Part shown: positions 1 through 64,000 of the stretch, one piece after another
Position numbering within the stretch: position 1 is the stretch's first letter
How the letters are laid out: the number at the start of each line of letters is the position of its first letter
Source of the DNA: Candidatus Zambryskibacteria bacterium RIFOXYC1_FULL_39_10
GTDB taxonomy: Bacteria > Patescibacteriota > Minisyncoccia > Phycocordibacterales > WO2-35-19
Assembly: GCA_001824275.1 (NCBI GenBank)
Contig: MHWW01000002.1
Span: 13,266 to 77,265, forward strand
Direction: 5' to 3'
Length of the DNA: 64,000 nt
The notes under the pieces: generated by a model
The model's input: only the letters and a program-made list of their open reading frames with translations
Database searches by the model: none
What the model was told of the DNA's origin: nothing
Translations under genes and position numbers: made by a program

Positions 1-258
1 TTTATCAATTTCTTCCAGAAACTTACGGCCATTTCTTTCACCAGGACTTTCCAGATGAACCACGGTGTAGGACTTGCCCTCTGACCAACGGGCATGAGAA
101 ACAACGAATCCGAAAGGAAGACCATCCAGGTCGATTATCGTGCCAGCCGATGGACAGAAAGTCATTTCGACTTCTTTGGTAAAAACTCCACCAAGTCTGT
201 TGGTGATACCACCCGATGGTGCTGTAACAAAAATGTCTACTGCAAACATCACTTTCAT
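1..258 (-). CDS. Partial CDS (N-terminal part only; the 3' end runs off the window start). Hypothetical protein beginning MKVMFAVDIFVTAPSGG. This frame is not in the ORF track.
   Basis: ATG at 256-258 on the minus strand is preceded by a strong SD-like GGAGGTGA about 8 nt upstream. The frame stays open to position 1 and the translation is protein-like (MKVMFAVDIFVTAPSGGITNRLGGVFTKEVEMTFCPSAGTIIDLDGLPFGFVVSHARWSEGKSYTVVHLESPGE...). The listed ORFs 38..274 and 94..384 look like junk by comparison. Confidence 0.45.
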   Translation of the reverse strand, partial: MKVMFAVDIFVTAPSGGITNRLGGVFTKEVEMTFCPSAGTIIDLDGLPFGFVVSHARWSEGKSYTVVHLESPGERNGRKFLEEIDK

Positions 259-394
259 TTCTCTTCACCTCCACTTATATCAAATCATATTTTGGTAAAA
301 ATAGCAAGCCAGAGGGTAATTATGAAAAAATTAAATAATAGAGAATTCTTTGCCCGTTCGATTCGCTACGCTCTCTCAGGATAAAGAGTGCTAA

Positions 395-1078
395 TTATAT
401 TATAGCGAACTCCTTAAACACTGTCTCGTAGAGAGAGATGATGCGGCGGATTTCGCGTTGATTCACCATGAAGTTTTGACCTTCGTGGGCGATCATATTT
501 CTAAATTTGTGAGCCTCCCAAGCATTGTCGATTGTATTGAAATCACTTTTTTCTACGGCCTTCAGCTTCTCCCCCATTGTATCCCCCGGCAACTGCAACT
601 TTTCTAAAAGTTCATCGAGCATAATGTCGGCTTCGATAATGGCTAATCGCCAATCAGAAGAATTGGTTGATTCGGAATTGGCTACAACCTTTTCCCATCT
701 TTCTTGTAATTTACTTTTGGCTACCTCAGTATCTGAAGAAGGGTCTTTCATGTCTTCGGGAAATAGTTTGGCTTTTTCAGCACGCCAGACGGCGTCAGCT
801 TTTTTGGTAAGAGTAAAAGTACCAATCGCCGCGGCGCCCGCTATCACAAACCCTAAAGTTTTGAAAAATTGAATATTATTTTTGAAAAAATCGTAAATCC
901 CACTTATCCTATAACCAAAAAATGTGAGATCGCCGGAAGTAAAAAGACGAAAGATGGCTGGGATGAGACTCCCCACGATTGCCAATATAAAAAGTAAAAT
1001 AACCAGACCTTCAACAATATCAAAGCTCCATCCGGCCGGCTTTTCTTTTGGTTTTTCTTTTTTATCTTTTGGGGGCAT
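395..1078 (-). CDS. Hypothetical membrane protein: Lys-rich N-terminus, two predicted TM helices, and an alpha-helical C-terminal domain containing an R-x4-H (RNMIAH) motif.
   Basis: ORF translation. Hydrophobic segments LVILLFILAIVGSLIPAIF and LGFVIAGAAAIGTFTL. No family recognised. Confidence 0.55.
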   Translation of the reverse strand: MPPKDKKEKPKEKPAGWSFDIVEGLVILLFILAIVGSLIPAIFRLFTSGDLTFFGYRISGIYDFFKNNIQFFKTLGFVIAGAAAIGTFTLTKKADAVWRAEKAKLFPEDMKDPSSDTEVAKSKLQERWEKVVANSESTNSSDWRLAIIEADIMLDELLEKLQLPGDTMGEKLKAVEKSDFNTIDNAWEAHKFRNMIAHEGQNFMVNQREIRRIISLYETVFKEFAII

Positions 1079-1124
1079 GAGTTAAATTTTCAATTTAGAA
1101 TTTTCAATTTAGAATTTTCAATTT

Positions 1125-2537
1125 TCAATTTTCATTTAAAAACTTTTTGCCAATTTCAAATAAAATATTTTCATTACTGTGCGATGACATTAATTGTACA
1201 CCAAGTGGCATATTATTGGTTCTGGATAATCCAAAAGGCAAGGAGATGGCGGGGCAACCTACGATGTTGGCAGCAACAGTAAAAACATCGGCCAAATAAT
1301 TTTCTAGCGGAGTTTTTTTCTCCCCTATTTTCCAAGCGGGAAACGGAGTGGTCGGAGTGAGGATAGCGTCAACCTTTCCAAATGCATCTTTAAATTCTTC
1401 GCTGATTTTTTTGCGAGCCTGCATCGCTTTACCATAATACGAATCATAATATCCAGCTGAAAGTATGTAGGTTCCTAAAATAATTCTCCTTCGAGCTTCA
1501 CTGCCAAAACCTTCACCACGACTTTTTTTGTAAACTTCTAAAAGATTTTCCCCTTCCACTGACAAACCATATTTAATGCCATCAAATCTGGCAAGGTTTG
1601 ACGAAACTTCGGCCGGCATCACGATGTAATAAACCGCAAGCGCCTTGTCTATATTTGGAAGTGAAATGTCTTGTATCTCATAACCCAGATTTTTAAGTTT
1701 TTTAACTGATTCTTCAATATTTTTCTTGGTGTCTGCATCAATGCCGTCGCCGTCTAAAATGTGATAAGGAACTCCTATTTTAAAATTTTCAATTTTCAAT
1801 TTAGAATTTTCAATGTCAATGCTTGTACTGTCCATCTTGTCTTTGCCTTTGATGGTGTTGAAGATAATTTCGGCGTCAGAAACGGTTTTGGTAATAGGCC
1901 CTATGACATCAAGGGACGAGCCCATAGCCATGAGCCCATAACGGGAAACACTACCGTAGGTCGGCTTAAGGCCCACCATTCCGCAGAAACTAGCCGGCTC
2001 CCTCACCGAGCCGCCTGTGTCAGACCCAAGGGCCCCTAGAGCCATATTTCCGGCCACAGAGGCCGCCGAACCGCCACTTGAGCCTCCAGAGACCCTAGTC
2101 GGATCTAGAGGGTTTTTGGTCACCCCAAAGGCTGAATTTTCGGTCGAACCGCCCATGGCAAATTCATCCATATTGGTGCGTCCTAAAAATATGGCATTTT
2201 GGTCTAAAAGTTTTTGGGCGGCAGTAGCAGTATAAATGGCTCTATAATTTTCTAAAATCTTAGAAGCTGAGCTGGCCTTTTTGCCTCTTATTAAAATATT
2301 ATCTTTGATAGCCAAAGGAATACCAGTCAGCTCCCCCGCACCACCTGCATCAATAACTTTTTGCGCCTCTTCAGCATTTTTCAAAACATCATCATAAACT
2401 TCCAAAAAAACATTGAGCTCTTTATTTTTATCATTTATATTTTCCAAATAAAATTTGGCAAGTTCAACAGCCCCAAGCTCTTTGGAATCTAAAAGTGTTC
2501 TAGCTTTTTGTATTGTTAAATTTGATAATTCTGACAT
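1125..2537 (-). CDS. gatA: Glu-tRNA(Gln) amidotransferase subunit A (amidase signature family).
   Basis: 470 aa with the Gly/Ser-rich amidase signature GGSSGGSAASVA and the catalytic region. gatC lies immediately upstream. Confidence 0.9.
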   Translation of the reverse strand: MSELSNLTIQKARTLLDSKELGAVELAKFYLENINDKNKELNVFLEVYDDVLKNAEEAQKVIDAGGAGELTGIPLAIKDNILIRGKKASSASKILENYRAIYTATAAQKLLDQNAIFLGRTNMDEFAMGGSTENSAFGVTKNPLDPTRVSGGSSGGSAASVAGNMALGALGSDTGGSVREPASFCGMVGLKPTYGSVSRYGLMAMGSSLDVIGPITKTVSDAEIIFNTIKGKDKMDSTSIDIENSKLKIENFKIGVPYHILDGDGIDADTKKNIEESVKKLKNLGYEIQDISLPNIDKALAVYYIVMPAEVSSNLARFDGIKYGLSVEGENLLEVYKKSRGEGFGSEARRRIILGTYILSAGYYDSYYGKAMQARKKISEEFKDAFGKVDAILTPTTPFPAWKIGEKKTPLENYLADVFTVAANIVGCPAISLPFGLSRTNNMPLGVQLMSSHSNENILFEIGKKFLNEN

Positions 2538-2578
2538 TGGAAATTTATTGAAAATTGTAAATTAAAAATTGAAAATTC

Positions 2579-2917
2579 TTACAGTATCTTCTTAACCTTC
2601 AAATATCCATTTTCTTTATTTGGAAATTCTCTTAAAACATCGTCGGTATAATTGCCCGACTCATTTGGGTTTTGGTCTTCTCTGAAAACATTCATAACGC
2701 CCCCCTTGAAAAGCTCCACGTTTTCGCTTTCCAACCCTCTTACAACAAGAGGGGGGTTCTCGGACACTTCATTTTCATCTGAATGAAAATTTTGAATGAT
2801 TTTCACATAATCCAAAATAGAGTCCATCTCATGAGCAAGACTTTCTACCTCTTTTTCTGGTATTTCTATCCTGGCCAAATCAGCCAATTTTATTATTTCT
2901 TCTTTGGTAATCGCCAT
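2579..2917 (-). CDS. gatC: Glu-tRNA(Gln) amidotransferase subunit C.
   Basis: Starts MAITKEEIIKLADLARIEIPEKE, a typical GatC N-terminus. Directly upstream of gatA. Confidence 0.8.
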   Translation of the reverse strand: MAITKEEIIKLADLARIEIPEKEVESLAHEMDSILDYVKIIQNFHSDENEVSENPPLVVRGLESENVELFKGGVMNVFREDQNPNESGNYTDDVLREFPNKENGYLKVKKIL

Positions 2918-3000
2918 GGTTCAATAATAACATTTATTTTACTGTTTTCCATTATTTGCAGAAACAAAAATTTAATCGTATAGTCTTTATGGAGATACCT

Positions 3001-5425
<2,425 letters not shown>

Positions 5426-5436
5426 CTATCACAAAT

Positions 5437-5955
5437 TTAATAAGTCACCTCGATGCCTCTCTCTACCCTCCTGGGATTGGTCATCTCGCAGGTGTTATAA
5501 CCGCGAGATTTGATATAGGTCATAAGATTTACGCCCGAATAATACTTTCTGACAGTCACCACTGCACAAGGTGATGAGACTACGGATTGATCCATTAAAA
5601 AACTAAAACGACTTGTCGGATCGCTATCTCCCCCTAATCCAATAAGTCCTTGTACGGTCGTTGTCCCATAAAGATTTTGCCCACTAACCACTCCACTGCC
5701 CGCACAATAAACAGTATTATCAAGAAGCAAAGGATGAGAAGAAGTTGAAAATGCATCGTATTTGGAATCCCAATAGAGAGCGCATTCCAGCCCGCTATCT
5801 GCGGCATAAAAAGCAAATTGAGAATCTCGGCCGGAAGTGGCAAAGAGAGAGCCTTTGATAGCGACATTTACTACAGCGAAACTGATAAACAGCAAAACTC
5901 CCATAATACTTACCGCTATAAATAATGTCATGCCTTTATTTTTTATCATATCCAA
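5437..5955 (-). CDS. Secreted or membrane-anchored hypothetical protein; possibly a divergent minor pilin-like protein lacking the canonical Glu5.
   Basis: N-terminus KGMTLFIAVSIMGVLLFISF resembles a prepilin N-terminus but has no E5. It sits at the distal end of the pilus gene cluster. Confidence 0.4.
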   Translation of the reverse strand: MDMIKNKGMTLFIAVSIMGVLLFISFAVVNVAIKGSLFATSGRDSQFAFYAADSGLECALYWDSKYDAFSTSSHPLLLDNTVYCAGSGVVSGQNLYGTTTVQGLIGLGGDSDPTSRFSFLMDQSVVSSPCAVVTVRKYYSGVNLMTYIKSRGYNTCEMTNPRRVERGIEVTY

Positions 5956-6512
5956 TCATGTAAGAGAGTTTTAAATTCAAAACTTCTTGTTATTATACCT
6001 TTGGTCCAATAAATTTTGACGGTGATTTTGATTTCATTTGGGTCTGTTGATGGCTCAATCTTTATTTCTCTTTTGAAATTAGTATTTGTGCCAGAAGTAT
6101 AGGAATACAAAAAAGTACTTTGATCTTGTTTTAAGACAGGACACGATTCCCAATTATCTCCACAAAGAGTCAAAGAATGCGCAACCACATCAGCTCGGCA
6201 AACCTTATTGGGCGGACAATTTGGAGCGTCAGTTATCCCAGATAGCCAACTATCTGCGCCGCCATTCATAAATACAAGTTGATTATTGTCTCTTTTATTT
6301 CTAATTAATTCTACCGCTTCTTGAGCTAAATAAAAGGCTTTGACTTCATCTTTGGCAATTATTGACTGGGATAGGCCTTGCTGGACGGCTGAAAAAGCAC
6401 CTGATATTGCAAGCGACAATATCATTACCGCCACAATAGATTCAAGCACCGTGAAGCCGCTCCGCGGATTTTTATTGAAAATTGAAAATTTAAAATTGAA
6501 AATTTTACTCAT
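5946..6512 (-). CDS. Prepilin-type N-terminal cleavage/methylation domain protein (pseudopilin or minor pilin).
   Basis: Has the G|FTVLESIVAVMILSLA motif. The roughly 19-aa leader is encoded by AATTTTCA-type tandem repeats. Confidence 0.7.
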   Translation of the reverse strand: MSKIFNFKFSIFNKNPRSGFTVLESIVAVMILSLAISGAFSAVQQGLSQSIIAKDEVKAFYLAQEAVELIRNKRDNNQLVFMNGGADSWLSGITDAPNCPPNKVCRADVVAHSLTLCGDNWESCPVLKQDQSTFLYSYTSGTNTNFKREIKIEPSTDPNEIKITVKIYWTKGIITRSFEFKTLLHDWI

Positions 6513-6513
6513 A

Positions 6514-7059
6514 TTATATATCTAGTTGTCTTTGGGACATTAAGGTTTGGATTGTAAATGAAGATTGAGTGGTAGCCTTATTGCCCACATAACCTTTTAT
6601 AACCGCAATTACATATGGCTGTTCGCCCCCAGTGTCGGAATCAAAAACATAAAATCTTAAGTATTGAATTTTTGTGTCTGGAGAAGTAATGTCCGAATAT
6701 GTAGAGCCCCCATTTTCTGATTTTTGAATAGGGTCATTTATCCCGCCGTTCCAGCGATATATTATCCTGGTGTTATTAAAAGTAATAGAAAGAGCATTCC
6801 CACCATTTGAACAATTGCTGGTGCTTGTCAAACCTGAAGAAATGCCACAATAATAACTACCTCCAAATCTTACATTGCGAGCCATACTCTCAATAGAAAG
6901 ATTGAGATTGTCTACCACGGTTTTAGTTGATTGTGCTCTTCTGTGAGCGTCAAAAATGCTGAGTACTGCTCCAATGGAAAAAGATGCAATAACTGTAAAA
7001 AGTGTCACCGCAATGATGAGCTCGACGAGAGTGAATCCTTTTTTAAATATATTTTTCAT
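6514..7059 (-). CDS. Pseudopilin / minor pilin.
   Basis: Starts MKNIFKKG|FTLVELIIAVTLF, a class III signal peptide. Confidence 0.75.
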   Translation of the reverse strand: MKNIFKKGFTLVELIIAVTLFTVIASFSIGAVLSIFDAHRRAQSTKTVVDNLNLSIESMARNVRFGGSYYCGISSGLTSTSNCSNGGNALSITFNNTRIIYRWNGGINDPIQKSENGGSTYSDITSPDTKIQYLRFYVFDSDTGGEQPYVIAVIKGYVGNKATTQSSFTIQTLMSQRQLDI

Positions 7060-7064
7060 TATGT

Positions 7065-7760
7065 TTATGGTTCTCCTTCACCTGTAGATATTTGACCGTT
7101 TTTTTCAACTTTTACAAAATAGACCTTACCTTTAGGTGATTTTAACAAAATTATAGCCGGAGGAACCTTGACCGAACCTTCTACAATTACATTGGCCGTA
7201 GATTCTGGTCGTAAAAATGATATATGTATCGCACTCATACTTTCACCAGTATCAAAAGCACATTTTTTTACACCACCACTATCATTGGCACAAAAATCAT
7301 CTATTATAACGCCTCTCTTTAAAAAAATTTCTGGTCCTACTTCATGATCCACACCTACCTCATATATTTTATCTCCATCCGCATCGGCAAAAAATATAAA
7401 TTTATCAATGGCACTATTACCATCAGCATCATTTACTTTCCTGATTGAAATACCATAGCCAACATTAAACTTATCGCCAGAACTCGATGTATCTTCTTTT
7501 ACTCCCAAACTATATATTTGAGCTTGGCGGATCATCAGGGCTAAATCATATGCCTGAGTGCTCACTGCTAAATTATCATTCCATTTAGCTTGTTGAAAAA
7601 CCAATGCAGTCGTTATGATGGTTGCAATAGTAATGACGACTATAAGCTCGGTTAGTGTAAACCCGGACACCAAAGATTTTGGTGTGTGGGTAAACCCCGC
7701 CTGCTTCGCAGGAATTTTCAATTTCCAATTTTCAATTTTTAATTTAAAAAAATAGTTCAT
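7065..7760 (-). CDS. Pseudopilin / minor pilin. The true start may lie downstream of the annotated ATG.
   Basis: Has SG|FTLTELIVVITIATII. The N-terminal 16 aa are encoded by an AATTTTCA repeat block. Confidence 0.65.
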   Translation of the reverse strand: MNYFFKLKIENWKLKIPAKQAGFTHTPKSLVSGFTLTELIVVITIATIITTALVFQQAKWNDNLAVSTQAYDLALMIRQAQIYSLGVKEDTSSSGDKFNVGYGISIRKVNDADGNSAIDKFIFFADADGDKIYEVGVDHEVGPEIFLKRGVIIDDFCANDSGGVKKCAFDTGESMSAIHISFLRPESTANVIVEGSVKVPPAIILLKSPKGKVYFVKVEKNGQISTGEGEP

Positions 7761-8562
7761 TTATGTGAAATAAGTCTTGACTCAAATAAAAACTGACGAT
7801 AATACCCAGAGAAAGGAAAGGTCCAAAAGGAATCTCTGATTTAATTGTAAGATTATTTTTAAGTAGAGGCAAACTAGTGTGCGATGCGATTTTCCTTAAG
7901 GCAAGCGCAGTCAGAGAAAAAGCAGCTCCAATCCAAAACGAGAGGACTACGGCCGATAAGCCTTGAGTAAAACCGAGGAAAAACCCGATTAACGCAATAT
8001 ACTTCACATCACCAAACCCAAGCCAGGTGCCCTTGGAAATGAGGAAGATGAGAAGGAAAGGAAGGGTAAGCAGAAGACCAGAAAGTAAAGATTGAAAGAT
8101 TGAAAGATTGAAAATTAAAATATATGAGAAAGAAAAAACAAACAAGACAGACAAAAAAGAGTCGGGAATGATGGAGTGTTTGAGGTCATAGACAGAAATC
8201 AAAAGAATGATAGAGAAAATAGACAAGATTATTAAAAGATTGAAAGATTGAAAGATTGAAAGATTTTCAAAAGACATTCCAGATTTAAAAAAGGCCAGCA
8301 CAGCCAATATCCCCATGAGTATTTCGACAAAAAAAGTCTCAATTGGGATTTTTGATTGGCAATATCGACATCGGCCTTTTAGAAAAAGAAATGAAAAAAT
8401 GGGAAATAAGTCGCCTTTTTTGAGCTGAGCATTGCAAGAAAAACAAATTGAGCGACCTTTGGTCCAAGGTAGCCCTGTGTTATAACGACTCCCAATTACA
8501 GCGACAAAACTGCCTAAACCTGCTCCAAACAAAAATATGAGTGTTAAGAAAAAATATGACAT
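7744..8562 (-). CDS. pilD: Prepilin peptidase (A24 family; N-terminal Cys-rich region followed by a membrane peptidase domain).
   Basis: Has CFSCNAQL...CRYCQSKIP zinc-finger-like pairs, then a polytopic membrane domain. Two in-frame GATTGAAA repeat blocks encode NLSIFQS(F/L). Confidence 0.8.
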   Translation of the reverse strand: MSYFFLTLIFLFGAGLGSFVAVIGSRYNTGLPWTKGRSICFSCNAQLKKGDLFPIFSFLFLKGRCRYCQSKIPIETFFVEILMGILAVLAFFKSGMSFENLSIFQSFNLLIILSIFSIILLISVYDLKHSIIPDSFLSVLFVFSFSYILIFNLSIFQSLLSGLLLTLPFLLIFLISKGTWLGFGDVKYIALIGFFLGFTQGLSAVVLSFWIGAAFSLTALALRKIASHTSLPLLKNNLTIKSEIPFGPFLSLGIIVSFYLSQDLFHINELFF

Positions 8563-8582
8563 TTATTGTTTATATAATAACA

Positions 8583-8608
8583 CAAAACCCCGCCATAGCG
8601 GGGTTTTG
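8583..8608 (-). terminator. Rho-independent terminator downstream of the major pilin gene.
   Basis: Hairpin CCCCGC-CATA-GCGGGG flanked by A4/T4 runs. On the minus strand the stem is followed by UUUUGUGUU. Confidence 0.7.
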
Positions 8609-8637
8609 ATGTTTTGTTTTAAGAAACCTTCAGCGAA

Positions 8638-9087
8638 TTAGTTACAGACAGTGTCGCCCGCAAGAAGAGGAGCATCTATAAATTTAGAAGCCCCCGTAGA
8701 GTCAACACACCAGTTGTCGTTGGTACCCGCTGTTGTTCCTGGCAACACTGCAGATACAGCATAAGTTGCCGGTGAGGCAATTGCGTGACATGCCAATGTG
8801 GCACCAGTTGGGTAATTTGCTTGTGTAGTGTATGTAGCCATACCGGAACCAGTGTCCGCAAACATTGCAGCTGTACATAAATCTGTAGTGGCTCCGTAAC
8901 TACCGTTTGTGTCATAATAAAGCTCTGCTGAAGCTCTAAGACCAGACAATTGAGCTTTGACTTTGGCATCATTGCCTCGGCCACGGGCTGTGTTTAAGGA
9001 AGCTAATACAACTGATGACAAGATACCAATAATTGCGATAACAACGAGAAGTTCAATAAGTGTGAATCCTTTTTTATTTTTAAACAT
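8638..9087 (-). CDS. pilA: Type IV major pilin (PilA-like).
   Basis: Starts MFKNKKG|FTLIELLVVIAIIGILSSVV. It has a strong terminator just downstream and a palindrome upstream. Confidence 0.85.
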   Translation of the reverse strand: MFKNKKGFTLIELLVVIAIIGILSSVVLASLNTARGRGNDAKVKAQLSGLRASAELYYDTNGSYGATTDLCTAAMFADTGSGMATYTTQANYPTGATLACHAIASPATYAVSAVLPGTTAGTNDNWCVDSTGASKFIDAPLLAGDTVCN

Positions 9088-9111
9088 TTTTTTAAATTGA
9101 AATTAACTAAT

Positions 9112-9129
9112 TTCTCTCTCGAGAGAGAA
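9112..9129 (-). promoter_or_regulatory. Perfect 18-bp palindrome (TTCTCTCTC-GAGAGAGAA) about 35 nt upstream of the pilA start codon. Candidate operator or 5'-UTR hairpin.
   Basis: Read directly from the sequence. Confidence 0.4.
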
Positions 9130-9279
9130 GCTTGATTTTGATCGACCTTATTTTTACCACTCAAGCCTTGATTAATATTATAAACAAAGGATATATTTTG
9201 TGTAAAGAATATGTGGATAACCCCCACACCTTTCATTTTATAAAAAATGATAGGTGTGGGGGCGGACCCCTTTAATCTC

Positions 9280-9807
9280 TTATTTCGTGCCTTGGACTAA
9301 GATAGAAATAGTGCGTTCCCTGTCGTGATCAAGCTCTACTAGCATTATTTGTTGCCACTGCCCTTTGAGTAATTTGCCATCTTTGACGATACAAGAGAGG
9401 CTTGGGTGAATCAAAAGAGCCTGAGCATGAGCGTGGCCGTTGATACATTCATGTATCACCCCGTTTTCATCAGGTTCACAAAGATGAGTATTGCGTTTAC
9501 CATTCTGATTTTGGGTATCACAAATATCATTGTGGTTGTATTCATTCATGGGGCTAGCAAAATTGTCCAAAATCTTTCGCAGATCCGCGGCATAACCGAG
9601 CTCCTCGGATGGGCCAATCAGGTTTTTTTCGTCTTCGTTTATCCAAACGCCACAAGTGGTATGGTGAGTTTGGATAGTCACTGTCCCCTGATTTACACCG
9701 GATTTGCTTATCGCCTCTTCAATATCGGGAGATATGTTGATGAAGTGGGCTCGGTATTTAGTTTTATACACGCGAGTATCCAAATATGATACAAATTCTT
9801 GATTCAT
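9280..9807 (-). CDS. YjbQ/UPF0047 family protein (annotated in databases as secondary thiamine-phosphate synthase-like), carrying a Cys/His-rich insertion.
   Basis: Family motifs HTTCGVWINEDE, LLKGQWQQIMLVELD and ERTISI. It has an extra segment, HNDICDTQNQNGKRNTHLCEPDENGVIHECINGHAH, not typical of the family. Confidence 0.6.
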   Translation of the reverse strand: MNQEFVSYLDTRVYKTKYRAHFINISPDIEEAISKSGVNQGTVTIQTHHTTCGVWINEDEKNLIGPSEELGYAADLRKILDNFASPMNEYNHNDICDTQNQNGKRNTHLCEPDENGVIHECINGHAHAQALLIHPSLSCIVKDGKLLKGQWQQIMLVELDHDRERTISILVQGTK

Positions 9808-9828
9808 ACAATGTAATTATAATTAAGA

Positions 9829-10278
9829 TTAAAATGGGCAGGCGGTTACAGAGTTGCCTATCTCTCCTGATACCGCACGAGAAGCCCCTTTACTATCTAC
9901 GCACCAATACTCATTGCCAGAGAAAAGAGTGGCCTTAATAGCAAAAGCATCCTTTTGTGAACCGCATTTTAGCTGAGTAAAGGTGGGCAAAATAGCAGGA
10001 TCAATGTAGCGGCCCGGAGCTCCATTGGCGGGTTCAAGATTAACAAAAATACCAGCAGTGCAAATATTGATGACATTATCGCTCTCTTCATATCCGCCAT
10101 TATTTAAATAATATATTTCTGCAGCAGTACGAAAGCTCGCGAGTTGCTGTGTGACTTTTGAATCATAGGCCCTTGCTCTCGATGTTGAAAGACTATTTAA
10201 AACAATAGTCGATAAAAGAGCAATGATAGTAATCACTATGAGTAATTCTACTAATGAAAATCCTAAATTTTTCTTCAT
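9829..10278 (-). CDS. Type IV pilin.
   Basis: Starts MKKNLG|FSLVELLIVITIIALLSTIVL. I chose the internal ATG at 10278; the ORF track starts at 10305. Confidence 0.8.
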   Translation of the reverse strand: MKKNLGFSLVELLIVITIIALLSTIVLNSLSTSRARAYDSKVTQQLASFRTAAEIYYLNNGGYEESDNVINICTAGIFVNLEPANGAPGRYIDPAILPTFTQLKCGSQKDAFAIKATLFSGNEYWCVDSKGASRAVSGEIGNSVTACPF

Positions 10279-10285
10279 ATTTATA

Positions 10286-11500
10286 TTATGACACGCCGCC
10301 GGCAATATTATAAATCGGCATTAATACCGAAGCCAAAAGGATACCCACGCCAATACCCAACGCCACAATCATAGCTGGTTCAATCATACTCACCAATGTG
10401 TCTACCGCCCCAATAACTTCTCTTTGATAAAACTTGGACATCGTTTTCAAAATATTACCCAATTCTCCAGACTCTTCTCCTGCTTTTATCATTTGAATCA
10501 AAACATTTGGGATTTCATCTCTGTCACCGAGCGCAACTGAAAGCGCTTGTCCGGCCTTAACTTTAGTCAAAGCTTCATCTAATACCTCTTTGTATATTTC
10601 ATTATCAATCACTGAAGATGTGACTTCAATTGCTTTGAGCATTGGAATACCTGAAAGAACCATCGTACTCATATTGTCAGAAAAACGGGAAAGATACAAT
10701 TTCCTATAAAGATCACCTACATAAGGCACATAAAGTCTGGCATTTGAAATCCATCTTCGTCCTTCGTTGGTGCTACTATACCAAAAAATTCCCCCAATCA
10801 AGGCGACCAACCCCATAATCATAAAAATCCAATTGTTTACAAACAAATCACTCACCCAAAACACCATTTTGGTATAAAAAGGTACTTCTTGTCCAGACTC
10901 TTTGATGATTAACCCAATCTTTGGCACAATCACTGTAAACATCAGGACCATCACTGCAATGAATGTGAAAATAACAAAGGCTGGATATATCAAAGCATTT
11001 TTAGCCTTGGAAGAAATCTCATAATTGCGGTCCATATAATCGGCTAGATACGCAAATGACTGATCAATATGACCAGACTCTTCTCCTGCCTTAATCATGT
11101 TGACATAAAAATCGGAAAAAATGTCAGGATGTTTAGCCAAAGCTCCGGAAATAGAAGATCCTCCTTGTAAATCATCTACAATTTGGAGCATATGCTTCCG
11201 AAGTGTAATATTTTCTGTTTCGGTACCAATTAGTCTAAAAATTTTTAAAGCTGAAACTTGCGCTTCAAATAGCGTAGACATTTGTCTGGAAAGAATCACT
11301 ATTTCTTTATTGGAAACTCGGTTTAAGAAAGGAATTTTTTTGAGAATGTCACCATCGTCGTTTTCATCTTTGGGTTTGACTGATGAGACCGCGAGCCCCC
11401 TCCTTTGAAGTGATGAAATAGCTGCGTCTATACTAAAAGCCTCAATTTCGCCCTCCTCTCTTTCTCCCTCTTTATTGATTGTCTTATATGAAAAAAGCAT
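10286..11500 (-). CDS. pilC: Type IV pilus platform protein PilC (GspF family).
   Basis: 404 aa with two T2SSF-like repeats and three TM segments. Confidence 0.85.
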   Translation of the reverse strand: MLFSYKTINKEGEREEGEIEAFSIDAAISSLQRRGLAVSSVKPKDENDDGDILKKIPFLNRVSNKEIVILSRQMSTLFEAQVSALKIFRLIGTETENITLRKHMLQIVDDLQGGSSISGALAKHPDIFSDFYVNMIKAGEESGHIDQSFAYLADYMDRNYEISSKAKNALIYPAFVIFTFIAVMVLMFTVIVPKIGLIIKESGQEVPFYTKMVFWVSDLFVNNWIFMIMGLVALIGGIFWYSSTNEGRRWISNARLYVPYVGDLYRKLYLSRFSDNMSTMVLSGIPMLKAIEVTSSVIDNEIYKEVLDEALTKVKAGQALSVALGDRDEIPNVLIQMIKAGEESGELGNILKTMSKFYQREVIGAVDTLVSMIEPAMIVALGIGVGILLASVLMPIYNIAGGVS

Positions 11501-11504
11501 GGTA

Positions 11505-12554
11505 CTACAATAATTTTTCTAGAGAGCGTGGATTGGATGAATAAAGATACGCATTTTCTACACTTATTTCACCTTTGTTAACCTTATCTACCAAGCACCT
11601 ATTGAAATCTATCATCCCCTCCGCAGAACTAGTTTCAATAACTGTATTTAACTCATGAGTTCTTTTGTCTCTAATAAGATTTGAAACAGCTGTGTTGTTT
11701 ATCATAAGCTCGTATGCAGGAGTGAGCCCTCCTGATATCTTGGGAATTAGTCTCTGAGAAAAGATACCTGACAGCGAAGCGGCCAACTGAATACGGATTT
11801 GATTTTGCTGAGTCGAATTGAATGAATCAATGATACGATCTACAGTTTGAGCCACATTGTTAGTATGGAGTGTTGAAAAAACCAAATGTCCGGTTTCCGC
11901 CGCAGAGACTGCGGTTGAGATGGTGTCGGCATCTCTCATTTCTCCAACCATAATCACATTGACATCGGCCCTAAACGAATCGTGTAAGGCCGAACCAAAA
12001 CTTGGTGTGTCTATCCCAACCTCTCGCTGGTGAATAATAGATTTTTGGGCAGTAAAGAGATATTCAATCGGATCTTCAATAGTTATAATATTTTCCAATC
12101 TTTCGCTATTGATAGTTTCAATCATCGAGGCCAAAGTAGTTGACTTGCCATGACCAGTCGGCCCAACTACCAAAAAGAATCCTGATTTTAATCTGGCGAA
12201 GTATCCCAAGCTTTCCGGCAAATTCAACTGTGCGAGTGTCGGAATATTTTTGGAAATGTGGCGCAAAGTCATACAAAGTTTTTGCTGATCTAGATAGACA
12301 TGGGCCCTAAATCTTTCGCCTTTATGGTTGTAAGCGAAATCAGCACTTTGCGATACTTTAAATGCCTCTTTTTTTAAATCCGAAAGGACGGCTTTGATGA
12401 TATTTTCCATCACCGTCCTAGTAAATTTTGAATATTTGGTAAGTGGCACCAATTGACCAGAAACACGAATATACGGGTTTCTGTTTTCAGAAATATGCAA
12501 ATCTGAGGCTCCCTCTTTTATTATGAGTTCTATAAGTGTATCTAAATCTTCCAT
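11505..12554 (-). CDS. pilT: Type IV pilus retraction ATPase PilT.
   Basis: Walker A motif GPTGHGKSTT, an Asp box and a His box, characteristic of PilT-type secretion ATPases. Confidence 0.85.
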   Translation of the reverse strand: MEDLDTLIELIIKEGASDLHISENRNPYIRVSGQLVPLTKYSKFTRTVMENIIKAVLSDLKKEAFKVSQSADFAYNHKGERFRAHVYLDQQKLCMTLRHISKNIPTLAQLNLPESLGYFARLKSGFFLVVGPTGHGKSTTLASMIETINSERLENIITIEDPIEYLFTAQKSIIHQREVGIDTPSFGSALHDSFRADVNVIMVGEMRDADTISTAVSAAETGHLVFSTLHTNNVAQTVDRIIDSFNSTQQNQIRIQLAASLSGIFSQRLIPKISGGLTPAYELMINNTAVSNLIRDKRTHELNTVIETSSAEGMIDFNRCLVDKVNKGEISVENAYLYSSNPRSLEKLL

Positions 12555-12555
12555 A

Positions 12556-12963
12556 TTATTTTGGGTTTCTTATTGTATTAAGTACTTCATCCAAAACTTC
12601 CGAAGGTATCGCGGCCGATTTGATGATATAACCAGCGATACCAAGTTTTTTGGCTTCATTTATATAATTTTCTTCACTTTGGTTAGTAAGCATTATAACC
12701 GGTATATTTTCGCCCAATTTACTTTTGCGCATTTCCATTAATGTTTCTATACCGCTTTTCCCCGGCATTACAATATCTAACAAAATCAAATTAATCCCTG
12801 CAGGTTTCTTCAGCTTTTCCAAAAGTTCTTCTCCAGATTTGCAAGCCTCAACCCCGATATCGCTATTACCAAACTTGAGAGCATACATATTTACCAAAAA
12901 ATCGTCATCATCTACAATTATTACTTTATATTTTTTATCTGGATTCATGACAATATTATACAT
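12556..12963 (-). CDS. Single-domain CheY-like response regulator (PilH/PilG-like), located inside the pilus locus.
   Basis: Receiver-domain motifs KVIIVDDDD...LLDIVMPGKSG...K. Confidence 0.75.
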   Translation of the reverse strand: MYNIVMNPDKKYKVIIVDDDDFLVNMYALKFGNSDIGVEACKSGEELLEKLKKPAGINLILLDIVMPGKSGIETLMEMRKSKLGENIPVIMLTNQSEENYINEAKKLGIAGYIIKSAAIPSEVLDEVLNTIRNPK

Positions 12964-12985
12964 TTAATCAATCCGCATAGCTATT

Positions 12986-14749
12986 TTATAACATATTAAA
13001 CTCTTCAAAAGGTATGACTCGACCAAAAGCTTTTATCATGGCGTCTTCTTTCATCGTGAGCATCCCTTTTGATCTGGCATGTTTCCAAATTTCTTGCTCG
13101 GTTGGATTTTTTAAAATGATTTGTTCCAACTCTTTATCCATTTCCAAAACTTCCATTACCGCCACTCGCCCTTTAATACCGCTTGGGCAATTTGGTGCTG
13201 GAGCAATCTCATATACTTCTTTGCCAAAAATAATGTCTTTTTTATAAATTTCTGGCAAATCAACAAACTGCTTTTCAAGCATCATTTTGATACTACCATC
13301 AACTTTGACGGGTTTGCCGGCTCCAGGGCAAAACGATCTGGCAAGCCTTTGAGCAATAGCCAAAACGAGTGTCGGCGCAATCAAATAAGGGTCAATACCC
13401 ATGTCTATGAGTCGTGGGATGACACCAATCGCCGTGTTCGTGTGAATAGTTGAAAAAACCAAGTGACCAGTTAGAGCCGCTTGGATAGCAAGCTGAGCAG
13501 TTTCTTTATCTCTAATTTCACCCACCATGATAATGTCCGGGTCTTGACGCAAAGTAGTTCGGAGACCAGATGCAAAAGTATAGCCGATTTCTGACATTAC
13601 TTGAGACTGACTCATACCTTCCATGTTGTATTCAATCGGATCTTCCAGAGAAAGAACATTTTTGTGTTCCTTATCAACTTCATTCATCATTGAATAGAGA
13701 GTGGTAGATTTTCCTGAACCAGTTGGTCCAGATATGAGAATGAGACCGTAAGGTTTATCAATAGCCCTCATGATTTGTTCCAAATTTCTCTTGCTGAGCC
13801 CGAGTTCGCTCAATCGTTTGATACCCTTTTCTTGGTCCAAAATACGGATAACCACCTTTTCACCAAAATAGGTTGGAAAAGTTGAAACTCGAAAGTCCAC
13901 TTTTCTCTCATTTAATGTAGCCGAAAATCTCCCGTCTTGCGGTTTCCTTTTTTCATCCAGCCTCATATTGGACATGATTTTTATTCTAGCCACTACCGCG
14001 CTGTGAACTCGCGATGGCAAAACGATACTCGTATTCATAATACCGTCCACTCGAAAACGAATCCGGACATTAGCCGCCGTCGGTTCTATGTGAATATCTG
14101 AAGCTCGGCCGTCAATGGCGTATCGGAGTATTGTAGCCACGATTTTGGTAACGGGCGCATTTTCTATAACTTTGGCGTCTTTGGACTCAGAGCTTCCCAA
14201 ATCATTTTCAAATTCATCTTCGCTTGATTCTTTTTTGGTGTCTTTTTTTGTGTCTTTTTCTTCACTTTTGACTTCAGTCACAAACTCCGTCTCAAGCTCG
14301 GATAGTGCTTTGGTAACCTCTCCCGAAAGCCCTTTATATAAATTGATAACTTTATTAAAACTATCTTGCGAAATTATAAAGGTCTTAAAAGGTAAATTGA
14401 TTTTTGATGATATGAAATTAAGAGCATCTCGAGCTGTGATGTTGTCCGGATTGGTAACGCCAACTTCCAACACGCCGTTGTTTACACCAACTGGCACAAA
14501 CTGATAATAAACGGCTGCTTCCTCGGGAATGTAATCAAGCACTTTGCTTGTAATAAGTGAGAGATCAACGCTTTTTACCGGCATTGCATAATATTCCGCT
14601 TTGGCGGCAAGAATGTCTTCCGGGCTCACTCCCAAGGTCAAAAGATTTTCTTCTACATCATCACCTGTTGCATCTACTTTTTCTTTGATTGATGAAATAT
14701 CTTTGGCCTCAATGACCCCTTGTTTTATCAAAACATCTAAAATACTCAT
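12986..14749 (-). CDS. pilB: Type IV pilus assembly ATPase PilB (GspE family).
   Basis: 587 aa with an N-terminal GSPII domain, Walker A GPTGSGKSTT and a tetracysteine-region remnant. Confidence 0.85.
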   Translation of the reverse strand: MSILDVLIKQGVIEAKDISSIKEKVDATGDDVEENLLTLGVSPEDILAAKAEYYAMPVKSVDLSLITSKVLDYIPEEAAVYYQFVPVGVNNGVLEVGVTNPDNITARDALNFISSKINLPFKTFIISQDSFNKVINLYKGLSGEVTKALSELETEFVTEVKSEEKDTKKDTKKESSEDEFENDLGSSESKDAKVIENAPVTKIVATILRYAIDGRASDIHIEPTAANVRIRFRVDGIMNTSIVLPSRVHSAVVARIKIMSNMRLDEKRKPQDGRFSATLNERKVDFRVSTFPTYFGEKVVIRILDQEKGIKRLSELGLSKRNLEQIMRAIDKPYGLILISGPTGSGKSTTLYSMMNEVDKEHKNVLSLEDPIEYNMEGMSQSQVMSEIGYTFASGLRTTLRQDPDIIMVGEIRDKETAQLAIQAALTGHLVFSTIHTNTAIGVIPRLIDMGIDPYLIAPTLVLAIAQRLARSFCPGAGKPVKVDGSIKMMLEKQFVDLPEIYKKDIIFGKEVYEIAPAPNCPSGIKGRVAVMEVLEMDKELEQIILKNPTEQEIWKHARSKGMLTMKEDAMIKAFGRVIPFEEFNML

Positions 14750-14763
14750 AATTATTTAAAAAA

Positions 14764-15090
14764 CTAATTTGAACTAAAAGTTCCGGAAAATGGGTTACTC
14801 TTGCCTACAGGTAATGATATGAGAGGAATTTCAATACTTCTAAAAGATTCAAAAATAGGATCATCAGCCATGTTTGTATCAAAATTTATATTTTCCATTT
14901 CTCTCAAAACTACCGCCACCCTTTCGCCTGCCGCATCTAAATCAGCCGAAGTCCCCGCGTCAGTCGTGAGATCAGTACTTGCTGGCATGAAAATCACTTT
15001 ATAAGCCACGACGAGCAGTGCGAGCAGTACCCCTGCCAAAATAATTGTGCGTTTGTTGTTTTTTGAATTTTTCATATTTATTTTAACCAA
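14764..15090 (-). CDS. Small membrane-anchored protein, PilP-like by position.
   Basis: Has an N-terminal TM helix and sits between pilO and pilB. The assignment is positional only. Confidence 0.4.
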   Translation of the reverse strand: MVKINMKNSKNNKRTIILAGVLLALLVVAYKVIFMPASTDLTTDAGTSADLDAAGERVAVVLREMENINFDTNMADDPIFESFRSIEIPLISLPVGKSNPFSGTFSSN

Positions 15091-15620
15091 TACACTTCAA
15101 ATTCCACATTGTAAGAATAAACTCCATTATCAGCGCCGGTTAATTTCAGGGATTTTATATCTAAGATTCGCAAACTCTGACCCAAATCATTCATAAAGCT
15201 ATTAAATTGACTATACGAACCATTAAAAGAAAAGCTGATGATTGCCGACTGGTAAGGCTTTTGCGGCCCAGCTTCACTTACAGTCTCACCCTGAGCGCTG
15301 TCCGTTTGCCTGAAAGAAGTTTTGTCTACAGACAATCCGTATTTTGAACCAACAGCGTCAATTTGGGAAATTAATTTGACAAAATCTAGTGAATCCGGCA
15401 ACACGGTCTCAATATATTTTTTGTCTTCAGATGAAATTTTGTTATATTTGGTGAGCAATTCATTTTTTTTGGCTTCAATCTCTGTCATCATAACTAAAGT
15501 GCTTTCTTGTTTCTCTTTTTCTGTCATAAGCGCACTTATCTCCCCTACTGACGGATAAGCAAAAGCATACCCGACCGCAATAGTGAGAAGAAAATATATA
15601 AGTAAGGTGGTATTGCTCAT
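15078..15620 (-). CDS. pilO: PilO-like pilus assembly protein.
   Basis: N-terminal TM helix, a coiled coil and a periplasmic domain, with pilM-pilN immediately upstream in the usual order. Confidence 0.55.
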   Translation of the reverse strand: MSNTTLLIYFLLTIAVGYAFAYPSVGEISALMTEKEKQESTLVMMTEIEAKKNELLTKYNKISSEDKKYIETVLPDSLDFVKLISQIDAVGSKYGLSVDKTSFRQTDSAQGETVSEAGPQKPYQSAIISFSFNGSYSQFNSFMNDLGQSLRILDIKSLKLTGADNGVYSYNVEFEVYWLK

Positions 15621-15630
15621 TTAAAATAAA

Positions 15631-16200
15631 TTATGGTGAATAAACGGAAATTTTTGGATCAACAGCGATATCCAAATCAAAAGATACCGAACCTCCATTT
15701 CCCAAACCCAAATTTGAAAATGTCGTTGATTTGAAATATTTAACTTTTGAAAAAACATCTTCTTGCAGAGCAACACTTGCATAGTCGGATGCTTTGCCAT
15801 TCAGACGGACGAGAAGTTCTCCGTCTTTAGATTCGTCATATGACAAATTAATAAACTGAACAGAAGAAACGGTAGAAGAAGCCAGTGTTTCAAGGAAATT
15901 TGACGCTACTTTGTGCTTTATTACTATTGATCTGACGACACCGAGCTTCTTGCTAAATTGAGACATTTTACTAATAGTCTCTTTGTCCAAATTTTTCTCC
16001 TCTTCAGCTAGTTGCAATTGCAAATTTTCAATATCACTTTTGATAATTCCTTTATAAAGATAAAGTCCGGCAGAAAGAATAATAGAAAAAATAAACAAAG
16101 AAACCACCAAGACGCCGAGTATACCGGCCTTTTTCTTTTTGAAAACTTCTTCCGTCACCGATTCTTTGGGTATAAATGATGATTGAAAATTTGGTGCCAT
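15631..16200 (-). CDS. pilN: PilN-like pilus assembly protein.
   Basis: Short cytoplasmic N-terminus, one TM helix, and a coiled-coil periplasmic domain. It follows pilM. Confidence 0.55.
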   Translation of the reverse strand: MAPNFQSSFIPKESVTEEVFKKKKAGILGVLVVSLFIFSIILSAGLYLYKGIIKSDIENLQLQLAEEEKNLDKETISKMSQFSKKLGVVRSIVIKHKVASNFLETLASSTVSSVQFINLSYDESKDGELLVRLNGKASDYASVALQEDVFSKVKYFKSTTFSNLGLGNGGSVSFDLDIAVDPKISVYSP

Positions 16201-16279
16201 ATTATAAATTAATTATACTTCAAAAACAATCCAAATTGTAAAGACTGGTGTTGATTACTTTTAAAGAACGAGCGTTCTT

Positions 16280-17383
16280 TTAAATTTCTTGGAGACAGCG
16301 AAGGGCGGCACCGGTGGCAACGGTAAATTCGGGACCAGTCACTTTGAGTATTTCTTCCAAGAATGCTGGCACCTCTACCTTTTCAAACGGATTGCCAGAA
16401 ACCACTTCAACTTTGAAATTTTGAGCCGCCAAGTCTCTGAAACCTTTGAGAGCCGAGCCACCACCAGTCAGAAATACTGATTTTATATTTTGATTTCGCT
16501 TTTTTTGAAAATCAAACAAAAATCGATTAGCCTCAGAAAAAATCCTCTCAGAAATGACAGTGACCGCTTCGGCAAGGTCTACCCCATCTACAGTTTTGCC
16601 TATTCCTACCGATCTCTTTATAACTTCGGCTTCTTCAACGGAAATATTTAAAATTCTGGCGATATTGGCTGTAATATCTTGAGAACCGCCGTTTATAGTA
16701 TGCGAATTGTGCACCAACCCTCTCTCCACGATATAAAGTTTGGTGGTTGATGCGCCCATATCAAAAATCATAAGCGGCCCTTGCACCCCTTCTAGTACCG
16801 CTCTCATGGTGCTGAAAATTTCTATTTCAAAAAATTTTGCATCAAGACCAGTTTTGGTCACAATTTCTTTGTATTGATTTATGATGTTGTTGTGGATTGC
16901 GACCAAAAGCACATCGACAGTTTTGAGTTTGTTTGATTTGTCTCCCGGTATACTTTCTTCAACTTCTGATCTGGGAATAATGGACCAGTCAATCGTGACG
17001 TCAGAAATCGGCACGGGGATATATTTGCGCGCCTCGATGTTTATCATACCCGCGAGCTCCTTCTCCGGAATTTTAGGCATTTCAATGATAGAGAGTAGTG
17101 ACGCCTTGAATGGTATCGCCAAACCGCAAACTCGGGTGGTGATGGCCACCTCCTTTTCATTTAATAAATCATTTATTGCCGAAATTATTTTGTTGGTCGG
17201 CAGGTTGGTGGATTGACCAACCGATGAGTCAGCGTAAGGCCCCAAAGACAATTCACCATAAGTTTCAAGTATGGCTTTGTCCCCTTTCTTTTTGAGTTGG
17301 ACCACCTTGATAGAAGATGAGCCGATATCAATCCCGAGCACACTGGTATTCTTCTTTTTGAAAATATCAGAAATAAAGCTCAT
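16280..17383 (-). CDS. pilM: Type IV pilus assembly ATPase-like protein PilM (actin/FtsA fold).
   Basis: N-terminus VLGIDIGSSSIKVV and actin-like ATPase motifs. Confidence 0.8.
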   Translation of the reverse strand: MSFISDIFKKKNTSVLGIDIGSSSIKVVQLKKKGDKAILETYGELSLGPYADSSVGQSTNLPTNKIISAINDLLNEKEVAITTRVCGLAIPFKASLLSIIEMPKIPEKELAGMINIEARKYIPVPISDVTIDWSIIPRSEVEESIPGDKSNKLKTVDVLLVAIHNNIINQYKEIVTKTGLDAKFFEIEIFSTMRAVLEGVQGPLMIFDMGASTTKLYIVERGLVHNSHTINGGSQDITANIARILNISVEEAEVIKRSVGIGKTVDGVDLAEAVTVISERIFSEANRFLFDFQKKRNQNIKSVFLTGGGSALKGFRDLAAQNFKVEVVSGNPFEKVEVPAFLEEILKVTGPEFTVATGAALRCLQEI

Positions 17384-17384
17384 A

Positions 17385-18101
17385 ATGTATGATTATAACA
17401 CAATGTCTATCGTCAAGTCATTTAAAAAATGGGTAAAGAGTGTTGTAGAGCTCGCACAGGACCTGCTCGTCCCCGAAGATTTTAAAATTCAAAAGCTTTT
17501 GAATTTGCCCGCCGGGACGATGAGGGATCTTTTGCCCAAATCCCCCGTTTATTCTAAAAACATTTTCGTCCTCTTTGACTACCAAAACAAAGTGGTCCGT
17601 CTCATCGTCAAATCTATCAAATACAAAAACAACGCCAATTTGAGGAAACGCGTCGCAGGATATTTGTATGAAGAAATCATTGACCTCGCCTCCGAAATTG
17701 CCCTTTTTGAAGGAACCTCGCCACTTCTCGTACCTATGCCAATGAGTAAAAAAGAAAAAAGAAACCGAGGATTCAATCAGTGTGAAGAATTAGTGAGAGA
17801 AATAAAAAAATTAGGCGAAGAAAATATTGAAGTTTCTTACAACACTTTAAAAAAAGTGCGAGAAACAGAAAGACAGACAAAATTAAGCCGCGAAGCGCGA
17901 ATGAAAAACGTGAAAAACTCAATGGCGGCAATCAATACGGACGTATATACGAACGTAAGCACGCCCGTAAGTACGACTCAATATCGGACGGTTATTGTTT
18001 TAGATGATGTCTACACTACCGGTGCTTCCCTCTCTGAGGCCCGCAGAGCCCTTTTAGAAACTGGAGCAAAAAGAGTAATTGGCCTTTTTATCACACACTA
18101 A
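17385..18101 (+). CDS. comFC: ComF family protein (ComFC-like phosphoribosyltransferase domain).
   Basis: C-terminal PRTase motif VIVLDDVYTTGASLSEA. I used the ATG at 17385; the ORF track's N-terminal extension overlaps pilM. Confidence 0.65.
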   Translation: MYDYNTMSIVKSFKKWVKSVVELAQDLLVPEDFKIQKLLNLPAGTMRDLLPKSPVYSKNIFVLFDYQNKVVRLIVKSIKYKNNANLRKRVAGYLYEEIIDLASEIALFEGTSPLLVPMPMSKKEKRNRGFNQCEELVREIKKLGEENIEVSYNTLKKVRETERQTKLSREARMKNVKNSMAAINTDVYTNVSTPVSTTQYRTVIVLDDVYTTGASLSEARRALLETGAKRVIGLFITH

Positions 18102-18103
18102 AA

Positions 18104-18640
18104 TTATTTCTTCTTGAATGGGAAGCCGAGGGTTTTGAAGAATTCCGAAGCGGACTCTTTGTTTTTTAAGTTTGTGACGATGGTGGCGGAAAAGCCAAAC
18201 ACATCTTTGAGGTCTTCATCAGCAGTTTCTGAAAATACAGTATGCTCTTTGATTGCGAGAGTATAATTACCCATCTCGTCCAGTGCGTCAATTGAAATGC
18301 CTCTGAAGTCTTTGGTGCGAGGAAGCGCTATATTCAAAAGTCTGTCGAGGAAGCTCCACATCTTCTCCCCTCTCAAAGTGATTTGCACTCCGACGATATC
18401 GCCCTCTCTAGATTTGAAGGAGGCCACTGATTTTTTGGCGCCTCTTTTGATTGGTTTCTGGCCTGTGATTTTGGCTAATCTATCAGTAACAATATCTATT
18501 TTTTTCTTATCATTAAAAGAGCCGACGCCAGAACTCACAACTACCTTCAAAATTTTTGGCGCCTGCATAATATTTTTCAAGCCCAATTTTTCTTTGAGTT
18601 CTTTAAAAGCTTCTTTGGTTTTTTCTTTAAGTAATTTCAT
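18104..18640 (-). CDS. rplE: 50S ribosomal protein L5.
   Basis: 178 aa, uL5-like from the translation, positioned after rplX. Confidence 0.9.
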   Translation of the reverse strand: MKLLKEKTKEAFKELKEKLGLKNIMQAPKILKVVVSSGVGSFNDKKKIDIVTDRLAKITGQKPIKRGAKKSVASFKSREGDIVGVQITLRGEKMWSFLDRLLNIALPRTKDFRGISIDALDEMGNYTLAIKEHTVFSETADEDLKDVFGFSATIVTNLKNKESASEFFKTLGFPFKKK

Positions 18641-18641
18641 A

Positions 18642-18866
18642 TTATTTGTCTTTTACCTTTTTAACATTTGAAACATGCACTGGTGCCGCTTGCTCTATGA
18701 TTTTGCCTTTCTCATTGCTCTTTTTTGGTCTCTGGTGCAATTTCTTTTTATTTATACCTTCTACCAAAACTGCATCTACTTTTGGAAATGCTTTCAAAAC
18801 GACACCGGTTTTACCCCTGTCTTTGCCTGCGATTATTGATACTTTGTCTCCTTTTTTTATTTTCAT
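18642..18866 (-). CDS. rplX: 50S ribosomal protein L24.
   Basis: Has MKIKKGDKV and a KOW motif. Confidence 0.9.
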
Positions 18867-18893
18867 TTTTTTGTATATTATTCTTTCTTCTTT

Positions 18894-18937
18894 CTCCCCT
18901 CTCCTGCTTCTAGGAGAGGGGTTGGGGGTGAGGTTAA
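18894..18937 (-). repeat. Copy a of a dispersed roughly 45-nt palindromic element (CCCCTCTCCTGC-N-TCTAGGAGAGGGG + TTGGGGGTGAGGTTA). It abuts the rplN stop codon.
   Basis: Nearly identical copies occur at 32718-32763 and 51071-51113. The rplN stop codon TAA is formed by the terminal TTA of the element. Confidence 0.8.
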
Positions 18938-19311
18938 ATCACCTCCGGTGCCAATGTGACGATGGCTTGCATCCCTAATTCAGCGATTTCTCTTGGAATT
19001 GGTCCAAAAATTCTACCAGCCTTGGGCACGATTTCACCCTTTTTTTGTTCCACCACCACCACAGCGTTTTCATCAAAGCGAATATAAGAACCATCTTTTC
19101 GGCGAAGTGGCGCTTTTTGGCGAACCACCAATCCCAAAAGGACTGCTTTCTTTTTTATTTCTTTTCGAGGTTCGGCTTTTTGAACGGAAAAGATGACGAG
19201 CTCACCGATGCGAGCGTATCTCTTTTTGGAACTGCCGAGCACTTTGAAAACTCGCCCTATCTTGGCGCCTGAGTTGTCGGCTACTTTTACGATTGTTTGT
19301 GGCTGAATCAT
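18934..19311 (-). CDS. rplN: 50S ribosomal protein L14.
   Basis: Starts [17 protein letters not shown]. Confidence 0.95.
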
Positions 19312-19315
19312 GTTT

Positions 19316-19606
19316 TTATTTTACAATTATGAAATGCTTATCTTTTGAAATCGGCTTGCACTCTCTAATCATGACTTTATCTCCTATCTTTTTGGTATTG
19401 CCGACATCATGAGCTTTATATTTTTTGCTTACTTTATGATATTTTTTGTATTTAGTGTGCTTAACAAATCTGATAACTGAAACCACACAAGTATCTTTCA
19501 TTTTGTCAGATACCACTACACCACTCAAGACTTTACCACCAATCTTTCCTTCTGATTTTTCTTCTGTATTCTTTTTTAATTCTTCTTTTTTCATTTTAAT
19601 TTTCAA
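19316..19606 (-). CDS. rpsQ: 30S ribosomal protein S17 (with a Lys-rich N-terminal extension).
   Basis: Contains [20 protein letters not shown], the S17 OB fold. Confidence 0.85.
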
Positions 19607-19784
19607 TTTTTATATTCAAAGCCGTCTTTATCCTCGCGATTTCTTTCTTTATATTTTTTTGCTCTTTGACATTTTTGCTCTTGCTACCTGCGCCGCCAAA
19701 TCTAATATCGCGCAAAGACAATCGTTTTTCGTTCAATTCCTTTTCAAGATCTCCTGTATTCTTTTTTGTTTTTTCTTTCTTCAT
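19596..19784 (-). CDS. rpmC: 50S ribosomal protein L29.
   Basis: Starts [30 protein letters not shown] trimmed the start to the ATG at 19784. Confidence 0.8.
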
Positions 19785-19797
19785 ACAGTTACCAATA

Positions 19798-20217
19798 TTA
19801 TATTCGAGCCACAATCTTAACTTTGACCGGCATCTTGGTACCACCTTTTCGGAGTGACTCTACCGCAACGGGGGCTAAAGCGCCGTCCACCTCAAACATT
19901 ATCTGACCAACTGATACTCTAGCACAGTATCCTTCGATATCCCCTTTTCCCTTACCCATTTTCACTTCGGCCGGCTTTTTGGTAAATGGCATATCAGGGA
20001 AAATACGAATCCAAACTCTTCCGGTTTTGCCCAAGCTTCTAGTGATGGCCTTTCTGGCTGCTTCAATCTGATTGGATGTGATGCGTCCTGGCGCCATCGC
20101 CTTCATACCATGGGAACCAAAAGACACTTTGATACCGCGAGTGGCTGGACCAATCTTTTTGGGGTTTTCACGCAATGTCTGCCATTTTCTATATTTAACT
20201 TTTTTGGGGAATAACAT
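19798..20217 (-). CDS. rplP: 50S ribosomal protein L16.
   Basis: Starts [11 protein letters not shown]... Confidence 0.95.
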
Positions 20218-20233
20218 GGTATTTGATTAAATA

Positions 20234-20908
20234 TTATGATTTTGTATTTTTATCTTTACTGAAAATATCGCCTTTGTAAATCCAAACTTTAATACCGATT
20301 TTACCAAGTGGCAAAAGCGCTTCATGGAAGGCGTAATCAATATCAGCGCGTAATGTCTGAAGTGGAATTCGTCCCACCTTTTTGGTCTCTGTCCTCGCCA
20401 TATTTGAACCGCCCATAATGCCGGAGAGGGTGACTTTCACGCCCTTCACGTCACGGTTGGCAAAAGCTTTTTCAACCATTGATTTCATCACTCTTCTGAA
20501 AGGTAATCTTTTTTCAAGTCCTTCGGCTACCATTTGAGCGGCAATCATTGAACTTGATTCAGGAGACTTCACTTCTTTGACATCAATTTTGAGCTCTTCT
20601 TTGATACTCAAACTGCGTCGCTTCATGAACTTCACCACATCATCTCGGAGTTTGGTCATGCCCTCGCCACTTCGGCCGATGATAAGTCCTGGACGAGAAG
20701 TTTCAATAATAATTCTAAAAGTTTTGATGTTTCTTTCAATTTCTATGGAATTAACGAAAGCCCCTTTGAGTCTCTTTTTCAAATATTCAAAAATCAAAAC
20801 ATCCCCTTTCAAGTTTTCTTTGTATTTAGATTTAATACCAAACCAGCGTGATCGCCAGTCGCGAATGATACCCAATCTATGTGCATATGGATGTACTGTG
20901 TGACTCAT
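20234..20908 (-). CDS. rpsC: 30S ribosomal protein S3.
   Basis: KH domain plus the S3 C-terminal domain; contains HPYAHRLGIIRDWRSRWF. Confidence 0.95.
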   Translation of the reverse strand: MSHTVHPYAHRLGIIRDWRSRWFGIKSKYKENLKGDVLIFEYLKKRLKGAFVNSIEIERNIKTFRIIIETSRPGLIIGRSGEGMTKLRDDVVKFMKRRSLSIKEELKIDVKEVKSPESSSMIAAQMVAEGLEKRLPFRRVMKSMVEKAFANRDVKGVKVTLSGIMGGSNMARTETKKVGRIPLQTLRADIDYAFHEALLPLGKIGIKVWIYKGDIFSKDKNTKS

Positions 20909-20912
20909 AAAA

Positions 20913-21257
20913 TTATTTAGCCGGCGCTTTTTCTATTAAAGTTATTTTTATATGTGAGGTCCTCTTATGAATAGTGTGAGCGGAGCCGTGAGAAACTGAT
21001 CGACGACGATAAAGTATTTTGCCTCCATCAACTGTAATAGCCTTAACCTTCAAATTTTCTACTACTGCCCCCAAATCTTTAGCATTAGCGATAGCTGAAT
21101 CCAATAATTTGTGTAAAGGGCCAGTCGCTCTCTTGGTAATAAAATCAAGTTTCTTTTTTGCTTCACTCACAGATTTACCACGCAAAACATCAGCGACTAT
21201 TCGCACCTTTCTTGGGGACTGCCTATAGCTATTTAGTTGTGCAGTGATTTCTTGCAT
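20913..21257 (-). CDS. rplV: 50S ribosomal protein L22.
   Basis: 114 aa, uL22-like. Confidence 0.9.
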   Translation of the reverse strand: MQEITAQLNSYRQSPRKVRIVADVLRGKSVSEAKKKLDFITKRATGPLHKLLDSAIANAKDLGAVVENLKVKAITVDGGKILYRRRSVSHGSAHTIHKRTSHIKITLIEKAPAK

Positions 21258-21263
21258 TTTATT

Positions 21264-21608
21264 TTATTTTTTCTTTGTGTCAGCTGTCGCCTTGGCAGAT
21301 TTAGCTGCACTTATTTCATCCTCTTTTTTCTTGGCTTCCAAATCTTTTTGCATTTTACCACCGTGTTTAATAAATTTGCGTGTAAGTGAAAATTCTCCCA
21401 ATCGGTGACCTACCATATCTTCAGTAACAAAAACTTCAATATGATCGCGGCCGTTGTGCACTCCAAAAGTGAAGCCCACCATTTCCGGCGCGATGACGCA
21501 GGCTCTAGACCAAGTTTTAATCACCCCAGTTTCCTGTGGTTTTTTACCTTCAACTTTTTTAATCACCCTAGGATCTACATAGGGTCCTTTTTTGACTGAT
21601 CTAGACAT
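21264..21608 (-). CDS. rpsS: 30S ribosomal protein S19 (with a Lys-rich C-terminal tail).
   Basis: Contains KGPYVDPRV...[15 protein letters not shown]. Confidence 0.9.
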
Positions 21609-21647
21609 AAAATATGTAAATTTAATCCCGCATAGCGGGACCTCAAT

Positions 21648-21675
21648 ATACTACCAAATAAGCATTTATTGTCAA
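21648..21675 (-). promoter_or_regulatory. Candidate sigma70-type promoter for rpsS: -35 TTGACA (21670-21675), 16-nt spacer, -10 TAGTAT (21648-21653), followed by a CCCGC-TAT-GCGGG leader hairpin.
   Basis: Read from the minus strand. The region just upstream of this block (21690-21720, further upstream of rpsS) holds a strong GGCGGTTGGGG/CCCCAACCGCC hairpin, which looks like the terminator of the preceding gene. Confidence 0.5.
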
Positions 21676-21738
21676 ACTTTACACCCCATATAAACAAAAC
21701 GGCGGTTGGGGTATACTCCCCAACCGCCTATTATTCCG

Positions 21739-22425
21739 TCACACCTGAAGTTCACTCTTCCCAATTCTGGTCACTCTGACTGACGTGCCATCAAATTCCC
21801 CTATCAACCAAAAATGACCAAACTTCAGACCAGCCACGATTGAGCTTTCTTGTCTCGGACCAGTGATGACAAAAATCTCATCAAAATCTTCTTTTTTTGC
21901 CCTGATTTCCGCCCGAAACTCTGATGAGATAAGCCCCACAAATAAATACTCAATTTTCCACAACTCTCCAATATTCTTCTTCAAAAAATGAGAGTACTTT
22001 TGGAGAAATTCTACATCAAACATTGCACCGACAAGCATTTTGTCCGCCACAGACCACGTTGCTGAACTGACTGTAGTGACTGATTCCCTAATAAGAAAAA
22101 GAATGAAGTAGGGATCATTGTTCACATCAGACAGAAGAAAAAGGTTGTGGTCGATAAGTCTGTATCGATCTCGATATTCAAGCACACCATACTCCGCTTC
22201 AAGCTTGGATACCTCTTTTGAAATATCATTGACAGTCAGCCCCTCAACCCCAAACGGATACTGGATTGAGAGAAGCATTTCCTCTATCTTTTTACGAAGA
22301 GAAAGCACCCTTCGGTTTTTCTCTTCAGTGCTCAAAATCTCCTTTGCTTGAGCAACGACCTCCTTGATCATGTTATGATCTTCTTCCTCGCTCATCGGCA
22401 GTGGGTTAGTCATGTTTGACGACAT
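21739..22425 (-). CDS. Hypothetical protein (no recognised domain). It sits where rplB would normally precede rpsS.
   Basis: 228-aa ORF with moderately higher GC than its neighbours. A strong hairpin lies downstream of it. Confidence 0.5.
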   Translation of the reverse strand: MSSNMTNPLPMSEEEDHNMIKEVVAQAKEILSTEEKNRRVLSLRKKIEEMLLSIQYPFGVEGLTVNDISKEVSKLEAEYGVLEYRDRYRLIDHNLFLLSDVNNDPYFILFLIRESVTTVSSATWSVADKMLVGAMFDVEFLQKYSHFLKKNIGELWKIEYLFVGLISSEFRAEIRAKKEDFDEIFVITGPRQESSIVAGLKFGHFWLIGEFDGTSVRVTRIGKSELQV

Positions 22426-22544
22426 GATGGGTTTCTCCTTCCAAAAACAAACTACATTTTTATTACATATTTGTCAAACCACCCTTCATTAAAAAACAAC
22501 TGAAGTTATTTTTTTATTCAGGATGAATTCGCATACAAGCGAAT

Positions 22545-24320
22545 TCACATTCTTTCAGGAACCTTAATTCCGAGGAGGTTGAGGCCGGATTTGAGAGTGA
22601 GGGCGACAGCTTGAGTGAGGGCGATTTTGTAGGGCGAAGTCGGGTCATCTTCGTCTATTATTTTGTTGCTGGCATAAAAGCTATTGAATATGGAGGCAAG
22701 CTCGGTCAAATAAGTGACGATGTGGTGTGGCGCATACTCAATCCCCGCCCTCTCTACTGTTTCTTCAAATTTATACAAATGCCTTTCAAGTTCTGTTATT
22801 TCCCAAGTTTCTGGAATTTGAATTTTGGATTTTGAATTTGTTTCGGATTTCGAGTTTAGAATTTCGGATTTTGCCTTTTCGAGCACAGAGTTAGCTCGAA
22901 CACACGCATATTGAAGATATGGCCCTGAATCTCCTTCGAAAGAAATCGATTTATCAAAATCAAAAATAATATCCCCGCCAATCGCCTGTCTTAATATGGA
23001 ATACTTGATTGCCCCAATCGCCACTATCTCAGTCATTTTTTCTTCTTCCTCTGCTGTCATTTTTACCCTCAACGACAAATGTTTTAAGGCTTTAATTTTT
23101 TCTTGCACTTTTGCTTTTATGAAATCAATGAGAAATTCGGCGGAAATGACATCTCCCGTTCGGCTAGACATTTTTCCCGAAGGAAGGCGCAACATTCCAT
23201 GAGAGAGATGTTTAAGCTTCCCCTTAAGCCCAGGTATTACTTCTCCAATTGCTACTTCAGTTACACCAAAAAATGCATCTTGTTCGTTGGCAGTAATAGT
23301 AATTGATTGGTTATAATCATATTTTTCTTTTTTGAGTTTAGCTAGTCCAACTTCTTTGGCTTCATAAGTTGTTATACCTTCCGAATTTATAAAAACTCGA
23401 GTATGCGTTTTGGGTTCAAAATTTTCTCCTCTGAAAATAACAGCGCCCCCCTCCCCATTCTCAAAAATTTTACCAACATTTTCCAAAACAATCTTTTTTC
23501 CTATTTCCCCCGTTTCACTTTCATAAAAATGATCGTCGAAATGACTACTGAGTAATTTATATATGTATTCAAAATTATCTATAGAAAATTGTCTAGCACT
23601 CTTGTATAAATAACTTATCCAAGAATTATTATTCTCATAAATTTCTTTGTTGATTTTCAATATATTTTCTCTATCAATTTCATCTTCTTCATACATCTTA
23701 TATCCATAAGCATATGCATTATTTATATATTTTCTTAATTGGTCATCTTCGGTAAAAACCATAAGCTCTACTTGTTCTTTCTTGGATTCAACTTTGTTTT
23801 TTATTTCTTCATACACTTTATGCTTAGAAAGCTCTTTATCTAGACCGTACACTGCTTTTGCGACATGAAGCCCAACATCACCATGATAACCCACAGCTTT
23901 TGTCTCAGCTCCATTTGCCTTTATAATTCTAGTTATCGATTCCCCTATCGCATTATTCATCAAATGCCCAATATGAAATACCTTAAATGGATTAGGTTGA
24001 GTATGTTCTATTATTATTTTTTTATTTTCAAATAATTTACTTTCTCCACATTTTTCTCCTTTGTTTAAAATCTCTTCAACCGATTTAGCAAAAAATTCTT
24101 TTGATAAATAAAAGTTTATAAATTTTCCAACCACTTCGATTTTTTCTATTTCTAGAATTTTATTTTTTTCTAATCTGTCGGCTAAGTCTTTTGAGTTTTC
24201 ATTAATAGAGAAAAAAGAAAAATCTCCATTTTTAATATCCTTAGGATGTGCCAGTACAAAATCCCCCCCCAACTTTAAGGTCTCCTTTATCCATTTTTTT
24301 ATTTTTTCCTGTATGTTCAT
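22545..24320 (-). CDS. argS: Arginyl-tRNA synthetase.
   Basis: Class I HIGH motif (HIGHLMNNAIG), KMSSRTG, and a C-terminal DALR-like anticodon-binding region. Start trimmed to MNIQEK. Contains an in-frame 7-mer AT-rich tandem repeat at 22813-22873. Confidence 0.8.
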   Translation of the reverse strand: MNIQEKIKKWIKETLKLGGDFVLAHPKDIKNGDFSFFSINENSKDLADRLEKNKILEIEKIEVVGKFINFYLSKEFFAKSVEEILNKGEKCGESKLFENKKIIIEHTQPNPFKVFHIGHLMNNAIGESITRIIKANGAETKAVGYHGDVGLHVAKAVYGLDKELSKHKVYEEIKNKVESKKEQVELMVFTEDDQLRKYINNAYAYGYKMYEEDEIDRENILKINKEIYENNNSWISYLYKSARQFSIDNFEYIYKLLSSHFDDHFYESETGEIGKKIVLENVGKIFENGEGGAVIFRGENFEPKTHTRVFINSEGITTYEAKEVGLAKLKKEKYDYNQSITITANEQDAFFGVTEVAIGEVIPGLKGKLKHLSHGMLRLPSGKMSSRTGDVISAEFLIDFIKAKVQEKIKALKHLSLRVKMTAEEEEKMTEIVAIGAIKYSILRQAIGGDIIFDFDKSISFEGDSGPYLQYACVRANSVLEKAKSEILNSKSETNSKSKIQIPETWEITELERHLYKFEETVERAGIEYAPHHIVTYLTELASIFNSFYASNKIIDEDDPTSPYKIALTQAVALTLKSGLNLLGIKVPERM

Positions 24321-24321
24321 T

Positions 24322-24744
24322 TTATTTTCCAGTACTACCAAAACCATGTTCCCCCCTTTCGGCTTCTGATAGATTTTCTACTTCCTCAATATCTACATAT
24401 TCTACCTTTTGAATTAACATCTGCATTACTTTATGTCCTTTTTCAAAAGTATATGATTCTTTACTTAAATTTATCACACCCATTACAAGTTCACCCCTAA
24501 ACCCGGAATCAATTACCCCCGCCAAAACCTTTATCCCATGATTAATCGATTTGCCTGATTTGTCCCAACATAAACCAACACAACCTTCCGGTATTTCTAC
24601 TGCAATACCGCTTCTTATTCTCGCAATTTCCCCCGGCTCAACTCGTACAGTTTCCAGTGCGAACAAATCCATGCCAGCATCGCCATGATAATTGTAAGCA
24701 GGTAATTTGGCTTCTGAATTTAATTTTTTAACTTTTAATTTCAT
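24322..24744 (-). CDS. dut: dUTP diphosphatase.
   Basis: 140 aa with dUTPase motifs (AGMDL, a GxxDxGYRG-like region). Confidence 0.85.
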   Translation of the reverse strand: MKLKVKKLNSEAKLPAYNYHGDAGMDLFALETVRVEPGEIARIRSGIAVEIPEGCVGLCWDKSGKSINHGIKVLAGVIDSGFRGELVMGVINLSKESYTFEKGHKVMQMLIQKVEYVDIEEVENLSEAERGEHGFGSTGK

Positions 24745-25268
24745 TTTAATTTTTTGAAAAGCTCGTAAGCAGTCATGGCACCATTTAATGCTCGATGTAC
24801 TGGTGGTTCAGGTGGGATACCAAACATATTACAAGCCGTCTTGAGACTCCAACTTTCATTTTTAGCTAAACCTTTGTCCCATGCGATTGAAAGCAAATCC
24901 AAACGATGATAATCCATCGTGTCCTTGACTCCCGTTTTTCTAAAAGCATCATTCATAAAACCCCAGTCAAAAGTAGCATTGTAAGCACAAAAAATCGCAT
25001 CATGAGTTTTGTCGGCAAAGATTTGTAAAGCTTCTTTGAGCGAAACAGCATCTTGCCAATCTTCTTCTTTATAACCATTTTTAGCAATAGCCGCTGGTAC
25101 AGCATTTTCAATATTAAGTGGTTTAATTTTTACATTCAAAGTATCAACTATTTCAAAAGTATTTTGATTAAAGACCACCAAACCAATTTCTAATATTTCG
25201 TGCACTCCAAAAATATCTCCGCTAGTCTCCAAATCCGTCATCGCAATTTTCCTATCATTTGCTTTCAT
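24741..25268 (-). CDS. DEDDh 3'-5' exonuclease (DnaQ / DNA polymerase III epsilon-like).
   Basis: Exo I motif MTDLETSG, Exo II FDWGF, and Exo III HRALNGAMTAYE. Confidence 0.75.
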   Translation of the reverse strand: MKANDRKIAMTDLETSGDIFGVHEILEIGLVVFNQNTFEIVDTLNVKIKPLNIENAVPAAIAKNGYKEEDWQDAVSLKEALQIFADKTHDAIFCAYNATFDWGFMNDAFRKTGVKDTMDYHRLDLLSIAWDKGLAKNESWSLKTACNMFGIPPEPPVHRALNGAMTAYELFKKLK

Positions 25269-25318
25269 TATAAATATGATACCAAAATCTTACACTTTCT
25301 ACATCTACATCACTTTCT

Positions 25319-25352
25319 CACGGTCGTGAGTATTTGATGTATTGAAAATTTG
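25319..25352. repeat. Direct repeat copy 1 (core CGTGAGTATTTGATGTA). Includes the palindrome CTCACG-GT-CGTGAG.
   Basis: A 17/17 identical core plus similar flanks is also found at 26036-26069. The two copies bracket the PaaX-like gene. Confidence 0.7.
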
Positions 25353-25364
25353 ATAATGACCTGA

Positions 25365-25946
25365 CTACTTTAGACCAAAATAATCTATTATGTCTTCATC
25401 TGCCTCCAATGTATCAACTATCATATAAAGTAGATCCTTCCCTATCTCAAGATCTGCTTTAAGTAAAATTATAAGTTCTTCACAATCATAAGGATAAATC
25501 CAAACACTGTCTTGTAATCTTCTAAATCCAACAGATACTAAGGTTGCTCTTATTTGATCCCTGACAAATCTTAAATGTTCTGGAATATCAAATATAAGCA
25601 CTCTCCATTTTCCATCCCATTTTTCTTTATTTATTTTTGTTTTTTTATAAAAAGTATTTCTTGCAAGAAAAAACCTTCCTTTGGATGTGATTTTTAATTC
25701 GCTATTTTTTAATTCCATCATACCTTTATTGATTAGTCGTTTGCGAGAAACCTCTATGGACTCCTTTTGTCTAAAACCCGGAATCATCTTGGCACGCTTC
25801 ATTGCCAACAGTACTTTTGGAGCAACCAGTCCTACACTAATAACACCTGCAACAGAAACAGTTTGCAAAATAATATTCTGAAGATTTTTTCTTTTGCTTT
25901 TACCCTCTAAAGTCTCTTTTATTTTTTTATTATTAATATTAATCAT
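25365..25946 (-). CDS. PaaX-like C-terminal domain protein (putative transcriptional regulator with a hydrophobic N-terminal segment).
   Basis: Contains WDGKWRVLIFDIPEHLRFVRDQIRATLVSVGFRRLQDSVWIYPYD, matching the PaaX_C pattern. Confidence 0.5.
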   Translation of the reverse strand: MININNKKIKETLEGKSKRKNLQNIILQTVSVAGVISVGLVAPKVLLAMKRAKMIPGFRQKESIEVSRKRLINKGMMELKNSELKITSKGRFFLARNTFYKKTKINKEKWDGKWRVLIFDIPEHLRFVRDQIRATLVSVGFRRLQDSVWIYPYDCEELIILLKADLEIGKDLLYMIVDTLEADEDIIDYFGLK

Positions 25947-26035
25947 TTTATAAGCAGCATTTATCTTTGTTGAATTTATAAAAATCTAACCAGAAGTAAT
26001 GTAAAATAAATAATATCACACCCATCAATTTTATA

Positions 26036-26069
26036 CGACCGTGAGTATTTGATGTAGTGAATTTTTATA
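26036..26069. repeat. Direct repeat copy 2 (core CGTGAGTATTTGATGTA).
   Basis: See copy 1 at 25319-25352. Confidence 0.7.
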
Positions 26070-26097
26070 TATATTGTATTGCAATTTTATTGTATAT

Positions 26098-27294
26098 CTA
26101 ATGAGATCTTAAAATTTTATCTATTTTTCGGGCAATCAAGACAAAATCTTTTTCTTTTTTGCCTCGAGTCGTTTCAGCCGCAGTGCCCAGTCGAATACCT
26201 GACGGATCCATCGGCGAGCGAGTCTCATTTGGAATAGTGTTTTTATTTACAATAATGCCGTTTTTTTCGAGAACATCGCTCGCCTCTTTGCCCGAAATAC
26301 CCTTACCTTCCATCCAAGTATCCATAAGTATTAGGTGAGTATCAGTGCCACCAGAAATTATTTTCCAACCCAACTTTTTTAATTCTTTAGCCAAAGTATC
26401 GGCATTTTTTATAATCTGTTTGGCATACTTTTTAAAAACAGCAGTATCAGCTTCTTTAAGCGCCACAGCTACCGCGGCTATTTGATTGATGTGCGGCCCA
26501 CCTTGAAGACCTGGGAAAACCGCTTTGTCTATTTTTTTATTAATTTCTCTTGAGTCAATTTTACTAAAAATCATTGCTGAACGCGGTCCTCGCAATGTTT
26601 TATGTACCGTGGTAGTCACTACATCCGCATAATCAAAAGGCGAAGGAAGCGCTTTGCCCGCCACCAGTCCCGCGAAGTGTGACATATCTACCATCAAATA
26701 TGTTTTTTTGTTTGGATCAGTGTGTTTAATACTGTCAACAATTTCTCTAAACTTTTTAAAATCAACTTTTCTTGGGTAAGCGGTATACCCTGCAACAATA
26801 ATGTCCGGCTTTTCAGCTATCGCTATCTTTTTTATTTCTTCATAATCAATTTGTTCTGTATTTTTATTTACTCCATACGGTACTTGAATCCAAAATTTTC
26901 CCGTCGCTGAAACTTTGTGGCCATGGGTCAAATGCCCGCCATGATCCAAACTCATTCCCATGATCTTGCCCTCTTTTGGTACTAGTGCTAAATAAACAGC
27001 GAGATTTGCTGGCGAACCTGAAAGTGGCTGAACATTAACTGCCCATTTTTTTGAATTAAGGCCAAAAAGTTTTAGGGCTCGCTCTTTACACAAATCTTCA
27101 ATTTTATCTACAAAAGTTTGCCCACCATAATACCTTTTGCCTGAATATCCTTCAGCATATTTATTAGTAAGCTCAGACCCAAGCGCCTCTAAAACATCCT
27201 TGGAAACATAATTTTCCGAGGCAATCAAATTAATGACCCTTTTTTGTCTCTTTTTTTCCGCTTCTATTAATTTTTTGATTTGAGTGTCTTTCAT
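26098..27294 (-). CDS. glyA: Serine hydroxymethyltransferase.
   Basis: 398 aa with the PLP-binding region (TTTVHKTLRGPR) and a typical SHMT N-terminus. Confidence 0.9.
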   Translation of the reverse strand: MKDTQIKKLIEAEKKRQKRVINLIASENYVSKDVLEALGSELTNKYAEGYSGKRYYGGQTFVDKIEDLCKERALKLFGLNSKKWAVNVQPLSGSPANLAVYLALVPKEGKIMGMSLDHGGHLTHGHKVSATGKFWIQVPYGVNKNTEQIDYEEIKKIAIAEKPDIIVAGYTAYPRKVDFKKFREIVDSIKHTDPNKKTYLMVDMSHFAGLVAGKALPSPFDYADVVTTTVHKTLRGPRSAMIFSKIDSREINKKIDKAVFPGLQGGPHINQIAAVAVALKEADTAVFKKYAKQIIKNADTLAKELKKLGWKIISGGTDTHLILMDTWMEGKGISGKEASDVLEKNGIIVNKNTIPNETRSPMDPSGIRLGTAAETTRGKKEKDFVLIARKIDKILRSH

Positions 27295-27369
27295 AGTAGT
27301 TTTATTATCATCTAAACTATATAAAAAGCAAATATTGAAATCAAATTACTTGTAGGATATGATGTAAAT

Positions 27370-28281
27370 ATGAAATCATATAAAAATCGTACTCCAGATA
27401 ATCAATATCAGCAAATGCTCAAAAACATTCTAGAAAATGGTGTGCGTACTCCAAGTCAGCAGGGTGTAGATGCCCTAACTCTGTTGGGTCCAAATGCAAT
27501 GCATTTTAAACTTGAAAATGGGTTTCCTGTGATTACTGAACGTAATATGAACCCAAAGCCTTCAGAGTTTTTACCAGTCACAGTGTGGCAACAAGCTATA
27601 GCTGAAATTTGTGCTTTTATTAATGGCGCTAGAACACAAAAAGAGTTAGAGGAATTTGGTTGTTTCTGGTGGAAATCTTGGGTTACTCCAGAAAAATGTG
27701 CCAAACGCGGATTAGAGACCGGAGACTTAGGCCCAGGATCATATGGTGCCGCTTTCCACGATTTTCCTACGGCTGAAGGCAAACCTTTTAATCAATTTAA
27801 ACATATAGTTGAACAAATTATTGAGGAACCACAATTACGAACTCATTTTGTTAGCCCATGGATTCCCCAATACACTGGTCGCGGCAAAGGAAAACAACAA
27901 AAAGTTGTGGTTTGTCCTTGTCATGGCTGGATAAATATCCGTATCATTGAAAATAAACTTACCCTTCATATGATGCAAAGGTCGGGAGATGTACCCGTTG
28001 GGGTGCCTTCAAACATGGTCCAGTACGCAGCTCTTACCATGATGCTCGCTCAGGTGACAAACACCATTCCGTACGAATTTATACACAGTATTTCAGATGC
28101 TCATATTTATGTAGATCAGATTCCAGCAGTTGAAACAATGCTCGCTCGAGAACCAAAACCCTTCCCAACAATGACACTCAATAAAAATAAAAAAGATTTG
28201 TTTGCCTTTCGTAAAGAAGATTTCGAACTATCAGACTATGATCCACATCCAGGAATAAAAGGTATCCCTGTTGCTATATAA
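27370..28281 (+). CDS. thyA: Thymidylate synthase (ThyA type).
   Basis: Catalytic VVCPCHGW plus MQRSGDVPVGVPSNMVQYAALT (the PCH...QRSxD...N motifs). Confidence 0.85.
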   Translation: MKSYKNRTPDNQYQQMLKNILENGVRTPSQQGVDALTLLGPNAMHFKLENGFPVITERNMNPKPSEFLPVTVWQQAIAEICAFINGARTQKELEEFGCFWWKSWVTPEKCAKRGLETGDLGPGSYGAAFHDFPTAEGKPFNQFKHIVEQIIEEPQLRTHFVSPWIPQYTGRGKGKQQKVVVCPCHGWINIRIIENKLTLHMMQRSGDVPVGVPSNMVQYAALTMMLAQVTNTIPYEFIHSISDAHIYVDQIPAVETMLAREPKPFPTMTLNKNKKDLFAFRKEDFELSDYDPHPGIKGIPVAI

Positions 28282-28282
28282 C

Positions 28283-28771
28283 ATGAGCAAAGAAAATAAA
28301 TATGTAAATCTATCTGCGGTAAGAAGAGAAGACCAAAGAGAGGTAATGGAAGAAATAAAAAGACAAGGACACTGCCCGTTTTGTCTTGAAAATTTACAAA
28401 AGTACCACAAAAATCCTATCTTAAAAGAAGGTAAATTTTGGATTTTAACCGAAAACCAATGGCCATACAAAAAAATAAAGCACCAACTACTCGCTATTTA
28501 TAAAACTCATATTGAGCACCTGAAAGAAATAGACCCAGAATCTGGCAAAGAACTTATTGAAATGTTTGCAGAAGAGGCAGAAAAAAGAAATATGAAGGGT
28601 GGTGGAGTCGCTATGAGGTTTGGGAGCAATCCAGAATATGGCAATTATGGAAGTAGTGTCCTACATATTCATGCCCACCTTGTAGAACCTGATTTAGAAA
28701 AACTGGAGGAAACCGAGGCGTGGAGATTTAAATTTGGAGAACCTAAAAATTATAAAAAGAGAGTTGGATAA
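28283..28771 (+). CDS. HIT family protein.
   Basis: HIT motif HIHAHLV and an N-terminal CPFC pair. Confidence 0.7.
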   Translation: MSKENKYVNLSAVRREDQREVMEEIKRQGHCPFCLENLQKYHKNPILKEGKFWILTENQWPYKKIKHQLLAIYKTHIEHLKEIDPESGKELIEMFAEEAEKRNMKGGGVAMRFGSNPEYGNYGSSVLHIHAHLVEPDLEKLEETEAWRFKFGEPKNYKKRVG

Positions 28772-28775
28772 GATG

Positions 28776-28803
28776 AAGGCCTCGCACAGTGCGAGGCCTT
28801 TCT
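28776..28803. terminator. Terminator hairpin between the convergent HIT genes; likely bidirectional.
   Basis: GGCCTCGCA-CAG-TGCGAGGCC followed by TTTC. Confidence 0.6.
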
Positions 28804-28821
28804 GAAAGTTTGACAATCAGG

Positions 28822-29436
28822 TCATTTAGCTGTTTTGGGCGGCTCTAGATTGTCTTGAATGAGCTCAAATTCTGCCACGGTAAGCACATCATAGGGGTAA
28901 CGGCGACCAGCCTCTTCCGCAACGCGATACTTCTCGAAAGCGCGCAGCACTAGTAACTTCTTTTGCAGGTCTGCTTCTGACTTCGCGATTGTCACCTCTA
29001 CCCGATCTTTCCCAATCGGAAGATGGAAGTTGAAATGAAGATGAGGAACGCTCTTGGCATTCCGTCTCGGATCTCCCGTGCGAATCATCCACACACCATC
29101 ACCACCGACTCCCAAAGTGTTATGGGCATAGTTGAGCACCTTTTTGAAATCCACCCACTCTTGGTCAGTCAACTCCAAGATGTTTTCGATATGACGCTTA
29201 GAAGGAGCGGTCAGTTGGCACTCCTGTCCAGACCGCGGCGCCACATCATTTTTCCAGAGTCGCCACGAATTGTCTTCGTAAAGAATTCTGTTGCGGTTGG
29301 TATCGATCTGACAGAACGGGCATTTGCCCGCTTGAAGATCTGAGACTGTCTGTTTGTAATACTGATAGTTGCTCGTATTGAACAACCGCCAGATATCCTC
29401 AGGTTTTACGCCTGGAACTTCAAAAACTGGGTACAT
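28822..29436 (-). CDS. HIT-like / GalT-like nucleotidyltransferase-hydrolase superfamily protein. GC-shifted.
   Basis: CPFC pair plus HLHFNFHLP, a HIT-like His cluster. GC is visibly higher than surrounding genes. Confidence 0.5.
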   Translation of the reverse strand: MYPVFEVPGVKPEDIWRLFNTSNYQYYKQTVSDLQAGKCPFCQIDTNRNRILYEDNSWRLWKNDVAPRSGQECQLTAPSKRHIENILELTDQEWVDFKKVLNYAHNTLGVGGDGVWMIRTGDPRRNAKSVPHLHFNFHLPIGKDRVEVTIAKSEADLQKKLLVLRAFEKYRVAEEAGRRYPYDVLTVAEFELIQDNLEPPKTAK

Positions 29437-29469
29437 AGAGCCATCCTTTCCAAAAACACACTAACATGT

Positions 29470-30306
29470 TTAATGATTTAGGTCAACAAAAATAATCTCA
29501 ACTCCCTTGCTTCTTAAAACTATTTCTTGGTCTAACATTTGATAACCCCCGCTATAATATATTTTTTTGATACCTGAGAAAGCAATCTGCTTCGTACAAA
29601 GCGAACACGGGAAAATGGTCACGTACAAAGTAGCCCCCTCAAGTGAAAGACCTTTACGCGCGGCTTCTGCAATAAGACGTGCTTCGGAATGAATGGCCGT
29701 TGCAATATCTGTACCAATACCTTTATGTAATGTATTGCGAGGATCACCATCTGCATACGGAGAATGTGGAGAAGGCAAATGTTCATTATGAGCAGATAAT
29801 ATAATTTCTCCATCTTTTACAATAGCCGAAGCGACACGCCGCCACCAATCGCTACTTTTTTCTGCCTCTTTTTTTAATTTTTGGATTACTTCTCTATCAA
29901 ATTCATCTCTTGAAATTTTTTGATCTGCTTGCACCGGTTTTTCTTCCATTGATTTGTGTTTATCCCAACGTAAAAAAACATCATCAAAAATAACCTTCTT
30001 TTCTCCAAAAAATTCTGTTGCTAAATCAATGCAGACATCCTCATCGGGCATAATAATTTCGATCGTTTCTAATGATTTAAGACCTTTTTCTTCAAGAATT
30101 TCAATTTTTTTAAACATTTTCCAACTCTCTATTGCCCGCTTTACAAGATTGGGCGAAAGTTGCCGGATTTCTTTGGCAAGGTAATCATATTTCTTGATAA
30201 GAGAATCGCCAAAAATATAGAGGGTGTCCACATCTGTGTGCCGCTCAAAAAATTTTCTATACCCCTGATGTAGTACGGGTACATAAGCAATAATAACTTT
30301 TTTCAT
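29470..30306 (-). CDS. dCMP deaminase (CMP/dCMP deaminase zinc-binding domain) fused to an uncharacterised roughly 150-aa N-terminal domain.
   Basis: C-terminal HSEARLIAEAAR...TLYVTIFPCSLCTKQIAFSGIKKIYY (H-x-E...PC-x2-C). The N-terminal domain is unrecognised. Confidence 0.7.
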   Translation of the reverse strand: MKKVIIAYVPVLHQGYRKFFERHTDVDTLYIFGDSLIKKYDYLAKEIRQLSPNLVKRAIESWKMFKKIEILEEKGLKSLETIEIIMPDEDVCIDLATEFFGEKKVIFDDVFLRWDKHKSMEEKPVQADQKISRDEFDREVIQKLKKEAEKSSDWWRRVASAIVKDGEIILSAHNEHLPSPHSPYADGDPRNTLHKGIGTDIATAIHSEARLIAEAARKGLSLEGATLYVTIFPCSLCTKQIAFSGIKKIYYSGGYQMLDQEIVLRSKGVEIIFVDLNH

Positions 30307-30321
30307 CTCTTGTTTAATATT

Positions 30322-30921
30322 TTAACCCCCCATTTCATCGAGCGTATCTTGAATTGTCTTCAAGATCTTGGGAGTGAGAGCTTGCCCTAACTTTTTGGCA
30401 GTACTAATTTGAAGTCTTCTGATTTTTGCGCTAGTTGTCGTGGTAGCCATAGGTTCTAGGACAAATACTTTGCCACAATATTTCTTGAGTTCCTTTAGTT
30501 GTTTATTGTTATAGGTTTCTTTGGTGGCGATAAGAACATCCGGACAAATTGCTTTTATCAGACTCCATTTAGGATCATTCAGCTCTTTGAGAAAGACCAA
30601 ATCAACATATCGAAGGTGAGTTAGCATTTCTATTCTTTCTTCTTGGGGTACAACAGGTCTTTCAGGACCTTTTCTTTTTTTTATTTTTTTATCGCTATCC
30701 ACTCCCACAACAAGAAGATCCCCGTGCTTCTTAGCCTCTTTCAAATACCTACCGTGTCCAACATGGATCATATCAAAGGATCCCTGAGTCAAAACAATGT
30801 GCATACCCAAATATTTACAGTGTTCAATGAGGCCCTTAATCTTTTTATAGTCATTCAACGCCTTTCCACCAAAACTCAGATGAGCGTATGCTCCTTTATC
30901 TATGGGGATGTTATTTTCCAT
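30322..30921 (-). CDS. Nucleotidyltransferase of the cytidylyltransferase superfamily (resembles RfaE domain II, heptose-1-phosphate adenylyltransferase).
   Basis: HxGH motif GSFDMIHVGHGRYL, LLVVGVDSD, and a C-terminal ISTAKI-like segment. Confidence 0.6.
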   Translation of the reverse strand: MENNIPIDKGAYAHLSFGGKALNDYKKIKGLIEHCKYLGMHIVLTQGSFDMIHVGHGRYLKEAKKHGDLLVVGVDSDKKIKKRKGPERPVVPQEERIEMLTHLRYVDLVFLKELNDPKWSLIKAICPDVLIATKETYNNKQLKELKKYCGKVFVLEPMATTTTSAKIRRLQISTAKKLGQALTPKILKTIQDTLDEMGG

Positions 30922-30976
30922 GTGAGTATATTATTAGCTTTCCGTTCTTTTGGCAAGCTGATATACTTTTATATAC

Positions 30977-31474
30977 ATGAATAAACCGGTAATAAGCATA
31001 ATCGCAGCTATAAGCGAAAAGAAGCGTGCTCTTGGATTTAAAAACAATCTCCTCTGGAAAATTGAGGGTGATTTGCCGAGATTTAAAGCTCTGACTAGCG
31101 GTCATGTAATAATAATGGGAAGAAATACCTATATATCAATTGGTAGACCTCTTCCAAACAGAACAAATATAGTCATATCTCATATCGGAGATGAAGGTAT
31201 TGCTTCTGCTGAAAATCTTATTGTTGTAGATTCAATAGAAAAAGCACTAGAAGAAGCAAAGAAAATAGAAAAAGAGGAAATTTTTATAATTGGTGGAGGA
31301 ATGATTTATAAATCATTTATTGATATCGCTGATCGTTTATATTTGACAGTAGTTTATGATGAACCCGAAGCTGATGTCTTCTTCCCCGATTATTCTCAGT
31401 TCAAAAAAGAAATACAAAAAGAGGACCACCTTGAGAGCAATCCTCCATTTTCTTATGTAATCTTCGAGAGATAA
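30977..31474 (+). CDS. folA: Dihydrofolate reductase.
   Basis: Contains ISIIAAISEKKRALGFKNNLLWKIEGDLPRFKALTSGHVIIMGRNTY, typical of DHFR. Confidence 0.85.
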   Translation: MNKPVISIIAAISEKKRALGFKNNLLWKIEGDLPRFKALTSGHVIIMGRNTYISIGRPLPNRTNIVISHIGDEGIASAENLIVVDSIEKALEEAKKIEKEEIFIIGGGMIYKSFIDIADRLYLTVVYDEPEADVFFPDYSQFKKEIQKEDHLESNPPFSYVIFER

Positions 31475-31537
31475 CGAAAGATTCTCTCAAAAATTCTGCG
31501 GTTTTTGTCCTTTGTGCAAATCGGCGTCCCACGTATA

Positions 31538-32062
31538 CTATGATTGGCCGTCTCTACTCCTCACCAATCCCCTGCCACAGTAGACACAGTTAGAAACATC
31601 ACTGTCTGTAGTAGCTGGAGAACAAATTCCACTCATGTTGCAGAGAGATTCTTGGCCATTTACAAAGACAGAAGAACGCAGATTATCTACAAAAGCTACA
31701 ACTTCACGAAGAATGTCATAGCGCTTGAAGGTAAACTTAGGATGACTTATACCCTCAATCAGACGTGTGATGTGAGCATCTCGATGTGCAACCGCTATAA
31801 CAGGCTTTCCATAAACCTCTATCGCAGTCGCCAATTCATAACCAAGTCCGATTGCTGGATAGTCGCATATAGCAACAAACACATCACATCCAGCAACGCA
31901 TTTTTGTACATCCCACTCATAAACTTCTCTTGCGGTTCCAGCAACCAAACCAACGAAATCAAGGACCGTGTATTTGATCCTCAATTCGTTTTTAAGAGCT
32001 TCAACAGATTCGCGAAACTCTTCTGGGGCCTGGGTTAACGAACAACCTACATAGATTTTCAT
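31538..32062 (-). CDS. Nucleoside 2-deoxyribosyltransferase-like protein with a Cys-rich C-terminal tail. GC-shifted.
   Basis: MKIYVGCSL...DVFVAICDYPAIGLGYELATAIEVYGKPVIAV matches the NDT/LOG-like Rossmann pattern. Strong SD (GAGGAG). Start trimmed to 32062. Confidence 0.55.
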   Translation of the reverse strand: MKIYVGCSLTQAPEEFRESVEALKNELRIKYTVLDFVGLVAGTAREVYEWDVQKCVAGCDVFVAICDYPAIGLGYELATAIEVYGKPVIAVAHRDAHITRLIEGISHPKFTFKRYDILREVVAFVDNLRSSVFVNGQESLCNMSGICSPATTDSDVSNCVYCGRGLVRSRDGQS

Positions 32063-32111
32063 ATATACTCCTCTCAAACAACTTCCTGTTTTAGCTTACA
32101 CATTTTAAGCA

Positions 32112-32148
32112 AAACAAAAAGACTTGTTTTACAAGTCTTTTTGTTTTT
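32112..32148 (-). terminator. Strong terminator hairpin downstream of rplK.
   Basis: AAAAAGACTTGT-TTT-ACAAGTCTTTTT, flanked on both sides by A/T runs. Confidence 0.65.
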
Positions 32149-32257
32149 TAATATTTTTTAAAAATTACCCCTTCACTTCTACCCACGCATAATTTTCTGC
32201 TGAAAATTTGCGCGGGCCCACCTCAGCTCGCCAGCTTCCGGTTCGTAGAAGTGCGAT

Positions 32258-32677
32258 TCAACGCACTTCTACGCCCATGCTCCTACACTGACCGGCGATT
32301 ATTTTGACTGCTGCCTCTAAGTCATTGGCATTTAGGTCAACCATTTTGACTTGAGCGATTTCTTCCAATTGTTTGCGAGTAATGGTGCCAACTTTTTGAC
32401 TTGGGGTTTTACCCGCGCCTTTTTCAATACCGAGCGCCTTTTTGATAAGACTTGATGCTGGGGGGGTCTTCAAGACAAAATCAAAAGTGCGGTCTTCGTA
32501 GACATTGATTTCAGCTGGGACTAGACCTTCCATACCCCTAGTAGCTTCGTTAAATTTTGTGACGAATTCACCAATATTAATACCGGCTGGCCCCAAAGCG
32601 GTTCCAACAGGAGGAGCAGGAGTCGCCTTACCTGCCGCAATCACCAATTTTATTTTTTTTGTTATCTTTTTTGCCAT
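32258..32677 (-). CDS. rplK: 50S ribosomal protein L11.
   Basis: Starts [30 protein letters not shown]. No rplA follows it. Confidence 0.95.
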
Positions 32678-32717
32678 TTTGTGTGGATATACTACTACAG
32701 TTATAATATTCTCGCAA

Positions 32718-32763
32718 CTCCCCTCTCCTGCCTCTAGGAGAGGGGTTGGGGGGTGAGGTTAAA
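32718..32763 (-). repeat. Copy b of the roughly 45-nt palindromic element, between nusG and rplK.
   Basis: Sequence CTCCCCTCTCCTGCCTCTAGGAGAGGGGTTGGGGGGTGAGGTTAAA. Confidence 0.8.
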
Positions 32764-32828
32764 TTTTCTTGCGCAGATTTTTGAACTTTAAAAAATCTGC
32801 ATCTTAAGATTTATAGTCGCTGCGCTCC

Positions 32829-33374
32829 TTAAATCTTTTTGACCTGCAAGAAATCGAGTTCTACCGGAGTCTCACGGCCAAACATAGGTACGAGCACTTT
32901 CACCTTACCTCTTTCTTCATCTACATTACCCACTTTGCCTTCCAAATCTTTAAACGGCCCGTCAACTATCTTGACTGTGTCATCTAGAGAGAGGTCAATG
33001 TTGTGTTTAACTTTTTCCGAATTCATTCGTTTGAAAAGTTCTTCTACTTCTTTTGGGTCAAGTGGCACAGGGAAAACTCCAGCACCAACGAAACCCGTCA
33101 CGCGAGGAGTATTGCGGACTACATACCACGAATCATCGGTGACAATCATATCTACCAGCACATAACCGGGATATATTTTTTCCTCTTCTTCAGCTCGTTT
33201 GTTGCCTTTTATTTTTATCTTTTTTTCGGTAGGCACTAAGACATTAAAAATCTTGTCTTCCATACCCAAAGACTCGATGCGTTGTTTTAAATTTCGCATC
33301 ACCGCGTTTTCATAACCTGAGTAGGTATGAATAGCGTACCAATTTCGACTTTCTTGTATTTGTTGTTTGCTCAT
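32829..33374 (-). CDS. nusG: Transcription termination/antitermination factor NusG.
   Basis: NGN domain (WYAIHTYSGYE) and a KOW domain. Confidence 0.9.
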   Translation of the reverse strand: MSKQQIQESRNWYAIHTYSGYENAVMRNLKQRIESLGMEDKIFNVLVPTEKKIKIKGNKRAEEEEKIYPGYVLVDMIVTDDSWYVVRNTPRVTGFVGAGVFPVPLDPKEVEELFKRMNSEKVKHNIDLSLDDTVKIVDGPFKDLEGKVGNVDEERGKVKVLVPMFGRETPVELDFLQVKKI

Positions 33375-33377
33375 AGA

Positions 33378-33515
33378 TTAAATAAATAAATTTAAAATTC
33401 TAGAAAAAATAAAATCAAACAACCCCAAAAAGAAAGCGGTCAAAACCGAAATAATAATAACCACCAATGAAAAGACCATTGACTGTCTTTTGGTTGGCCA
33501 GTTTACATGTGACAT
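33378..33515 (-). CDS. secE: Preprotein translocase subunit SecE (45 aa).
   Basis: I translated this by hand; it is not in the ORF track: MSHVNWPTKRQSMVFSLVVIIISVLTAFFLGLFDFIFSRILNLFI. AGGAG lies 12 nt upstream. It is in the canonical position just before nusG. Confidence 0.7.
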   Translation of the reverse strand: MSHVNWPTKRQSMVFSLVVIIISVLTAFFLGLFDFIFSRILNLFI

Positions 33516-33577
33516 TTCACCCTTCGTCTCCTTGATATAACTTATTATTGACATAGTATTTTAATTATTATCCTTAT

Positions 33578-33602
33578 TAAAAAACCCCTTGCGGGGTTTT
33601 TC
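33578..33602 (-). terminator. Rho-independent terminator for the SIMPL-domain gene.
   Basis: On the minus strand: GAAAAACCCCGCAAGGGGTTTTTTAAT. Confidence 0.65.
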
Positions 33603-33664
33603 ATTATTAAGTTGTGCCCCTATTATACACCTGACAAATTTATTGTCAAACTCAAATAACTCAC

Positions 33665-33704
33665 CCTGCCCTCTCTTACAACAAGAGAGGGGTTGGGGGC
33701 GTTA
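33665..33704 (-). repeat. Copy c (variant) of the palindromic element. Its terminal TTA supplies the SIMPL gene's stop codon.
   Basis: Sequence CCTGCCCTCTCTTACAACAAGAGAGGGGTTGGGGGCGTTA. Confidence 0.7.
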
Positions 33705-34514
33705 TTTTATCTCGTAAGTAATCGTAATTTCGGAAGTGATTTTGCTCTCACCTGTTGGCAATTCTGCTCTAGTGGGAGCTACCGAGGAAACTGCCATATC
33801 TTTGGCACCGCCGCCCATGCCCTCACCATAATACATTGGGTAATTTCCATTCTCGTTGTAATACATCATTTTGCCCAGTTTGACATCAAGTTGTTTTGCG
33901 AGCTCCTTAGCTTTTGTCTTTGCCTCTTTGATAGCGTCTTCTCTGGCCTTTGCCACATACTGTTCCCTATCATCAACGGTGAATTCTACTCCGCTAATAT
34001 TTGAAACTTCAGCCGCACCGACTTTGGTGACCATGTCGCCAACTTTTTCGGTATCTCGCACTTTCACAGTGATGGTTTGATTGACTTCATAACCTATGAG
34101 TACTTGTTTGCCTGATGGACAAGGGTAAGTTATACAAACTACCTGATTCCATTCGTATTTAGGATAAACATTGTAGTTGGTAGTTTTGATATCTTTGTCT
34201 TCCACACCCGCTTCACGCACGACAGAGAGCGCCTTGTTGATTTTTTGGTCAGCTTTTTCCTGAGCTTGTTTGACGGTATCTCCTACTTCAGTCACTGAAA
34301 AACTAAATGATGCGATATCGGGGATAGCATAAGCCTCGCCCTTACCAGTCACCATAATAGTTGATTGTGGATAAATCTCTTTACCAATATTTGGCAAGTT
34401 TTTAAAATCTGTGATCACTTTCATTAACAAAAAGACAGAAAGTAATATAAGCGAAATAGCGGCCCATTTTGATACTCTTTTTACCCCTTCTTCTCCAAAA
34501 AATTGATTAAACAT
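33702..34514 (-). CDS. SIMPL domain (DUF541) protein, secreted or membrane-anchored.
   Basis: N-terminal TM helix then motifs TIMVTGKGEAYAIPDIA, ITVKVRD and GVEFTVDD, typical of the SIMPL family. Start trimmed to MFNQFF. Confidence 0.65.
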   Translation of the reverse strand: MFNQFFGEEGVKRVSKWAAISLILLSVFLLMKVITDFKNLPNIGKEIYPQSTIMVTGKGEAYAIPDIASFSFSVTEVGDTVKQAQEKADQKINKALSVVREAGVEDKDIKTTNYNVYPKYEWNQVVCITYPCPSGKQVLIGYEVNQTITVKVRDTEKVGDMVTKVGAAEVSNISGVEFTVDDREQYVAKAREDAIKEAKTKAKELAKQLDVKLGKMMYYNENGNYPMYYGEGMGGGAKDMAVSSVAPTRAELPTGESKITSEITITYEIK

Positions 34515-34639
34515 GATATGTAATTTAGTTAATAAATATGTGTTAAGTATAATATTTTTATACACATTTAGCAAACTTTTAATAACTATAAATGCTATAA
34601 TTTAAAGGTCAATATTAGCCAAATATTAATAATATTTTT

Positions 34640-35959
34640 ATGAATTTTATGAAAAAAATAACCGTTTTCGCCTTTGTAATTTTAGGATTATTATCGCTTG
34701 CCAATTATACATACGCCCAGACCAGACCAACTGTTCCTCCTTTAGTACCTGATTCCGTGACGGGCTGTACTGGTTATGAAAACGAGTCTCGTTGCCGTCC
34801 CGAATGGGCCGATTCAGCATCAAAATGTCAGGTTGGAACATTGGGTCTCGGAGGAGCAAACACCTGTGTCACCATTGATGAGTCTGTCAGAAGAATTAGC
34901 CCTTATGTAATGGTTTGTTCATCAACATATCAAGTCGCCGGATGTGTACCTCACAAAGTAAACCCTTACGCCGCTGGTAGCCTCGCCAAACAAGCCGAAA
35001 TAATGGGCAGATCACTCGGCTACACCATATCGTGTTCAGTTGAAACATTAGGAATGGCAGGTTATGTTAATCCTATAAATAATTTAACTTATGGATTATT
35101 TACTTCATGTACTATAAATGGCCGAAGTGGTTTTGATGCATACACATTAGTAAATGACCCAGCCAGAGATACTTCGTATACCAATTGGGATGTAATGGCC
35201 ACAGAGCTTAAAAGCATCGCAGCCGCTGAAGCTTGCGGGGGGAATATAAGCAATGTTTATTTCAATACCGATGGCACCTATCGTTGCATTACTCCTACCA
35301 CCCCCACTACTCCAACAACCCCTGTCACACCAACGACTCCCACCATATCGACAATCCCTTCAACTACCATTAATCAAAGTTATTTAAGTTACGCCACAAA
35401 CTTAACCGCTACTTTAACTAAAATAATTGCCAATCTAAAAAGCCAACTTAATTCAATCGGAGGTATCCAAACTACTACTTCAATCCCAGCCAGCCAAACT
35501 ACCACTTCCTACACTTCTTCTATCACCAATGCATTAAACAATATGACCGCCAATCTCAAAAGCCAACTCAACTCAACAGGAACCGGCCAAAACACTACTT
35601 CAGGCATCGTGAGTGTCCAAACAGGAGCGACTACTCCATCCGTAGAATTAACCCTCAGCAATGGTCTCAAAAGTGGCACCTACTCTGTCGGCGAAACCGT
35701 GAACTACCAAGTCAAAATGCAAAATGTTGATTCAGTCAATTCATTTTACAGTGCCATTCCCAAAGACACTTGTGTCGGAGGTTCAGCAAGTGGTGAACAG
35801 AAACCGTGGATAGTCAAAACTGTAGCTCCACTTAGTAACTTCAGCGACCAAGTTGAGCAGTGCCAAGCCGGTTCCACTTATATTATTTCCGTCGTCGGTA
35901 CCAACAAAACTTCTGGTATCATCAACGCTTCCTCAGCTTCAGTATATATAAGAAAATAA
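34640..35959 (+). CDS. Secreted protein with a Cys-rich N-domain, a (TPT)n linker and a tandem internal repeat. Possibly a surface protein or adhesin.
   Basis: Signal peptide MKKITVFAFVILGLLSLANYTYA. Linker TPTTPTTPVTPTTPT. Repeated unit ANLKSQLNS. Confidence 0.6.
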   Translation: MNFMKKITVFAFVILGLLSLANYTYAQTRPTVPPLVPDSVTGCTGYENESRCRPEWADSASKCQVGTLGLGGANTCVTIDESVRRISPYVMVCSSTYQVAGCVPHKVNPYAAGSLAKQAEIMGRSLGYTISCSVETLGMAGYVNPINNLTYGLFTSCTINGRSGFDAYTLVNDPARDTSYTNWDVMATELKSIAAAEACGGNISNVYFNTDGTYRCITPTTPTTPTTPVTPTTPTISTIPSTTINQSYLSYATNLTATLTKIIANLKSQLNSIGGIQTTTSIPASQTTTSYTSSITNALNNMTANLKSQLNSTGTGQNTTSGIVSVQTGATTPSVELTLSNGLKSGTYSVGETVNYQVKMQNVDSVNSFYSAIPKDTCVGGSASGEQKPWIVKTVAPLSNFSDQVEQCQAGSTYIISVVGTNKTSGIINASSASVYIRK

Positions 35960-35960
35960 A

Positions 35961-36776
35961 TTATTTTTCCGAAATTAAATCCAAAAGATTTTGGAAGAGG
36001 CAGGCAACAGTCAACGGACCAATACCACCCGGGACTGGAGTGATGGCACAAACTACTGGCTCTACTTCTGCAAAATTAACATCCCCCACTAATTTTCCTT
36101 CTACTCTATTTATCCCAACATCAATAATTACTTGTTTGAAATTAACAAATTCTTTGTTTATTAAATGAGGCTTTCCAACCGCTGAAATTAAAATGTTGCA
36201 CTCTCTAGTAATCTCTGGAATATTTTTGGTACTAATATCACACCTAAAAACTTCTGCTCCTCTCTTTTCAAGTTCAAAAGAAATTGGTTTACCGGCCAAA
36301 ATGCTCTGTCCGATCACTGCCACTTTTTTACCCCTTAAACCTATTTTATAATAATCAAGCAACAAAATGACCGCTCGGGCTGTGGCTGGGGTAATTATAT
36401 TGTCACTATTTACACTTTTGGTTGTTGAAAGACCATCCGCATCTTTACCCATTGGGATTTTATTCAAAATTGCATTGGTATTTATATTTTTAGGAATTGG
36501 TAATTGAACAATAATACTATCCACACTGTCATCGTTTGCCAATTTATCTACTTCTTTTATCAAGTCTTTTTCAGCTATATTTGTCTCAAACTTTTTGAGC
36601 AATACTTCAACCCCCATCTCCTTTCCAAATTTGATTTTGTTTTTAATATAAACATTTGAATCTTCCCTATCTCCTACCTGCACAATAGCCAAACAAGGCT
36701 TCTTTTCAAGCTTTTTTATTTTCTCTACCAATATTTCCTTTATTTTCTCCCTCACCGGAGCCCCATATAAAATCAT
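35961..36776 (-). CDS. folD: Bifunctional methylenetetrahydrofolate dehydrogenase/cyclohydrolase.
   Basis: 271 aa. The typical FolD N-terminus plus ISAVGKPHLI and VGINRV align to the family. Confidence 0.85.
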   Translation of the reverse strand: MILYGAPVREKIKEILVEKIKKLEKKPCLAIVQVGDREDSNVYIKNKIKFGKEMGVEVLLKKFETNIAEKDLIKEVDKLANDDSVDSIIVQLPIPKNINTNAILNKIPMGKDADGLSTTKSVNSDNIITPATARAVILLLDYYKIGLRGKKVAVIGQSILAGKPISFELEKRGAEVFRCDISTKNIPEITRECNILISAVGKPHLINKEFVNFKQVIIDVGINRVEGKLVGDVNFAEVEPVVCAITPVPGGIGPLTVACLFQNLLDLISEK

Positions 36777-36875
36777 ATTTAAAATATACCATTCTTTTTT
36801 TCATTAACAAAAATCCCCCAGACCCACCCACAATTGGGAAAGGGTCTAAGGGATTGAGAATCAGAGGGCTAAGAA

Positions 36876-37565
36876 CTATGGCTTACTGACCCGGGGGACG
36901 ACAAGCCGATGATGGTAGCCACCACCCCACACAAAGTCGTGCCAAAACCGGTAAGCATCGATGCTCAATCTAATACTATCGCCCAGGCGCACGTCAGCAA
37001 CAGAGAACTTACCAGCGACCTTGAACAAAAAGAAGGTTCCAAAACCATGCTTACGGAACCAGTCTTTGTGGTCTTCAACAAAGGCAATGACTTGCTCCTG
37101 AGTGAGACAGAGTTCATCCAGCTCATGACCGAAACTACCAAATATGGTTTTGAAATTACCATCTTCCGTCATCTCATAAACTTCGACAGGAGTCTCCGGT
37201 TTCGCTTCTCCCGGTACATCCAGACCCAAGGTTGTGAAGTCTGGGTCAACGCCCAGTAAAAATACATCAGTTGCTTGAGCAATCGTCCACTCGCCACTCG
37301 TGGCACGGATTACGATATTCTTTCCATTGGAGATGAGTCGGAGAATGGGAGGTTTAGTTTGTGCTGGCAGTACCCCAATAAGCTCGCCCTCAATCACTTT
37401 TTGCATTGTGGAGTTGAGAGCATCAGGGTCAAGGTTTCCAGCCTTGGCACGACGGATAAGCTCGGGAATTCTGCTTTCCAACAAAGTTTCCCACTCTTCT
37501 GCCGTTGGCTTCCTTTTCATACCGTCGGGGACAACGTAGGTCGTCATGACAGTTTCCTTTCTCAA
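36876..37565 (-). CDS. Hypothetical protein. GC-rich orphan with no recognised domain.
   Basis: 229-aa ORF whose GC is visibly about 50% against a roughly 35% background. Confidence 0.5.
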   Translation of the reverse strand: MRKETVMTTYVVPDGMKRKPTAEEWETLLESRIPELIRRAKAGNLDPDALNSTMQKVIEGELIGVLPAQTKPPILRLISNGKNIVIRATSGEWTIAQATDVFLLGVDPDFTTLGLDVPGEAKPETPVEVYEMTEDGNFKTIFGSFGHELDELCLTQEQVIAFVEDHKDWFRKHGFGTFFLFKVAGKFSVADVRLGDSIRLSIDAYRFWHDFVWGGGYHHRLVVPRVSKP

Positions 37566-37684
37566 TGAGCGCGGGTTTTATATAGGTTTTGAGCCTCCCG
37601 CATTCTGATATAAATTATACACCCATTCCTCATTTCTGTCAAATATATTTAAAATATTATCTGAAGTTGTGGTATTATATTTAT

Positions 37685-38257
37685 ATGAACAGGTGGCAGA
37701 AATTTCAAAAATTTGTCTTTATATCTTTTTTGATTTTGATTATTCTCTCGGTAATCTTTTATCAAATTTTTGCCGAACAGATTGACCTCAGCCAAGTACG
37801 TCAGCAACTAAGGGATTTTGGTGTCTGGGCACCAGCAGTATTTATTTTCCTCTACACAGTCGGTACGATTTTTATACCCTCCACTCCTTTCATGGTAGTA
37901 GCTGGTATTTTATTTGGCTTTGGTTACGGCTTGCTTTATAGCGTTATTGGCGGTTTTTTAAGTTCAATATTAGTTTTTATTATAGCGAGAAAACTAGGTA
38001 AAGGCTGGGTAGAAAGTATTTTGAAAAACAAGCATTTAAAATATATAAACAAATACAACAAAAGATTAGAAAACGGAGCGACTTGGGATCTTATTTTTTT
38101 AAGAATGACTCCAATTATGCCATTCAATGTGTTAAATATTTTGATGGGAATATCAAAAATCAAAACCCGAAACTACATTGTGGGCACACTCTTAGGTCTC
38201 GCCCCTAGCAATGTTTTGGCGGTGTACGTCGGAGCTTTCTTAACAAAAATATTTTAG
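37685..38257 (+). CDS. DedA / TVP38 / SNARE-associated membrane protein family.
   Basis: Contains FIPSTPFMVVAGILFGFGYGLLYSVIGG. An extended -10 (TGGTATTAT) lies just upstream of the ATG at 37685. Confidence 0.7.
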   Translation: MNRWQKFQKFVFISFLILIILSVIFYQIFAEQIDLSQVRQQLRDFGVWAPAVFIFLYTVGTIFIPSTPFMVVAGILFGFGYGLLYSVIGGFLSSILVFIIARKLGKGWVESILKNKHLKYINKYNKRLENGATWDLIFLRMTPIMPFNVLNILMGISKIKTRNYIVGTLLGLAPSNVLAVYVGAFLTKIF

Positions 38258-38641
38258 TTATTCTTTTTTCGTCTCCTGCCCTATCACTCTTTCAATATCT
38301 TGAACAATAGATTGTAAACTTTCGTCTGATTTTATCACATAGCCGACCGCGCCCATCGTCATCACATCGCTAATTTTCTTAACACTAGAAAGATTGGAAG
38401 AAACGAGTACTGGCACCTTTGGCAAATCTGGTGACTCTTGAAGTCTTTTTAGGAAAGCTGTTCCGTCGAGCTTGGGCATCATAAGATCGAGAATCACTAA
38501 GTCCGGCTTTTCAGATTTCAATTTTTCCAAACCAATTTCCCCATCTTCGGCACTCAGAAGGATATATTTATCAGCTGGCAGAGCCGCCTCCAATGTCTTT
38601 GAGAAAAACTGGTCATCATCTATCACAAGTATTTTTTTCAT
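38258..38641 (-). CDS. Single-domain response regulator (CheY-like receiver).
   Basis: Receiver motifs KKILVIDDD...LVILDLMMPKLDG...K. Paired with the adjacent histidine kinase. Confidence 0.8.
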   Translation of the reverse strand: MKKILVIDDDQFFSKTLEAALPADKYILLSAEDGEIGLEKLKSEKPDLVILDLMMPKLDGTAFLKRLQESPDLPKVPVLVSSNLSSVKKISDVMTMGAVGYVIKSDESLQSIVQDIERVIGQETKKE

Positions 38642-38697
38642 ACGATTTAGCGAAATCGTGTCGCACGATACCCTCCTTTGGAGTGCGACCTTCTTTC
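38642..38697 (-). promoter_or_regulatory. Conserved roughly 55-nt leader element (GGTCGCACTCCAAAGGAGGGTATCGTGCGACACGATTTCGCTAAATCGT) ending at the response regulator's start codon.
   Basis: A near-identical copy precedes the nusA start at 62658-62709. Confidence 0.6.
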
Positions 38698-38729
38698 TAT
38701 TTTATTTTGTAATACATTAATAATACCAA

Positions 38730-40490
38730 CTACAAAGGTATTGTAAAGAAGAAGCATGATCCTACCCCCTCCTTTGCTACCACTCCCACAGTCCCCCCAT
38801 GCTCCTCAGCAATACCTTTGGCAATAACGAGCCCCAAACCAGTACCTTTGATTTCTTTATCTACTGGGTTCAATTTGGCCTGTTTGAAGGTGTGAAATAG
38901 ATCTTTTATACTATCTTCGGGAATGCCTATACCAGTGTCTGAGACCGCGACGCAGAGTGATGGGCTTTTCACCTTCAAATCAGCAGCTTCTGGGAAAACT
39001 GAAACCTTTGACCTATCGAGGTTAGGCAATGCTTCTTTGGGGTTATAGACAAACGCCGAAACCAAGATGGCACCACCTTTGGATGTAAACTTGAGCGCAT
39101 TTGATAAGAAATTGTTCAAAATTTGTTTGACGGCCTGAGGGTCAAATTCCAAAAGTTCTGGCACATTTTCGCCCGCCCACAAATCAAGCGAGACTCCGCG
39201 CCCATCGGCTGAAATTTTATAAAAGGAGATTCTATTTTCTATCACCTCTTTAATATTGGCCTTTTCTTTATTTACCTCAAACTTACCGGCCTGCAATTTG
39301 GAAAGGTCTAAAATATCATTGACCAATTCAAGCATCGAAGCCGAACTTTGGTGAGCCATATTTAAATATTCTTTGAATTTATCCGAACCTGTGTCCACCG
39401 ATCCCGATACAATGAGTTCAATAATTTTTTTGACTCCATCGAGCGGAGAGCGAAGTTCGTGGACGATCATACCGGTAAATTCTTCCCGCACTCTTTCTAG
39501 TTCAATATCTTTGCTGATGTCATGGAATACCACTACTGCTCCGAGTATTTGATTGCCCCCTTTTGCCAAATGATGCGCCACTGGGTAAACCCCAATTTCA
39601 AAAAAAACTTCGTCAATATTAATCCTCTCTGAAACATACGAAACTTTTTTTGAAACCGATTCCTCCAGTTTCCCGCGAATATCAAATTTGCCACCCAAAA
39701 TATCTATAAAATCAAAAATGCTTACATCTTTACTTACATCGGCTTTTATAATTCTCTTGATTGCCGGGTTGGCGACCACGACTCGGTATTCCGAATCAAC
39801 CATGAGGACGCCGTCACCCATACTTTCAACCATTGCATTTAGTTTGCCCTTCTCTTTTTTGACCACTTCTTGTAGGCGCGTCACCGCTTCCGAAGCCTGC
39901 CCGGTAATCTTGTACAAAATAGTCATATCGGCCTCTTTATATAAACCCGAAGTCACATGAGCCACCGTCAAAACCCCAACCACCTCCCCGTCAATGACGA
40001 GGGGGATGTTGAAGAGCGACCCGATGTTTTGTTTAATTTCATCAATCACAATCGCCCCAGAAAGAACTTCATCAATATTTTCCAAATCATAGGTTTTGTC
40101 GGTCAAGGCTGAGAGCGAGGCCACCATTCTGCTTTTCATTTCCGACAAAAACTCTCGGCTGACAGACTTTTCAATATGTGTATTTACTTTAAGTTTGCCA
40201 GGATTTATCACCACATAACCGACCGCCGTATAATCGATAAATTGTCGGAGTGACCCAGTGATGATTTGCAAAATTTCTTCAACATCGAGTGAGTAGCCTA
40301 CCCGCTCCCCGAGTTCTTTCAAAATAGCGAGCTCGTAGATGCGTCGGGTTGACTCTTCTCTTTCTTTGGTAATTTCTTTTTCTCTTTTTTTGAGAGAAAA
40401 GTAAAAATAAAAAACAAAAGTAATCAAAACCAAAACCACAAGACCAAAAAACATATACAAAGAGGCGCCTCCAAAAAGCGCGATATTCAT
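38730..40490 (-). CDS. Sensor histidine kinase (TM N-terminus, GAF-like region, HisKA and HATPase_c domains).
   Basis: H-box HELRSPL plus N/G1/G2 boxes (GLGLVIAKGIAEEHGG). Confidence 0.85.
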   Translation of the reverse strand: MNIALFGGASLYMFFGLVVLVLITFVFYFYFSLKKREKEITKEREESTRRIYELAILKELGERVGYSLDVEEILQIITGSLRQFIDYTAVGYVVINPGKLKVNTHIEKSVSREFLSEMKSRMVASLSALTDKTYDLENIDEVLSGAIVIDEIKQNIGSLFNIPLVIDGEVVGVLTVAHVTSGLYKEADMTILYKITGQASEAVTRLQEVVKKEKGKLNAMVESMGDGVLMVDSEYRVVVANPAIKRIIKADVSKDVSIFDFIDILGGKFDIRGKLEESVSKKVSYVSERINIDEVFFEIGVYPVAHHLAKGGNQILGAVVVFHDISKDIELERVREEFTGMIVHELRSPLDGVKKIIELIVSGSVDTGSDKFKEYLNMAHQSSASMLELVNDILDLSKLQAGKFEVNKEKANIKEVIENRISFYKISADGRGVSLDLWAGENVPELLEFDPQAVKQILNNFLSNALKFTSKGGAILVSAFVYNPKEALPNLDRSKVSVFPEAADLKVKSPSLCVAVSDTGIGIPEDSIKDLFHTFKQAKLNPVDKEIKGTGLGLVIAKGIAEEHGGTVGVVAKEGVGSCFFFTIPL

Positions 40491-40886
40491 TTAAGCGTTC
40501 ATTATGCCCCTAAGAAGTTTGTTGGCACCGATGACCATAAATATGTAGCCAGTAGCAGAAAAAACGGTGCTTATGATACTAAACCAAAAACCAACAAACC
40601 ATGGATCAACGACTGTAGATATGGTTCCCAAAACGATAAGAAGCATACCAACTCCAATATAATTAAGGACTGATCCAAACAATCCTCCGCCAAGTTTGCT
40701 TGCTGCTCTGAAGACGAGAAAAGTGGCAATGATGCCAATCACAATAGAAAGCAGGAGCGAGAAGTTGCCGGCAAATACCGAGGCAAACGCAATGCTGTCA
40801 TTTGAAATTTGAGTATCCCATTCTTGAGCCAAGGCGCTGAGCGGTAAAATGATTCCCAAAATACTTATCAAAAAAAACTTTTTCAT
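40491..40886 (-). CDS. Small integral membrane protein.
   Basis: Signal peptide or TM helix MKKFFLISILGIILPLSALA followed by three further TM helices. Start trimmed. Confidence 0.5.
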   Translation of the reverse strand: MKKFFLISILGIILPLSALAQEWDTQISNDSIAFASVFAGNFSLLLSIVIGIIATFLVFRAASKLGGGLFGSVLNYIGVGMLLIVLGTISTVVDPWFVGFWFSIISTVFSATGYIFMVIGANKLLRGIMNA

Positions 40887-40905
40887 ATTTATTATTAAAA
40901 TTAGA

Positions 40906-41172
40906 CTAACGTTGAATTGATGGATATTTTTTAAATATAGAGTTGACCGCGTTTTTGACGATTTCACCAGAAAGAGCGACATACTCGTCAATCAATTTTT
41001 GGAGCACCACTTGTTCCGGACCTTCAATGCCCAAGACCGCGCCATCGTCTGACACTTTGAGTCCTGGCACATTCCTAGCTTTGAGTATGGCAATTTGAGG
41101 GCCCAAAATAACCACCTGCTTCTTGATAATCTCAGTGAGCATTTGTTTGTAGTCTGAATTGTTTGGTTCCAT
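40906..41172 (-). CDS. Hypothetical protein.
   Basis: 88-aa ORF with no recognised domain. Confidence 0.4.
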   Translation of the reverse strand: MEPNNSDYKQMLTEIIKKQVVILGPQIAILKARNVPGLKVSDDGAVLGIEGPEQVVLQKLIDEYVALSGEIVKNAVNSIFKKYPSIQR

Positions 41173-41261
41173 AGTCTAGTTGTTTAATTTAAATAAAATA
41201 CTCCCACTACTTAATATTATACCAAATCAAATATCTCGCACCAGCATTGTGTGGATTGCTA

Positions 41262-41657
41262 TTAACTTTGAAAATCAATTTCAAAAGAGTACATTCCCAT
41301 TCCACAGGATCCTTGTAAAGTCCCCAGTTTAGAATCACCCAATTCAATATCAGTTAATCCAGAAATAGGTAAATTTCTGCTTATATTTAAACTTGGAATA
41401 CGGACCGACGAGGAACAATCGAAAGTACCGTCCGTGTTAAATCTTAACACAGTAGGGACACCCGCCTTGGCGACACTCTTTCTTGGTAAGTATCCTCCTC
41501 TAGCATTTATTTCTACAATCTGAATCCCATTTTCAATTGTTACATTATTTACAGAAGCAACATTTTCACTTGTGGTTTTTGGACTACTTTTGCTAAAAAT
41601 AAAAGCTCCTCCAATGAGGACTAAGGCTATAATTACTGATGTTATTGTTCCTTTCAT
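41262..41657 (-). CDS. Cupredoxin-like domain protein (putative metal-binding), membrane-anchored.
   Basis: N-terminal TM helix then IQIVEINARGGYLPRKSVAKAGVPTVLRFNTDG...CSSS...CGMGMYSFEI, resembling the Cupredoxin_1 family. Confidence 0.5.
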   Translation of the reverse strand: MKGTITSVIIALVLIGGAFIFSKSSPKTTSENVASVNNVTIENGIQIVEINARGGYLPRKSVAKAGVPTVLRFNTDGTFDCSSSVRIPSLNISRNLPISGLTDIELGDSKLGTLQGSCGMGMYSFEIDFQS

Positions 41658-41664
41658 AATCTTA

Positions 41665-42717
41665 TTAAAAATTAAATACTGGCGGAATAACTCCAATAAC
41701 AACCAAAGAATTTATAAGGTTAAACAGAGCAAACATTATAACAATAAGGCCGGCGGATTTAAAGAAAATGCCAGACTTGCTACTGTTTTGAATACTGAAT
41801 GAGCTAAAACTAATCAATGCTAAAACGGGCAAAGTGCCAAGAGCAAAAGCAAACATAGTAAGTCCCCCTTGCACAAAACTACCGGTTGAAAGGGTATAAA
41901 TCTGCATCGATTGAGTAAAGCCACAAGGTAGAAAGAAAGTGGCGATACCCACGAGTAGCGGGGTTAATGTGTGATTAAACTTTGATATACCATGAGCATG
42001 CTTAGCTATAAACTTTGGCATTGATGGTTGCAATTTTTTGGCCCAAGAGAAAGTATCAAGAAGATTAATACCCATCATAAGCATCACTAAACCTATAATT
42101 ATTCCAAGTAGAAACGTGCCGATAGTACCCAATTGAAACGTGGCGCCAAGCACACCAATCACTCCGCCAAGTATAAAGAAAGAAACTATACGACCGATAT
42201 GGAAAAGAATTTGAGGTTTTATTTTACTTGTCCTGAGCGAAGTCGATGGATCTCCCTCTTTAGCAAATGTAGCTGACATAGAAAGCACAAGGCCACCAAC
42301 CACCGCCATACAAGTTGAAAGCGAAGCAACGATACCAATGACAAAAGCGGTGCCGTAAGTCACATTGCCGGCATTTACCAGATTGACTATACCCATTTTT
42401 TGCAGAGTCACAAAGAGCACCGCGAAACCAATCGCAATCGGTATTGCGACTTTGAAATCTCCCCATTTCTTTTCTTTGATCTGTTTTTCAACAGACACGG
42501 TGTAGCCATGAGGTTTAACTGATTTAGTTAACTCGGTAGCTATCTGTTCTAAAGTTTTATCACCAAAGTCTCCCACAATTTCAACTGTATTATTTTTGAG
42601 ACTGGATTTGGCTGAAGTCACATTTGGTAAATCATTAAGCTCACTTTCAGTTAAAAGCACGCAAGCACTGCAATGCATTCCGTGAACATGAAAGGTATAA
42701 GTTTTTTGTACTGGCAT
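41665..42717 (-). CDS. HMA (heavy-metal-associated) domain fused to a polytopic membrane domain carrying paired Cys. Possible metal or thiol transporter.
   Basis: N-terminal GMHCSACV HMA motif, then about eight TM helices with STCMAV and FLPCGFTQS. Confidence 0.55.
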   Translation of the reverse strand: MPVQKTYTFHVHGMHCSACVLLTESELNDLPNVTSAKSSLKNNTVEIVGDFGDKTLEQIATELTKSVKPHGYTVSVEKQIKEKKWGDFKVAIPIAIGFAVLFVTLQKMGIVNLVNAGNVTYGTAFVIGIVASLSTCMAVVGGLVLSMSATFAKEGDPSTSLRTSKIKPQILFHIGRIVSFFILGGVIGVLGATFQLGTIGTFLLGIIIGLVMLMMGINLLDTFSWAKKLQPSMPKFIAKHAHGISKFNHTLTPLLVGIATFFLPCGFTQSMQIYTLSTGSFVQGGLTMFAFALGTLPVLALISFSSFSIQNSSKSGIFFKSAGLIVIMFALFNLINSLVVIGVIPPVFNF

Positions 42718-42777
42718 AGGTTATATATTATATACCCCCCTATGGTATATAACAAGTATAAACTATTTTAGATTAGA

Positions 42778-43758
42778 CTATATTCCACAACCACTTTGTT
42801 GTTTTGGAGTAGGGACCGAAACAGGAGTTGCTTGACCAGCATCTACCCCACACCCATTACTACTTCTGGAGCTACTAGGAACCGTAACCTGTGACGATAT
42901 ACTCCTGAAACCAGAACTACTGGAATACTCAATACCTAGCATTTCTTGAGGATTTACATCTGACCACTCAACCCCTTTTTTCTCTTTCATATAAGTGGCG
43001 ATGGTGATATAGGTATCGGGAAACCAATATGAGTTGACTGCCAAAGCCGCCTTCCACATATCTTGCTCGCTTACGCCTTGAGAAGCCATAAGTTCCAAAA
43101 ATCCAAGCATAGCCATACCATGATTGCAATCCGGGAAGTGGGTTGAATTACCACAACAAGGTCTGTATATTCCACGCGATACTTTATCCACCAAGGATTG
43201 CTGTTCTGGTGTCAGGTTAAAGTATATGTGTCTATTGTAGTGATCCATTGGACTACCCACGGCCACAGTCCAGCCACCAGTTGAAGCGAAATTGACCGCT
43301 CCGCCATATTGAGGATTATTCATTTCTTTTGAATCGACTAAAATTGGGTTTGCATTTGAAAGGCCGAGAGCCCACAATAAGTTTAGAATATACCCCGCAT
43401 TATCTTCATTAATTATTATTTTGCCATTATTGTCTCCAGACAATAATTTTTCATACTCCTCCGTAAACCCACGGCTTGCATAGAGAGCCTTAAATTTTTC
43501 TTCATCAATAGCTCCCGAACTTATAAGTTTTTTGCCTAAATCACCCCAAGTTACCGGAAGCTCTACTCCATTACTAGGCAAAACTTTTTCTTCTAATACT
43601 GATTTTTCTTGAATATTTTCTGGAGCTATGCTTATTTTCCTTGGGCTATCAGAAATTTTTAGTCTTGAGTTATACATCCAAGCACCGGAAAGCAAGATGC
43701 CGGCAATTATTATACTTATCGGAAGTGAAAGTATTTTTTCTAATTTATTTTTTTCCAT
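42778..43758 (-). CDS. Secreted hypothetical protein with a CC-x5-H-x3-DC-x-HG motif (putative metal site).
   Basis: N-terminal TM helix or signal peptide. Contains RPCCGNSTHFPDCNHGMAMLG and a C-terminal Ser-rich tail with Cys. Confidence 0.45.
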   Translation of the reverse strand: MEKNKLEKILSLPISIIIAGILLSGAWMYNSRLKISDSPRKISIAPENIQEKSVLEEKVLPSNGVELPVTWGDLGKKLISSGAIDEEKFKALYASRGFTEEYEKLLSGDNNGKIIINEDNAGYILNLLWALGLSNANPILVDSKEMNNPQYGGAVNFASTGGWTVAVGSPMDHYNRHIYFNLTPEQQSLVDKVSRGIYRPCCGNSTHFPDCNHGMAMLGFLELMASQGVSEQDMWKAALAVNSYWFPDTYITIATYMKEKKGVEWSDVNPQEMLGIEYSSSSGFRSISSQVTVPSSSRSSNGCGVDAGQATPVSVPTPKQQSGCGI

Positions 43759-43764
43759 ATTATT

Positions 43765-44001
43765 TTAGTTACAACAATCTTCTAATTTTTCCATAATTTC
43801 TTTTACATCTTTATTTTTTACATTTGTATTACTTTCCCCAACCTCTCTTAATCTGCGAACAACTTCTTTTATTCCAAGACTTTGAATATCATTAAGAATT
43901 TGCCTGCGTTTTTCACACTTAGGACAATGCGGTATATGCAAGACCTTTGTAAGCCCGGCAATAGCATCTCCAAATTTAATTCGTTTTGTTTCTTCAGACA
44001 T
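43765..44001 (-). CDS. Small Cys-motif protein (CPKC ... C-terminal DCCN).
   Basis: 78-aa ORF. Confidence 0.4.
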   Translation of the reverse strand: MSEETKRIKFGDAIAGLTKVLHIPHCPKCEKRRQILNDIQSLGIKEVVRRLREVGESNTNVKNKDVKEIMEKLEDCCN

Positions 44002-44011
44002 ATTGATTAAA

Positions 44012-44791
44012 TTAGATAAAGAAAATTAATACTCCAATAATCACCATCGCTAAACCAGCCCAAAAATGAACTTTTTTAGTATTTGTGGTTTTCCATTCTT
44101 GCATTTTTTCTACCAAGACTTTATCAGCCGACACCCAGAGCACGACGACAAGCGGTATGCTGAGAATAAGATTGTAAAAGATGAGATAACCAAATCCTTT
44201 AAGATAAGTTACTTGGTCACGAAGCAATCCAATAACCATAAGGTACGGCCCACCCATACAAGGAAACTGACAAATACCGACTAAAGCTCCCAACCCAAAA
44301 GCGGCCACGAAAGAAGTTTTCTCCATTAACCCAGCCATCGTAGTGTACAAAGACTTTGGAAGTTTCAATTTCAAAGGAAATCTTGGAAAGAAATAACCAA
44401 CAAGATTAATAATTCCAAACAAAATCAAAAGTGACGCTCCAAGTTTACCCATGAAATGCGGAGTGTTGAACAAATGCAATACTTTCAATATCCCCAAACC
44501 AATCAAAAAATAAGCAGTGAAAATACCGGCGATATAAGCACCACCAATTTTGATAATTTTACTACGAGTCATCTGTATACCAAACAGAAATGCAATCGTT
44601 ATAAGTAAAATTGAAAAAGAACAAGGGTGAACACTGTCGAGTAAAGACGAGAAAAAAACTAACGGTAAAAGCCAAGTACCTCCTCTACTTAAATTGTAAA
44701 TTAAGCCAGCCGCACCATCGCTATTTTTTAGCACTACAATACCTACAATTACCGCCAAAACCACACCAATAATAATTGCGATTTTTTTCAT
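44012..44791 (-). CDS. ccdA: CcdA/DsbD-family thiol-disulfide transfer membrane protein.
   Basis: Conserved Cys in TM1 (SVHPCSFS) and TM4 (GICQFPCMGGP). Confidence 0.6.
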   Translation of the reverse strand: MKKIAIIIGVVLAVIVGIVVLKNSDGAAGLIYNLSRGGTWLLPLVFFSSLLDSVHPCSFSILLITIAFLFGIQMTRSKIIKIGGAYIAGIFTAYFLIGLGILKVLHLFNTPHFMGKLGASLLILFGIINLVGYFFPRFPLKLKLPKSLYTTMAGLMEKTSFVAAFGLGALVGICQFPCMGGPYLMVIGLLRDQVTYLKGFGYLIFYNLILSIPLVVVLWVSADKVLVEKMQEWKTTNTKKVHFWAGLAMVIIGVLIFFI

Positions 44792-44793
44792 AA

Positions 44794-45300
44794 TTATGGA
44801 GTTACTGTTGCCTTAATTTCCAACTGCAAAGCATTACCGGCAACATCGGTAAGAGTAATAAATCTATCTATAAATCCAACCCCAGCGGGTCCGTGTGCAT
44901 TAGGATCGTAAACTACACGAATAATACGATTTTCACCAGCTTTAATAATTTCATTAGCTGGCGGCACAAAACCCATACCAGGCATTTTAAATGGACCTTT
45001 CATACTGCCGTCTGGACTAATAATAAACGCACTAGTACACATACAGGAAGTTAGAACAGTTTTTAAGTTAATATCTTGAACAGTAGGATTAGTGACAGTA
45101 AATTCTTTGGTGACATTACCGTTTTTCATCGAGATAGTTCCAAAATCATAAAGAGTTTCTGAAGCGATAAGGAGAGCTTCGGAATTATTTTGAGAAGCAC
45201 CCTGAACCGATGCTGATGTCCCACCTTTGATAAAATAGCCCCACACAAATAATCCCATTACCGCCACAATAATTAAGATAATGATTGTTTTTATTTTCAT
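44794..45300 (-). CDS. DUF1573 domain protein (SCxCT motif), membrane-anchored.
   Basis: YDFGTISMKNGNVTKEFTVTNPT...LTSCMCT... matches the DUF1573 pattern. Confidence 0.55.
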   Translation of the reverse strand: MKIKTIIILIIVAVMGLFVWGYFIKGGTSASVQGASQNNSEALLIASETLYDFGTISMKNGNVTKEFTVTNPTVQDINLKTVLTSCMCTSAFIISPDGSMKGPFKMPGMGFVPPANEIIKAGENRIIRVVYDPNAHGPAGVGFIDRFITLTDVAGNALQLEIKATVTP

Positions 45301-45392
45301 AAAGTTTAAATTAGTTAAATAATACAAAAAGCCCTTAATAAGGACTTTTTGCAACACTTCAAAAATTCTAAAAAGAATCTAAGAAGTGCCGC

Positions 45393-45809
45393 TTATACTA
45401 TAGTTGGACTATTTTCGAAAAGAGAAAGCCAATGTATTATTTTTCTAGTACTAGAAAAAACTGGCGAATAATCATAAAAACGATTCTTTATAAATGTAAT
45501 GTATTTAAATATATTTTGACCGGTAAAAAGTATTAGAAATACGCTCGCAAAAATAAAAAGAGAAGCGAGCAATATCGTCAATCCATAGTCTATCGTTACA
45601 TTTATAAATGATTGATAAGAAGAAATATAGTGAATGGCTGAAGCGACTGTATTTTGTACACAATCAGATGTATCTGCAACAGAAAACGGACATTGCCCCA
45701 ACATTTGCCCATCTGAATTATGTATCATGGTGAAAATACCAAAAATTAGCAGTGACATAAATGATACCAGAATAAGTGACGCTATTATTTTTTTGAATAA
45801 AGCTGACAT
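45393..45809 (-). CDS. Hypothetical membrane protein.
   Basis: 138 aa with three hydrophobic helices. Confidence 0.45.
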   Translation of the reverse strand: MSALFKKIIASLILVSFMSLLIFGIFTMIHNSDGQMLGQCPFSVADTSDCVQNTVASAIHYISSYQSFINVTIDYGLTILLASLFIFASVFLILFTGQNIFKYITFIKNRFYDYSPVFSSTRKIIHWLSLFENSPTIV

Positions 45810-45828
45810 ATAAATTACAAATACTTTT

Positions 45829-46056
45829 TTAGCTTAAATCTTTTTTCTTGGACTCAAACTCTTCTTTATCAATTTCACCTTTTGCATATCTCTCTTTTAA
45901 AATTTCAAGAGCACTTGAATTTGATCTAGGACTTGAGTTTTTACCCCCAACTTCACGCACAATCCAAACAATAAAAACAACAAGCAAAACCCAAAAAACA
46001 ACCATCATTATGCCACCTCCAAACCAACCTCCATAATCGTTATAAAATCCGTACAT
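45829..46056 (-). CDS. SHOCT domain membrane protein.
   Basis: TM helix followed by LEILKERYAKGEIDKEEFESKKKDL, the SHOCT motif. Confidence 0.6.
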   Translation of the reverse strand: MYGFYNDYGGWFGGGIMMVVFWVLLVVFIVWIVREVGGKNSSPRSNSSALEILKERYAKGEIDKEEFESKKKDLS

Positions 46057-46089
46057 AATATTTTATATTAGTTAATAATTACATTCATT

Positions 46090-48441
46090 CTACAACTTTT
46101 TAGTTTTTAAGCGTAGGGAATTACCGACCACCGATACCGAAGACATGGCCATAGCAAAACCAGCAAAAACTGGGTTGAGGAGCCAGCCAAATATCGGATA
46201 AAATAGACCGCCAGCCAAAGGTATCCCCACAATATTATAAATAAAAGCCCAAAAAAGATTTTGTTTAATACCGGTCATCGTGATTTTTGAAAGTTTTATG
46301 GCTTTAACCAATTTTGAAATATCACCATGCAAAAGAGTAATCCCGGCTGATTCAATGGCCACGTCCGTTCCTGTCGCCATAGCAATACCCACATCAGCTT
46401 GAGCCAAAGCCGGCGCGTCATTGACCCCATCCCCCGCCATGGCCACGATTTTGCCCTCTGCCTGTAATGCTTTAATTTTATTAAGTTTATCTTCTGGCAT
46501 TACTTCGGCTACTACTTCATCTATGCCAATTTCTTTTGCAATAAAATTGGCTGTGTTTTTATTATCCCCAGTCAGCATCACTACTTTTATATTTAATTTG
46601 TGAAGATTTTTAATAGCTTCTATCGCTTCTGGCTTTACCGCGTCAGCGACCATTATCACCCCCAAAACTTTTTCTTTAGTGGTTAAAACAATAGGAGTTT
46701 TTCCTTCCAATGTTTCTTTTTCAATTGATGTTGTGTTAAAAGACAAATTTAGATCTTTTACAAGTTTTGTATTACCCGCAAAATATTCAATATTTTCAAC
46801 AACACCTCCAACTCCTTTACCTTTTATAGCTTCAAAATTTTGCACTTCAATAAAATTGATATTTTTCCCCGCCTCTTCGGTGGGCAGGCCTTTTGCATAA
46901 GAGACTACGGCGTGAGCGATTGGGTGCTCGGATTTATTTTCCAGTGAAGCCAGCACGGCAATGAGTTCATTATCAGTTTTGTCAGAAAAATTTTGAATAG
47001 AAACTAATTCAGGTTTACCACGAGTAAGTGTACCAGTCTTATCAACCACCACCACATTAACTTTGTGAAGTTTTTCAAGAGTACCAGCATCTTTAATAAG
47101 TATTCCTTCTCGTGCACCTTTACCAACACCAACAATAATAGCGGTGGGCGTGGCTAACCCCAAAGCACACGGACAGGCGATAACCAAAATACCCACGAAT
47201 GATACCAAACCAAACGAAAGTGCCTGCGAAAAACCAAGGTACTGTGTACCTACCAAAAGCCAGAGACCCAAAGAAACAAAAGACAAAACTAAAACAATAG
47301 GCACAAAAACACCAGAAATTTTATCGGCCAACGCCTGAATAGGAGCTTTGCTCCCCTGGGCATCTTCAACCATTTTAATAATTCTAGCCAACATTGTTTC
47401 AGACCCCACTTTGGTAGCTTTAAAGATGAAAGAACCACTGGTGTTTATTGTTCCAGCCACCACAGTGTCCCCTATTTTTTTTGAAACTGGCATTGGCTCA
47501 CCTGAAATCATTGATTCATCTATATGCGACGAACCTTCAATAATAATCCCATCAACAGGAATATTGCTTCCTGGTTTTACTATAATCAAATCTCCGTGGA
47601 CTACATCGTTTATAGATACTTCCAATTCTTTGCCATCACGCAATACCAGAGCTGTTTTAGCTTGCAGATTTAAAAGTTTTTCTATAGCATCTCCGGTTTT
47701 TAATTTTGATCGGGCCTCCAAATATTTACCAAGCGTTATAAAAGCGATAACCACAATAGCCACATCATAATAACTTTGTTCCACGTTTATAAAAGGTTTT
47801 AGACTTTCTTCAAAAGCACTTATGACAAAACTGTATAACACCGCAACCAGTGTCCCCAGACCAATAAGAGTATCCATATTAGCCTTGCCATAACGGAAAA
47901 ATCTATAAAGCCCTAGTAGATACGGTTTACCAACTACAAAAAGGGTGTAAGTAGCCAATATAGGCAAAAGATGATGAAAAAACTCACTCCAAAAAGTTGA
48001 CATCATCGGTATAATTTCAAATTGAGCAAAAATATCCCAACTCATAACAAAAATACTTATGATGACAATTGGGATAAGAGAAAAAAGATTATTGTGCATA
48101 CTTTTTAGTTCAGCCAGTTTTTCATGCTTTGACTGATTAAGTCCTAAATGCTCGGCATGTTCGTCTTTTGACATACCCATTGTTTCTGCTGTTTCTAAAA
48201 TTAAAGAATACCCCAACGGTTCTATTTTTTTAGAAAGATTTTCGGGACTAGTTTGTGTATCATCAAAATCTATTTTTACATTTTCTGTCACATAATTTAC
48301 ATCTACTGATTGTACTCCTACTTCTTTTTTAAAAGTTTTTTCAATAATACCGGCGCAAGAAGCGCAATGCATACCTTTTACCCGCACACTAATTTGAGTA
48401 TTATTTTTTGTTGCAATATTATGTTTATTGGTAGTGTCCAT
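46090..48441 (-). CDS. copA: Copper-translocating P1B-type ATPase.
   Basis: HMA motif GMHCASCAG, TM6 CPC (ACPCALGLATP), DKTGTLT, and GDGVNDAP. Confidence 0.9.
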   Translation of the reverse strand: MDTTNKHNIATKNNTQISVRVKGMHCASCAGIIEKTFKKEVGVQSVDVNYVTENVKIDFDDTQTSPENLSKKIEPLGYSLILETAETMGMSKDEHAEHLGLNQSKHEKLAELKSMHNNLFSLIPIVIISIFVMSWDIFAQFEIIPMMSTFWSEFFHHLLPILATYTLFVVGKPYLLGLYRFFRYGKANMDTLIGLGTLVAVLYSFVISAFEESLKPFINVEQSYYDVAIVVIAFITLGKYLEARSKLKTGDAIEKLLNLQAKTALVLRDGKELEVSINDVVHGDLIIVKPGSNIPVDGIIIEGSSHIDESMISGEPMPVSKKIGDTVVAGTINTSGSFIFKATKVGSETMLARIIKMVEDAQGSKAPIQALADKISGVFVPIVLVLSFVSLGLWLLVGTQYLGFSQALSFGLVSFVGILVIACPCALGLATPTAIIVGVGKGAREGILIKDAGTLEKLHKVNVVVVDKTGTLTRGKPELVSIQNFSDKTDNELIAVLASLENKSEHPIAHAVVSYAKGLPTEEAGKNINFIEVQNFEAIKGKGVGGVVENIEYFAGNTKLVKDLNLSFNTTSIEKETLEGKTPIVLTTKEKVLGVIMVADAVKPEAIEAIKNLHKLNIKVVMLTGDNKNTANFIAKEIGIDEVVAEVMPEDKLNKIKALQAEGKIVAMAGDGVNDAPALAQADVGIAMATGTDVAIESAGITLLHGDISKLVKAIKLSKITMTGIKQNLFWAFIYNIVGIPLAGGLFYPIFGWLLNPVFAGFAMAMSSVSVVGNSLRLKTKKL

Positions 48442-48480
48442 TTTTGTAATAAAATTTAAATTTTGTTTTAGTGTGCGGGT

Positions 48481-48744
48481 TTATTTCCTCTTCAAACGAT
48501 AAACTTCCAATATTTCTTTAGTGGCTTTGCCTCCCTTACCTTCATTTATCTGAGGAATAACACAAGAACTCAAATGATTTTCCATTAGAGCATCTTCAAT
48601 ACTAGATAACGCATTTTTGACTGCAGAAGTTTGAGTAATAATATCAATACAATAAACTCCTTTTTCTACCATGTTTTGTAGACCACGAACTTGCCCTTCA
48701 ATAATATTTAGCCTTCTTAAAATCCTTGATTTTGGTGTAACCAT
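48481..48744 (-). CDS. csoR: CsoR/RcnR family metal-sensing transcriptional repressor.
   Basis: Contains RLNIIEGQVRGLQNMVEKGVYCIDIITQTSAVKNAL...HLSSC, the DUF156 pattern with conserved Cys and His residues. Confidence 0.8.
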   Translation of the reverse strand: MVTPKSRILRRLNIIEGQVRGLQNMVEKGVYCIDIITQTSAVKNALSSIEDALMENHLSSCVIPQINEGKGGKATKEILEVYRLKRK

Positions 48745-48773
48745 AAAATTATACTTAAAGCTATTACCACCCC

Positions 48774-48802
48774 ATACTATACCCCCGGGGGGTATTAGTC
48801 AA
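48774..48802 (-). promoter_or_regulatory. csoR promoter with an embedded operator: -35 TTGACT (48797-48802), 17-nt spacer, -10 TAGTAT (48774-48779). The spacer is occupied by the palindrome ATACCCCC-GGGGGGTAT (48779-48795).
   Basis: The palindrome matches the CsoR-type operator consensus ATACCC...GGGTAT. Confidence 0.6.
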
Positions 48803-48868
48803 GTAAAGGAAGTGGGGATATCCTAACTGTTACTACCTGATTTGTTCCTTAATAATATGTAAACAAAC

Positions 48869-48895
48869 TGCCCGCAACACGTGGTGTTGCGGGCA
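48869..48895 (-). terminator. Terminator hairpin downstream of the Cys-rich gene.
   Basis: CCCGCAACAC-GTG-GTGTTGCGGG followed by a U-rich tract on the minus strand. Confidence 0.55.
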
Positions 48896-48897
48896 AG

Positions 48898-49206
48898 TTA
48901 TTCGGGCAGTCTGTCTCTGATTTCTTGAGACAGTTTTGGAACACAACCAAGGCAGTAGCCAAATTGGGTTTCTGGGTCCATTTCCATCTCATCATGACTT
49001 GTTAACTCACCGCAGTTGTCACAAGTTGAAGCATATTCACAGACTGCCTCTATGCACCTACCATCTATCGTATCGCAAGAGTCGCAGTTCCCCGACGGCT
49101 CACACTCCTCACAGTGGGTTTCGCATGAGCAACATTCTCCTAGCTCAGTCTTCTCAAACCATGATTTTTCTACCATAATCCCCTCTTCAAATACTATACT
49201 ACTCAA
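48898..49206 (-). CDS. Cys-rich small protein (17 Cys in 102 aa). Candidate metallothionein-like metal-binding protein.
   Basis: Contains ECCSCETHCEECEPSGNCDSCDTIDGRCIEAVCEYASTCDNCGEL. It lies immediately upstream of csoR-copA and has higher GC. Confidence 0.5.
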   Translation of the reverse strand: MSSIVFEEGIMVEKSWFEKTELGECCSCETHCEECEPSGNCDSCDTIDGRCIEAVCEYASTCDNCGELTSHDEMEMDPETQFGYCLGCVPKLSQEIRDRLPE

Positions 49207-49296
49207 AATCTCCCAAAAGACAAATGGTTTTATTAAATTATTTTTTAAATTCTTTGCCCTTCGCTATGCTCAGGACACTGAATTTTTATGGTCATT

Positions 49297-49632
49297 TCAT
49301 TTATAAAGTATATTAAGAGCTAGAACAACAACTAAAATCACAATTGCAGGATACTTTATTTTCCTACCAGGAATATCCATCTTCAATATTTTGTAAGCGT
49401 AATAACTTAGGAAACTGGAATCATAATTTATGCTTGGTTCCACCTTTTTTCTTAATAAAAATTCCCATCTCGTTAATGGGCAATACCCCAAAAATATTTC
49501 GGCCAATAAAACCAAAGAAGTAATGATTAAATGGGTGGTCTGAAGAATTGGGTAATACCAACCAATCAAAACAATTATTACCACTAAGATGTGGAGGGAG
49601 AGTATAAAATTAGCCCAAAAAATATATTTCAT
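49297..49632 (-). CDS. Small membrane protein (DUF2784-like; CPLTRWE motif).
   Basis: 111 aa with three TM helices. Confidence 0.45.
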   Translation of the reverse strand: MKYIFWANFILSLHILVVIIVLIGWYYPILQTTHLIITSLVLLAEIFLGYCPLTRWEFLLRKKVEPSINYDSSFLSYYAYKILKMDIPGRKIKYPAIVILVVVLALNILYK

Positions 49633-50174
49633 TTTGTATTTTTTATTATCTCTTCTACCTTATTTGCTATATTTTGATTCCAATTATGAGCCGCGTCTAC
49701 TTCAAACAAAACAAATCCCTTCTTCTTAATTAATTCGGCATTTTCTGAATCACAAAAATAATAATCTTTTACGCCCCTTATAATCACGATGTTTTCTTTT
49801 GGTAATTTTTGGAGATTCTCTAATACATTTATTCTCAGTAATCGCAGGATTTTTTTGAAAGCATAAAACCAACTAGATAAAGGAATGATTTTGACTTTTT
49901 TCATCCCTTCGGCAATAAAAAATTCAATATCCCTTATCACAAGACTTATAAATTTTCTTTTCTTAACCAACGGATTAATGAGTATGATTTTTTGATTATT
50001 AGAAATATTTTGCGAAAGTAAATAATTCACCCCTGCACTATGAGCAATAATCCAATCATTTTCACCTATTTCCACCGATTCATTTTTCTTTAGCCAAATA
50101 TCAATACCTTTATATCCTTCATAGACCGATACCAACGAAAAAGATCCTGGAATTACTAAAACTTTGTCATGCAT
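49629..50174 (-). CDS. Alpha/beta-hydrolase fold protein.
   Basis: Nucleophile-elbow-like AHSAG; otherwise unassigned. Confidence 0.45.
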   Translation of the reverse strand: MHDKVLVIPGSFSLVSVYEGYKGIDIWLKKNESVEIGENDWIIAHSAGVNYLLSQNISNNQKIILINPLVKKRKFISLVIRDIEFFIAEGMKKVKIIPLSSWFYAFKKILRLLRINVLENLQKLPKENIVIIRGVKDYYFCDSENAELIKKKGFVLFEVDAAHNWNQNIANKVEEIIKNTK

Positions 50175-50242
50175 ATATTTATAAATGATTTTAAAGAAAT
50201 AACCTACCTATTTCTATAAACAAACTTTCTAATTTACACAGA

Positions 50243-50572
50243 TTATTTCTTCCCATGTATTGAGTCCATTAAATCATCAACTTCTTTGACTAATTTAGCA
50301 TTCTTTATCCCATCTGCGTAAACCCAAACATCAGACAAAATATCCCATGAATTATCGTATTGCTCCGTGACTCCGTAAATCTGGGCTATTTGCAATTGAA
50401 TTGAAATTCTTTCTTCTGCTGAGCTACCGTATTTATGATACCTTTCATATACTGAATCAATCCATCTTTCAATTTCAGATTTTAAATTCTCCGAAAGGCC
50501 TTCTCTTTTGAAAATTTCAGCAATCTTATTTTTAAAACTCTCAAAACTTTCTACATTATTTAACCCTTCCAT
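50243..50572 (-). CDS. Hypothetical protein.
   Basis: 109-aa ORF. Confidence 0.4.
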   Translation of the reverse strand: MEGLNNVESFESFKNKIAEIFKREGLSENLKSEIERWIDSVYERYHKYGSSAEERISIQLQIAQIYGVTEQYDNSWDILSDVWVYADGIKNAKLVKEVDDLMDSIHGKK

Positions 50573-50581
50573 AATATGTGA

Positions 50582-50845
50582 TTATTTTTTGTCGGTTTTA
50601 GTGATTTTTTCCAATTCCTCTTGCATTCTACTAAGTTCTGACTGATGCTGACTCATTTGTTGTCTGATGCGATCTACTTCTTGTTCTAATTTTGCCGCTT
50701 CACCTTCAGCTTTTTGAAGCTCTTGTTTTATTTTATCTGCCTCCGCCTTATGTTTATCAAGCTCTCGTTCTTTTTCTTGCAAATCGCGAGTTTCCTTTTC
50801 AATTTCTCTTTTTAAACTTTCCAATGCTTGTGTTGATGCACTCAT
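50582..50845 (-). CDS. Coiled-coil protein (88 aa).
   Basis: Heptad-rich, E/K/Q-rich sequence. The ORF-track N-terminal extension (MMVVIAQLAERF...) is the translation of the tRNA-His gene, so I trimmed the start to MSASTQ. Confidence 0.5.
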   Translation of the reverse strand: MSASTQALESLKREIEKETRDLQEKERELDKHKAEADKIKQELQKAEGEAAKLEQEVDRIRQQMSQHQSELSRMQEELEKITKTDKK

Positions 50846-50877
50846 AATAAATGGGTTATTTAATAAAATTTCAATTT

Positions 50878-50954
50878 TGGGGTGGCCAGCGGGTTCTGCC
50901 CCCGCGACCTCTTCTTTCACAGAGAAGCGCTCTGCTAGCTGAGCTATGACCACC
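50878..50954 (-). tRNA. tRNA-His (anticodon GUG) with encoded G-1, discriminator C73 and an encoded CCA. D-loop and T-loop are non-canonical.
   Basis: Hand-folded from the minus strand: G(-1) GTGGTCA TA GCTC AGCTAGCA GAGC G CTTCT CTGTGAA AGAAG AGGTC GCGGG GGCAGAA CCCGC TGGCCAC C CCA, 77 nt. Acceptor, anticodon and T stems pair perfectly. A18 and G54/G55 replace the usual G18 and T54/T55. Confidence 0.65.
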
Positions 50955-51070
50955 ATCATAAAAAGTTTATAGCTGAGAGCCTGTCTGCCGACAAGGCAGG
51001 CTTAAAGCTTGAAAGCATTTTCGCATAAAATATCACTTTTTTCCAGCCTCCCAAGAATTTTTTTATTTTT

Positions 51071-51113
51071 CTCCCCTCTCCTGCATCTAGGAGAGGGGCT
51101 GGGGGTGAGGTTA
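51071..51113 (-). repeat. Copy d of the palindromic element. Its TTA is the stop codon of the PduO-type gene.
   Basis: Sequence CTCCCCTCTCCTGCATCTAGGAGAGGGGCTGGGGGTGAGGTTA. Confidence 0.8.
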
Positions 51114-51737
51114 CCTATAATCCGGCGATTCCTCCATAATACCAACCTTGTGATTAGAATATCGAGCCAAAGCGTAGAGAATACTTGAAAGGCGGTTCAA
51201 ATAAGCCATGGTATATTTACTAATTTGTTTTTTATTTTTACTTTCTTCCCCTGAAACAGGCAAAGCCGGTTGAGCGATGTCCTCAGAAACTGCAATCACT
51301 CGCCTCTCGGCACGTCTCGCAATAGTGCGAGCAATATCAAATATAGCTCCGAGCCCCGCCCCTGACTGTTGCCACTTAGTCACATCGGCAGGACCACCAG
51401 AAACAAAGAAAGACTTGATTGGTGGTAATTCTTTTTCAATTCCATCAATTATTTCTTCCAATTCTTTTACCTTTTTTTCATCGATACTTTTTTCTGCTCC
51501 CGCGAGTTCCGCTTGAACAATAAAAAGATTTTTTTGTATTTCGTGCACAATTTCCGCTAAGCTAGAATCGCCCAATTTAAAATCAAGGAATGCGGCCTGC
51601 ACTTTACAAAGACCTAGAAATGAATTTATTTCATCCAAACTGCCCAAAGCCTCAGTGATATTTGAACTTTTGGAAATTCTTTGGTCACAACCGAATGTCT
51701 TGGTTGTTCCATCATCCCCTTTTTTAGTGTAAAGCAT
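51111..51737 (-). CDS. ATP:cob(I)alamin adenosyltransferase, PduO type.
   Basis: MLYTKKGDDGTTKTFGCDQRISKSSNITEALGSLDEINSFLGL matches the PduO N-terminal family. Confidence 0.75.
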   Translation of the reverse strand: MLYTKKGDDGTTKTFGCDQRISKSSNITEALGSLDEINSFLGLCKVQAAFLDFKLGDSSLAEIVHEIQKNLFIVQAELAGAEKSIDEKKVKELEEIIDGIEKELPPIKSFFVSGGPADVTKWQQSGAGLGAIFDIARTIARRAERRVIAVSEDIAQPALPVSGEESKNKKQISKYTMAYLNRLSSILYALARYSNHKVGIMEESPDYR

Positions 51738-51818
51738 CTTTTAAAAATAAATTATAAAAATCAGACCGCACTCAAAAAACGAGTTTCCTCTTCTTCAAAA
51801 GACCAAAGAAGATGCTAA

Positions 51819-52061
51819 TTAAACTTTCTCAACAACTGTTCCCTCTTTCACTTTCTGCTCTGTCTTCATGCCAATGACATCGCCAGAACCAGCTGTTTCG
51901 ACTTGCTTGTGATTTACTTGAAGCGAATCAACTTCTTGTTCAAAATCAGCGCCATGACCCTCAAATTTGACCTTATCGCCGACTTTTAAATTTGCCTCAA
52001 GTTCCACAATAGCAACTCCTAAATGGTCGTAATAATGTGTAACTCTTCCGACCTCTTTCAT
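51819..52061 (-). CDS. Small hypothetical protein with its own extended -10 promoter (TGGTATAAT at 52071-52079, minus strand).
   Basis: 80-aa ORF. Confidence 0.45.
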   Translation of the reverse strand: MKEVGRVTHYYDHLGVAIVELEANLKVGDKVKFEGHGADFEQEVDSLQVNHKQVETAGSGDVIGMKTEQKVKEGTVVEKV

Positions 52062-52248
52062 AACTTCTTCATTATACCACCTTGTATTAGATTTTGATAG
52101 GGGGGTTATTTTTAATTACATAACTTATGTACTATCAAAATTCACTACGGGGTACCACAAAAAATATTTTTGGGTATTGCAAAATTTGGATAAAGGAAAG
52201 CCCCATCGTTCGCATTTCGCTACTTGATGAGGCAAAGAATCCCGCCTT

Positions 52249-52716
52249 TTATGCAAAACTCTTGAGTCGGCGTTCAACTTCAAGAATCTGATTTTGGATG
52301 GGAAACAAACAAGCATCAATCAGCCTCCTGTTGACCATCATGCCGGCCTTAGCGAAAGCACCAATCATCTTGTCAACACAGTCGAAAACTTTACCGTTGT
52401 ACGTCAACATCACAGAACTTTCTACTTCCCAAGCTCGAGACCTCGAAATGACTACCTTCGCAAATGTCGCATCCCCGCCGTGGAGCCAATCAAAGTCTCT
52501 TGCATGCACATGGTAATCGATTTGTTCGACACTTACATCATGGTCAATTGTTCGAATTGAAAATGGCGCTACCATTTTCTCCACTGCCTGCAGAGGTGGG
52601 GCTGGTTTAGGTTTTGCCACAACAACTTCCATGGCAGATTTTCCCTGTAAAACAGGCTCAACCTGTATTTCGACTCTTGGCATTTCATACCAAACCACTA
52701 AATCTTCCATGCTCAT
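52249..52716 (-). CDS. Hypothetical protein. GC-shifted gene beside a tRNA-Leu 3' duplication.
   Basis: 155-aa ORF. Canonical promoter: -35 TTGTAA (52759-52764), 16-nt spacer, -10 TATAAT (52737-52742), with SD GGAAGGGAG 7 nt before the ATG. Confidence 0.55.
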   Translation of the reverse strand: MSMEDLVVWYEMPRVEIQVEPVLQGKSAMEVVVAKPKPAPPLQAVEKMVAPFSIRTIDHDVSVEQIDYHVHARDFDWLHGGDATFAKVVISRSRAWEVESSVMLTYNGKVFDCVDKMIGAFAKAGMMVNRRLIDACLFPIQNQILEVERRLKSFA

Positions 52717-52779
52717 AAGAACTCCCTTCCAAATATATTATAGCATTTATATGTAAAATTACAAGTATTTATTCTAAAA

Positions 52780-52799
52780 TGTGCCCAGGAGAGGACTCG
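52780..52799 (-). repeat. 20-nt direct duplicate of the tRNA-Leu 3' end (T-arm 3' half plus acceptor 3' strand). att-like scar.
   Basis: TGTGCCCAGGAGAGGACTCG is identical to 52944-52963. Confidence 0.7.
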
Positions 52800-52905
52800 G
52801 TCACAGATAATTTTGTTTTCGTCAAAACAAAATTTCCGCGACCCCGACTCGCGGCCTCGCGTGCTCGCTCGGCATTCGCTCCGTCTTTCTCGTCCTCCAG
52901 TAGCA

Positions 52906-52942
52906 ATTAAAAAAGACTGGAAAAAATCCAGTCTTTTTTAAT
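52906..52942 (-). terminator. Terminator immediately 3' of tRNA-Leu.
   Basis: AAAAAAGACTGGA-AAAAAT-TCCAGTCTTTTTT. Confidence 0.7.
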
Positions 52943-52944
52943 TG

Positions 52945-53026
52945 TGCCCAGGAGAGGACTCGAACCTCCACGCCTTGCGGCTTACCCACCTCAAGGGTAA
53001 ATGTCTACCAATTTCAACACCTGGGC
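52945..53026 (-). tRNA. tRNA-Leu (anticodon GAG), type II with a long variable arm.
   Basis: Hand-folded: GCCCAGG TG TTG AAATTGGTAGA CAT T TACCC TTGAGGT GGGTA AGCCGCAAGGCGT GGAGG TTCGAGT CCTCT CCTGGGC A. Canonical TTCGAGT T-loop. Confidence 0.8.
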
Positions 53027-53066
53027 AACAATAAAAGTATATCTATTTTTAAGCTTTTTTCAAATT

Positions 53067-53132
53067 CCTCCCCTCACCTTCGCAAGGTGAGGGGCAACTT
53101 TCCGTAAGGAAAGTGGGGTGGGGTCGTTTTTA
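53067..53132 (-). repeat. Copy f (divergent, double-hairpin) of the palindromic element family, abutting the rplS stop codon.
   Basis: Contains CCCCTCACCTT-CG-CAAGGTGAGGGG and ACTTTCC-GTAA-GGAAAGT, followed by GGGGTGGGGTCGTTTTTA. Confidence 0.6.
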
Positions 53133-53594
53133 TTCTTTAACTTCTTCAGCCTCCGCCACCTTTTCAGCATTTTCTACAATTTTTTCTTCTACTGCCTCCA
53201 CTTCTTCAATAGTGACGACTTCGGGGAGGGCTTGAGTATTTCTCATTTGTCTTCTAATTTCTTTAGCGGCTTTTTTGCGGATGTGATAGAGTTTGGCGCG
53301 ACGCACTTTGGAGCGCTTGGTCACTTCAATCTTTTCAATCATTGGGGAATATATAGGGAAAATCCTCTCTACTCCAACTCCTGATGCTACTTTTCTCAGT
53401 GTGATAGTGCCACCCACTTCTTTGCCGTGTTTAACCGCCAAACATAGTCCTTCAAAATCCTGTAATCGAGTTTTTGGTTTACCAGTTTTTTTATCCTTCT
53501 CAACAATTTTTTGAGTGACACGAACAGTATCACCAGACTTAACATCTAGCCTCTTTCTCTCTTCTATATTTACTGTTGAAATTTTAATATTCAT
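53130..53594 (-). CDS. rplS: 50S ribosomal protein L19 (with an acidic C-terminal extension).
   Basis: Contains GDTVRVTQKIVE...LQDFEGLCLAVKHGK...TLRKVASGVGVERIFPIYSPMIEKIEVTKRSKVRRAKLYH, matching bL19. Confidence 0.85.
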   Translation of the reverse strand: MNIKISTVNIEERKRLDVKSGDTVRVTQKIVEKDKKTGKPKTRLQDFEGLCLAVKHGKEVGGTITLRKVASGVGVERIFPIYSPMIEKIEVTKRSKVRRAKLYHIRKKAAKEIRRQMRNTQALPEVVTIEEVEAVEEKIVENAEKVAEAEEVKE

Positions 53595-53599
53595 ATGAT

Positions 53600-54448
53600 T
53601 TATCTCTTCTTACCCACCTTTCTTCTGCTAACAATAAACTTGTTTGAATACTTTTTGGATCGGCGAGATTTCTGACCCTTGCCAGTTGGTTTGCCCCATA
53701 GGGAAATCGCTCTTCGACGACCTCTACCTTGTCTACCCTCACCTCCACCGTGTGGATGATCAACTGGGTTCATAGCTGTACCACGAACAGTTGGGCGAAT
53801 GCCTTTCCAACGGCTTTTGCCCGCTTTACCATAATTTTCAAGTCTTTTTTCTTCATTTGAAACTTCTCCAATACTTGCCCAGCAAGTTTCTTTAACTTTA
53901 CGTATTTCAGTAGAAGGCATTTTTAAATCAACAGAGCCAGCGTCTTTAGCAATCACCTGGACGAAGTTTCCAGCCGAACGAGCAATCCTTGCTCCGCCTT
54001 TTGGCTTGAGTTCAACATTGTAAACCGAAGCACCAACGGGGATTTCTCGAAGAGGCAACCGGTTACCTTGTTTTATTTCTGCATTTTCTGCGGTCACTAA
54101 TTCTTCGCCAACTTTGACACTTTTTGGCAAAAGAACATATCTTTTTTCACCATCTTTATAAACTGCTTGACCAATAAAACCAGTGCGGTTTGGATCGTAT
54201 TCAACCGAAACAATTTTATAAGGAATATTTATTTTATTGTATTTAAAATCTATCTCTCTGTATAACCTCTTGTGGCCTCCACCTTTGTGGCGGACAGTGA
54301 TCCGGCCAGCGCTGTTTCTACCCACCGCCCTTTTTCTACCAAAAGTAAGAGCTTTCAACGGTTTGTTTTTGGTCAAAATTGATTTCAAAGAGACGACTGT
54401 CATGCCTCTTCTTGATTTTGATGTTGGTTTGTAAGTTTTGATTGCCAT
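53600..54448 (-). CDS. rplB: 50S ribosomal protein L2.
   Basis: 282 aa, uL2-like. Confidence 0.95.
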   Translation of the reverse strand: MAIKTYKPTSKSRRGMTVVSLKSILTKNKPLKALTFGRKRAVGRNSAGRITVRHKGGGHKRLYREIDFKYNKINIPYKIVSVEYDPNRTGFIGQAVYKDGEKRYVLLPKSVKVGEELVTAENAEIKQGNRLPLREIPVGASVYNVELKPKGGARIARSAGNFVQVIAKDAGSVDLKMPSTEIRKVKETCWASIGEVSNEEKRLENYGKAGKSRWKGIRPTVRGTAMNPVDHPHGGGEGRQGRGRRRAISLWGKPTGKGQKSRRSKKYSNKFIVSRRKVGKKR

Positions 54449-54452
54449 AATA

Positions 54453-54740
54453 TTATTCTATCTTATCTCCCTTTTTTAAATAAACATACGCCTTTTTCAC
54501 TCCCGCCTTCACTCCCTTTTTGCCACGCAAAAATACTTTTTTGGCTGGGTTTCTGACGATTCTGATTTTGATTGGGTTTATTTTATAAAAAATTTTGATT
54601 GCTCCTGCAACTTGCAATTTAGTCGCCGATGAGGCGACCTCAAAAGTATAAACATTATTTTCCAATACCAACGAAGCCTTTTCGGTGATTCTAGGCCTTA
54701 TCAAAATGTCGGCGTATTTTGCTTTTAAATCAGTTACCAT
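54453..54740 (-). CDS. rplW: 50S ribosomal protein L23.
   Basis: 95 aa, uL23-like. Confidence 0.85.
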   Translation of the reverse strand: MVTDLKAKYADILIRPRITEKASLVLENNVYTFEVASSATKLQVAGAIKIFYKINPIKIRIVRNPAKKVFLRGKKGVKAGVKKAYVYLKKGDKIE

Positions 54741-54780
54741 GTTAGTTAATTGAAAAATTAAATGATTGAAAATTGAAAGA

Positions 54781-55440
54781 TTATTTTAGTCGGGATAATA
54801 AAGTTGGAATCGATTTATCAGGATTAGCTACTATTAAATATTTATATTGCAAAATATCAAGCACATTCAAATCTTTTATCTGCCCCACTTCCAAATTGCC
54901 GAAATTATTAAAACTTTTTGAAACCGCTTCGTCTTTACCTTGCAAGGCGATGAATGCCGCATTTTTCCTTCTCGCAAGTGAGCTAATCTCTTTTATTTTT
55001 GAAAGTGCGGAAATGATGCTTTTTGCGTCTTTTGTTTTTGGTGCCCGAAGTGAAATATCATCCAAAAATACGACTTCCCCATCTTTAAATTTGCTTGAGA
55101 TAACAGTAAAGAGCGCTTTGGTCTTCATCTTTTTATTTATTTTTCTAGAATAGTCTTTGTCGTTTCTTGGACCATGTGTGATACCACCACCTACCCAGAT
55201 TGGGCTGCGTCTAGAGCCGTGTCTTGCTCGGCCAGTGCCTTTTTGTCTCCAAGGCTTCATACCGGTACCGGCAACCTCGCCTCTGTTTTTGGTGTGAGCG
55301 ATCGGGGTCCTTTCGTTAGCCGCCATAGATGTTGCCACCTGATGCACCAATGATTCATTCCAAGGCAAACCAAAAATATTCTCTGGAAGTTTTATTTTCC
55401 CCGCTTCGGTTCCTTTTTGATTGTAAACTGTTGCTTCCAT
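54781..55440 (-). CDS. rplD: 50S ribosomal protein L4.
   Basis: 219 aa, uL4-like. Confidence 0.9.
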   Translation of the reverse strand: MEATVYNQKGTEAGKIKLPENIFGLPWNESLVHQVATSMAANERTPIAHTKNRGEVAGTGMKPWRQKGTGRARHGSRRSPIWVGGGITHGPRNDKDYSRKINKKMKTKALFTVISSKFKDGEVVFLDDISLRAPKTKDAKSIISALSKIKEISSLARRKNAAFIALQGKDEAVSKSFNNFGNLEVGQIKDLNVLDILQYKYLIVANPDKSIPTLLSRLK

Positions 55441-55480
55441 TTTTTTAATTTATAAATTTAGGTTAATTAGAATAATTAGG

Positions 55481-56098
55481 TTAATTTCCCCTAATTTCTA
55501 CAAGCGTTCCTCTTCGTCCAGGCACTGCGCCCGAAACCAGCATTATATTGTTTTCTTGATCAATGCCAATCACTTTAAGGTTTTTGACGGTGATTCTATC
55601 ACTTCCTGTTCGGCCGGCCATTCTCATACCTTTGATAACCTTGCCTCCAGCACGACCACCACCACCGATAGATCCCGGTTCCCTTTCTGAATGCTTCTGT
55701 CCGTGGCTCCTTGGTCCTCCATGGAAACCATGCCTTTTGACTACTCCCTGAAAACCTTTACCTTTTGAAATAGCGGAAACATTTATGCTATCTCCAACCG
55801 CAAAGGACTCCAATGAAATCTTATCTCCTTTATTAAAAACAGAACTATCAGTCACTCTAAATTCTTTCAAAACTGCTAAATTGCCGAGCTCTTTAAGGTG
55901 ACCTTTGACCGGTTTTGACATGTTTTTTTCTCGGCGGGTGCCAGCTCCTATTTGCACCGCAGTATAACCATCCTTCTCCTTGGTCTTTATTTGAGAAATG
56001 GTCACAGGTTGCGCACTCAAAATGGTGGCTGGTTGCACCTTGCCATCTTCCCCAAAGATTTGGGTCATATTCACTTTTTTAGCCAGTATAAATTTCAT
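55481..56098 (-). CDS. rplC: 50S ribosomal protein L3.
   Basis: 205 aa, uL3-like. Confidence 0.9.
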   Translation of the reverse strand: MKFILAKKVNMTQIFGEDGKVQPATILSAQPVTISQIKTKEKDGYTAVQIGAGTRREKNMSKPVKGHLKELGNLAVLKEFRVTDSSVFNKGDKISLESFAVGDSINVSAISKGKGFQGVVKRHGFHGGPRSHGQKHSEREPGSIGGGGRAGGKVIKGMRMAGRTGSDRITVKNLKVIGIDQENNIMLVSGAVPGRRGTLVEIRGN

Positions 56099-56179
56099 AT
56101 AAAAAACGCCATTCGGCTTTTAGTAAAATAACAAATATCACAATAAATTGCAAGTCAGCTGAGCAACTTAACCATATTT

Positions 56180-56410
56180 TTAAAGATTTTTGATAATAAT
56201 GTTATATTCTTCTGCTGTTATACCCAACAAACGAATATTGTTGTGAATTATGAAAAGTTCAAGTTGTTTTCTTCTAGGTAATACGATCGGGCGGGATATT
56301 CCCTGTTTCCAGTACACCCTATGATCACCTTTTTCTCGCACAAATTCACACCCCACATACAAAAGAAATTTTTCAAATTTCTTCCAATGTATGCGAGATA
56401 TTTTTGGCAT
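56180..56410 (-). CDS. hicA: HicA-family toxin (YcfA-like mRNA interferase).
   Basis: 76 aa: ...KKFEKFLLYVGCEFVREKGDHRVYWKQGISRPIVLP... matches the HicA pattern. Confidence 0.65.
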   Translation of the reverse strand: MPKISRIHWKKFEKFLLYVGCEFVREKGDHRVYWKQGISRPIVLPRRKQLELFIIHNNIRLLGITAEEYNIIIKNL

Positions 56411-56413
56411 AAT

Positions 56414-56731
56414 TTATACAGTTACAGGCAACATGCCGTGTGATACAAAAATTGGAGGCATCCATTGACTTGTTTTAGAAATTTTTTTCCAACCCAAAGA
56501 AGACAAGACCTCATCAACAGTGCCGTGTATTAATATTTCTTCCATAAAAATACTTACCGCCTCAGCAATATTTTTTTCAGCCTCTTTTAAGGTTTTACCA
56601 GCACTAGATAAATCTAAAGCAGGAGTATAAGCAACAAATGATTTGTCTTCTTTAAAATAACTTACTGGAACATTTATTTTCATACGAGCCTTCATAAACT
56701 CTAATATACCAAAATATGCCATAAACGACAA
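56414..56731 (-). CDS. hicB: HicB-family antitoxin (UPF0150-like).
   Basis: 105 aa; YFKEDKSFVAYTPALDLSSAGKTLKEAEKNIAEA is HicB-like. Lies 4 nt upstream of hicA. Confidence 0.6.
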   Translation of the reverse strand: MSFMAYFGILEFMKARMKINVPVSYFKEDKSFVAYTPALDLSSAGKTLKEAEKNIAEAVSIFMEEILIHGTVDEVLSSLGWKKISKTSQWMPPIFVSHGMLPVTV

Positions 56732-56800
56732 TCCCCAATCAAAATTGACGTTTTACCCTCCCCCGCTATAATAAAATCATTAACAAATAACTAAAATATT

Positions 56801-57151
56801 ATGGGAATGGAATCATCTGGCGTAGCGCCAAAACAAGAAGTTGACTTACAGGCCGACTTACAGGCCTTAAAAGACATGTTAGAAAAAAGAGGAATAGACC
56901 CAGAAAAAACCCTCGAAGCAATCAATGATTTCAAGGAAGCACAGCGAGGACTTAGTGATGCGATGGCACACTATAACGAGCAGGCGGCAAGACTAGCAGA
57001 AGCTAATGGCTACCCAATGACAGAAGAACAAGAAGCTAAGTTTCCAGCAATGAACATGAGAGTAGATAATGACCTAAGAACATATTTGAGACTCAAAGGT
57101 TCATCAGAACCAGAAAACAAAAACGAAGATCTGCCCGTCGAACTTTTATAA
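56801..57151 (+). CDS. Hypothetical protein. GC-shifted and the only plus-strand gene in this neighbourhood.
   Basis: 116-aa ORF. Confidence 0.45.
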   Translation: MGMESSGVAPKQEVDLQADLQALKDMLEKRGIDPEKTLEAINDFKEAQRGLSDAMAHYNEQAARLAEANGYPMTEEQEAKFPAMNMRVDNDLRTYLRLKGSSEPENKNEDLPVELL

Positions 57152-57211
57152 ACAATCAAAAAACCACCGAGAGGTGGTTTTTTGATTTATGTGCTTAGCG
57201 TGTGTTTCGCG

Positions 57212-57266
57212 CCTTCCCTCTCCTCAGTCGAGGAGAGGGCCACACGAAGTGAGGGGTGAGGTTTTA
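57212..57266 (-). repeat. Copy e (variant) of the palindromic element, abutting the rpsJ stop codon.
   Basis: Sequence CCTTCCCTCTCCTCAGTCGAGGAGAGGGCCACACGAAGTGAGGGGTGAGGTTTTA. The TTA at 57264-57266 is the rpsJ stop codon. Confidence 0.65.
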
Positions 57267-57641
57267 CATTATCTTCACATCAATATTCACACCTGATGGC
57301 AAAGAGAGATTGGTCAGAGCGTCCATTATTTTAGGAGAAGGGTTTATGATATCAATCACTCTCCTATGCACTCGCATCTCAAACTGCTCACGAGCGTTTT
57401 TGTATACGAATGGAGAGCGGTTGACAGTCCACTTCTTTATTTCAGTGGGCAGTGGTATTGGCCCAACTATTTTGGCATCATATCTCATAGCAGTATCAAT
57501 AATCTGCTTAACCGAAAGATCAAGCACTTTATACTCATAAGCCATCACTCTGATGCGCAACTTAGAAATAGGCTCTTCTTTTTTAGAAGATTTCTTAGGT
57601 TTTGCTACTTTTTTTTCTTTTTTTAATGTACTCTCAGCCAT
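57264..57641 (-). CDS. rpsJ: 30S ribosomal protein S10 (with a Lys-rich N-terminal extension).
   Basis: RIRVMAYEYKVLDLSVKQIIDTAMRYDAKIVGPIPLPT is uS10-like. Confidence 0.9.
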   Translation of the reverse strand: MAESTLKKEKKVAKPKKSSKKEEPISKLRIRVMAYEYKVLDLSVKQIIDTAMRYDAKIVGPIPLPTEIKKWTVNRSPFVYKNAREQFEMRVHRRVIDIINPSPKIMDALTNLSLPSGVNIDVKIM

Positions 57642-57647
57642 TTTATC

Positions 57648-64000: not shown

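Follow-up and report, generated by a model that had tools for sequence, protein, structure and literature searches.

Six repeats (copies a to f) in the window, the 64-kb stretch of DNA that was analysed as a whole, are best explained, with a probability of about 0.6, as class II (purine-motif) intrastrand-triplex repeats of the E. coli BoxC type, also called PIT (potential intrastrand triplex) or TM_ECO elements (Hoyne & Maher 2000/2002; Holder et al. 2015, PMC4666352), for which we propose a constraint on single-stranded DNA and a spread into positions after stop codons. Repeats of this kind are already known but functionally unexplained; here they occur in a tiny groundwater bacterium, tightly behind stop codons. 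Evident from the sequences are the architecture of the elements, covariation of their three strands, strong conservation of the three strands that loop and linker do not share, turnover of copies at single sites, and placement after stop codons; folding into a triplex is predicted from the pairing rules together with published E. coli oligonucleotide work.

Architecture of the six elements

Each of the six palindromic copies claimed in an earlier, sequence-only reading was found where it had been placed (6/6), well above chance expectation. An element is made up of a 9-11 bp polypyrimidine/polypurine hairpin, a linker and a G/T/A third strand that repeats the purine arm in mirror image; the linker measures 2-4 nt or forms a small hairpin, and in copy f it is 14 nt long. 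The conserved hairpin and the "TTGGGGGTGAGG tail" noted previously are both real, but the nature of the tail, which is the key feature, had been overlooked: each base of GGGGTGAGGT mirrors its counterpart in the purine arm AGGAGAGGGG, and this strand follows triplex pairing rules and covaries with the stem. Because the third strand mirrors the purine arm, single-stranded G-rich DNA would be able to fold back twice, as a hairpin and as a third strand. Triads were scored by the rules of the purine-motif triplex (G.GC, T.AT and A.AT).

Copies a, b and d, described before as nearly identical, share the pattern CCCCTCTCCT-N6-AGGAGAGGGG-(TT/TTG/CT)G-GGGGTGAGGT-TA on the plus strand, and each scores 10/10 triads. 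Copy a (18896-18936) lies, as had been proposed, inside the rplN-rplX junction, with the pyrimidine arm CCCCTCTCCT at 18896-18905, loop at 18906-18911, purine arm AGGAGAGGGG at 18912-18921, linker at 18922-18924, third strand GGGGTGAGGT at 18925-18934 and the complement of the rplN TAA stop at 18934-18936; its RNA hairpin on the minus strand is predicted at -20.3 kcal/mol. Copy b (32720-32761) is located in the nusG-rplK spacer, away from a stop codon, and consists of a pyrimidine arm (32720-32729), loop (32730-32735), purine arm (32736-32745), the linker TTGG (32746-32749) and a third strand (32750-32759), with an RNA hairpin of about -21 kcal/mol. Copy d (51073-51113) follows a PduO-type cobalamin adenosyltransferase gene; its pyrimidine arm (51073-51082), loop (51083-51088), purine arm (51089-51098), linker CTG (51099-51101) and third strand (51102-51111) are joined to a stop-codon complement at 51111-51113, and its RNA hairpin has -21.9 kcal/mol.

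Copies c, e and f each proved to be a diverged variant, as had been suspected. Copy c (33658-33704, minus strand) follows a SIMPL-family gene and is two-sided. Its hairpin CCCTCTCTT/AAGAGAGGG (33669-33691) is connected by a linker (33667-33668) to a perfect minus-strand third strand, GGGTGAGTT (complement of 33658-33666), which makes 9/9 triads with AAGAGAGGG; on the other side, a degenerate plus-strand G-tract, GGGGGCGTT (33695-33703), makes 7/9 and overlaps the stop-codon complement at 33702-33704. The element had thus been recognized correctly, but GGGGGCGTT had been taken for its tail where GGGTGAGTT matches better. The outer flanks of copy c also pair with each other, and its best third strand runs opposite to those of a, b and d, in the mRNA sense. 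Copy e (53070-53132, plus strand), after rplS and upstream of tRNA-Leu, has a hairpin CCCCTCACCTT/AAGGTGAGGGG (53070-53094) whose purine arm contains one T.A interruption, a small hairpin as linker (53097-53114), a third strand GGGGTGGGGT (53115-53124) with G opposite the inverted pair, and a stop-codon complement at 53130-53132; the genome has a second copy of this subtype beyond the window (L264 19439). Copy f (57216-57266, plus strand, 9/10 triads), after rpsJ, comprises the pyrimidine arm CCCTCTCCTC (57216-57225), loop (57226-57229), purine arm GAGGAGAGGG (57230-57239), linker (57240-57253), third strand GGGTGAGGT (57254-57262) and a stop-codon complement (57264-57266).

With up to 3 mismatches, GGGGTTGGGGGTGAGG gave 3 matches in the window against 0.25 expected. 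Five perfect G/C-rich pyrimidine/purine hairpins of at least 8 bp are present, and each of the five is accompanied by a third strand with L-1 or more matching triads (10/10, 10/10, 10/10, 9/9 and 9/10). In 100 Markov shuffles of the window the mean was 0.01 hairpins, with 0 triplex motifs, which excludes the random matches considered beforehand as an alternative.

Three-strand covariation and turnover among relatives

The sequence-only reading had suggested looking for covariation across relatives, and covariation was found that extends to all three strands: at least 16 variant stems occur, each with a correspondingly altered third strand. Examples are CCCTTCTCCT with GGGATGAGGT, TCCCCTTCCCCTT with AGGGGATGGGGTT, and copy c of the window, in which a CCT to CTT change in the stem is paralleled by GGT to GTT in the third strand. 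Among exact hairpins from many phyla, a third strand lies within 40 nt in 137/148, and the third-strand positions opposite A are T or A. A third strand accompanies 52 of 63 hairpins on viral contigs and 180 of 205 G/C-rich pyrimidine/purine hairpin sites, against a null rate of 1.4% per side.

The element of copy a is present at the orthologous rplN-rplX site in L049, L121 and L122. Between these three lineages 45-51% of synonymous third positions differ, and the element shows 0-1 changes in its 30 strand positions; the linker is different in every lineage and the loop differs at 2 of 6 positions. At the same junction the element is absent from L124 (82% L14 identity) and from all more distant relatives, and L121 carries an additional copy between rplP and rpmC that is missing from the window. 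On this comparison of sequences, the rplN-rplX copy is a lineage-specific insertion in three related lineages. Part of the conservation could reflect homogenisation among copies, not selection on each copy.

Placement after stop codons and a proposed origin

Abutment to stop codons, claimed previously for the elements, is real at a, c, d, f and e (at most 5 nt; 5/6 copies, in host spacers of 67-151 nt), but copy b is not at a stop. The T that closes the third strand in copies a and d is complementary to the last A of the TAA stop, so that ORFs 18934..19311 and 51111..51737 end within the elements. The stop adjoins the degenerate G-tract in copy c, and lies 1 nt past the third strand in copy f and 5 nt past it in copy e. 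For copy b, nusG ends at 32829, 69 nt off, and no ORF of at least 20 aa ends at its TTA.

Outside the window, 152 one-sided copies, on viral contigs and in other genomes, were examined for their position relative to the stops of ORFs of at least 80 aa (ORFs at these loci were assigned with a crude long-ORF rule instead of a gene finder), and the excess is family-wide: a stop lay within 10 nt on the third-strand side in 32 copies versus 5 on the hairpin side (p=7e-6), and within 30 nt in 51 versus 12. The asymmetry persists when element-internal stops are counted (34 versus 14); where the neighbouring genes are co-directional, copies show a weak bias in orientation (24 versus 14, p=0.14). In the window, the G-rich third strand is on the plus (template) strand in 5/6 copies. 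GC skew is negative over the entire window, and the G-rich strand of the elements therefore opposes the gene-sense, G-rich minus strand.

Since purine-motif triplexes are reported in the PIT literature not to form in RNA, the constraint probably acts on single-stranded DNA; the published E. coli oligonucleotide work found no in-vivo DMS footprint of the triplex in double-stranded DNA. In 5/6 copies the G strand serves as template and the mRNA has its C-rich complement; the mRNA of copy c contains the perfect third strand. The mRNA would then form the hairpin alone, and the C-rich sequence complementary to the third strand, 10-13 nt in length, would be an unstructured spacer from stop codon to hairpin. 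We propose that the repeats spread into the sole free space of a streamlined genome, right after stop codons, and that the orientation retained may mainly be one that holds the stable hairpin at a distance of about 12 nt from a terminating ribosome and leaves the G-rich strand outside the transcript. Stabilisation of upstream mRNA by the hairpin, if any, would be a side effect.

Known systems and alternative explanations

The window elements match the published description of TM_ECO/BoxC and its Table 1 sequences, and one E. coli example was read directly. Both have the same order of parts (C-rich arm, 3-6 nt loop, G/A arm, about 3 nt loop, G/T/A third strand), the same core (...CCCTCTCC.../...GGAGAGGG.../...GGGTGAGG...) and T then A opposite two internal A.T pairs; both are multi-copy, intergenic and patchy among relatives, and inverted pairs occur. 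The stem register differs (4C-T-C-T-2C-T with 10 triads in the window, 3C-T-C-N-3C with 9 triads in TM_ECO), so the published pattern is not matched exactly. The host here is an AT-rich (38.5% GC), streamlined CPR genome with about one copy per 10 kb, whereas E. coli has 23 copies in 4.6 Mb, without strand bias (Holder et al. 2015, PMC4666352); no trend in strand or distance is reported there, in contrast to the 5/6 third strands on the template strand and 5/6 copies at stops in the window. Repeats in Methanomicrobiaceae, composed of PQS and C-tracts (PMC8044849), are likewise intergenic and near gene ends and form, in ssDNA, a GC hairpin with an antiparallel G-rich third strand, but in these archaeal repeats the parts come in the opposite order, with the G-rich strands 5' of the C-tract, and the triplex is in competition with G4.

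REP/BIME elements are short palindromic repeats, GC-rich and intergenic, that frequently lie directly behind genes and whose hairpins, once transcribed, can make the upstream mRNA more stable. What defines a REP is an imperfect palindrome that has a conserved 5' tetranucleotide and goes with a RAYT transposase gene. The earlier comparison with REP/BIME holds insofar as these are sequence-conserved, dispersed palindromic repeats of the E. coli small-intergenic-repeat class, in which BoxC is listed beside REP/BIME; the actual family is BoxC/PIT/TM, because the tail is a third strand that covaries with the stem, and REPs lack polypurine/polypyrimidine arms and a mirror third strand. Neither REP-defining feature was found here, where the window was scanned non-exhaustively for a transposase. 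A non-autonomous MITE- or REP-like mobile element, inserted beside TAA/TTA by a single-strand-specific transposase that recognises the hairpin, and with phages included in the spread, is improbable. Conservation would then reflect transposase recognition and recent spread, which would suit the site gain and loss among close relatives, near-identical sequence in many phyla and 55 viral contigs, the TAA of copy b where there is no stop codon, and clusters and inverted pairs elsewhere. Yet filled and empty sites show no target-site duplication, the same scan identified no transposase, no link to mobile elements was found in E. coli (Holder et al. 2015, PMC4666352), and the orthologous rplN copy is stable over about 50% synonymous divergence; moreover, a DNA-level enzyme would be unable to recognise stop codons, as TAA is common throughout an AT-rich genome. 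Neither a mobilising enzyme nor a target-site duplication was identified for the spread that we propose for the triplex repeats.

A function in RNA is possible, though doubtful: a hairpin one ribosome footprint past the stop would block 3'-to-5' exonucleases or mark a processing site, lend stability to the upstream cistron (rplN, nusG, rplS, rpsJ and others) and create expression differences within operons, and the C-rich tract might bind a protein. The RNA hairpins are stable (-20 to -29 kcal/mol, z-scores -2.3 to -5.2), the post-stop placement with the single-stranded tract proximal holds family-wide, 4/6 copies come after a ribosomal or NusG gene, good promoter matches for the next unit lie behind copies c and e, and the E. 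coli relatives lie near 3' UTRs between operons. However, a hairpin alone has no need of a conserved third strand, whose T/A choice fits the purine motif on the G strand; on C-strand RNA the same choice would produce seven C+ triads and two A.A-U mismatches. For the RNA-binding-protein site suggested earlier, no evidence was obtained. The third-strand constraint fits the G-rich DNA (template) strand and not the C-rich mRNA, and the supposed SD/anti-SD arms are explained by polypurine/polypyrimidine composition alone. The elements are apparently not transcription terminators: like Rho-independent terminators they place a GC-rich stem-loop shortly past a stop codon, but, as had been observed, no U-tract follows any of the six hairpins on the mRNA strand, and true hairpin plus T-run terminators are separate in the same genome. 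That they act as factor-dependent or otherwise unconventional terminators or attenuators, the C-rich, G-free tract being a Rho loading or pause site and the hairpin a pause or stop, is very unlikely; RNA from stop to hairpin is indeed C-rich and G-poor and most copies are at transcription-unit boundaries, but the free C-tract is just 10-13 nt, copy a (within rplN-rplX-rplE) and the L121 rplP-rpmC copy sit inside an essential ribosomal operon requiring read-through, and copy f and the L263 copy are each followed by a canonical terminator (at about 57157-57184, ~30 nt downstream on the mRNA, for copy f). PIT elements in E. coli, moreover, have neither promoter nor terminator activity and no effect on RNA polymerase, which also weighs against the RNA-level role. 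Hardly credible is a G-quadruplex-hairpin-duplex switch, proposed for the HPG1/HPG2 elements of E. coli (Kaplan et al. 2016, PMC5100583), which are the same loci from a G4 viewpoint: intergenic, near 3' UTRs and for the most part between operons, with the G-rich part preceded, at a distance of about 3 nt, by a C-rich tract. Those have the four GGG runs required for the switch, with G4 predicted and shown in vitro, and the archaeal analogues alternate between triplex and G4 (PMC8044849), but for TM_ECO the NMR data spoke for triplex and against G4, and the window consensus, AGGAGAGGGG-TTG-GGGGTGAGGT, has only two runs of at least 3 G, so that a three-tetrad G4 is impossible. The triad rule is kept 10/10 in this consensus, and the variants conserve mirror symmetry, not four G-runs.

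Architecture of the repeats and their relation to BoxC

Reading of each interval, at 18896-18936 (copy a), 32720-32761 (b), 33658-33704 (c), 51073-51113 (d), 53070-53132 (e) and 57216-57266 (f), bore out the six repeats proposed by the earlier, sequence-only reading. On the plus strand, copies a, b and d consist of CCCCTCTCCT, a 6-nt loop, AGGAGAGGGG, TT(G) or CTG, GGGGTGAGGT and TA; the window consensus is CCCCTCTCCT-N6-AGGAGAGGGG-N2-4-GGGGTGAGGT, from which copies c, e and f diverge. The stem pairs an all-pyrimidine 5' arm with an all-purine 3' arm over 10 bp in copies a, b, d and f and 9 bp in copy c, and that of copy e has a single T.A interruption. Five perfect G/C-rich pyrimidine/purine hairpins were observed against 0.01 per window in Markov shuffles, and the G-rich 16-mer matched three times in the window against 0.25 expected, which excludes a chance origin. 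All six copies in the 64 kb are intergenic; three more lie just beyond the window, on contigs from the same genome or one nearly identical to it.

When the reversed purine arm, GGGGAGAGGA, was set against the tail, GGGGTGAGGT, G faced every G.C pair, and T, A and T faced the three A.T pairs; following antiparallel purine-motif triads, the G-rich tail is predicted to be the third strand of a triple helix. The triads score 10/10 in copies a, b and d, 9/9 in copy c (minus strand), 9/10 in copy f and 9/10 in copy e, where a G faces the inverted pair. ViennaRNA, which represents the hairpin only, gives folding energies of -20 to -29 kcal/mol for the hairpins of the mRNA strand.

This architecture is common to the window repeats and the BoxC repeats of E. 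coli, later named PIT elements, which follow the pattern CCCTCNCCC-N3-6-GGGNGAGGG-N3-GGGNGAGGG (Holder et al. 2015, PMC4666352). As single-stranded DNA, the E. coli triplex motif TM_ECO forms a very stable intrastrand triplex (Tm 70-82 C, NMR), and an in-vivo footprint is absent in duplex DNA; the E. coli repeats are without promoter or terminator activity and are linked with local genomic variability (PMC4666352). The same loci have been seen as possible G4 switches near 3' UTRs between operons (Kaplan et al. 2016, PMC5100583), and methanogens carry analogous repeats (PMC8044849). The RefSeq annotation of E. coli MG1655 has no BoxC feature at 164.5 kb, and the sequence itself was therefore used as the test of membership; one E. 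coli locus read directly has the same layout as the window repeats, whose consensus does not match the exact TM_ECO pattern. The window repeats probably constitute a sequence subfamily of the class II purine-motif triplex class (BoxC/PIT/TM) and not TM_ECO itself, an assignment made from the sequence of the window copies, triplex folding of a single-stranded oligonucleotide in vitro having been shown for TM_ECO only. To our knowledge, BoxC/PIT/TM repeats, recognised since the 1990s, have no accepted function; the window would place this known, functionally orphan family in a new host phylum. The sequence-only reading was right to describe a dispersed palindromic repeat that is not a terminator, but overlooked the triplex pairing by which the family is recognised. 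With the window copies the family reaches, at high density, the ultra-small CPR/Patescibacteria genomes, which are expected to purge non-functional DNA. At a minimum, these results provide the correct annotation of a repeat family left unlabelled by gene callers and Rfam.

Distribution, covariation and history

When one genome per species was scanned with a pattern for the hairpin alone (CCCCTCTCCT-N4-8-AGGAGAGGGG, without the third strand), at least 120 loci were recovered; those among the matches listed came from Nostocales, Dehalococcoidia, Bacteroidota, Ignavibacteria, Chthonomonadaceae, several CPR groups, Melainabacteria, a Bathyarchaeia bin and others. Among the matches listed, GGGG[T/A]GAGG (at most one mismatch) lay within 40 nt of 137 of 148 hairpins, the third strand being on one side in 104 and on both sides in 33. 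The three third-strand positions that face A were strongly biased in these matches: position 5 was T in 154 of 170 (A in 12), position 7 was A in 169, and position 10 was T in 159 of 170 (A in 10). The linker was mostly 2-5 nt and otherwise 7-25 nt, several of the long linkers forming a small hairpin, as in copy e.

A covariation search over all retrieved loci, in which any pyrimidine/purine hairpin was accepted, yielded at least 16 other stems at loci from other phyla, each with a correspondingly altered third strand and a linker of ~3 nt; examples are stem CCCTTCTCCT with third strand GGGATGAGGT, CCCCCTCCTT with GGGGGTGGTT, TCCCCTTCCCCTT with AGGGGATGGGGTT, and CCCTCCCCT with GGGTGGGGT. Within the window, the change of CCT to CTT in the stem of copy c is paired with a change of GGT to GTT in its third strand (minus strand). 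A third strand accompanied 180 of 205 pyrimidine/purine hairpin sites in the retrieved loci, versus 1.4% per side in shuffled flanks. The exact hairpin also occurred in 55 viral contigs, with a third strand at 52 of their 63 hairpins, and the triple-strand rule was kept in at least eight phyla, the archaeal bin and the viral contigs. One 7.3-kb viral contig (L209) has five exact hairpin copies, an unusually high density that could point to a vector for the spread of the repeat. In Dehalococcoidia and related loci (e.g. L006, L010, L029, L046, L056 and L077), a second hairpin, GAGGGGC-GAAG-GCCCCTC, regularly lies ~12-15 nt from the triplex repeat, an arrangement that suggests that the unit repeated in that phylum is a larger composite.

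Groundwater CPR assemblies, GCA_001825445.1 (contig MHWX01000016.1) among them, match the window, which is syntenic with a Candidatus Zambryskibacteria contig, L049, at ~74-79% nucleotide identity. The element at the rplN-rplX junction (copy a) is common to the window, L049 and the metagenome contigs L121 and L122, the latter two being the only ones to carry it among 80 rplN relatives; it is absent from L124 (82% L14 identity), in which the junction reads TAATCTCTATG, and from all more distant relatives among the 80. This distribution indicates that the copy is an insertion specific to these lineages, placed immediately behind TAA. The rplN genes of the three lineages differ at 45-51% of synonymous third positions, whereas the 30 three-strand nucleotides of the element show 0-1 change; its linker is different in every lineage (AA, TC, GG, GGGT) and its loop varies at 2 of 6 positions. 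Together, the covariation of stem and third strand and an orthologous copy left unchanged where neutral sites are half saturated argue for selection on all three strands.

At 288-320, L121 has a variant copy (CCCCCTCTT / AAGAGGGGG / GGGGGTGTT, on the other strand) adjoining the TAA in the rplP-rpmC spacer; in the window the genes overlap there and the element is absent. Among strain variants 98-100% identical (L201-L206), copies b and c showed no polymorphism that was informative. In at least nine further CPR relatives (L126, L141, L143, L147, L155, L161, L170, L199 and L200), unrelated palindromes of ~60-100 nt come right after the rplN stop, where the spacer to rplX is normally 5-30 nt; this junction seems to gain hairpin-forming insertions repeatedly.

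Placement behind stop codons

The genes at these sites are on the minus strand, and those upstream were identified with Pfam. At copies a and d, which follow the genes for L14 and a PduO-type adenosyltransferase, respectively, the T that closes GGGGTGAGGT is complementary to the A that ends TAA; the stop of a SIMPL-family protein gene adjoins copy c, and those of the L19 and S10 genes lie 5 nt from copy e and 1 nt from copy f. Copy b is situated between nusG and rplK; the nusG stop is 69 nt distant, and no ORF ends at the copy's own TTA. Five of the six copies are therefore found within 5 nt of the upstream stop, in spacers of 67-151 nt; we estimate that uniform placement would yield five of six with a probability of roughly 1e-5. 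Beyond rplK, a 180-nt spacer is followed by a gene of ~174-179 aa with no Pfam match on record (31538-32257); the slot after rplK is usually held by rplA.

This placement was tested in other genomes and viral contigs, on the 152 one-sided canonical copies among the matches listed, using ORFs of at least 80 aa. A stop lay within 10 nt on the third-strand side, for which the mRNA carries the C strand, in 32 copies versus 5 on the hairpin side (p=7e-6), and within 30 nt in 51 versus 12. The asymmetry was seen separately in the genome sample and in the viral sample, and was kept when stops inside the element were counted (34 versus 14). At 31-100 nt upstream there was no asymmetry (third-strand side 16, hairpin side 25), and the overall orientation bias in co-directional gene contexts was not significant (24 versus 14). 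The stop codon thus abuts the third-strand side in unrelated genomes and viral contigs as it does in the window, and this placement, together with the three-strand conservation, is what merits following.

We infer that in compact genomes the sole free site would be just after a stop, where the repeats would settle, and that the tolerated orientation would separate the terminating ribosome from a -20 kcal/mol hairpin by an unstructured C-tract of 10-13 nt, and would exclude the G-rich strand from the transcript. The main rival to this account, a positive role of the hairpin in RNA, such as a barrier to 3' decay, fits these stop-placement data too. The repeats are not Rho-independent terminators: none of the six hairpins has a U-tract, as had been claimed from sequence, the nucleotides that follow being AG(A/G)AAAG..., AGUUGCG... 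or AAGGCGCG...; copy a and the rplP-rpmC copy of L121 lie inside an essential operon; and a textbook terminator, a hairpin with a T-run, lies ~30 nt past copy f, as one also follows the first copy of locus L263. A terminator scan of 50500-58000 reported no repeat hairpin. Nor was a GTAG-like REP head found flanking the copies. Rfam covariance models at gathering score returned one tRNA in the whole window, and over copies d, e and f an E-value scan of 50900-57400 yielded nothing beyond sub-threshold matches at chance level.

Several features were noted around the copies. The terminator past copy f is a canonical bidirectional one at ~57157-57184 (A-run, ACCACC-GAGA-GGTGGT, T-run); it is not listed by the terminator scan and sits between rpsJ with copy f and a convergent plus-strand gene at 56801-57151. 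Strong promoter matches follow copies c and e, for secE and tRNA-Leu: a perfect sigma-70 consensus (TTGACA - 17 nt - TATAAT) at 33622-33650 (minus), immediately past copy c and ahead of secE, and a good match (TTGAAA-16-TATACT) at 53063-53036, between copy e and tRNA-Leu. The Rfam tRNA lies at 50881-50953 (minus; 50.4 bits) and may be an unusual tRNA; ARAGORN reports only tRNA-Leu at 52944-53026.

The strand probably under constraint, and a possible relic in gatC

At third-strand positions 5 and 10 the bias toward T suits the G strand only, in which T.AT is allowed; a pyrimidine motif on the C strand would require U at both positions, which misfits the observed preference. An ENE-like RNA triple helix on the mRNA is unlikely, as a third strand on the C strand needs seven C+ triads and two of the three A.U positions have A. 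RNA is reported not to support purine-motif triplexes (Holder et al. 2015, PMC4666352). The T preference, the seven protonated C triads and the lack of RNA purine triplexes point to single-stranded DNA as the molecule on which the repeat would be constrained. The G-quadruplex reading is rejected: the window consensus, unlike the E. coli repeats, has only two runs of at least three G, so that a three-tetrad quadruplex is not the conserved feature. The G strand of the window copies is on the leading-strand template, but replication-strand avoidance does not hold as a general rule, no such bias being present in E. coli in our tally of Holder Table 1 against replichores.

A further prospect, to which we assign a probability of only about 0.15, is that the triplex does fold in living cells and is maintained by selection for a role at the ends of genes, perhaps as a template-strand signal in transcription, replication or repair, or as the recognition structure of a putative single-strand DNA mobilisation system that lands behind stops. 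We consider it because the rule is kept in at least eight phyla, the archaeal bin and viral contigs, and one copy is frozen over ~50% synonymous divergence. If true, BoxC, a 30-year-old orphan family, would gain a function and a testable positional rule. The density of the repeat, the selection on three strands and the positional rule together make a triplex, an RNA hairpin and neither of these cheaply testable against one another.

A further hairpin, CCCCCTCTTGTTGTAAGAGGG, was noted at 2735-2755 (minus), inside the gatC ORF (2579-2917). It has the 15-mer CTCTTGTTGTAAGAG, loop included, in common with copy c (~0.003 chance matches estimated), and its third-strand match is poor. The alignment of GatC with PDB ends before the hairpin region, and the Pfam GatC match covers 89 residues versus 66 profile positions; from this excess, the hairpin may be an in-frame relic of the repeat within the gene.

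Follow-up and report, generated by a model that had tools for sequence, protein, structure and literature searches.

The window, a stretch of 64,000 nucleotides from Candidatus Zambryskibacteria bacterium RIFOXYC1_FULL_39_10, an uncultured and ultra-small Patescibacterium of the Paceibacteria type, contains a copper island of 10 genes lying downstream of a CsoR-boxed promoter and read in one direction on the minus strand (41262-48744), in the order csoR, copA, SHOCT, T, D, C, m, X, H and P. The features of the locus are the following.

48868..48896, minus strand: strong intrinsic terminator (13-bp stem, 8 GC pairs; MFE -26.5 kcal/mol, z -6.1)
48774..48802, minus strand: promoter P1, TTGACT, 17 nt, TAGTAT (from sequence; register common to relatives)
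48779..48795, no strand assigned: CsoR operator 1 (matrix score 28.5; homologous boxes in relatives)
48481..48744, minus strand: csoR (PF02583, E 5.8e-25, 77 of 87 residues covered; RicR model E 4e-19)
46090..48441, minus strand: copA (TIGR01511, E 1.5e-179)
45829..46056, minus strand: SHOCT-domain small membrane protein (SHOCT E 3.7e-11)
45393..45809, minus strand: T, 138-aa membrane protein with two TM segments (family-model searches, conservation, topology)
45326..45392, minus strand: pair of neighbouring hairpins between T and D (MFE -32.8 kcal/mol, z -6.5)
44794..45300, minus strand: D, membrane-anchored DUF1573 protein (PF07610, E 3.9e-9)
44012..44791, minus strand: C, 259-aa protein, assigned as a divergent DsbD/CcdA superfamily member (weak NCBIfam matches and hhalign)
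43765..44001, minus strand: m, 78-aa protein with CPKC and a C-terminal DCCN (translation, comparison)
42778..43758, minus strand: X, 326-aa protein with an N-terminal anchor (large homolog family without Pfam model)
42727..42755, minus strand: promoter P2, TTGTTA, 17 nt, TATAAT (from sequence; 9 nt 5' of the H start codon)
42732..42748, no strand assigned: CsoR operator 2 (matrix score 20.5)
41665..42717, minus strand: H, HMA and DsbD_2 fusion (PF13386 E 2.4e-33; PF00403 E 1.7e-10)
41262..41657, minus strand: P, Cupredoxin_1 protein with a CGMGMY motif (PF13473; CupA homology)

An earlier note on this DNA had counted about 11 genes on the minus strand with short gaps. The strand is correct and most gaps are indeed short, but the genes are 10 and two gaps are longer, namely T-D (92 nt, with the two hairpins) and X-H (60 nt, with the second promoter). 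The longer GTG/TTG reading frames adopted there for D and P gave way to likelier ATG starts at 45300 and 41657, respectively.

Promoters, operators and transcription units

In P1, on the minus strand, the -35 hexamer TTGACT (48802-48797) is separated by a 17-nt spacer from the -10 hexamer TAGTAT (48779-48774). The spacer is filled by operator 1, ATACCCCCGGGGGGTAT, a perfect 8+1+8 palindrome (halves ATACCCCC-G-GGGGGTAT) for which 0.09 chance matches are expected at three or fewer mismatches; it begins 1 nt past the -35, and its final T doubles as the opening base of the -10. Operator 2, ATACCATAGGGGGGTAT (minus strand), lies inside the P2 spacer in a register identical to that of operator 1. 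When the 64 kb were scanned with a matrix trained solely on the csoR-upstream boxes of relatives, these two sites scored 28.5 and 20.5, and the best site outside both boxes only 4.5. Boxes homologous to operator 1 are found 27-59 nt 5' of csoR in 25 species, and the same layout (-35, 1 nt, box, overlapping -10) recurs in most of the 33 boxes from other species; the reading of the palindrome as a CsoR-type operator, as originally proposed, is thus supported, and its placement across the 17-nt spacer is confirmed. In other species, CsoR boxes also occur immediately 5' of T (L048, L050 and L053), of X (L042) and of H (L079), and by the matrix scan a recognisable box is absent from most stand-alone T-D-C-X modules.

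The csoR product shows the DUF156/Trns_repr_metal fold of the CsoR/RcnR family and carries the Cu(I) ligand fingerprint C32, H57 and C61, plus the second-shell residues Y31 and E77. The ligand spacing (+25 and +4) is like that of M. tuberculosis CsoR, in which the counterparts of the three ligands are C36, H61 and C65; in the alignment of CsoR homologs from related loci, the last ligand Cys is replaced by His in ~40% of the sequences. On these sequence grounds, csoR is assigned as a Cu(I)-sensing repressor whose own promoter carries its operator, an inverted repeat with a GC tract. CopA has an N-terminal HMA domain (GMHCASC; PF00403, E 9e-16) together with the motifs ACPCALG, IYNIVG, MAMSS and DKTGT, and is classed as a P1B-1 Cu(I)-exporting ATPase.

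The terminator at 48868..48896 closes an upstream 102-aa gene and insulates the csoR promoter. Within the T-D gap, the second hairpin resembles a terminator, with a U-rich tract behind it; equivalent structured T-D gaps, with compensatory changes, are present in at least 15 species. Because a conserved two-hairpin terminator-like element thus divides T from D, the island is not one simple operon and copper control of D-X is not assured. The genes of the island may be co-transcribed, and the proposal of a single copper operon holds as far as co-directional genes behind a CsoR promoter are concerned, but not in the sense of one plain unit, given the T-D hairpins and the second CsoR-boxed promoter before H. 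Its supposedly unusual size is such when compared to model bacteria, but is the norm within the clade itself.

The conserved core and its variants

The comparison set comprised 80 species-representative loci, 34 of which were fully flanked, having 6 kb or more of sequence to either side. T-D-C-X are colinear on one strand in 80 species, and 33 of the 34 fully flanked loci have copA or csoR no more than 10 kb away (copA itself in 32 of 34), so that the expected co-occurrence of the Cys-motif genes with copA/csoR elsewhere was borne out. A SHOCT gene adjoins csoR or copA in 26 of the 80 loci. By contrast, the H-P pair is present in only ~40% of loci, and a cupredoxin gene in 14 of the 34 fully flanked ones. 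The earlier note had singled out a quartet of DUF1573, CcdA-like, cupredoxin and HMA-membrane proteins: the first two belong to the conserved core and the cupredoxin/HMA-DsbD_2 pair does not. On sequence comparison, the conserved core is made up of T, D, C and X.

T gave no family-model match in the searches run; across the 49 sequences compared, a pair of Cys in the loop facing outside and WLxLxENSP at the C-terminus are invariant. D has an Ig-like domain, modelled as a beta-sandwich (pLDDT 86), and TSCMCT, M106 and H136 are invariant across homologs; in described selenoprotein forms of DUF1573, UGC takes the place of CxC (PMC9312934). C has no Pfam match even at E 10, the DsbD_TM model PF02683 included, and only weak NCBIfam matches to DsbD/TsoB/ArsG (E ~5e-4). 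However, hhalign of C against the PF02683-positive CcdA from variant loci gave a probability of 93.7%, with E 1.8e-7 over 190 columns and both Cys motifs aligned, and C has conserved Cys in HPCSF and CQFPCMGGP. Its polytopic core, in which two symmetric TM helices bear a conserved Cys apiece, places it in the DsbD/CcdA superfamily as a divergent member. The small protein m has no TM segment, and its slot is occupied in most relatives by a 164-aa protein (Y164) ending in CC.

Some relatives have replaced components of the core. In 12 loci, D and C are substituted by a PF02683 CcdA and a membrane-anchored Redoxin/AhpC-TSA protein, which combines a Sco-like C-x3-C with a His and matches SCO1 weakly; in a distant relative (L091), they are substituted by a ferric-reductase-like TM protein and a NAD-binding flavoprotein. 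From the CcdA and Redoxin replacement, we infer that C transfers electrons from a cytoplasmic thioredoxin to a partner outside. Positive-inside counts place D, T and the thioredoxin-fold substitute in an N-in/C-out orientation, as is mostly the case for X. Distant relatives of X adjoin CopB, CopZ-CopA, DUF411 (the CopG family), Fer4_5 (CcoG-like), COX2-type cupredoxins and SHOCT. Separate rhodanese genes adjoin relatives of X in L091 and L095; neither the window nor any of the 80 close loci has one.

The homologs of X amount to 5,986 matches, and the family to 709 clusters at 50% identity, with no Pfam domain among the matches listed nor in the 45 members scanned. Invariant residues are H173, H177, C201, C202, D210-C211-N212-H213 and C303, with C324 nearly invariant; the motif, first read as CC-x5-H-x3-DC-x-HG, is actually CC-x4-H-x2-DC-N-HG, and C303 and C324 sit in a disordered GCG...GCGI tail. 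In the structure model (pLDDT 79.6), the best fold match is CcmH, a weak one, which Foldseek also ranked first (E 0.85). Hhalign and Smith-Waterman comparisons with the E. coli and P. aeruginosa CcmH remained at noise level, none of 45 family members matched PF03918, and LRCxxC is replaced by RPCC...DC; a PCC...C...G-x-S stretch of X aligns ungapped, if weakly (E 1e-3), to a CcmH variant of L095. In some 15-20 of the 150 family representatives, X is preceded by a fused 4-TM domain whose CxxC or CC motif (mostly CPxC) lies inside the membrane; one of these domains is weakly MerT-like (E 0.004) and by eye shares an LGxSG...LE pattern. Among the fused representatives inspected by Pfam scan or by eye, two have X joined to a rhodanese domain with its active site, and a gene adjoining an X gene encodes DUF1573 fused to a true CcmH domain.

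In H, a cytoplasmic HMA domain (GMHCSAC) is joined to a polytopic membrane domain of the DsbD_2/UreH-like type, whose TM Cys in STCMAVVGG and FFLPCGFTQ are conserved; an HMA-DsbD_2 protein has previously been inferred to be a member of the CsoR regulon in gut Firmicutes (PMC4938975). P has a TM helix at residues 1-19 and matches CupA (2mry/4f2e; phmmer E 2.3e-7) and the metal-binding domain of pneumococcal CopA (4f2f; E 6e-5), its FDC and CGMGM positions aligning with CupA; by homology it is a predicted membrane-anchored Cu(I) chaperone of the CupA type. Crude topology counts favour an outside location of its cupredoxin domain; for pneumococcal CupA, a role at the cytoplasmic face of the membrane has been described, and CupA is reported to be restricted to a few streptococci (PMC7558416).

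Comparison with known copper and thiol systems

The island resembles the Gram-positive CsoR-copA(-copZ) operons for copper efflux (M. tuberculosis cso, B. subtilis copZA, Listeria csoR-copA-copZ) in the C-H-C triad of CsoR, autoregulation, a GC-tract pseudo-palindrome of the TACCC...GGGTA type and a P1B-1 CopA with HMA. It differs in lacking CopZ, in its eight extra genes and conserved internal hairpin/terminator, and in having the operator exactly within the 17-nt spacer, at two promoters. With the CupA-CopA pair of Streptococcus pneumoniae it shares a membrane-anchored cupredoxin, P, whose Cys and C-x-M-x-M positions align with both CupA and the CopA domain. Here, however, no cupredoxin metal-binding domain was found on the partner CopA, whose N-terminus is HMA, and P is paired with the HMA-DsbD_2 protein behind its own CsoR-boxed promoter.

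The patescibacterial group to which the host belongs can be expected to possess just one membrane, a difference from the bacteria with Scs. In the Scs systems (ScsB-ScsC/ScsD) of Salmonella, Proteus and Caulobacter, as proposed here, a DsbD-type transporter feeds extracytoplasmic Cys proteins; the likeness is functional only, with no sequence kinship to ScsB, ScsC or ScsD. Moreover, the acceptors in the island would be X and the Ig-like CxC protein of the DUF1573 family rather than thioredoxin folds, none of which was found in the cluster by Pfam and NCBIfam searches, and regulation is by CsoR. Scs is a copper-induced envelope thiol system, and at least one of its extracytoplasmic Cys proteins, Caulobacter ScsC, is a very tight Cu(I) binder (PMC10907172, PMC8900818, PMC3322552). 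System I cytochrome c maturation (DsbD/CcdA, CcmG, CcmH) offers the same succession of CcdA-type transporter, relay protein and small helical Cys protein, with CcmH as the nearest, though weak, fold match of X and the CcmH::DUF1573 fusion adjoining an X gene; X, however, has PCC...DC instead of LRCxxC and no detectable homology to classical CcmH, and the island has no ccm or heme-handling genes, its context being copper rather than heme. TlpA-Sco1-PCuAC, an established copper-centre pathway (PMC7558416), likewise combines a membrane-anchored thiol reductase with Cys/His copper chaperones outside the membrane, and the substitute of D in variant loci carries the Sco-like C-x3-C...H. The window, however, has no Sco1/PCuAC gene, the cluster lacks a gene for cytochrome oxidase, and the module sits under a regulator of copper excess.

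A possible thiol relay and its alternatives

We propose, with a probability of about 0.6, that the locus is a CsoR-controlled copper-defence island, with a core that works as an extracytoplasmic thiol relay towards X. In the absence of copper, CsoR would sit on the 17-bp box in each promoter spacer and block RNA polymerase; Cu(I) bound at C32/H57/C61 would then release it from DNA. The P1 transcript would supply csoR, the CopA pump, the SHOCT protein and T, to which read-through of the internal hairpin/terminator would add D, C, m and X, and the P2 transcript would supply the HMA-fused DsbD_2 protein and the CupA-type cupredoxin Cu(I) chaperone. C would move reducing equivalents across the membrane, and the surface-anchored D would accept them via its CxC and hand them to X, predicted to be membrane-anchored and rich in Cys and His, with a helical core resembling CcmH and a flexible tail that bears Cys; this direction of electron flow is the one that we infer for C-D-X. 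Once reduced, X would bind or process copper at the surface, perhaps by sequestering Cu(I) after its export or by maintaining thiols and copper sites of the surface in the reduced state under copper stress, and both X and D would bind copper. In favour of the electron relay are the alignment of C with canonical CcdA, both kinds of replacement of D and C, the selenoprotein forms of DUF1573 and the CcmH::DUF1573 fusion; the weakness of the CcmH resemblance, the T-D hairpins and the lack of a recognisable box in most stand-alone modules count against the proposal.

Thiols could carry metal instead of electrons, as in a Mer-like relay in which X captures Cu(I), or another thiophilic ion such as Ag or Hg, outside and passes it, through Cys pairs in C, H or a MerT-like domain, to m/Y164 or HMA and on to CopA or CsoR. 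Such a route would be in line with the 4-TM Cys-motif domains fused to X, the CC ends of the cytoplasmic m and Y164, the pairing of H (HMA on a DsbD_2/UreH-like permease) with a CupA-type Cu(I) binder and the invariant Met and His of D beyond CxC, and the Sco-like motif of the D substitute fits metal as well as electron relay. We regard it as improbable: the likeness to MerT is marginal, what replaces D and C (CcdA with a thioredoxin fold, or a ferric-reductase/NAD module) carries electrons, and importing toxic metal under a copper-induced promoter is of no obvious use without a cytoplasmic detoxifying enzyme, none of which is present. Also unlikely, in our view, is that the module serves biogenesis rather than defence, reducing the ligand Cys of cupredoxins (P here, COX2-like elsewhere) and inserting copper, much as CcdA/TlpA, Sco1 and PCuAC supply CuA. 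Cupredoxin genes do lie 3' of X here and in ~40% of loci, CuA-type ones adjoin distant X relatives, CcmH is a reductase of a maturation pathway, and the Sco-like motif and weak SCO1 match of the D substitute point the same way, as does the TlpA-Sco1-PCuAC precedent; but X is much commoner than a neighbouring cupredoxin (14/34, against 32/34 for copA), P matches the chaperone CupA and not an electron-transfer cupredoxin, and a repressor released at copper excess suits detoxification better.

The CcdA-type and thioredoxin-type components, the weakly CcmH-like fold of X, the conserved terminator-like element between T and D and the many stand-alone modules without CsoR box might suggest general reduction or isomerisation of envelope disulfides, a DsbD/DsbC- or Ccm-like housekeeping function without specific copper role and only located beside cop genes. 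This we hold to be very unlikely, given the linkage to two copper-ATPase subtypes and other copper genes across very different architectures and the CsoR boxes that immediately precede T or X in four other species; besides, as Scs exemplifies, a thiol system of the envelope can be copper-induced and the two roles are not exclusive (PMC10907172). Least credible of all is the handling of sulfane sulfur or persulfide, with X engaged in rhodanese-type chemistry such as copper sulfide precipitation or sulfur trafficking: the X-rhodanese fusions, the adjoining rhodanese genes of L091 and L095 and the weak match of C to the rhodanese/DsbD fusion protein TsoB speak for it, but these fusions are rare and the window and the 80 close loci are devoid of rhodanese.

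The thiol relay feeding X is thus the reading we prefer, and the original idea of a thiol-redox and copper module coupled to efflux, which may apply to the island as a whole, survived all the tests run. Gene identities, operator conservation, synteny and component replacement stand on sequence and comparison, and X emerges from them as a member of a large family without a Pfam model and as part of a conserved copper-linked core.

Gene content and CsoR operators

Ten co-directional ORFs were found on the minus strand of the window between 48802 and 41262. The string of copper and Cys-motif genes that the earlier note had described is real, and its count of about 11 was reduced to 10. The gene calls were identical in a 79-kb JGI metagenome contig that matches the window.

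Features of the copper cluster
48896-48868, minus strand, strong terminator closing the gene upstream of the csoR promoter
48744-48481, minus strand, csoR (PF02583, E 5.8e-25)
48441-46090, minus strand, copA, P1B copper ATPase (TIGR01511, E 1.5e-179)
46056-45829, minus strand, SHOCT membrane protein, 75 aa (profile search)
45809-45393, minus strand, T, 138-aa protein with two TM segments, matching no family
45326-45392, minus strand, two-hairpin element directly after the T stop codon (folding; terminator scan)
45300-44794, minus strand, D, DUF1573 protein with the motif TSCMCT (profile search)
44791-44012, minus strand, C, polytopic protein of 259 aa, no Pfam match, weak DsbD/TsoB/ArsG NCBIfam matches
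44001-43765, minus strand, m, 78-aa protein with CPKC and a C-terminal CC
43758-42778, minus strand, X, 326-aa protein with an anchor at the N-terminus, matching no family
42717-41665, minus strand, H, HMA+DsbD_2 membrane protein (profile search)
41657-41262, minus strand, P, Cupredoxin_1 protein (profile search)

Profile-HMM searches of each ORF placed csoR, copA, the SHOCT protein, D, H and P in families and left T and X without one. The HMA CxxC, CPC, YN, MAMSS and DKTGT motifs are all present in the CopA translation. P is homologous to CupA, the membrane-anchored Cu(I) chaperone of pneumococcus (E 2.3e-7), with its distal Cys and C-x-M-x-M ligands coinciding in the alignment, and is likewise homologous to CopA of the same species in its cupredoxin metal-binding domain (E 6e-5). 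H is of the HMA+DsbD_2 type (COG2836), an inferred member of the CsoR regulon in gut Firmicutes (PMC4938975). CsoR, CopA, the CupA-type chaperone and HMA-DsbD_2 are all of known kinds.

A promoter scan located the csoR promoter at 48802-48774 (TTGACT-17-TAGTAT) and, as had been proposed from the sequence alone, its spacer is filled by a perfect 8+1+8 palindrome, ATACCCCC-G-GGGGGTAT (48779-48795). A mismatch search with this palindrome returned one further site, at 42732-42748 (minus strand ATACCATAGGGGGGTAT), within a promoter-like TTGTTA-17-TATAAT (42755-42727) lying 9 nt before the start codon of H. Using a weight matrix made from 23 boxes upstream of csoR in other species, with the window's own boxes excluded, the csoR and H boxes scored 28.5 and 20.5, respectively, versus 4.5 at the next best position in the 64 kb. 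Among 80 related loci, 25 species have such a box 27-59 nt before csoR, and boxes also lie immediately in front of T (L048, L050, L053), X (L042) and H (L079). The layout of the window recurs in most of 33 boxes: a TTGAC(A/T)- or TTGCAA-like -35 is followed, after about one base, by the 17-nt box and an overlapping -10 (TAnnnT), whose last T is common to both. The CsoR of the window carries C32, H57 and C61, in a spacing that we take to be that of the Cu(I) ligands of M. tuberculosis CsoR, as well as Y31 and E77. With the operator recurring in the same register and this ligand triad in place, repression by predicted CsoR occupancy of the promoter spacer is well supported by comparison, and the operator-in-spacer layout, present at both promoters, cleanly exemplifies a known mechanism. 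The pair offers a clean, portable candidate for a copper-responsive switch. A recognisable CsoR box is missing from most stand-alone T-D-C-X modules, so that copper control may not be universal among them.

Some variation was observed around this regulator. About 40% of the CsoR homologs from related loci end the C-H-C triad with His rather than Cys (HLxTH; L010, L012, L013, L020, L028, L036, L039, L042, L045, L047, L050, L061, L062, L066, L071, L072, L080, L081, L086); many of these genes still lie behind the same TACCC...GGGTA box, and the metal specificity of the variants may be different. In several species the box-overlapping -10 precedes the csoR ATG by just 6-10 nt (e.g., L010 4546, L041 2926, L051 4296), which suggests leaderless or near-leaderless csoR mRNAs there. 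Just upstream of the csoR promoter of the window, a very Cys-rich protein of 102 aa (about 17 Cys, in CC, CxC and CxxC runs) is encoded on the minus strand at 48898-49206, with a strong terminator at its end; it has no Pfam match, and was beside csoR in none of the 80 related loci.

The structured gap between T and D

The ten genes had been regarded as a single large operon. This view was abandoned: the cluster is not one simple operon, given the second promoter, before H, and a pair of hairpins between T and D. Folding of the 92-nt T-D gap gives two hairpins side by side (MFE -32.8 kcal/mol, z -6.5), the second of which is terminator-like with a U-rich tail. Equivalent gaps are strongly structured in many species (L017, L021, L022, L027, L028, L030, L053, L059, L060, L069, L075, L078, L083, L086), typically with about 90-96 nt, -30 to -36 kcal/mol and z of -4 to -8; the stem sequences vary between species, and at the base of hairpin 1 compensatory changes were found at five of six pairs. 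Since the interval from the hairpins to the start codon of D is too short for a promoter, expression of D, C, m and X would have to rely on read-through or on a start within T. We infer that the hairpins act as a conserved internal attenuation, by which the pump genes and the thiol genes would be set at different levels; the element could be a regulated attenuator or a processing/stability site. An Rfam search of 40800-49400 gave no match near any gathering score, and a terminator looked for 3' of the cupredoxin gene P was not found.

Conservation of the module and its link to copper

X has 5,986 database relatives, which occur in at least 583 species-representative genomes and form 709 clusters at 50% identity. 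The best 120 of the 5,986 are all unnamed or 'hypothetical' and without a Pfam domain, and those among them labelled with an organism belong to Patescibacteria. By tblastn with the window proteins, T, D, C and X keep the same order and strand in 80 species loci, a picture with which two independent look-ups with gene calls agree. Of the 65 loci in which the sequence upstream of X extends for at least 3 kb, 45 have T, 48 have D and 45 have C; where at least 6 kb was available on both sides (34 loci), copA or csoR was found in 33 and the H-P pair in 14. Thus, of the quartet of DUF1573, CcdA, cupredoxin and HMA-membrane proteins singled out in the earlier note, D and C are conserved, and H-P is confined to that minority. 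Across the 80 loci the identity of X is 55-83%, versus a median of about 45% for CopA, which indicates that X is under strong constraint.

Distant relatives of X with a different build also lie beside copper genes. In L091 the X relative is adjoined by a CopB-type ATPase, which has a CPH motif and a His-rich N-terminus, and by a CuA-like cupredoxin; in L096 by CopZ and CopA; in L094 by DUF411, presumably the CopG copper-resistance family, DUF302 and a BlaI/CopY-family repressor; in L095 by SHOCT, COX2-type cupredoxins and a Fer4_5 (CcoG-like) protein. A much larger metal island was observed downstream of X in one Parcubacteria lineage (L001 11600-18900), with DUF3105, csoR, SHOCT, DUF302/YHS, HMBD, DUF305, an ICMT-like methyltransferase, YHS, a cation-efflux (CDF) protein and an HMBD-type P-type ATPase.

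Concerning the partners of X, C belongs to the CcdA/DsbD superfamily, of which it is a divergent member: the profile of its family matched Pfam-positive CcdA proteins with a probability of 93.7% (E 1.8e-7, 190 columns), and both Cys motifs coincided. D is modelled as an Ig-like beta-sandwich (pLDDT 86), with S-C-M-C-T, M106 and H136 invariant. DUF1573 occurs elsewhere as a selenoprotein, with UGC at the position of the CxC motif (PMC9312934), a sign that the motif is redox-active or binds metal. In T, two Cys of the outside loop and the C-terminal WLxLxENSP are invariant. In most species the slot between C and X is held by a well conserved, cytoplasmic 164-aa protein (Y164; e.g., L001 9475-9966, in the same slot in 28 other loci) with no TM segment, no Pfam family and an invariant EGETWC..KHLL; the window has here the 78-aa CPKC/CC protein alone, the C-terminal CC tail being common to both.

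X as putative end of a reductive relay

In the family alignment of X, H173, H177, C201, C202, D210-C211-N212-H213 and C303 are invariant and C324 is nearly so, the last two Cys lying in a Gly-rich, disordered C-terminal tail; the Cys motif noticed earlier is there, with a slightly different residue spacing. Pfam and NCBIfam searches of X and 45 family members gave no match, and PDB searches with X alone and with its family profile remained at noise level. Against classical CcmH (E. coli, P. aeruginosa), no similarity was detected by hhalign or by Smith-Waterman scored against shuffles; X is therefore not filed as CcmH. On the other hand, L095 encodes a genuine CcmH domain (PF03918, E 3.3e-9; motif RCPCCENN...ECTC) fused to DUF1573 (E 1.5e-12) in one protein (1987-2817), and its motif RCPCCENNIGECTC...GAS aligns ungapped with RPCCGNSTHFPDCNHG...GVS of X (E 1.1e-3). 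On account of this variant we treat the core of X as CcmH-like, perhaps in fold and possibly in origin. Beside the fusion gene lie a gene of the X family, two further DUF1573 genes and the genes for a PCYCGC protein, the COX2-type cupredoxins and the Fer4_5 (CcoG-like) protein. A likeness by eye between the motif of X and the PCYCGC family was unsupported by hhalign (E 0.61).

In place of D and C, 12 of the 80 loci carry a canonical CcdA (PF02683) and a membrane-anchored Redoxin/AhpC-TSA protein, whose C-Y-P-A-C motif and downstream PGHTY are Sco-like; the same pair is present downstream of X in L096. In L091 a ferric-reductase-like TM protein and an NAD-binding flavoprotein take the place of D and C. 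Judging from these gene contents, three unrelated routes for reducing power to the outside all adjoin X. Positive-inside counts put D, T and the Redoxin domains outside, and X mostly outside. Interchangeable reducing systems beside X are the pattern expected if X ends a reductive relay, of which it would be the acceptor. Such relays supply CcmH, Sco1 and ScsC in known systems (PMC7558416; PMC10907172, PMC3322552, PMC8900818).

Other readings of the module were weighed against this electron relay. We keep alive a metal relay, since in some relatives the X part follows a fused four-TM domain that bears a CxxC or CC (most CPxC) within the membrane and is marginally MerT-like in one case (NCBIfam E 0.004). 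A membrane-embedded CxxC with an LGxSG...LE pattern was found in the fusions P0148, P0153, P0165, P0182, P0229 and P0238 and at L091 8001-9545; HMMs of T, Y164, m, D and C gave no significant match to the N-terminal extensions of fused X relatives. The assembly of copper centres is likewise retained, as suggested by the cupredoxin genes among the neighbours. Sulfur chemistry is held more weakly than the metal relay, and draws on a rhodanese domain, with its active-site loop, fused to the X relatives P0144 and P0155.

The most far-reaching reading, to which we assign a probability of about 0.4, is that X founds a new membrane-anchored extracytoplasmic Cys/His class, possibly derived from CcmH, which would act on surface copper, be fed by at least three interchangeable electron systems (DUF1573 with the CcdA-like protein; canonical CcdA with the Sco-like thioredoxin fold; the ferric-reductase-like TM protein with the flavoprotein) and form with T a never-described copper pathway common to hundreds of Paceibacteria species. 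In working mode the T-D-C-(m/Y)-X set would be closest to the copper-induced Scs system, with which it has no component family in common, or to the CcdA/TlpA-Sco and CcdA-CcmG-CcmH relays; unlike in Scs, its outside players are DUF1573 and the unclassified family X. In a full-text literature search no account of this cluster was found, and a groundwater study only notes that copA is carried by Patescibacteria (PMC8672522).

If the reading is true, DUF1573 would be given a function, either in a CxC relay or in metal binding, and CupA-type chaperones, described as restricted to a few streptococci (PMC7558416), would reach well beyond them. The module is widely conserved and strongly constrained in a lineage whose conserved genes of unknown function mostly come without any context, and would be among the few conserved 'dark' gene sets of Patescibacteria with a testable functional context. 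Patescibacteria have tiny genomes and are expected to have a single cell membrane; the module, retained by hundreds of species despite such genomes, would add to this lineage a copper-linked envelope thiol relay.

Follow-up and report, generated by a model that had tools for sequence, protein, structure and literature searches.

A structured, protein-free insertion at the 3' end of a Patescibacteria tRNA-Leu gene and related elements at other gene 3' ends

In the 64-kb stretch of Patescibacteria DNA analysed here (hereafter the window), the 3' end of a tRNA-Leu(GAG) gene is followed by a 143-nt insertion and then by a second copy of that 3' end. The best overall explanation, to which we assign a probability of about 0.6, is that protein-free elements of one family, of which the insertion is a member, move into the 3' ends of genes and regenerate them. 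The family is large in Patescibacteria and apparently undescribed, and its fold is strand-specific and covarying. Its design, in which an arm matched to the target and a substitute gene end accompany a conserved scaffold and no protein is encoded, has not been seen among catalogued elements. Although Patescibacteria genomes are tiny and streamlined, such an element occupies roughly an eighth of the tRNA genes in the loci that were sampled, and the last codons of ribosomal protein L11 and topoisomerase I have been rewritten by them. The elements give rise to pseudo-tRNA fragments, change the protein C-termini that are annotated, and account for variable tRNA flanks in CPR genomes.

The insertion at tRNA-Leu and its fold

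All coordinates are positions in the window, and the element and its target are read on the minus strand. The features are as follows.

52945-53026, minus: tRNA-Leu(GAG), the target gene (Rfam RF00005, 42.7 bits)
52944-53026, minus: the same gene as called by ARAGORN, with a lower coordinate that differs by one base from that of Rfam
52943-52962, minus: DR1, the 20-mer as functional tRNA 3' end, from T-loop C56 to the discriminator plus CA
52909-52939, minus: terminator-like hairpin AAAAAAGACUGG-AUUUUUU-CCAGUCUUUUUU, the first part of the insertion
52889-52900, minus: IR, the antisense arm CUGGAGGACGAG, 5' strand of helix P1
52886-52888, minus: junction J1/2, AAA (seed alignment columns 12-14)
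52846-52885, minus: P2, internal loop and P3 as a whole
52883-52885 and 52846-52848, minus: P2, GAC paired with GUC
52880-52882 and 52849-52850, minus: internal loop, G-GA / GA
52851-52879, minus: variable hairpin P3
52843-52845, minus: junction J2/4, GGG
52800-52842, minus: P4, long hairpin GUCGCGGAAAU...AUUAUCUGUGAC
52780-52799, minus: DR2, the distal 20-mer copy, 3' strand of P1 (repeat search and helix alignment)
52788-52899, minus: match to the covariance model R1, from the IR to the first 12 nt of DR2 (102.9 bits)
52249-52764, minus: orf155 with its promoter-like site, a rare accessory gene outside the element

The tRNA-Leu gene has no encoded CCA and ends in ...CCUGGGC-A, followed by CA. 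Within the 64-kb window there are two exact occurrences of the 20-mer TGTGCCCAGGAGAGGACTCG and no third match when up to three mismatches are allowed, and two matches were reached in none of 100 shuffles. A sequence-only reading of this DNA had noticed the duplication of the tRNA 3' end; the exact repeat stands, but the proximal copy lies at 52943-52962 and not at 52944-52963, and the interval between the copies is 143 nt instead of 145 bp. The two hairpins that had been described between the repeats are both present, one at 52909-52939 and the other, TTTTGTTTTG-ACG-AAAACAAAA, as the upper part of helix P4, and the view of the duplication as the footprint of an insertion at a tRNA gene is supported. 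Judging from the rplK and topA cases described below, we interpret DR2 as the native 3' end of the tRNA gene in a displaced position.

The segment between the repeats (52800-52942) is complete, non-coding and folded: its reading frames, of 42-55 codons, are no more than chance ones, and none is conserved as a gene. Its first hairpin, which reads AAAAAAGACTGG-ATTTTTT-CCAGTCTTTTTT as DNA, has an identical copy in a close relative (L017), and was not flagged by a simple terminator scan. The IR arm is complementary, with a tandem G.A, to CGAGUCCUCU.. in both the tRNA 3' end and DR2. Helix P4 has a G.U pair as well as a bulged A, its upper stem covaries, and its last base abuts DR2 with zero spacer, the core ending in ...GUGAC right at the second repeat. 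The R1 match has an E-value of ~1e-26, for a sequence that was a member of the seed alignment. Since a strong terminator-like hairpin separates the tRNA from the core, co-transcription of this copy with tRNA-Leu may be poor, and thus RNA and single-stranded DNA both remain candidate forms of the folded element.

Occurrence and covariation of the family

With the covariance model R1, this core was detected at ~20 more sites in Patescibacteria relatives, and a fixed-pattern scan of metagenomes yielded at least 120 stretches containing it. Besides the two copies in the window, R1 has 18 matches in GTDB loci. The matches are located just 3' of genes that include 31 tRNA types, tmRNA and topA, and without exception they share the strand of the gene; a same-strand tRNA end lies at most 320 nt upstream in 81 of the 132 instances, with 31 anticodon types represented. 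The 54 loci of roughly 12 kb each contain about 20 type-A and 5 type-B copies, and tandem arrays of the element occur. The conserved motifs found between tRNA 3'-end repeats recur at many different tRNAs.

On the sense strand of the target, the order of parts is fixed: DR1, a hairpin or loop, the IR, the three-way-junction core and DR2. The hairpin or loop after DR1 frequently provides a terminator, or a stop codon where the target is a protein gene. The IR arm is matched to the target 3' end and pairs with DR2 to form P1, with no base between P4 and P1, and the core itself consists of a junction (AAA/CGA), P2, a tandem-GA internal loop, P3, a second junction (GGG) and P4 ending in GUGAC. The elements are 85-340 nt long, without an integrase or any other ORF, their arms are 8-22 nt and the target copy flanking the core is 5-87 nt.

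In the seed alignment, 92% of the helix cells are paired, compared with 31-44% when helix partners are slid, and the covariation score is 0.507 against at most 0.119 for the slid partners. In a set that was not ascertained by pattern, pairing reaches 91% against 36-45%, with compensatory pairs at 35/38. The first P1 pair is formed in all 38 seed sequences, and the middle pair of P2 occurs in four types (CG 15, AU 12, GC 10 and UA 1). Because the search pattern prescribed the lower stem of P4 in the metagenome and seed set, the invariance of this stem there is partly due to ascertainment; the G.U pair of P4 is kept in 18 of the 20 matches not chosen by pattern. The near-invariant unpaired nucleotides are the GGG, the GA/GA loop and the bulged A. 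Mismatches in P1 show no wobble enrichment (61 G.U vs 58 A.C) and are uninformative.

Replaced gene ends and variation among relatives

The element occurs a second time in the window, inserted into the final codons of rplK, the gene for ribosomal protein L11.

32170-32272, minus: second element copy (R1 match, Pfam L11)
32264-32272, minus: DR1, GTAGAAGTG
32258-32260, minus: stop codon of the new rplK end, CGT TGA
32245-32255, minus: IR, CGCACTTCTAC
to about 32183, minus: core
32174-32182, minus: DR2, GTAGAAGTG
32165-32173, minus: AAGGGGTAA following DR2, the displaced native end VEVKG*

This sequence is absent from the seed alignment, and its R1 match (32170-32256) nevertheless scores 52.9 bits with an E-value of ~1e-12. 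The native end of rplK was judged against the C-termini of 120 relatives. Alleles without the element (L223 and L224) end in VEVKG* or VEVKN* and run straight into the terminator, whereas in the filled alleles (the window, L221 and L222) the native end persists as a relic after the core and the gene itself has a different, arm-matched end. The rplK copy is located upstream of the terminator and must therefore be transcribed. Both copies in the window follow the same rule: each lies 3' of a same-strand gene whose end is repeated after GUGAC, and each has an arm complementary to that end. In the topA cases, DR2 stays in frame and its differences from DR1 are mostly synonymous, which argues that it is a diverged orthologous copy and not a target-site duplication. 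At copies whose two repeats have diverged, it is DR1 that the arm matches; the figure of 59/70 for this match is inflated by a longer DR1 window.

The relatives of the source organism give a mixed answer to the suggestion that the duplication is an ancient fixed feature, since L017 has a homologous element at the same tRNA-Leu site and in L016, the closest relative, this site is empty. The interval between tRNA-Leu and tRNA-His varies among the relatives from 33 nt to 3.8 kb, in line with the sequence-only reading. Between the window and L017, the tRNA end and the hairpin are 100% identical over about 45 nt and the core is roughly 85-93% identical, whereas the tRNA bodies are only about 80% identical. 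The highly conserved block takes in no more of the tRNA than its last ~5 nt and DR1 differs, so a DR1 carried by the element fits only if the left crossover varies. Elsewhere in the family, 22 pairs of cores are 93-100% identical and yet have unrelated, target-matched arms and repeats. All 15 strain contigs of the source organism contain the tRNA-Leu element, and neither an excised form nor an empty/filled polymorphism inside one population was seen.

Proposed mechanism, alternatives and known systems

In the mechanism that we propose, the moving unit would consist of DR1, the loop, the IR and the core, and would enter at the 5' edge of a short stretch of the gene homologous to its own DR1, so that the gene would keep a working 3' end. 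The native gene end would be pushed downstream as DR2 and would decay there. The arm may be the source of target specificity, and the conserved core may be a recognition or catalytic scaffold for a joining activity at the P4/P1 boundary. This activity, which is not encoded beside the element, could be supplied by a trans-acting enzyme or by the folded nucleic acid itself, and established copies could also spread between related genomes through flanking homology. Should insertion truly be directed by the arm, the scaffold would amount to a compact insertion system that is programmable by nature, and it would offer a fresh approach to the question of how integration hot spots arise at gene 3' ends. 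We count against this model the re-matching of arm and repeat to more than 30 targets with a core that is nearly identical. It is possible, and we put this forward tentatively, that the elements form a new class of mobile elements: a protein-free three-way junction (of RNA or single-stranded DNA) of about 100-190 nt, whose exchangeable arm picks the gene 3' end and which catalyses or directs its own insertion at the helix junction and re-templates the arm and repeat from each new target, possibly as a new class of ribozyme. Such a module for insertion would be both programmable and self-contained.

The location of the elements at transcript 3' ends, always on the strand of the gene, would also be expected of a cis-acting RNA beneficial to the host, i.e., a co-transcribed 3' structure controlling 3' processing, stability or termination, for example by an arm that switches between the gene's own 3' end and DR2, with copies made by ordinary recombination. 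Such a role would fit the retention of complementarity between arm and gene while DR2 decays, the RNA-type motifs (the k-turn-like tandem GA, the invariant G.U and, in the second core type, a loop-E-like AGUA/GAA), the frequency of the elements in streamlined genomes and the transcription of the rplK copy; it would make them a new abundant class of structured RNAs tied to tRNA 3' ends. We nevertheless regard it as rather unlikely, because the elements are sporadic at orthologous sites with clean empty alleles, occur in tandem arrays, are better conserved than the host tRNA between two species, and have rewritten the C-termini of proteins (rplK and topA), leaving relics. In addition, the core of the tRNA-Leu copy is preceded by the terminator-like hairpin, and the arm would compete with folding of the tRNA.

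Less probable still is a variant of the insertion model in which the three-way junction, or a DNA analogue of it, self-cleaves and self-ligates at GUGAC|N, resulting in a viroid-like or retrozyme-like RNA or in reverse-splicing into targets chosen by the arm. The joining point falls exactly at the stack of P4 on P1, on a continuous strand with zero spacer; the set of near-invariant unpaired nucleotides is small, the arm forms a substrate helix as an internal guide sequence does, and no protein is encoded nearby. However, an RNA event can be fixed in DNA only through reverse transcription, of which the neighbourhood showed no sign, the relics left as DR2 in protein genes agree with DNA recombination, and no self-cleaving ribozyme or intron family of Rfam 15 is matched at E-values up to 5.

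Among known systems, the insertion model comes close to the integrative elements of tRNA and tmRNA genes (phages, ICEs and islands), which also insert at the 3' end, regenerate it with an element-borne copy, leave the displaced end as a direct repeat and can target the 3' ends of protein genes. Unlike them, the family described here is very short and without integrase or ORF, and it has an antisense arm, a single-strand fold, more than 30 targets and near-identical cores. Integron attC sites and the CTX-phi attP used by XerCD are likewise strand-specific folded sites with covarying arms and conserved bulges, located at the 3' ends of genes or cassettes and served by a catalyst encoded outside the unit, but they are simple hairpins for IntI or XerCD with a fixed partner (attI or dif), whereas our element is a three-way junction with one helix that copies the target; an integron integrase context was not found around the elements. 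IS200/IS605 elements and their protein-less derivatives (PATEs and REP/RAYT) resemble the family as small hairpin elements with one active DNA strand, a guide that chooses the target or cleavage site by base pairing, and non-autonomous copies mobilised in trans; their guide, however, is about 4 nt, compared with an arm of 8-22 nt here, and they have neither a duplication nor a target copy. Group II introns (EBS-IBS) and the bridge (seek) RNAs of IS110/IS1111 share with it a structured scaffold with exchangeable target-complementary segments and the occupation of different sites by close relatives, but they are larger, carry or lie beside the gene for their protein (a reverse transcriptase/maturase or a DEDD recombinase) and do not duplicate 20 nt of the target. 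MITEs are short, non-coding, multi-copy and sporadic too, but have IS-derived terminal inverted repeats and a target-site duplication of fixed length, whereas the inverted segment here is derived from the target.

No known family or publication that was searched matches the core. A cmscan with Rfam 15 found nothing over the element in the window at E-values up to 1, and only tRNA and tmRNA matches and noise in 14 loci and L069 at E-values up to 5. A literature search, including the literal core sequence, returned only unrelated items such as group I introns at position 35/36 of Patescibacteria tRNAs. Clustering of ORFs within 2.5 kb of more than 100 elements gave no recurrent recombinase or transposase family, the recurrent neighbours being housekeeping genes only (TopA, RelA/SpoT, SmpB, IF-2, L19 and ParB), and within the same distance no TnpA/RAYT-like family was found. 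Of the traits that bear on a derivation from IS200/IS605, the elements show hairpins and strand specificity; they also have a target copy, which IS200/IS605 insertions lack. Downstream of the elements are orf155, housekeeping genes or terminators. Several candidate identities were rejected: a retron ncRNA, since there is no reverse transcriptase gene immediately downstream; a hammerhead reading of the second core type, in which CUGAGUA lacks G8/A9; DGR TR/VR, as the differences are not adenine-specific; target-site duplication, because the topA and rplK copies are diverged orthologues; and MITEs, on the same ground and because the repeat length ranges over 5-87 nt and the inverted arm is target-specific. 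Mimicry of a tRNA-like minihelix fails as a general explanation for the short-repeat and protein-gene cases.

The remaining explanation, that the locus is the scar of a phage or integrative element which entered by a tyrosine integrase and lost it together with most genes, leaving orf155 and orf80 as remnant cargo, is highly improbable: a direct repeat of a tRNA 3' end is the classical attL/attR signature, and orf155 has a strong promoter-like site of its own and is missing from the closest relative, but the 143 nt without an ORF form an intact element of a conserved structured family whose members lie at 31 tRNA types and at protein genes, which already contradicts the proposal of a decayed or partly excised element made in the sequence-only reading. 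That reading was right that no integrase is present, none being found within +/-10 kb by Pfam annotation. A scan of viral contigs gave 0 matches to the core, and BLAST against phage and plasmid records matched the A/T hairpin only.

Both orf155 and orf80, the proposed cargo, lie outside the repeats and not between them. In L016, L025, L032 and L037, orf80 and the gene for a PduO-type cobalamin adenosyltransferase (cobA) come directly after tRNA-Leu, as part of the syntenic core. Neither protein has a match among the phage and defence families of PHROGs or PADLOC, and Pfam gave nothing useful. The expression signals noted earlier are all there: orf155 (ORF 52249-52716, promoter-like site 52737-52764, minus strand) is preceded by TTGTAA-16-TATAAT with a TG extension and by the Shine-Dalgarno sequence GGAAGGGAG, and orf80 by the extended -10 TGGTATAAT. 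The reported GC shift holds in that orf155 (0.43-0.47) exceeds the sequence just downstream (0.36-0.38), but it is weak, since the adjacent ribosomal-protein genes have 0.41-0.45. The orf155 gene is lineage-specific, and it was probably acquired independently as an accessory gene in the same variable interval. Its homologues are few (4, then 14 with a second search) and their contexts are unrelated (NTP-transferase/rve, MazG and TrmB).

The tRNA-Leu(GAG) site and its neighbours

The main finding of this work is a family of structured 3'-end insertion elements, not a phage remnant with cargo; the family is abundant and apparently undescribed, with two copies in the window. The window, which comes from a Candidatus Zambryskibacteria (Patescibacteria) genome from Rifle groundwater, holds core genes, type IV pilus/competence-type genes among them, and around one of the copies the minus-strand gene order is S10, a HicA/B-like pair, L3, L4, L23, L2, L19, tRNA-Leu, orf155, orf80, an adenosyltransferase gene and tRNA-His.

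52945-53026, minus: tRNA-Leu(GAG)
52249-52716, minus: orf155
51819-52061, minus: orf80
51111-51737, minus: PduO-type cobalamin adenosyltransferase (cobA)
50881-50953, minus: tRNA-His(GTG)

The sequence-only reading had taken a duplicated tRNA-Leu end for a likely sign of a decayed or partly excised phage or integrative element, or of a recombination hotspot that collected foreign cargo, with orf155 and orf80 as the cargo. The observation is confirmed, and its interpretation is partly supported. The 20-mer TGTGCCCAGGAGAGGACTCG is indeed there in exactly two copies, 52780-52799 and 52943-52962; the window contains no further match at up to 3 mismatches, and no shuffle yielded two. The coordinates given for the proximal copy were shifted by one base, and 143 nt separate the copies. 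Correctly described are also the hairpins, the promoter-like site and Shine-Dalgarno sequence of orf155 and the extended -10 of orf80; the higher GC content of orf155 is present but weak, because the adjacent ribosomal-protein genes are similar in GC. The locus is an insertion scar, but no decayed phage left it, and the genes proposed as cargo have no relation to it.

In the Patescibacteria among 80 loci around L19, sampled at one genome per species, the order L19, tRNA-Leu(GAG), spacer, tRNA-His is conserved, with a spacer that varies from 33 nt to 3.8 kb. In the closest relative (L016; L19 91% and L2 95% identical), orf80 begins 26 nt past tRNA-Leu and is followed by cobA and tRNA-His; neither the repeat nor orf155 is present at its tRNA-Leu site, which is an empty site. 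Since orf80 also lies directly 3' of tRNA-Leu in L025, L032 and L037, orf80 and cobA are core genes and not foreign cargo. Nor is orf155 the cargo of the element: it is a rare accessory gene with no assigned function that lies outside the repeat-bounded segment, and has no match in Pfam, PHROG or PADLOC. Only 4 homologues of orf155 exist in a database clustered at 90%, and 14 in a set of 1.84 billion representatives; their contexts are unrelated.

Architecture and distribution of the family

Read on the strand of the gene, the tRNA-Leu copy consists of the following parts, where DR1 and DR2 are the upstream and downstream copies of the target 3' end, P2, P3 and P4 belong to the three-way-junction core, which ends in GUGAC, and P1 is the antisense arm (IR) paired with DR2.

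52943-52962, minus: DR1 (tRNA 3' end), 20-mer
52909-52939, minus: hairpin, terminator-like
52889-52900, minus: antisense arm (IR), CUGGAGGACGAG
52886-52888, minus: J1/2, AAA
52883-52885 / 52846-52848, minus: P2, GAC / GUC
52880-52882 / 52849-52850, minus: internal loop, GGA / GA
52851-52879, minus: P3, variable hairpin
52843-52845, minus: J2/4, GGG
52800-52842, minus: P4, GUCGCGGAAAU...AUUAUCUGUGAC
52780-52799, minus: DR2, 20-mer

In isolation, 135 nt are predicted to fold into exactly the same three-way junction (-54.7 kcal/mol, z = -4.6). P4 and P1 adjoin without a spacer, which places the meeting point of core and repeat on the unbroken strand of a coaxial stack. The constant orientation, together with a G.U pair in P4 that hardly varies, shows that only the sense strand forms this fold; the active form may be either RNA or one DNA strand. 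The tRNA-proximal hairpin of this copy looks like an efficient terminator, whereas the copy in rplK must be transcribed.

When every tRNA in related loci was scanned for self-repeats, many species had 3'-end duplications of 16-25 nt, 110-210 nt downstream, at tRNA genes for His, Leu(GAG), Leu(CAG), Arg, Val and Ser, and the sequences between these repeats have conserved motifs in common. The pattern GGGGTCGCGGRAAT-N(6-36)-ATTATCYGTGAC matched at least 120 metagenome stretches and nothing in viral contigs; the metagenome matches listed, the related loci and the window make up a set of 132 instances. Among the matches listed, a same-strand tRNA ends within 320 nt upstream in 81 of the 132 (31 tRNA/anticodon types), and the sequence past GUGAC restarts at T-loop C56 in 39 of these 81 and in the last few tRNA nucleotides or the trailer in 19. 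Non-tRNA targets are tmRNA, the C-terminal zinc-ribbon codons of topA (five loci) and other protein-gene ends.

The fold is supported by covariation. RNAalifold, applied to a 38-sequence alignment, finds compensatory changes in 18 of 30 pairs, and the middle pair of P2 occurs there as C-G, A-U, G-C and U-A without exception. With P1 added, 92% of cells pair, as compared with 31-44% for slid partners; the covariation score reaches 0.507, as compared with 0.119 at most, and none of 500 shuffles attains 0.507. R1, a covariance model built from this alignment and run on loci not chosen by the pattern, detected 18 further copies, each just 3' of a tRNA, and two in the window. In this pattern-independent set 91% of cells pair (36-45% for slid partners), and 35 of 38 pairs have a compensatory change, including the lower P4 stem, which the pattern fixes in the metagenome set.

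A second core type, with the same arm-core-repeat layout and a loop-E-like AGUA/GAA motif, is present at five more tRNAs in related loci. It carries YUGAGUAUAU...AUACGAAAGGUGUAC as well as a short hairpin closed by a UGUAA loop, and follows tRNA-Leu(GAG) (in L023 and L041), Leu(CAG) and His.

L023:6685-6840, second-core-type copy
L024:9427-9592, second-core-type copy
L041:6650-6800, second-core-type copy
L055:5075-5185, second-core-type copy
L069:7403-7580, second-core-type copy

No Rfam 15 family matches either core type, and a literature search that included the literal core sequence found nothing matching. In a sub-family (L114, L124, L125, L207 and the second copy of L122) the arm preceding P2 forms a closed hairpin whose conserved loop is GAAUACUUGGA; some of these copies split a tRNA in the D-loop, and an intact copy of the tRNA then lies shortly downstream.

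Probably displaced gene ends, evidence for mobility and possible mechanism

The direction of events can be read from the second copy in the window, which R1 matches at 32170-32256 on the minus strand, in the end of rplK (L11), with 52.9 bits and E about 1e-12.

32170-32272, minus: second element copy, in the last codons of rplK

The gene now ends in ...GTA GAA GTG CGT TGA, and after it the arm CGCACTTCTAC pairs with the gene end as a hairpin with the stop codon in its loop. The core that follows has its lower P4 stem changed compensatorily to CCCGCGC/GCGUGGG, and past it come GTAGAAGTG AAG GGG TAA and a terminator. This relic encodes VEVKG, the commonest L11 C-terminus (46 of 120 close homologues); the present end, VEVR, is found in 22 of the 120. 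With the element in place, the protein ends in VEVR* instead of VEVKG*, and the native end survives as a relic ahead of the terminator. In L223 and L224 (VEVKG or VEVKN) there is no element and rplK runs straight into the terminator, and in L221 and L222 (VEVR or VEVK) the element is followed by the relic native end; in L222 synonymous differences separate the in-gene copy from the relic, and it is the in-gene copy that the arm fits.

The topA cases follow the rplK pattern: the element is at the same position in the zinc-ribbon codons of five organisms (L107, L119, L174, L193 and L211), and in each the last ~20 codons are present again downstream, where those of L193 have gained a stop codon. 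A duplication made at insertion is rejected here, since 12 synonymous and 4 non-synonymous codon changes separate the two L107 copies, which are therefore diverged orthologous sequences. At tRNA and tmRNA targets with differing copies, the arm usually fits the functional upstream copy. The rplK, topA and tRNA/tmRNA patterns suggest that upstream copy, loop, arm and core travel together, and we infer from these sequences that the downstream copy is probably the displaced native end.

The tRNA-Leu(GAG) site behind L19 is filled in only ~8 of ~50 species, by different cores. L017 (L19 90% identical) has a homologue of the window element with an identical hairpin; tRNA end and hairpin are 100% identical over ~45 nt and the remaining element ~85-93%, as against only ~80% for the tRNA bodies, and the conserved block does not begin until the final tRNA nucleotides. 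For 22 core pairs that are 93-100% identical at different targets, arm and repeat identities are at chance level; arm and repeat are therefore modules that can be exchanged while the scaffold stays constant. Some copies form tandem arrays with two or three units, and at L104:3076-4100 a 183-codon gene lies between two near-identical copies, both followed by a tRNA-Ser 3'-end repeat and the same 45-nt flank, an arrangement suggesting that a pair of elements can capture a gene-sized segment.

We have demonstrated the architecture, the strand-specific fold, the target-matched arm, gene-end regeneration and lateral spread. No adjacent enzyme was found: the ORFs lying up to 2.5 kb from over 100 copies, when clustered, gave only housekeeping families. 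Insertion probably takes place at the 5' boundary of a sequence homologous to the target copy that the element carries, with the arm giving specificity and the conserved junction serving as a scaffold for a joining activity, which may be a trans-acting recombinase, an HUH-type enzyme or self-catalysis. Later spread among relatives would proceed via flanking homology.

Insertion into a gene 3' end with end replacement is a logic that the element has in common with integrase-type islands, but the integrase and internal cargo that define these were looked for and are absent. Integron attC and CTX attP are, like the element, structure-defined, strand-specific sites, and IS200/IS605, group II introns and IS110 bridge RNAs likewise have internal guides, but each of them is set apart by its size, by having a protein or by lacking a target copy. 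We file the element with the non-autonomous integrative/mobile elements; that it is a mechanistically new class is possible but less likely than not.

Minor observations in the window

The tRNA-His(GTG) gene (50881-50953, minus) was found by Rfam and missed by ARAGORN; its T-loop is GGCAGAA instead of the usual TTCRANT. The N-terminus of the mechanical ORF 50582-50959 is spurious because this ORF overlaps tRNA-His. For the 881-aa ORF adjoining nusA (59879-62524, minus), Pfam gives no match, and the public collection records none either. The S10 ribosomal-protein operon (53130-58889, minus; same in L016-L039) is unusual in having rplS (L19) after rplB (L2), where rpsS (S19) is expected, and in terminating at tRNA-Leu, after L19; the HicA/HicB-like pair (56180-56731) sits between S10 and L3. 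GC-rich hairpins CCCCTCTCC...GGAGAGGGG recur 3' of genes (51071-51097, 53072-53096 and 57213-57239) and are probably terminators or another small repeat family; the one behind rplS is kept in L016 with compensatory changes.
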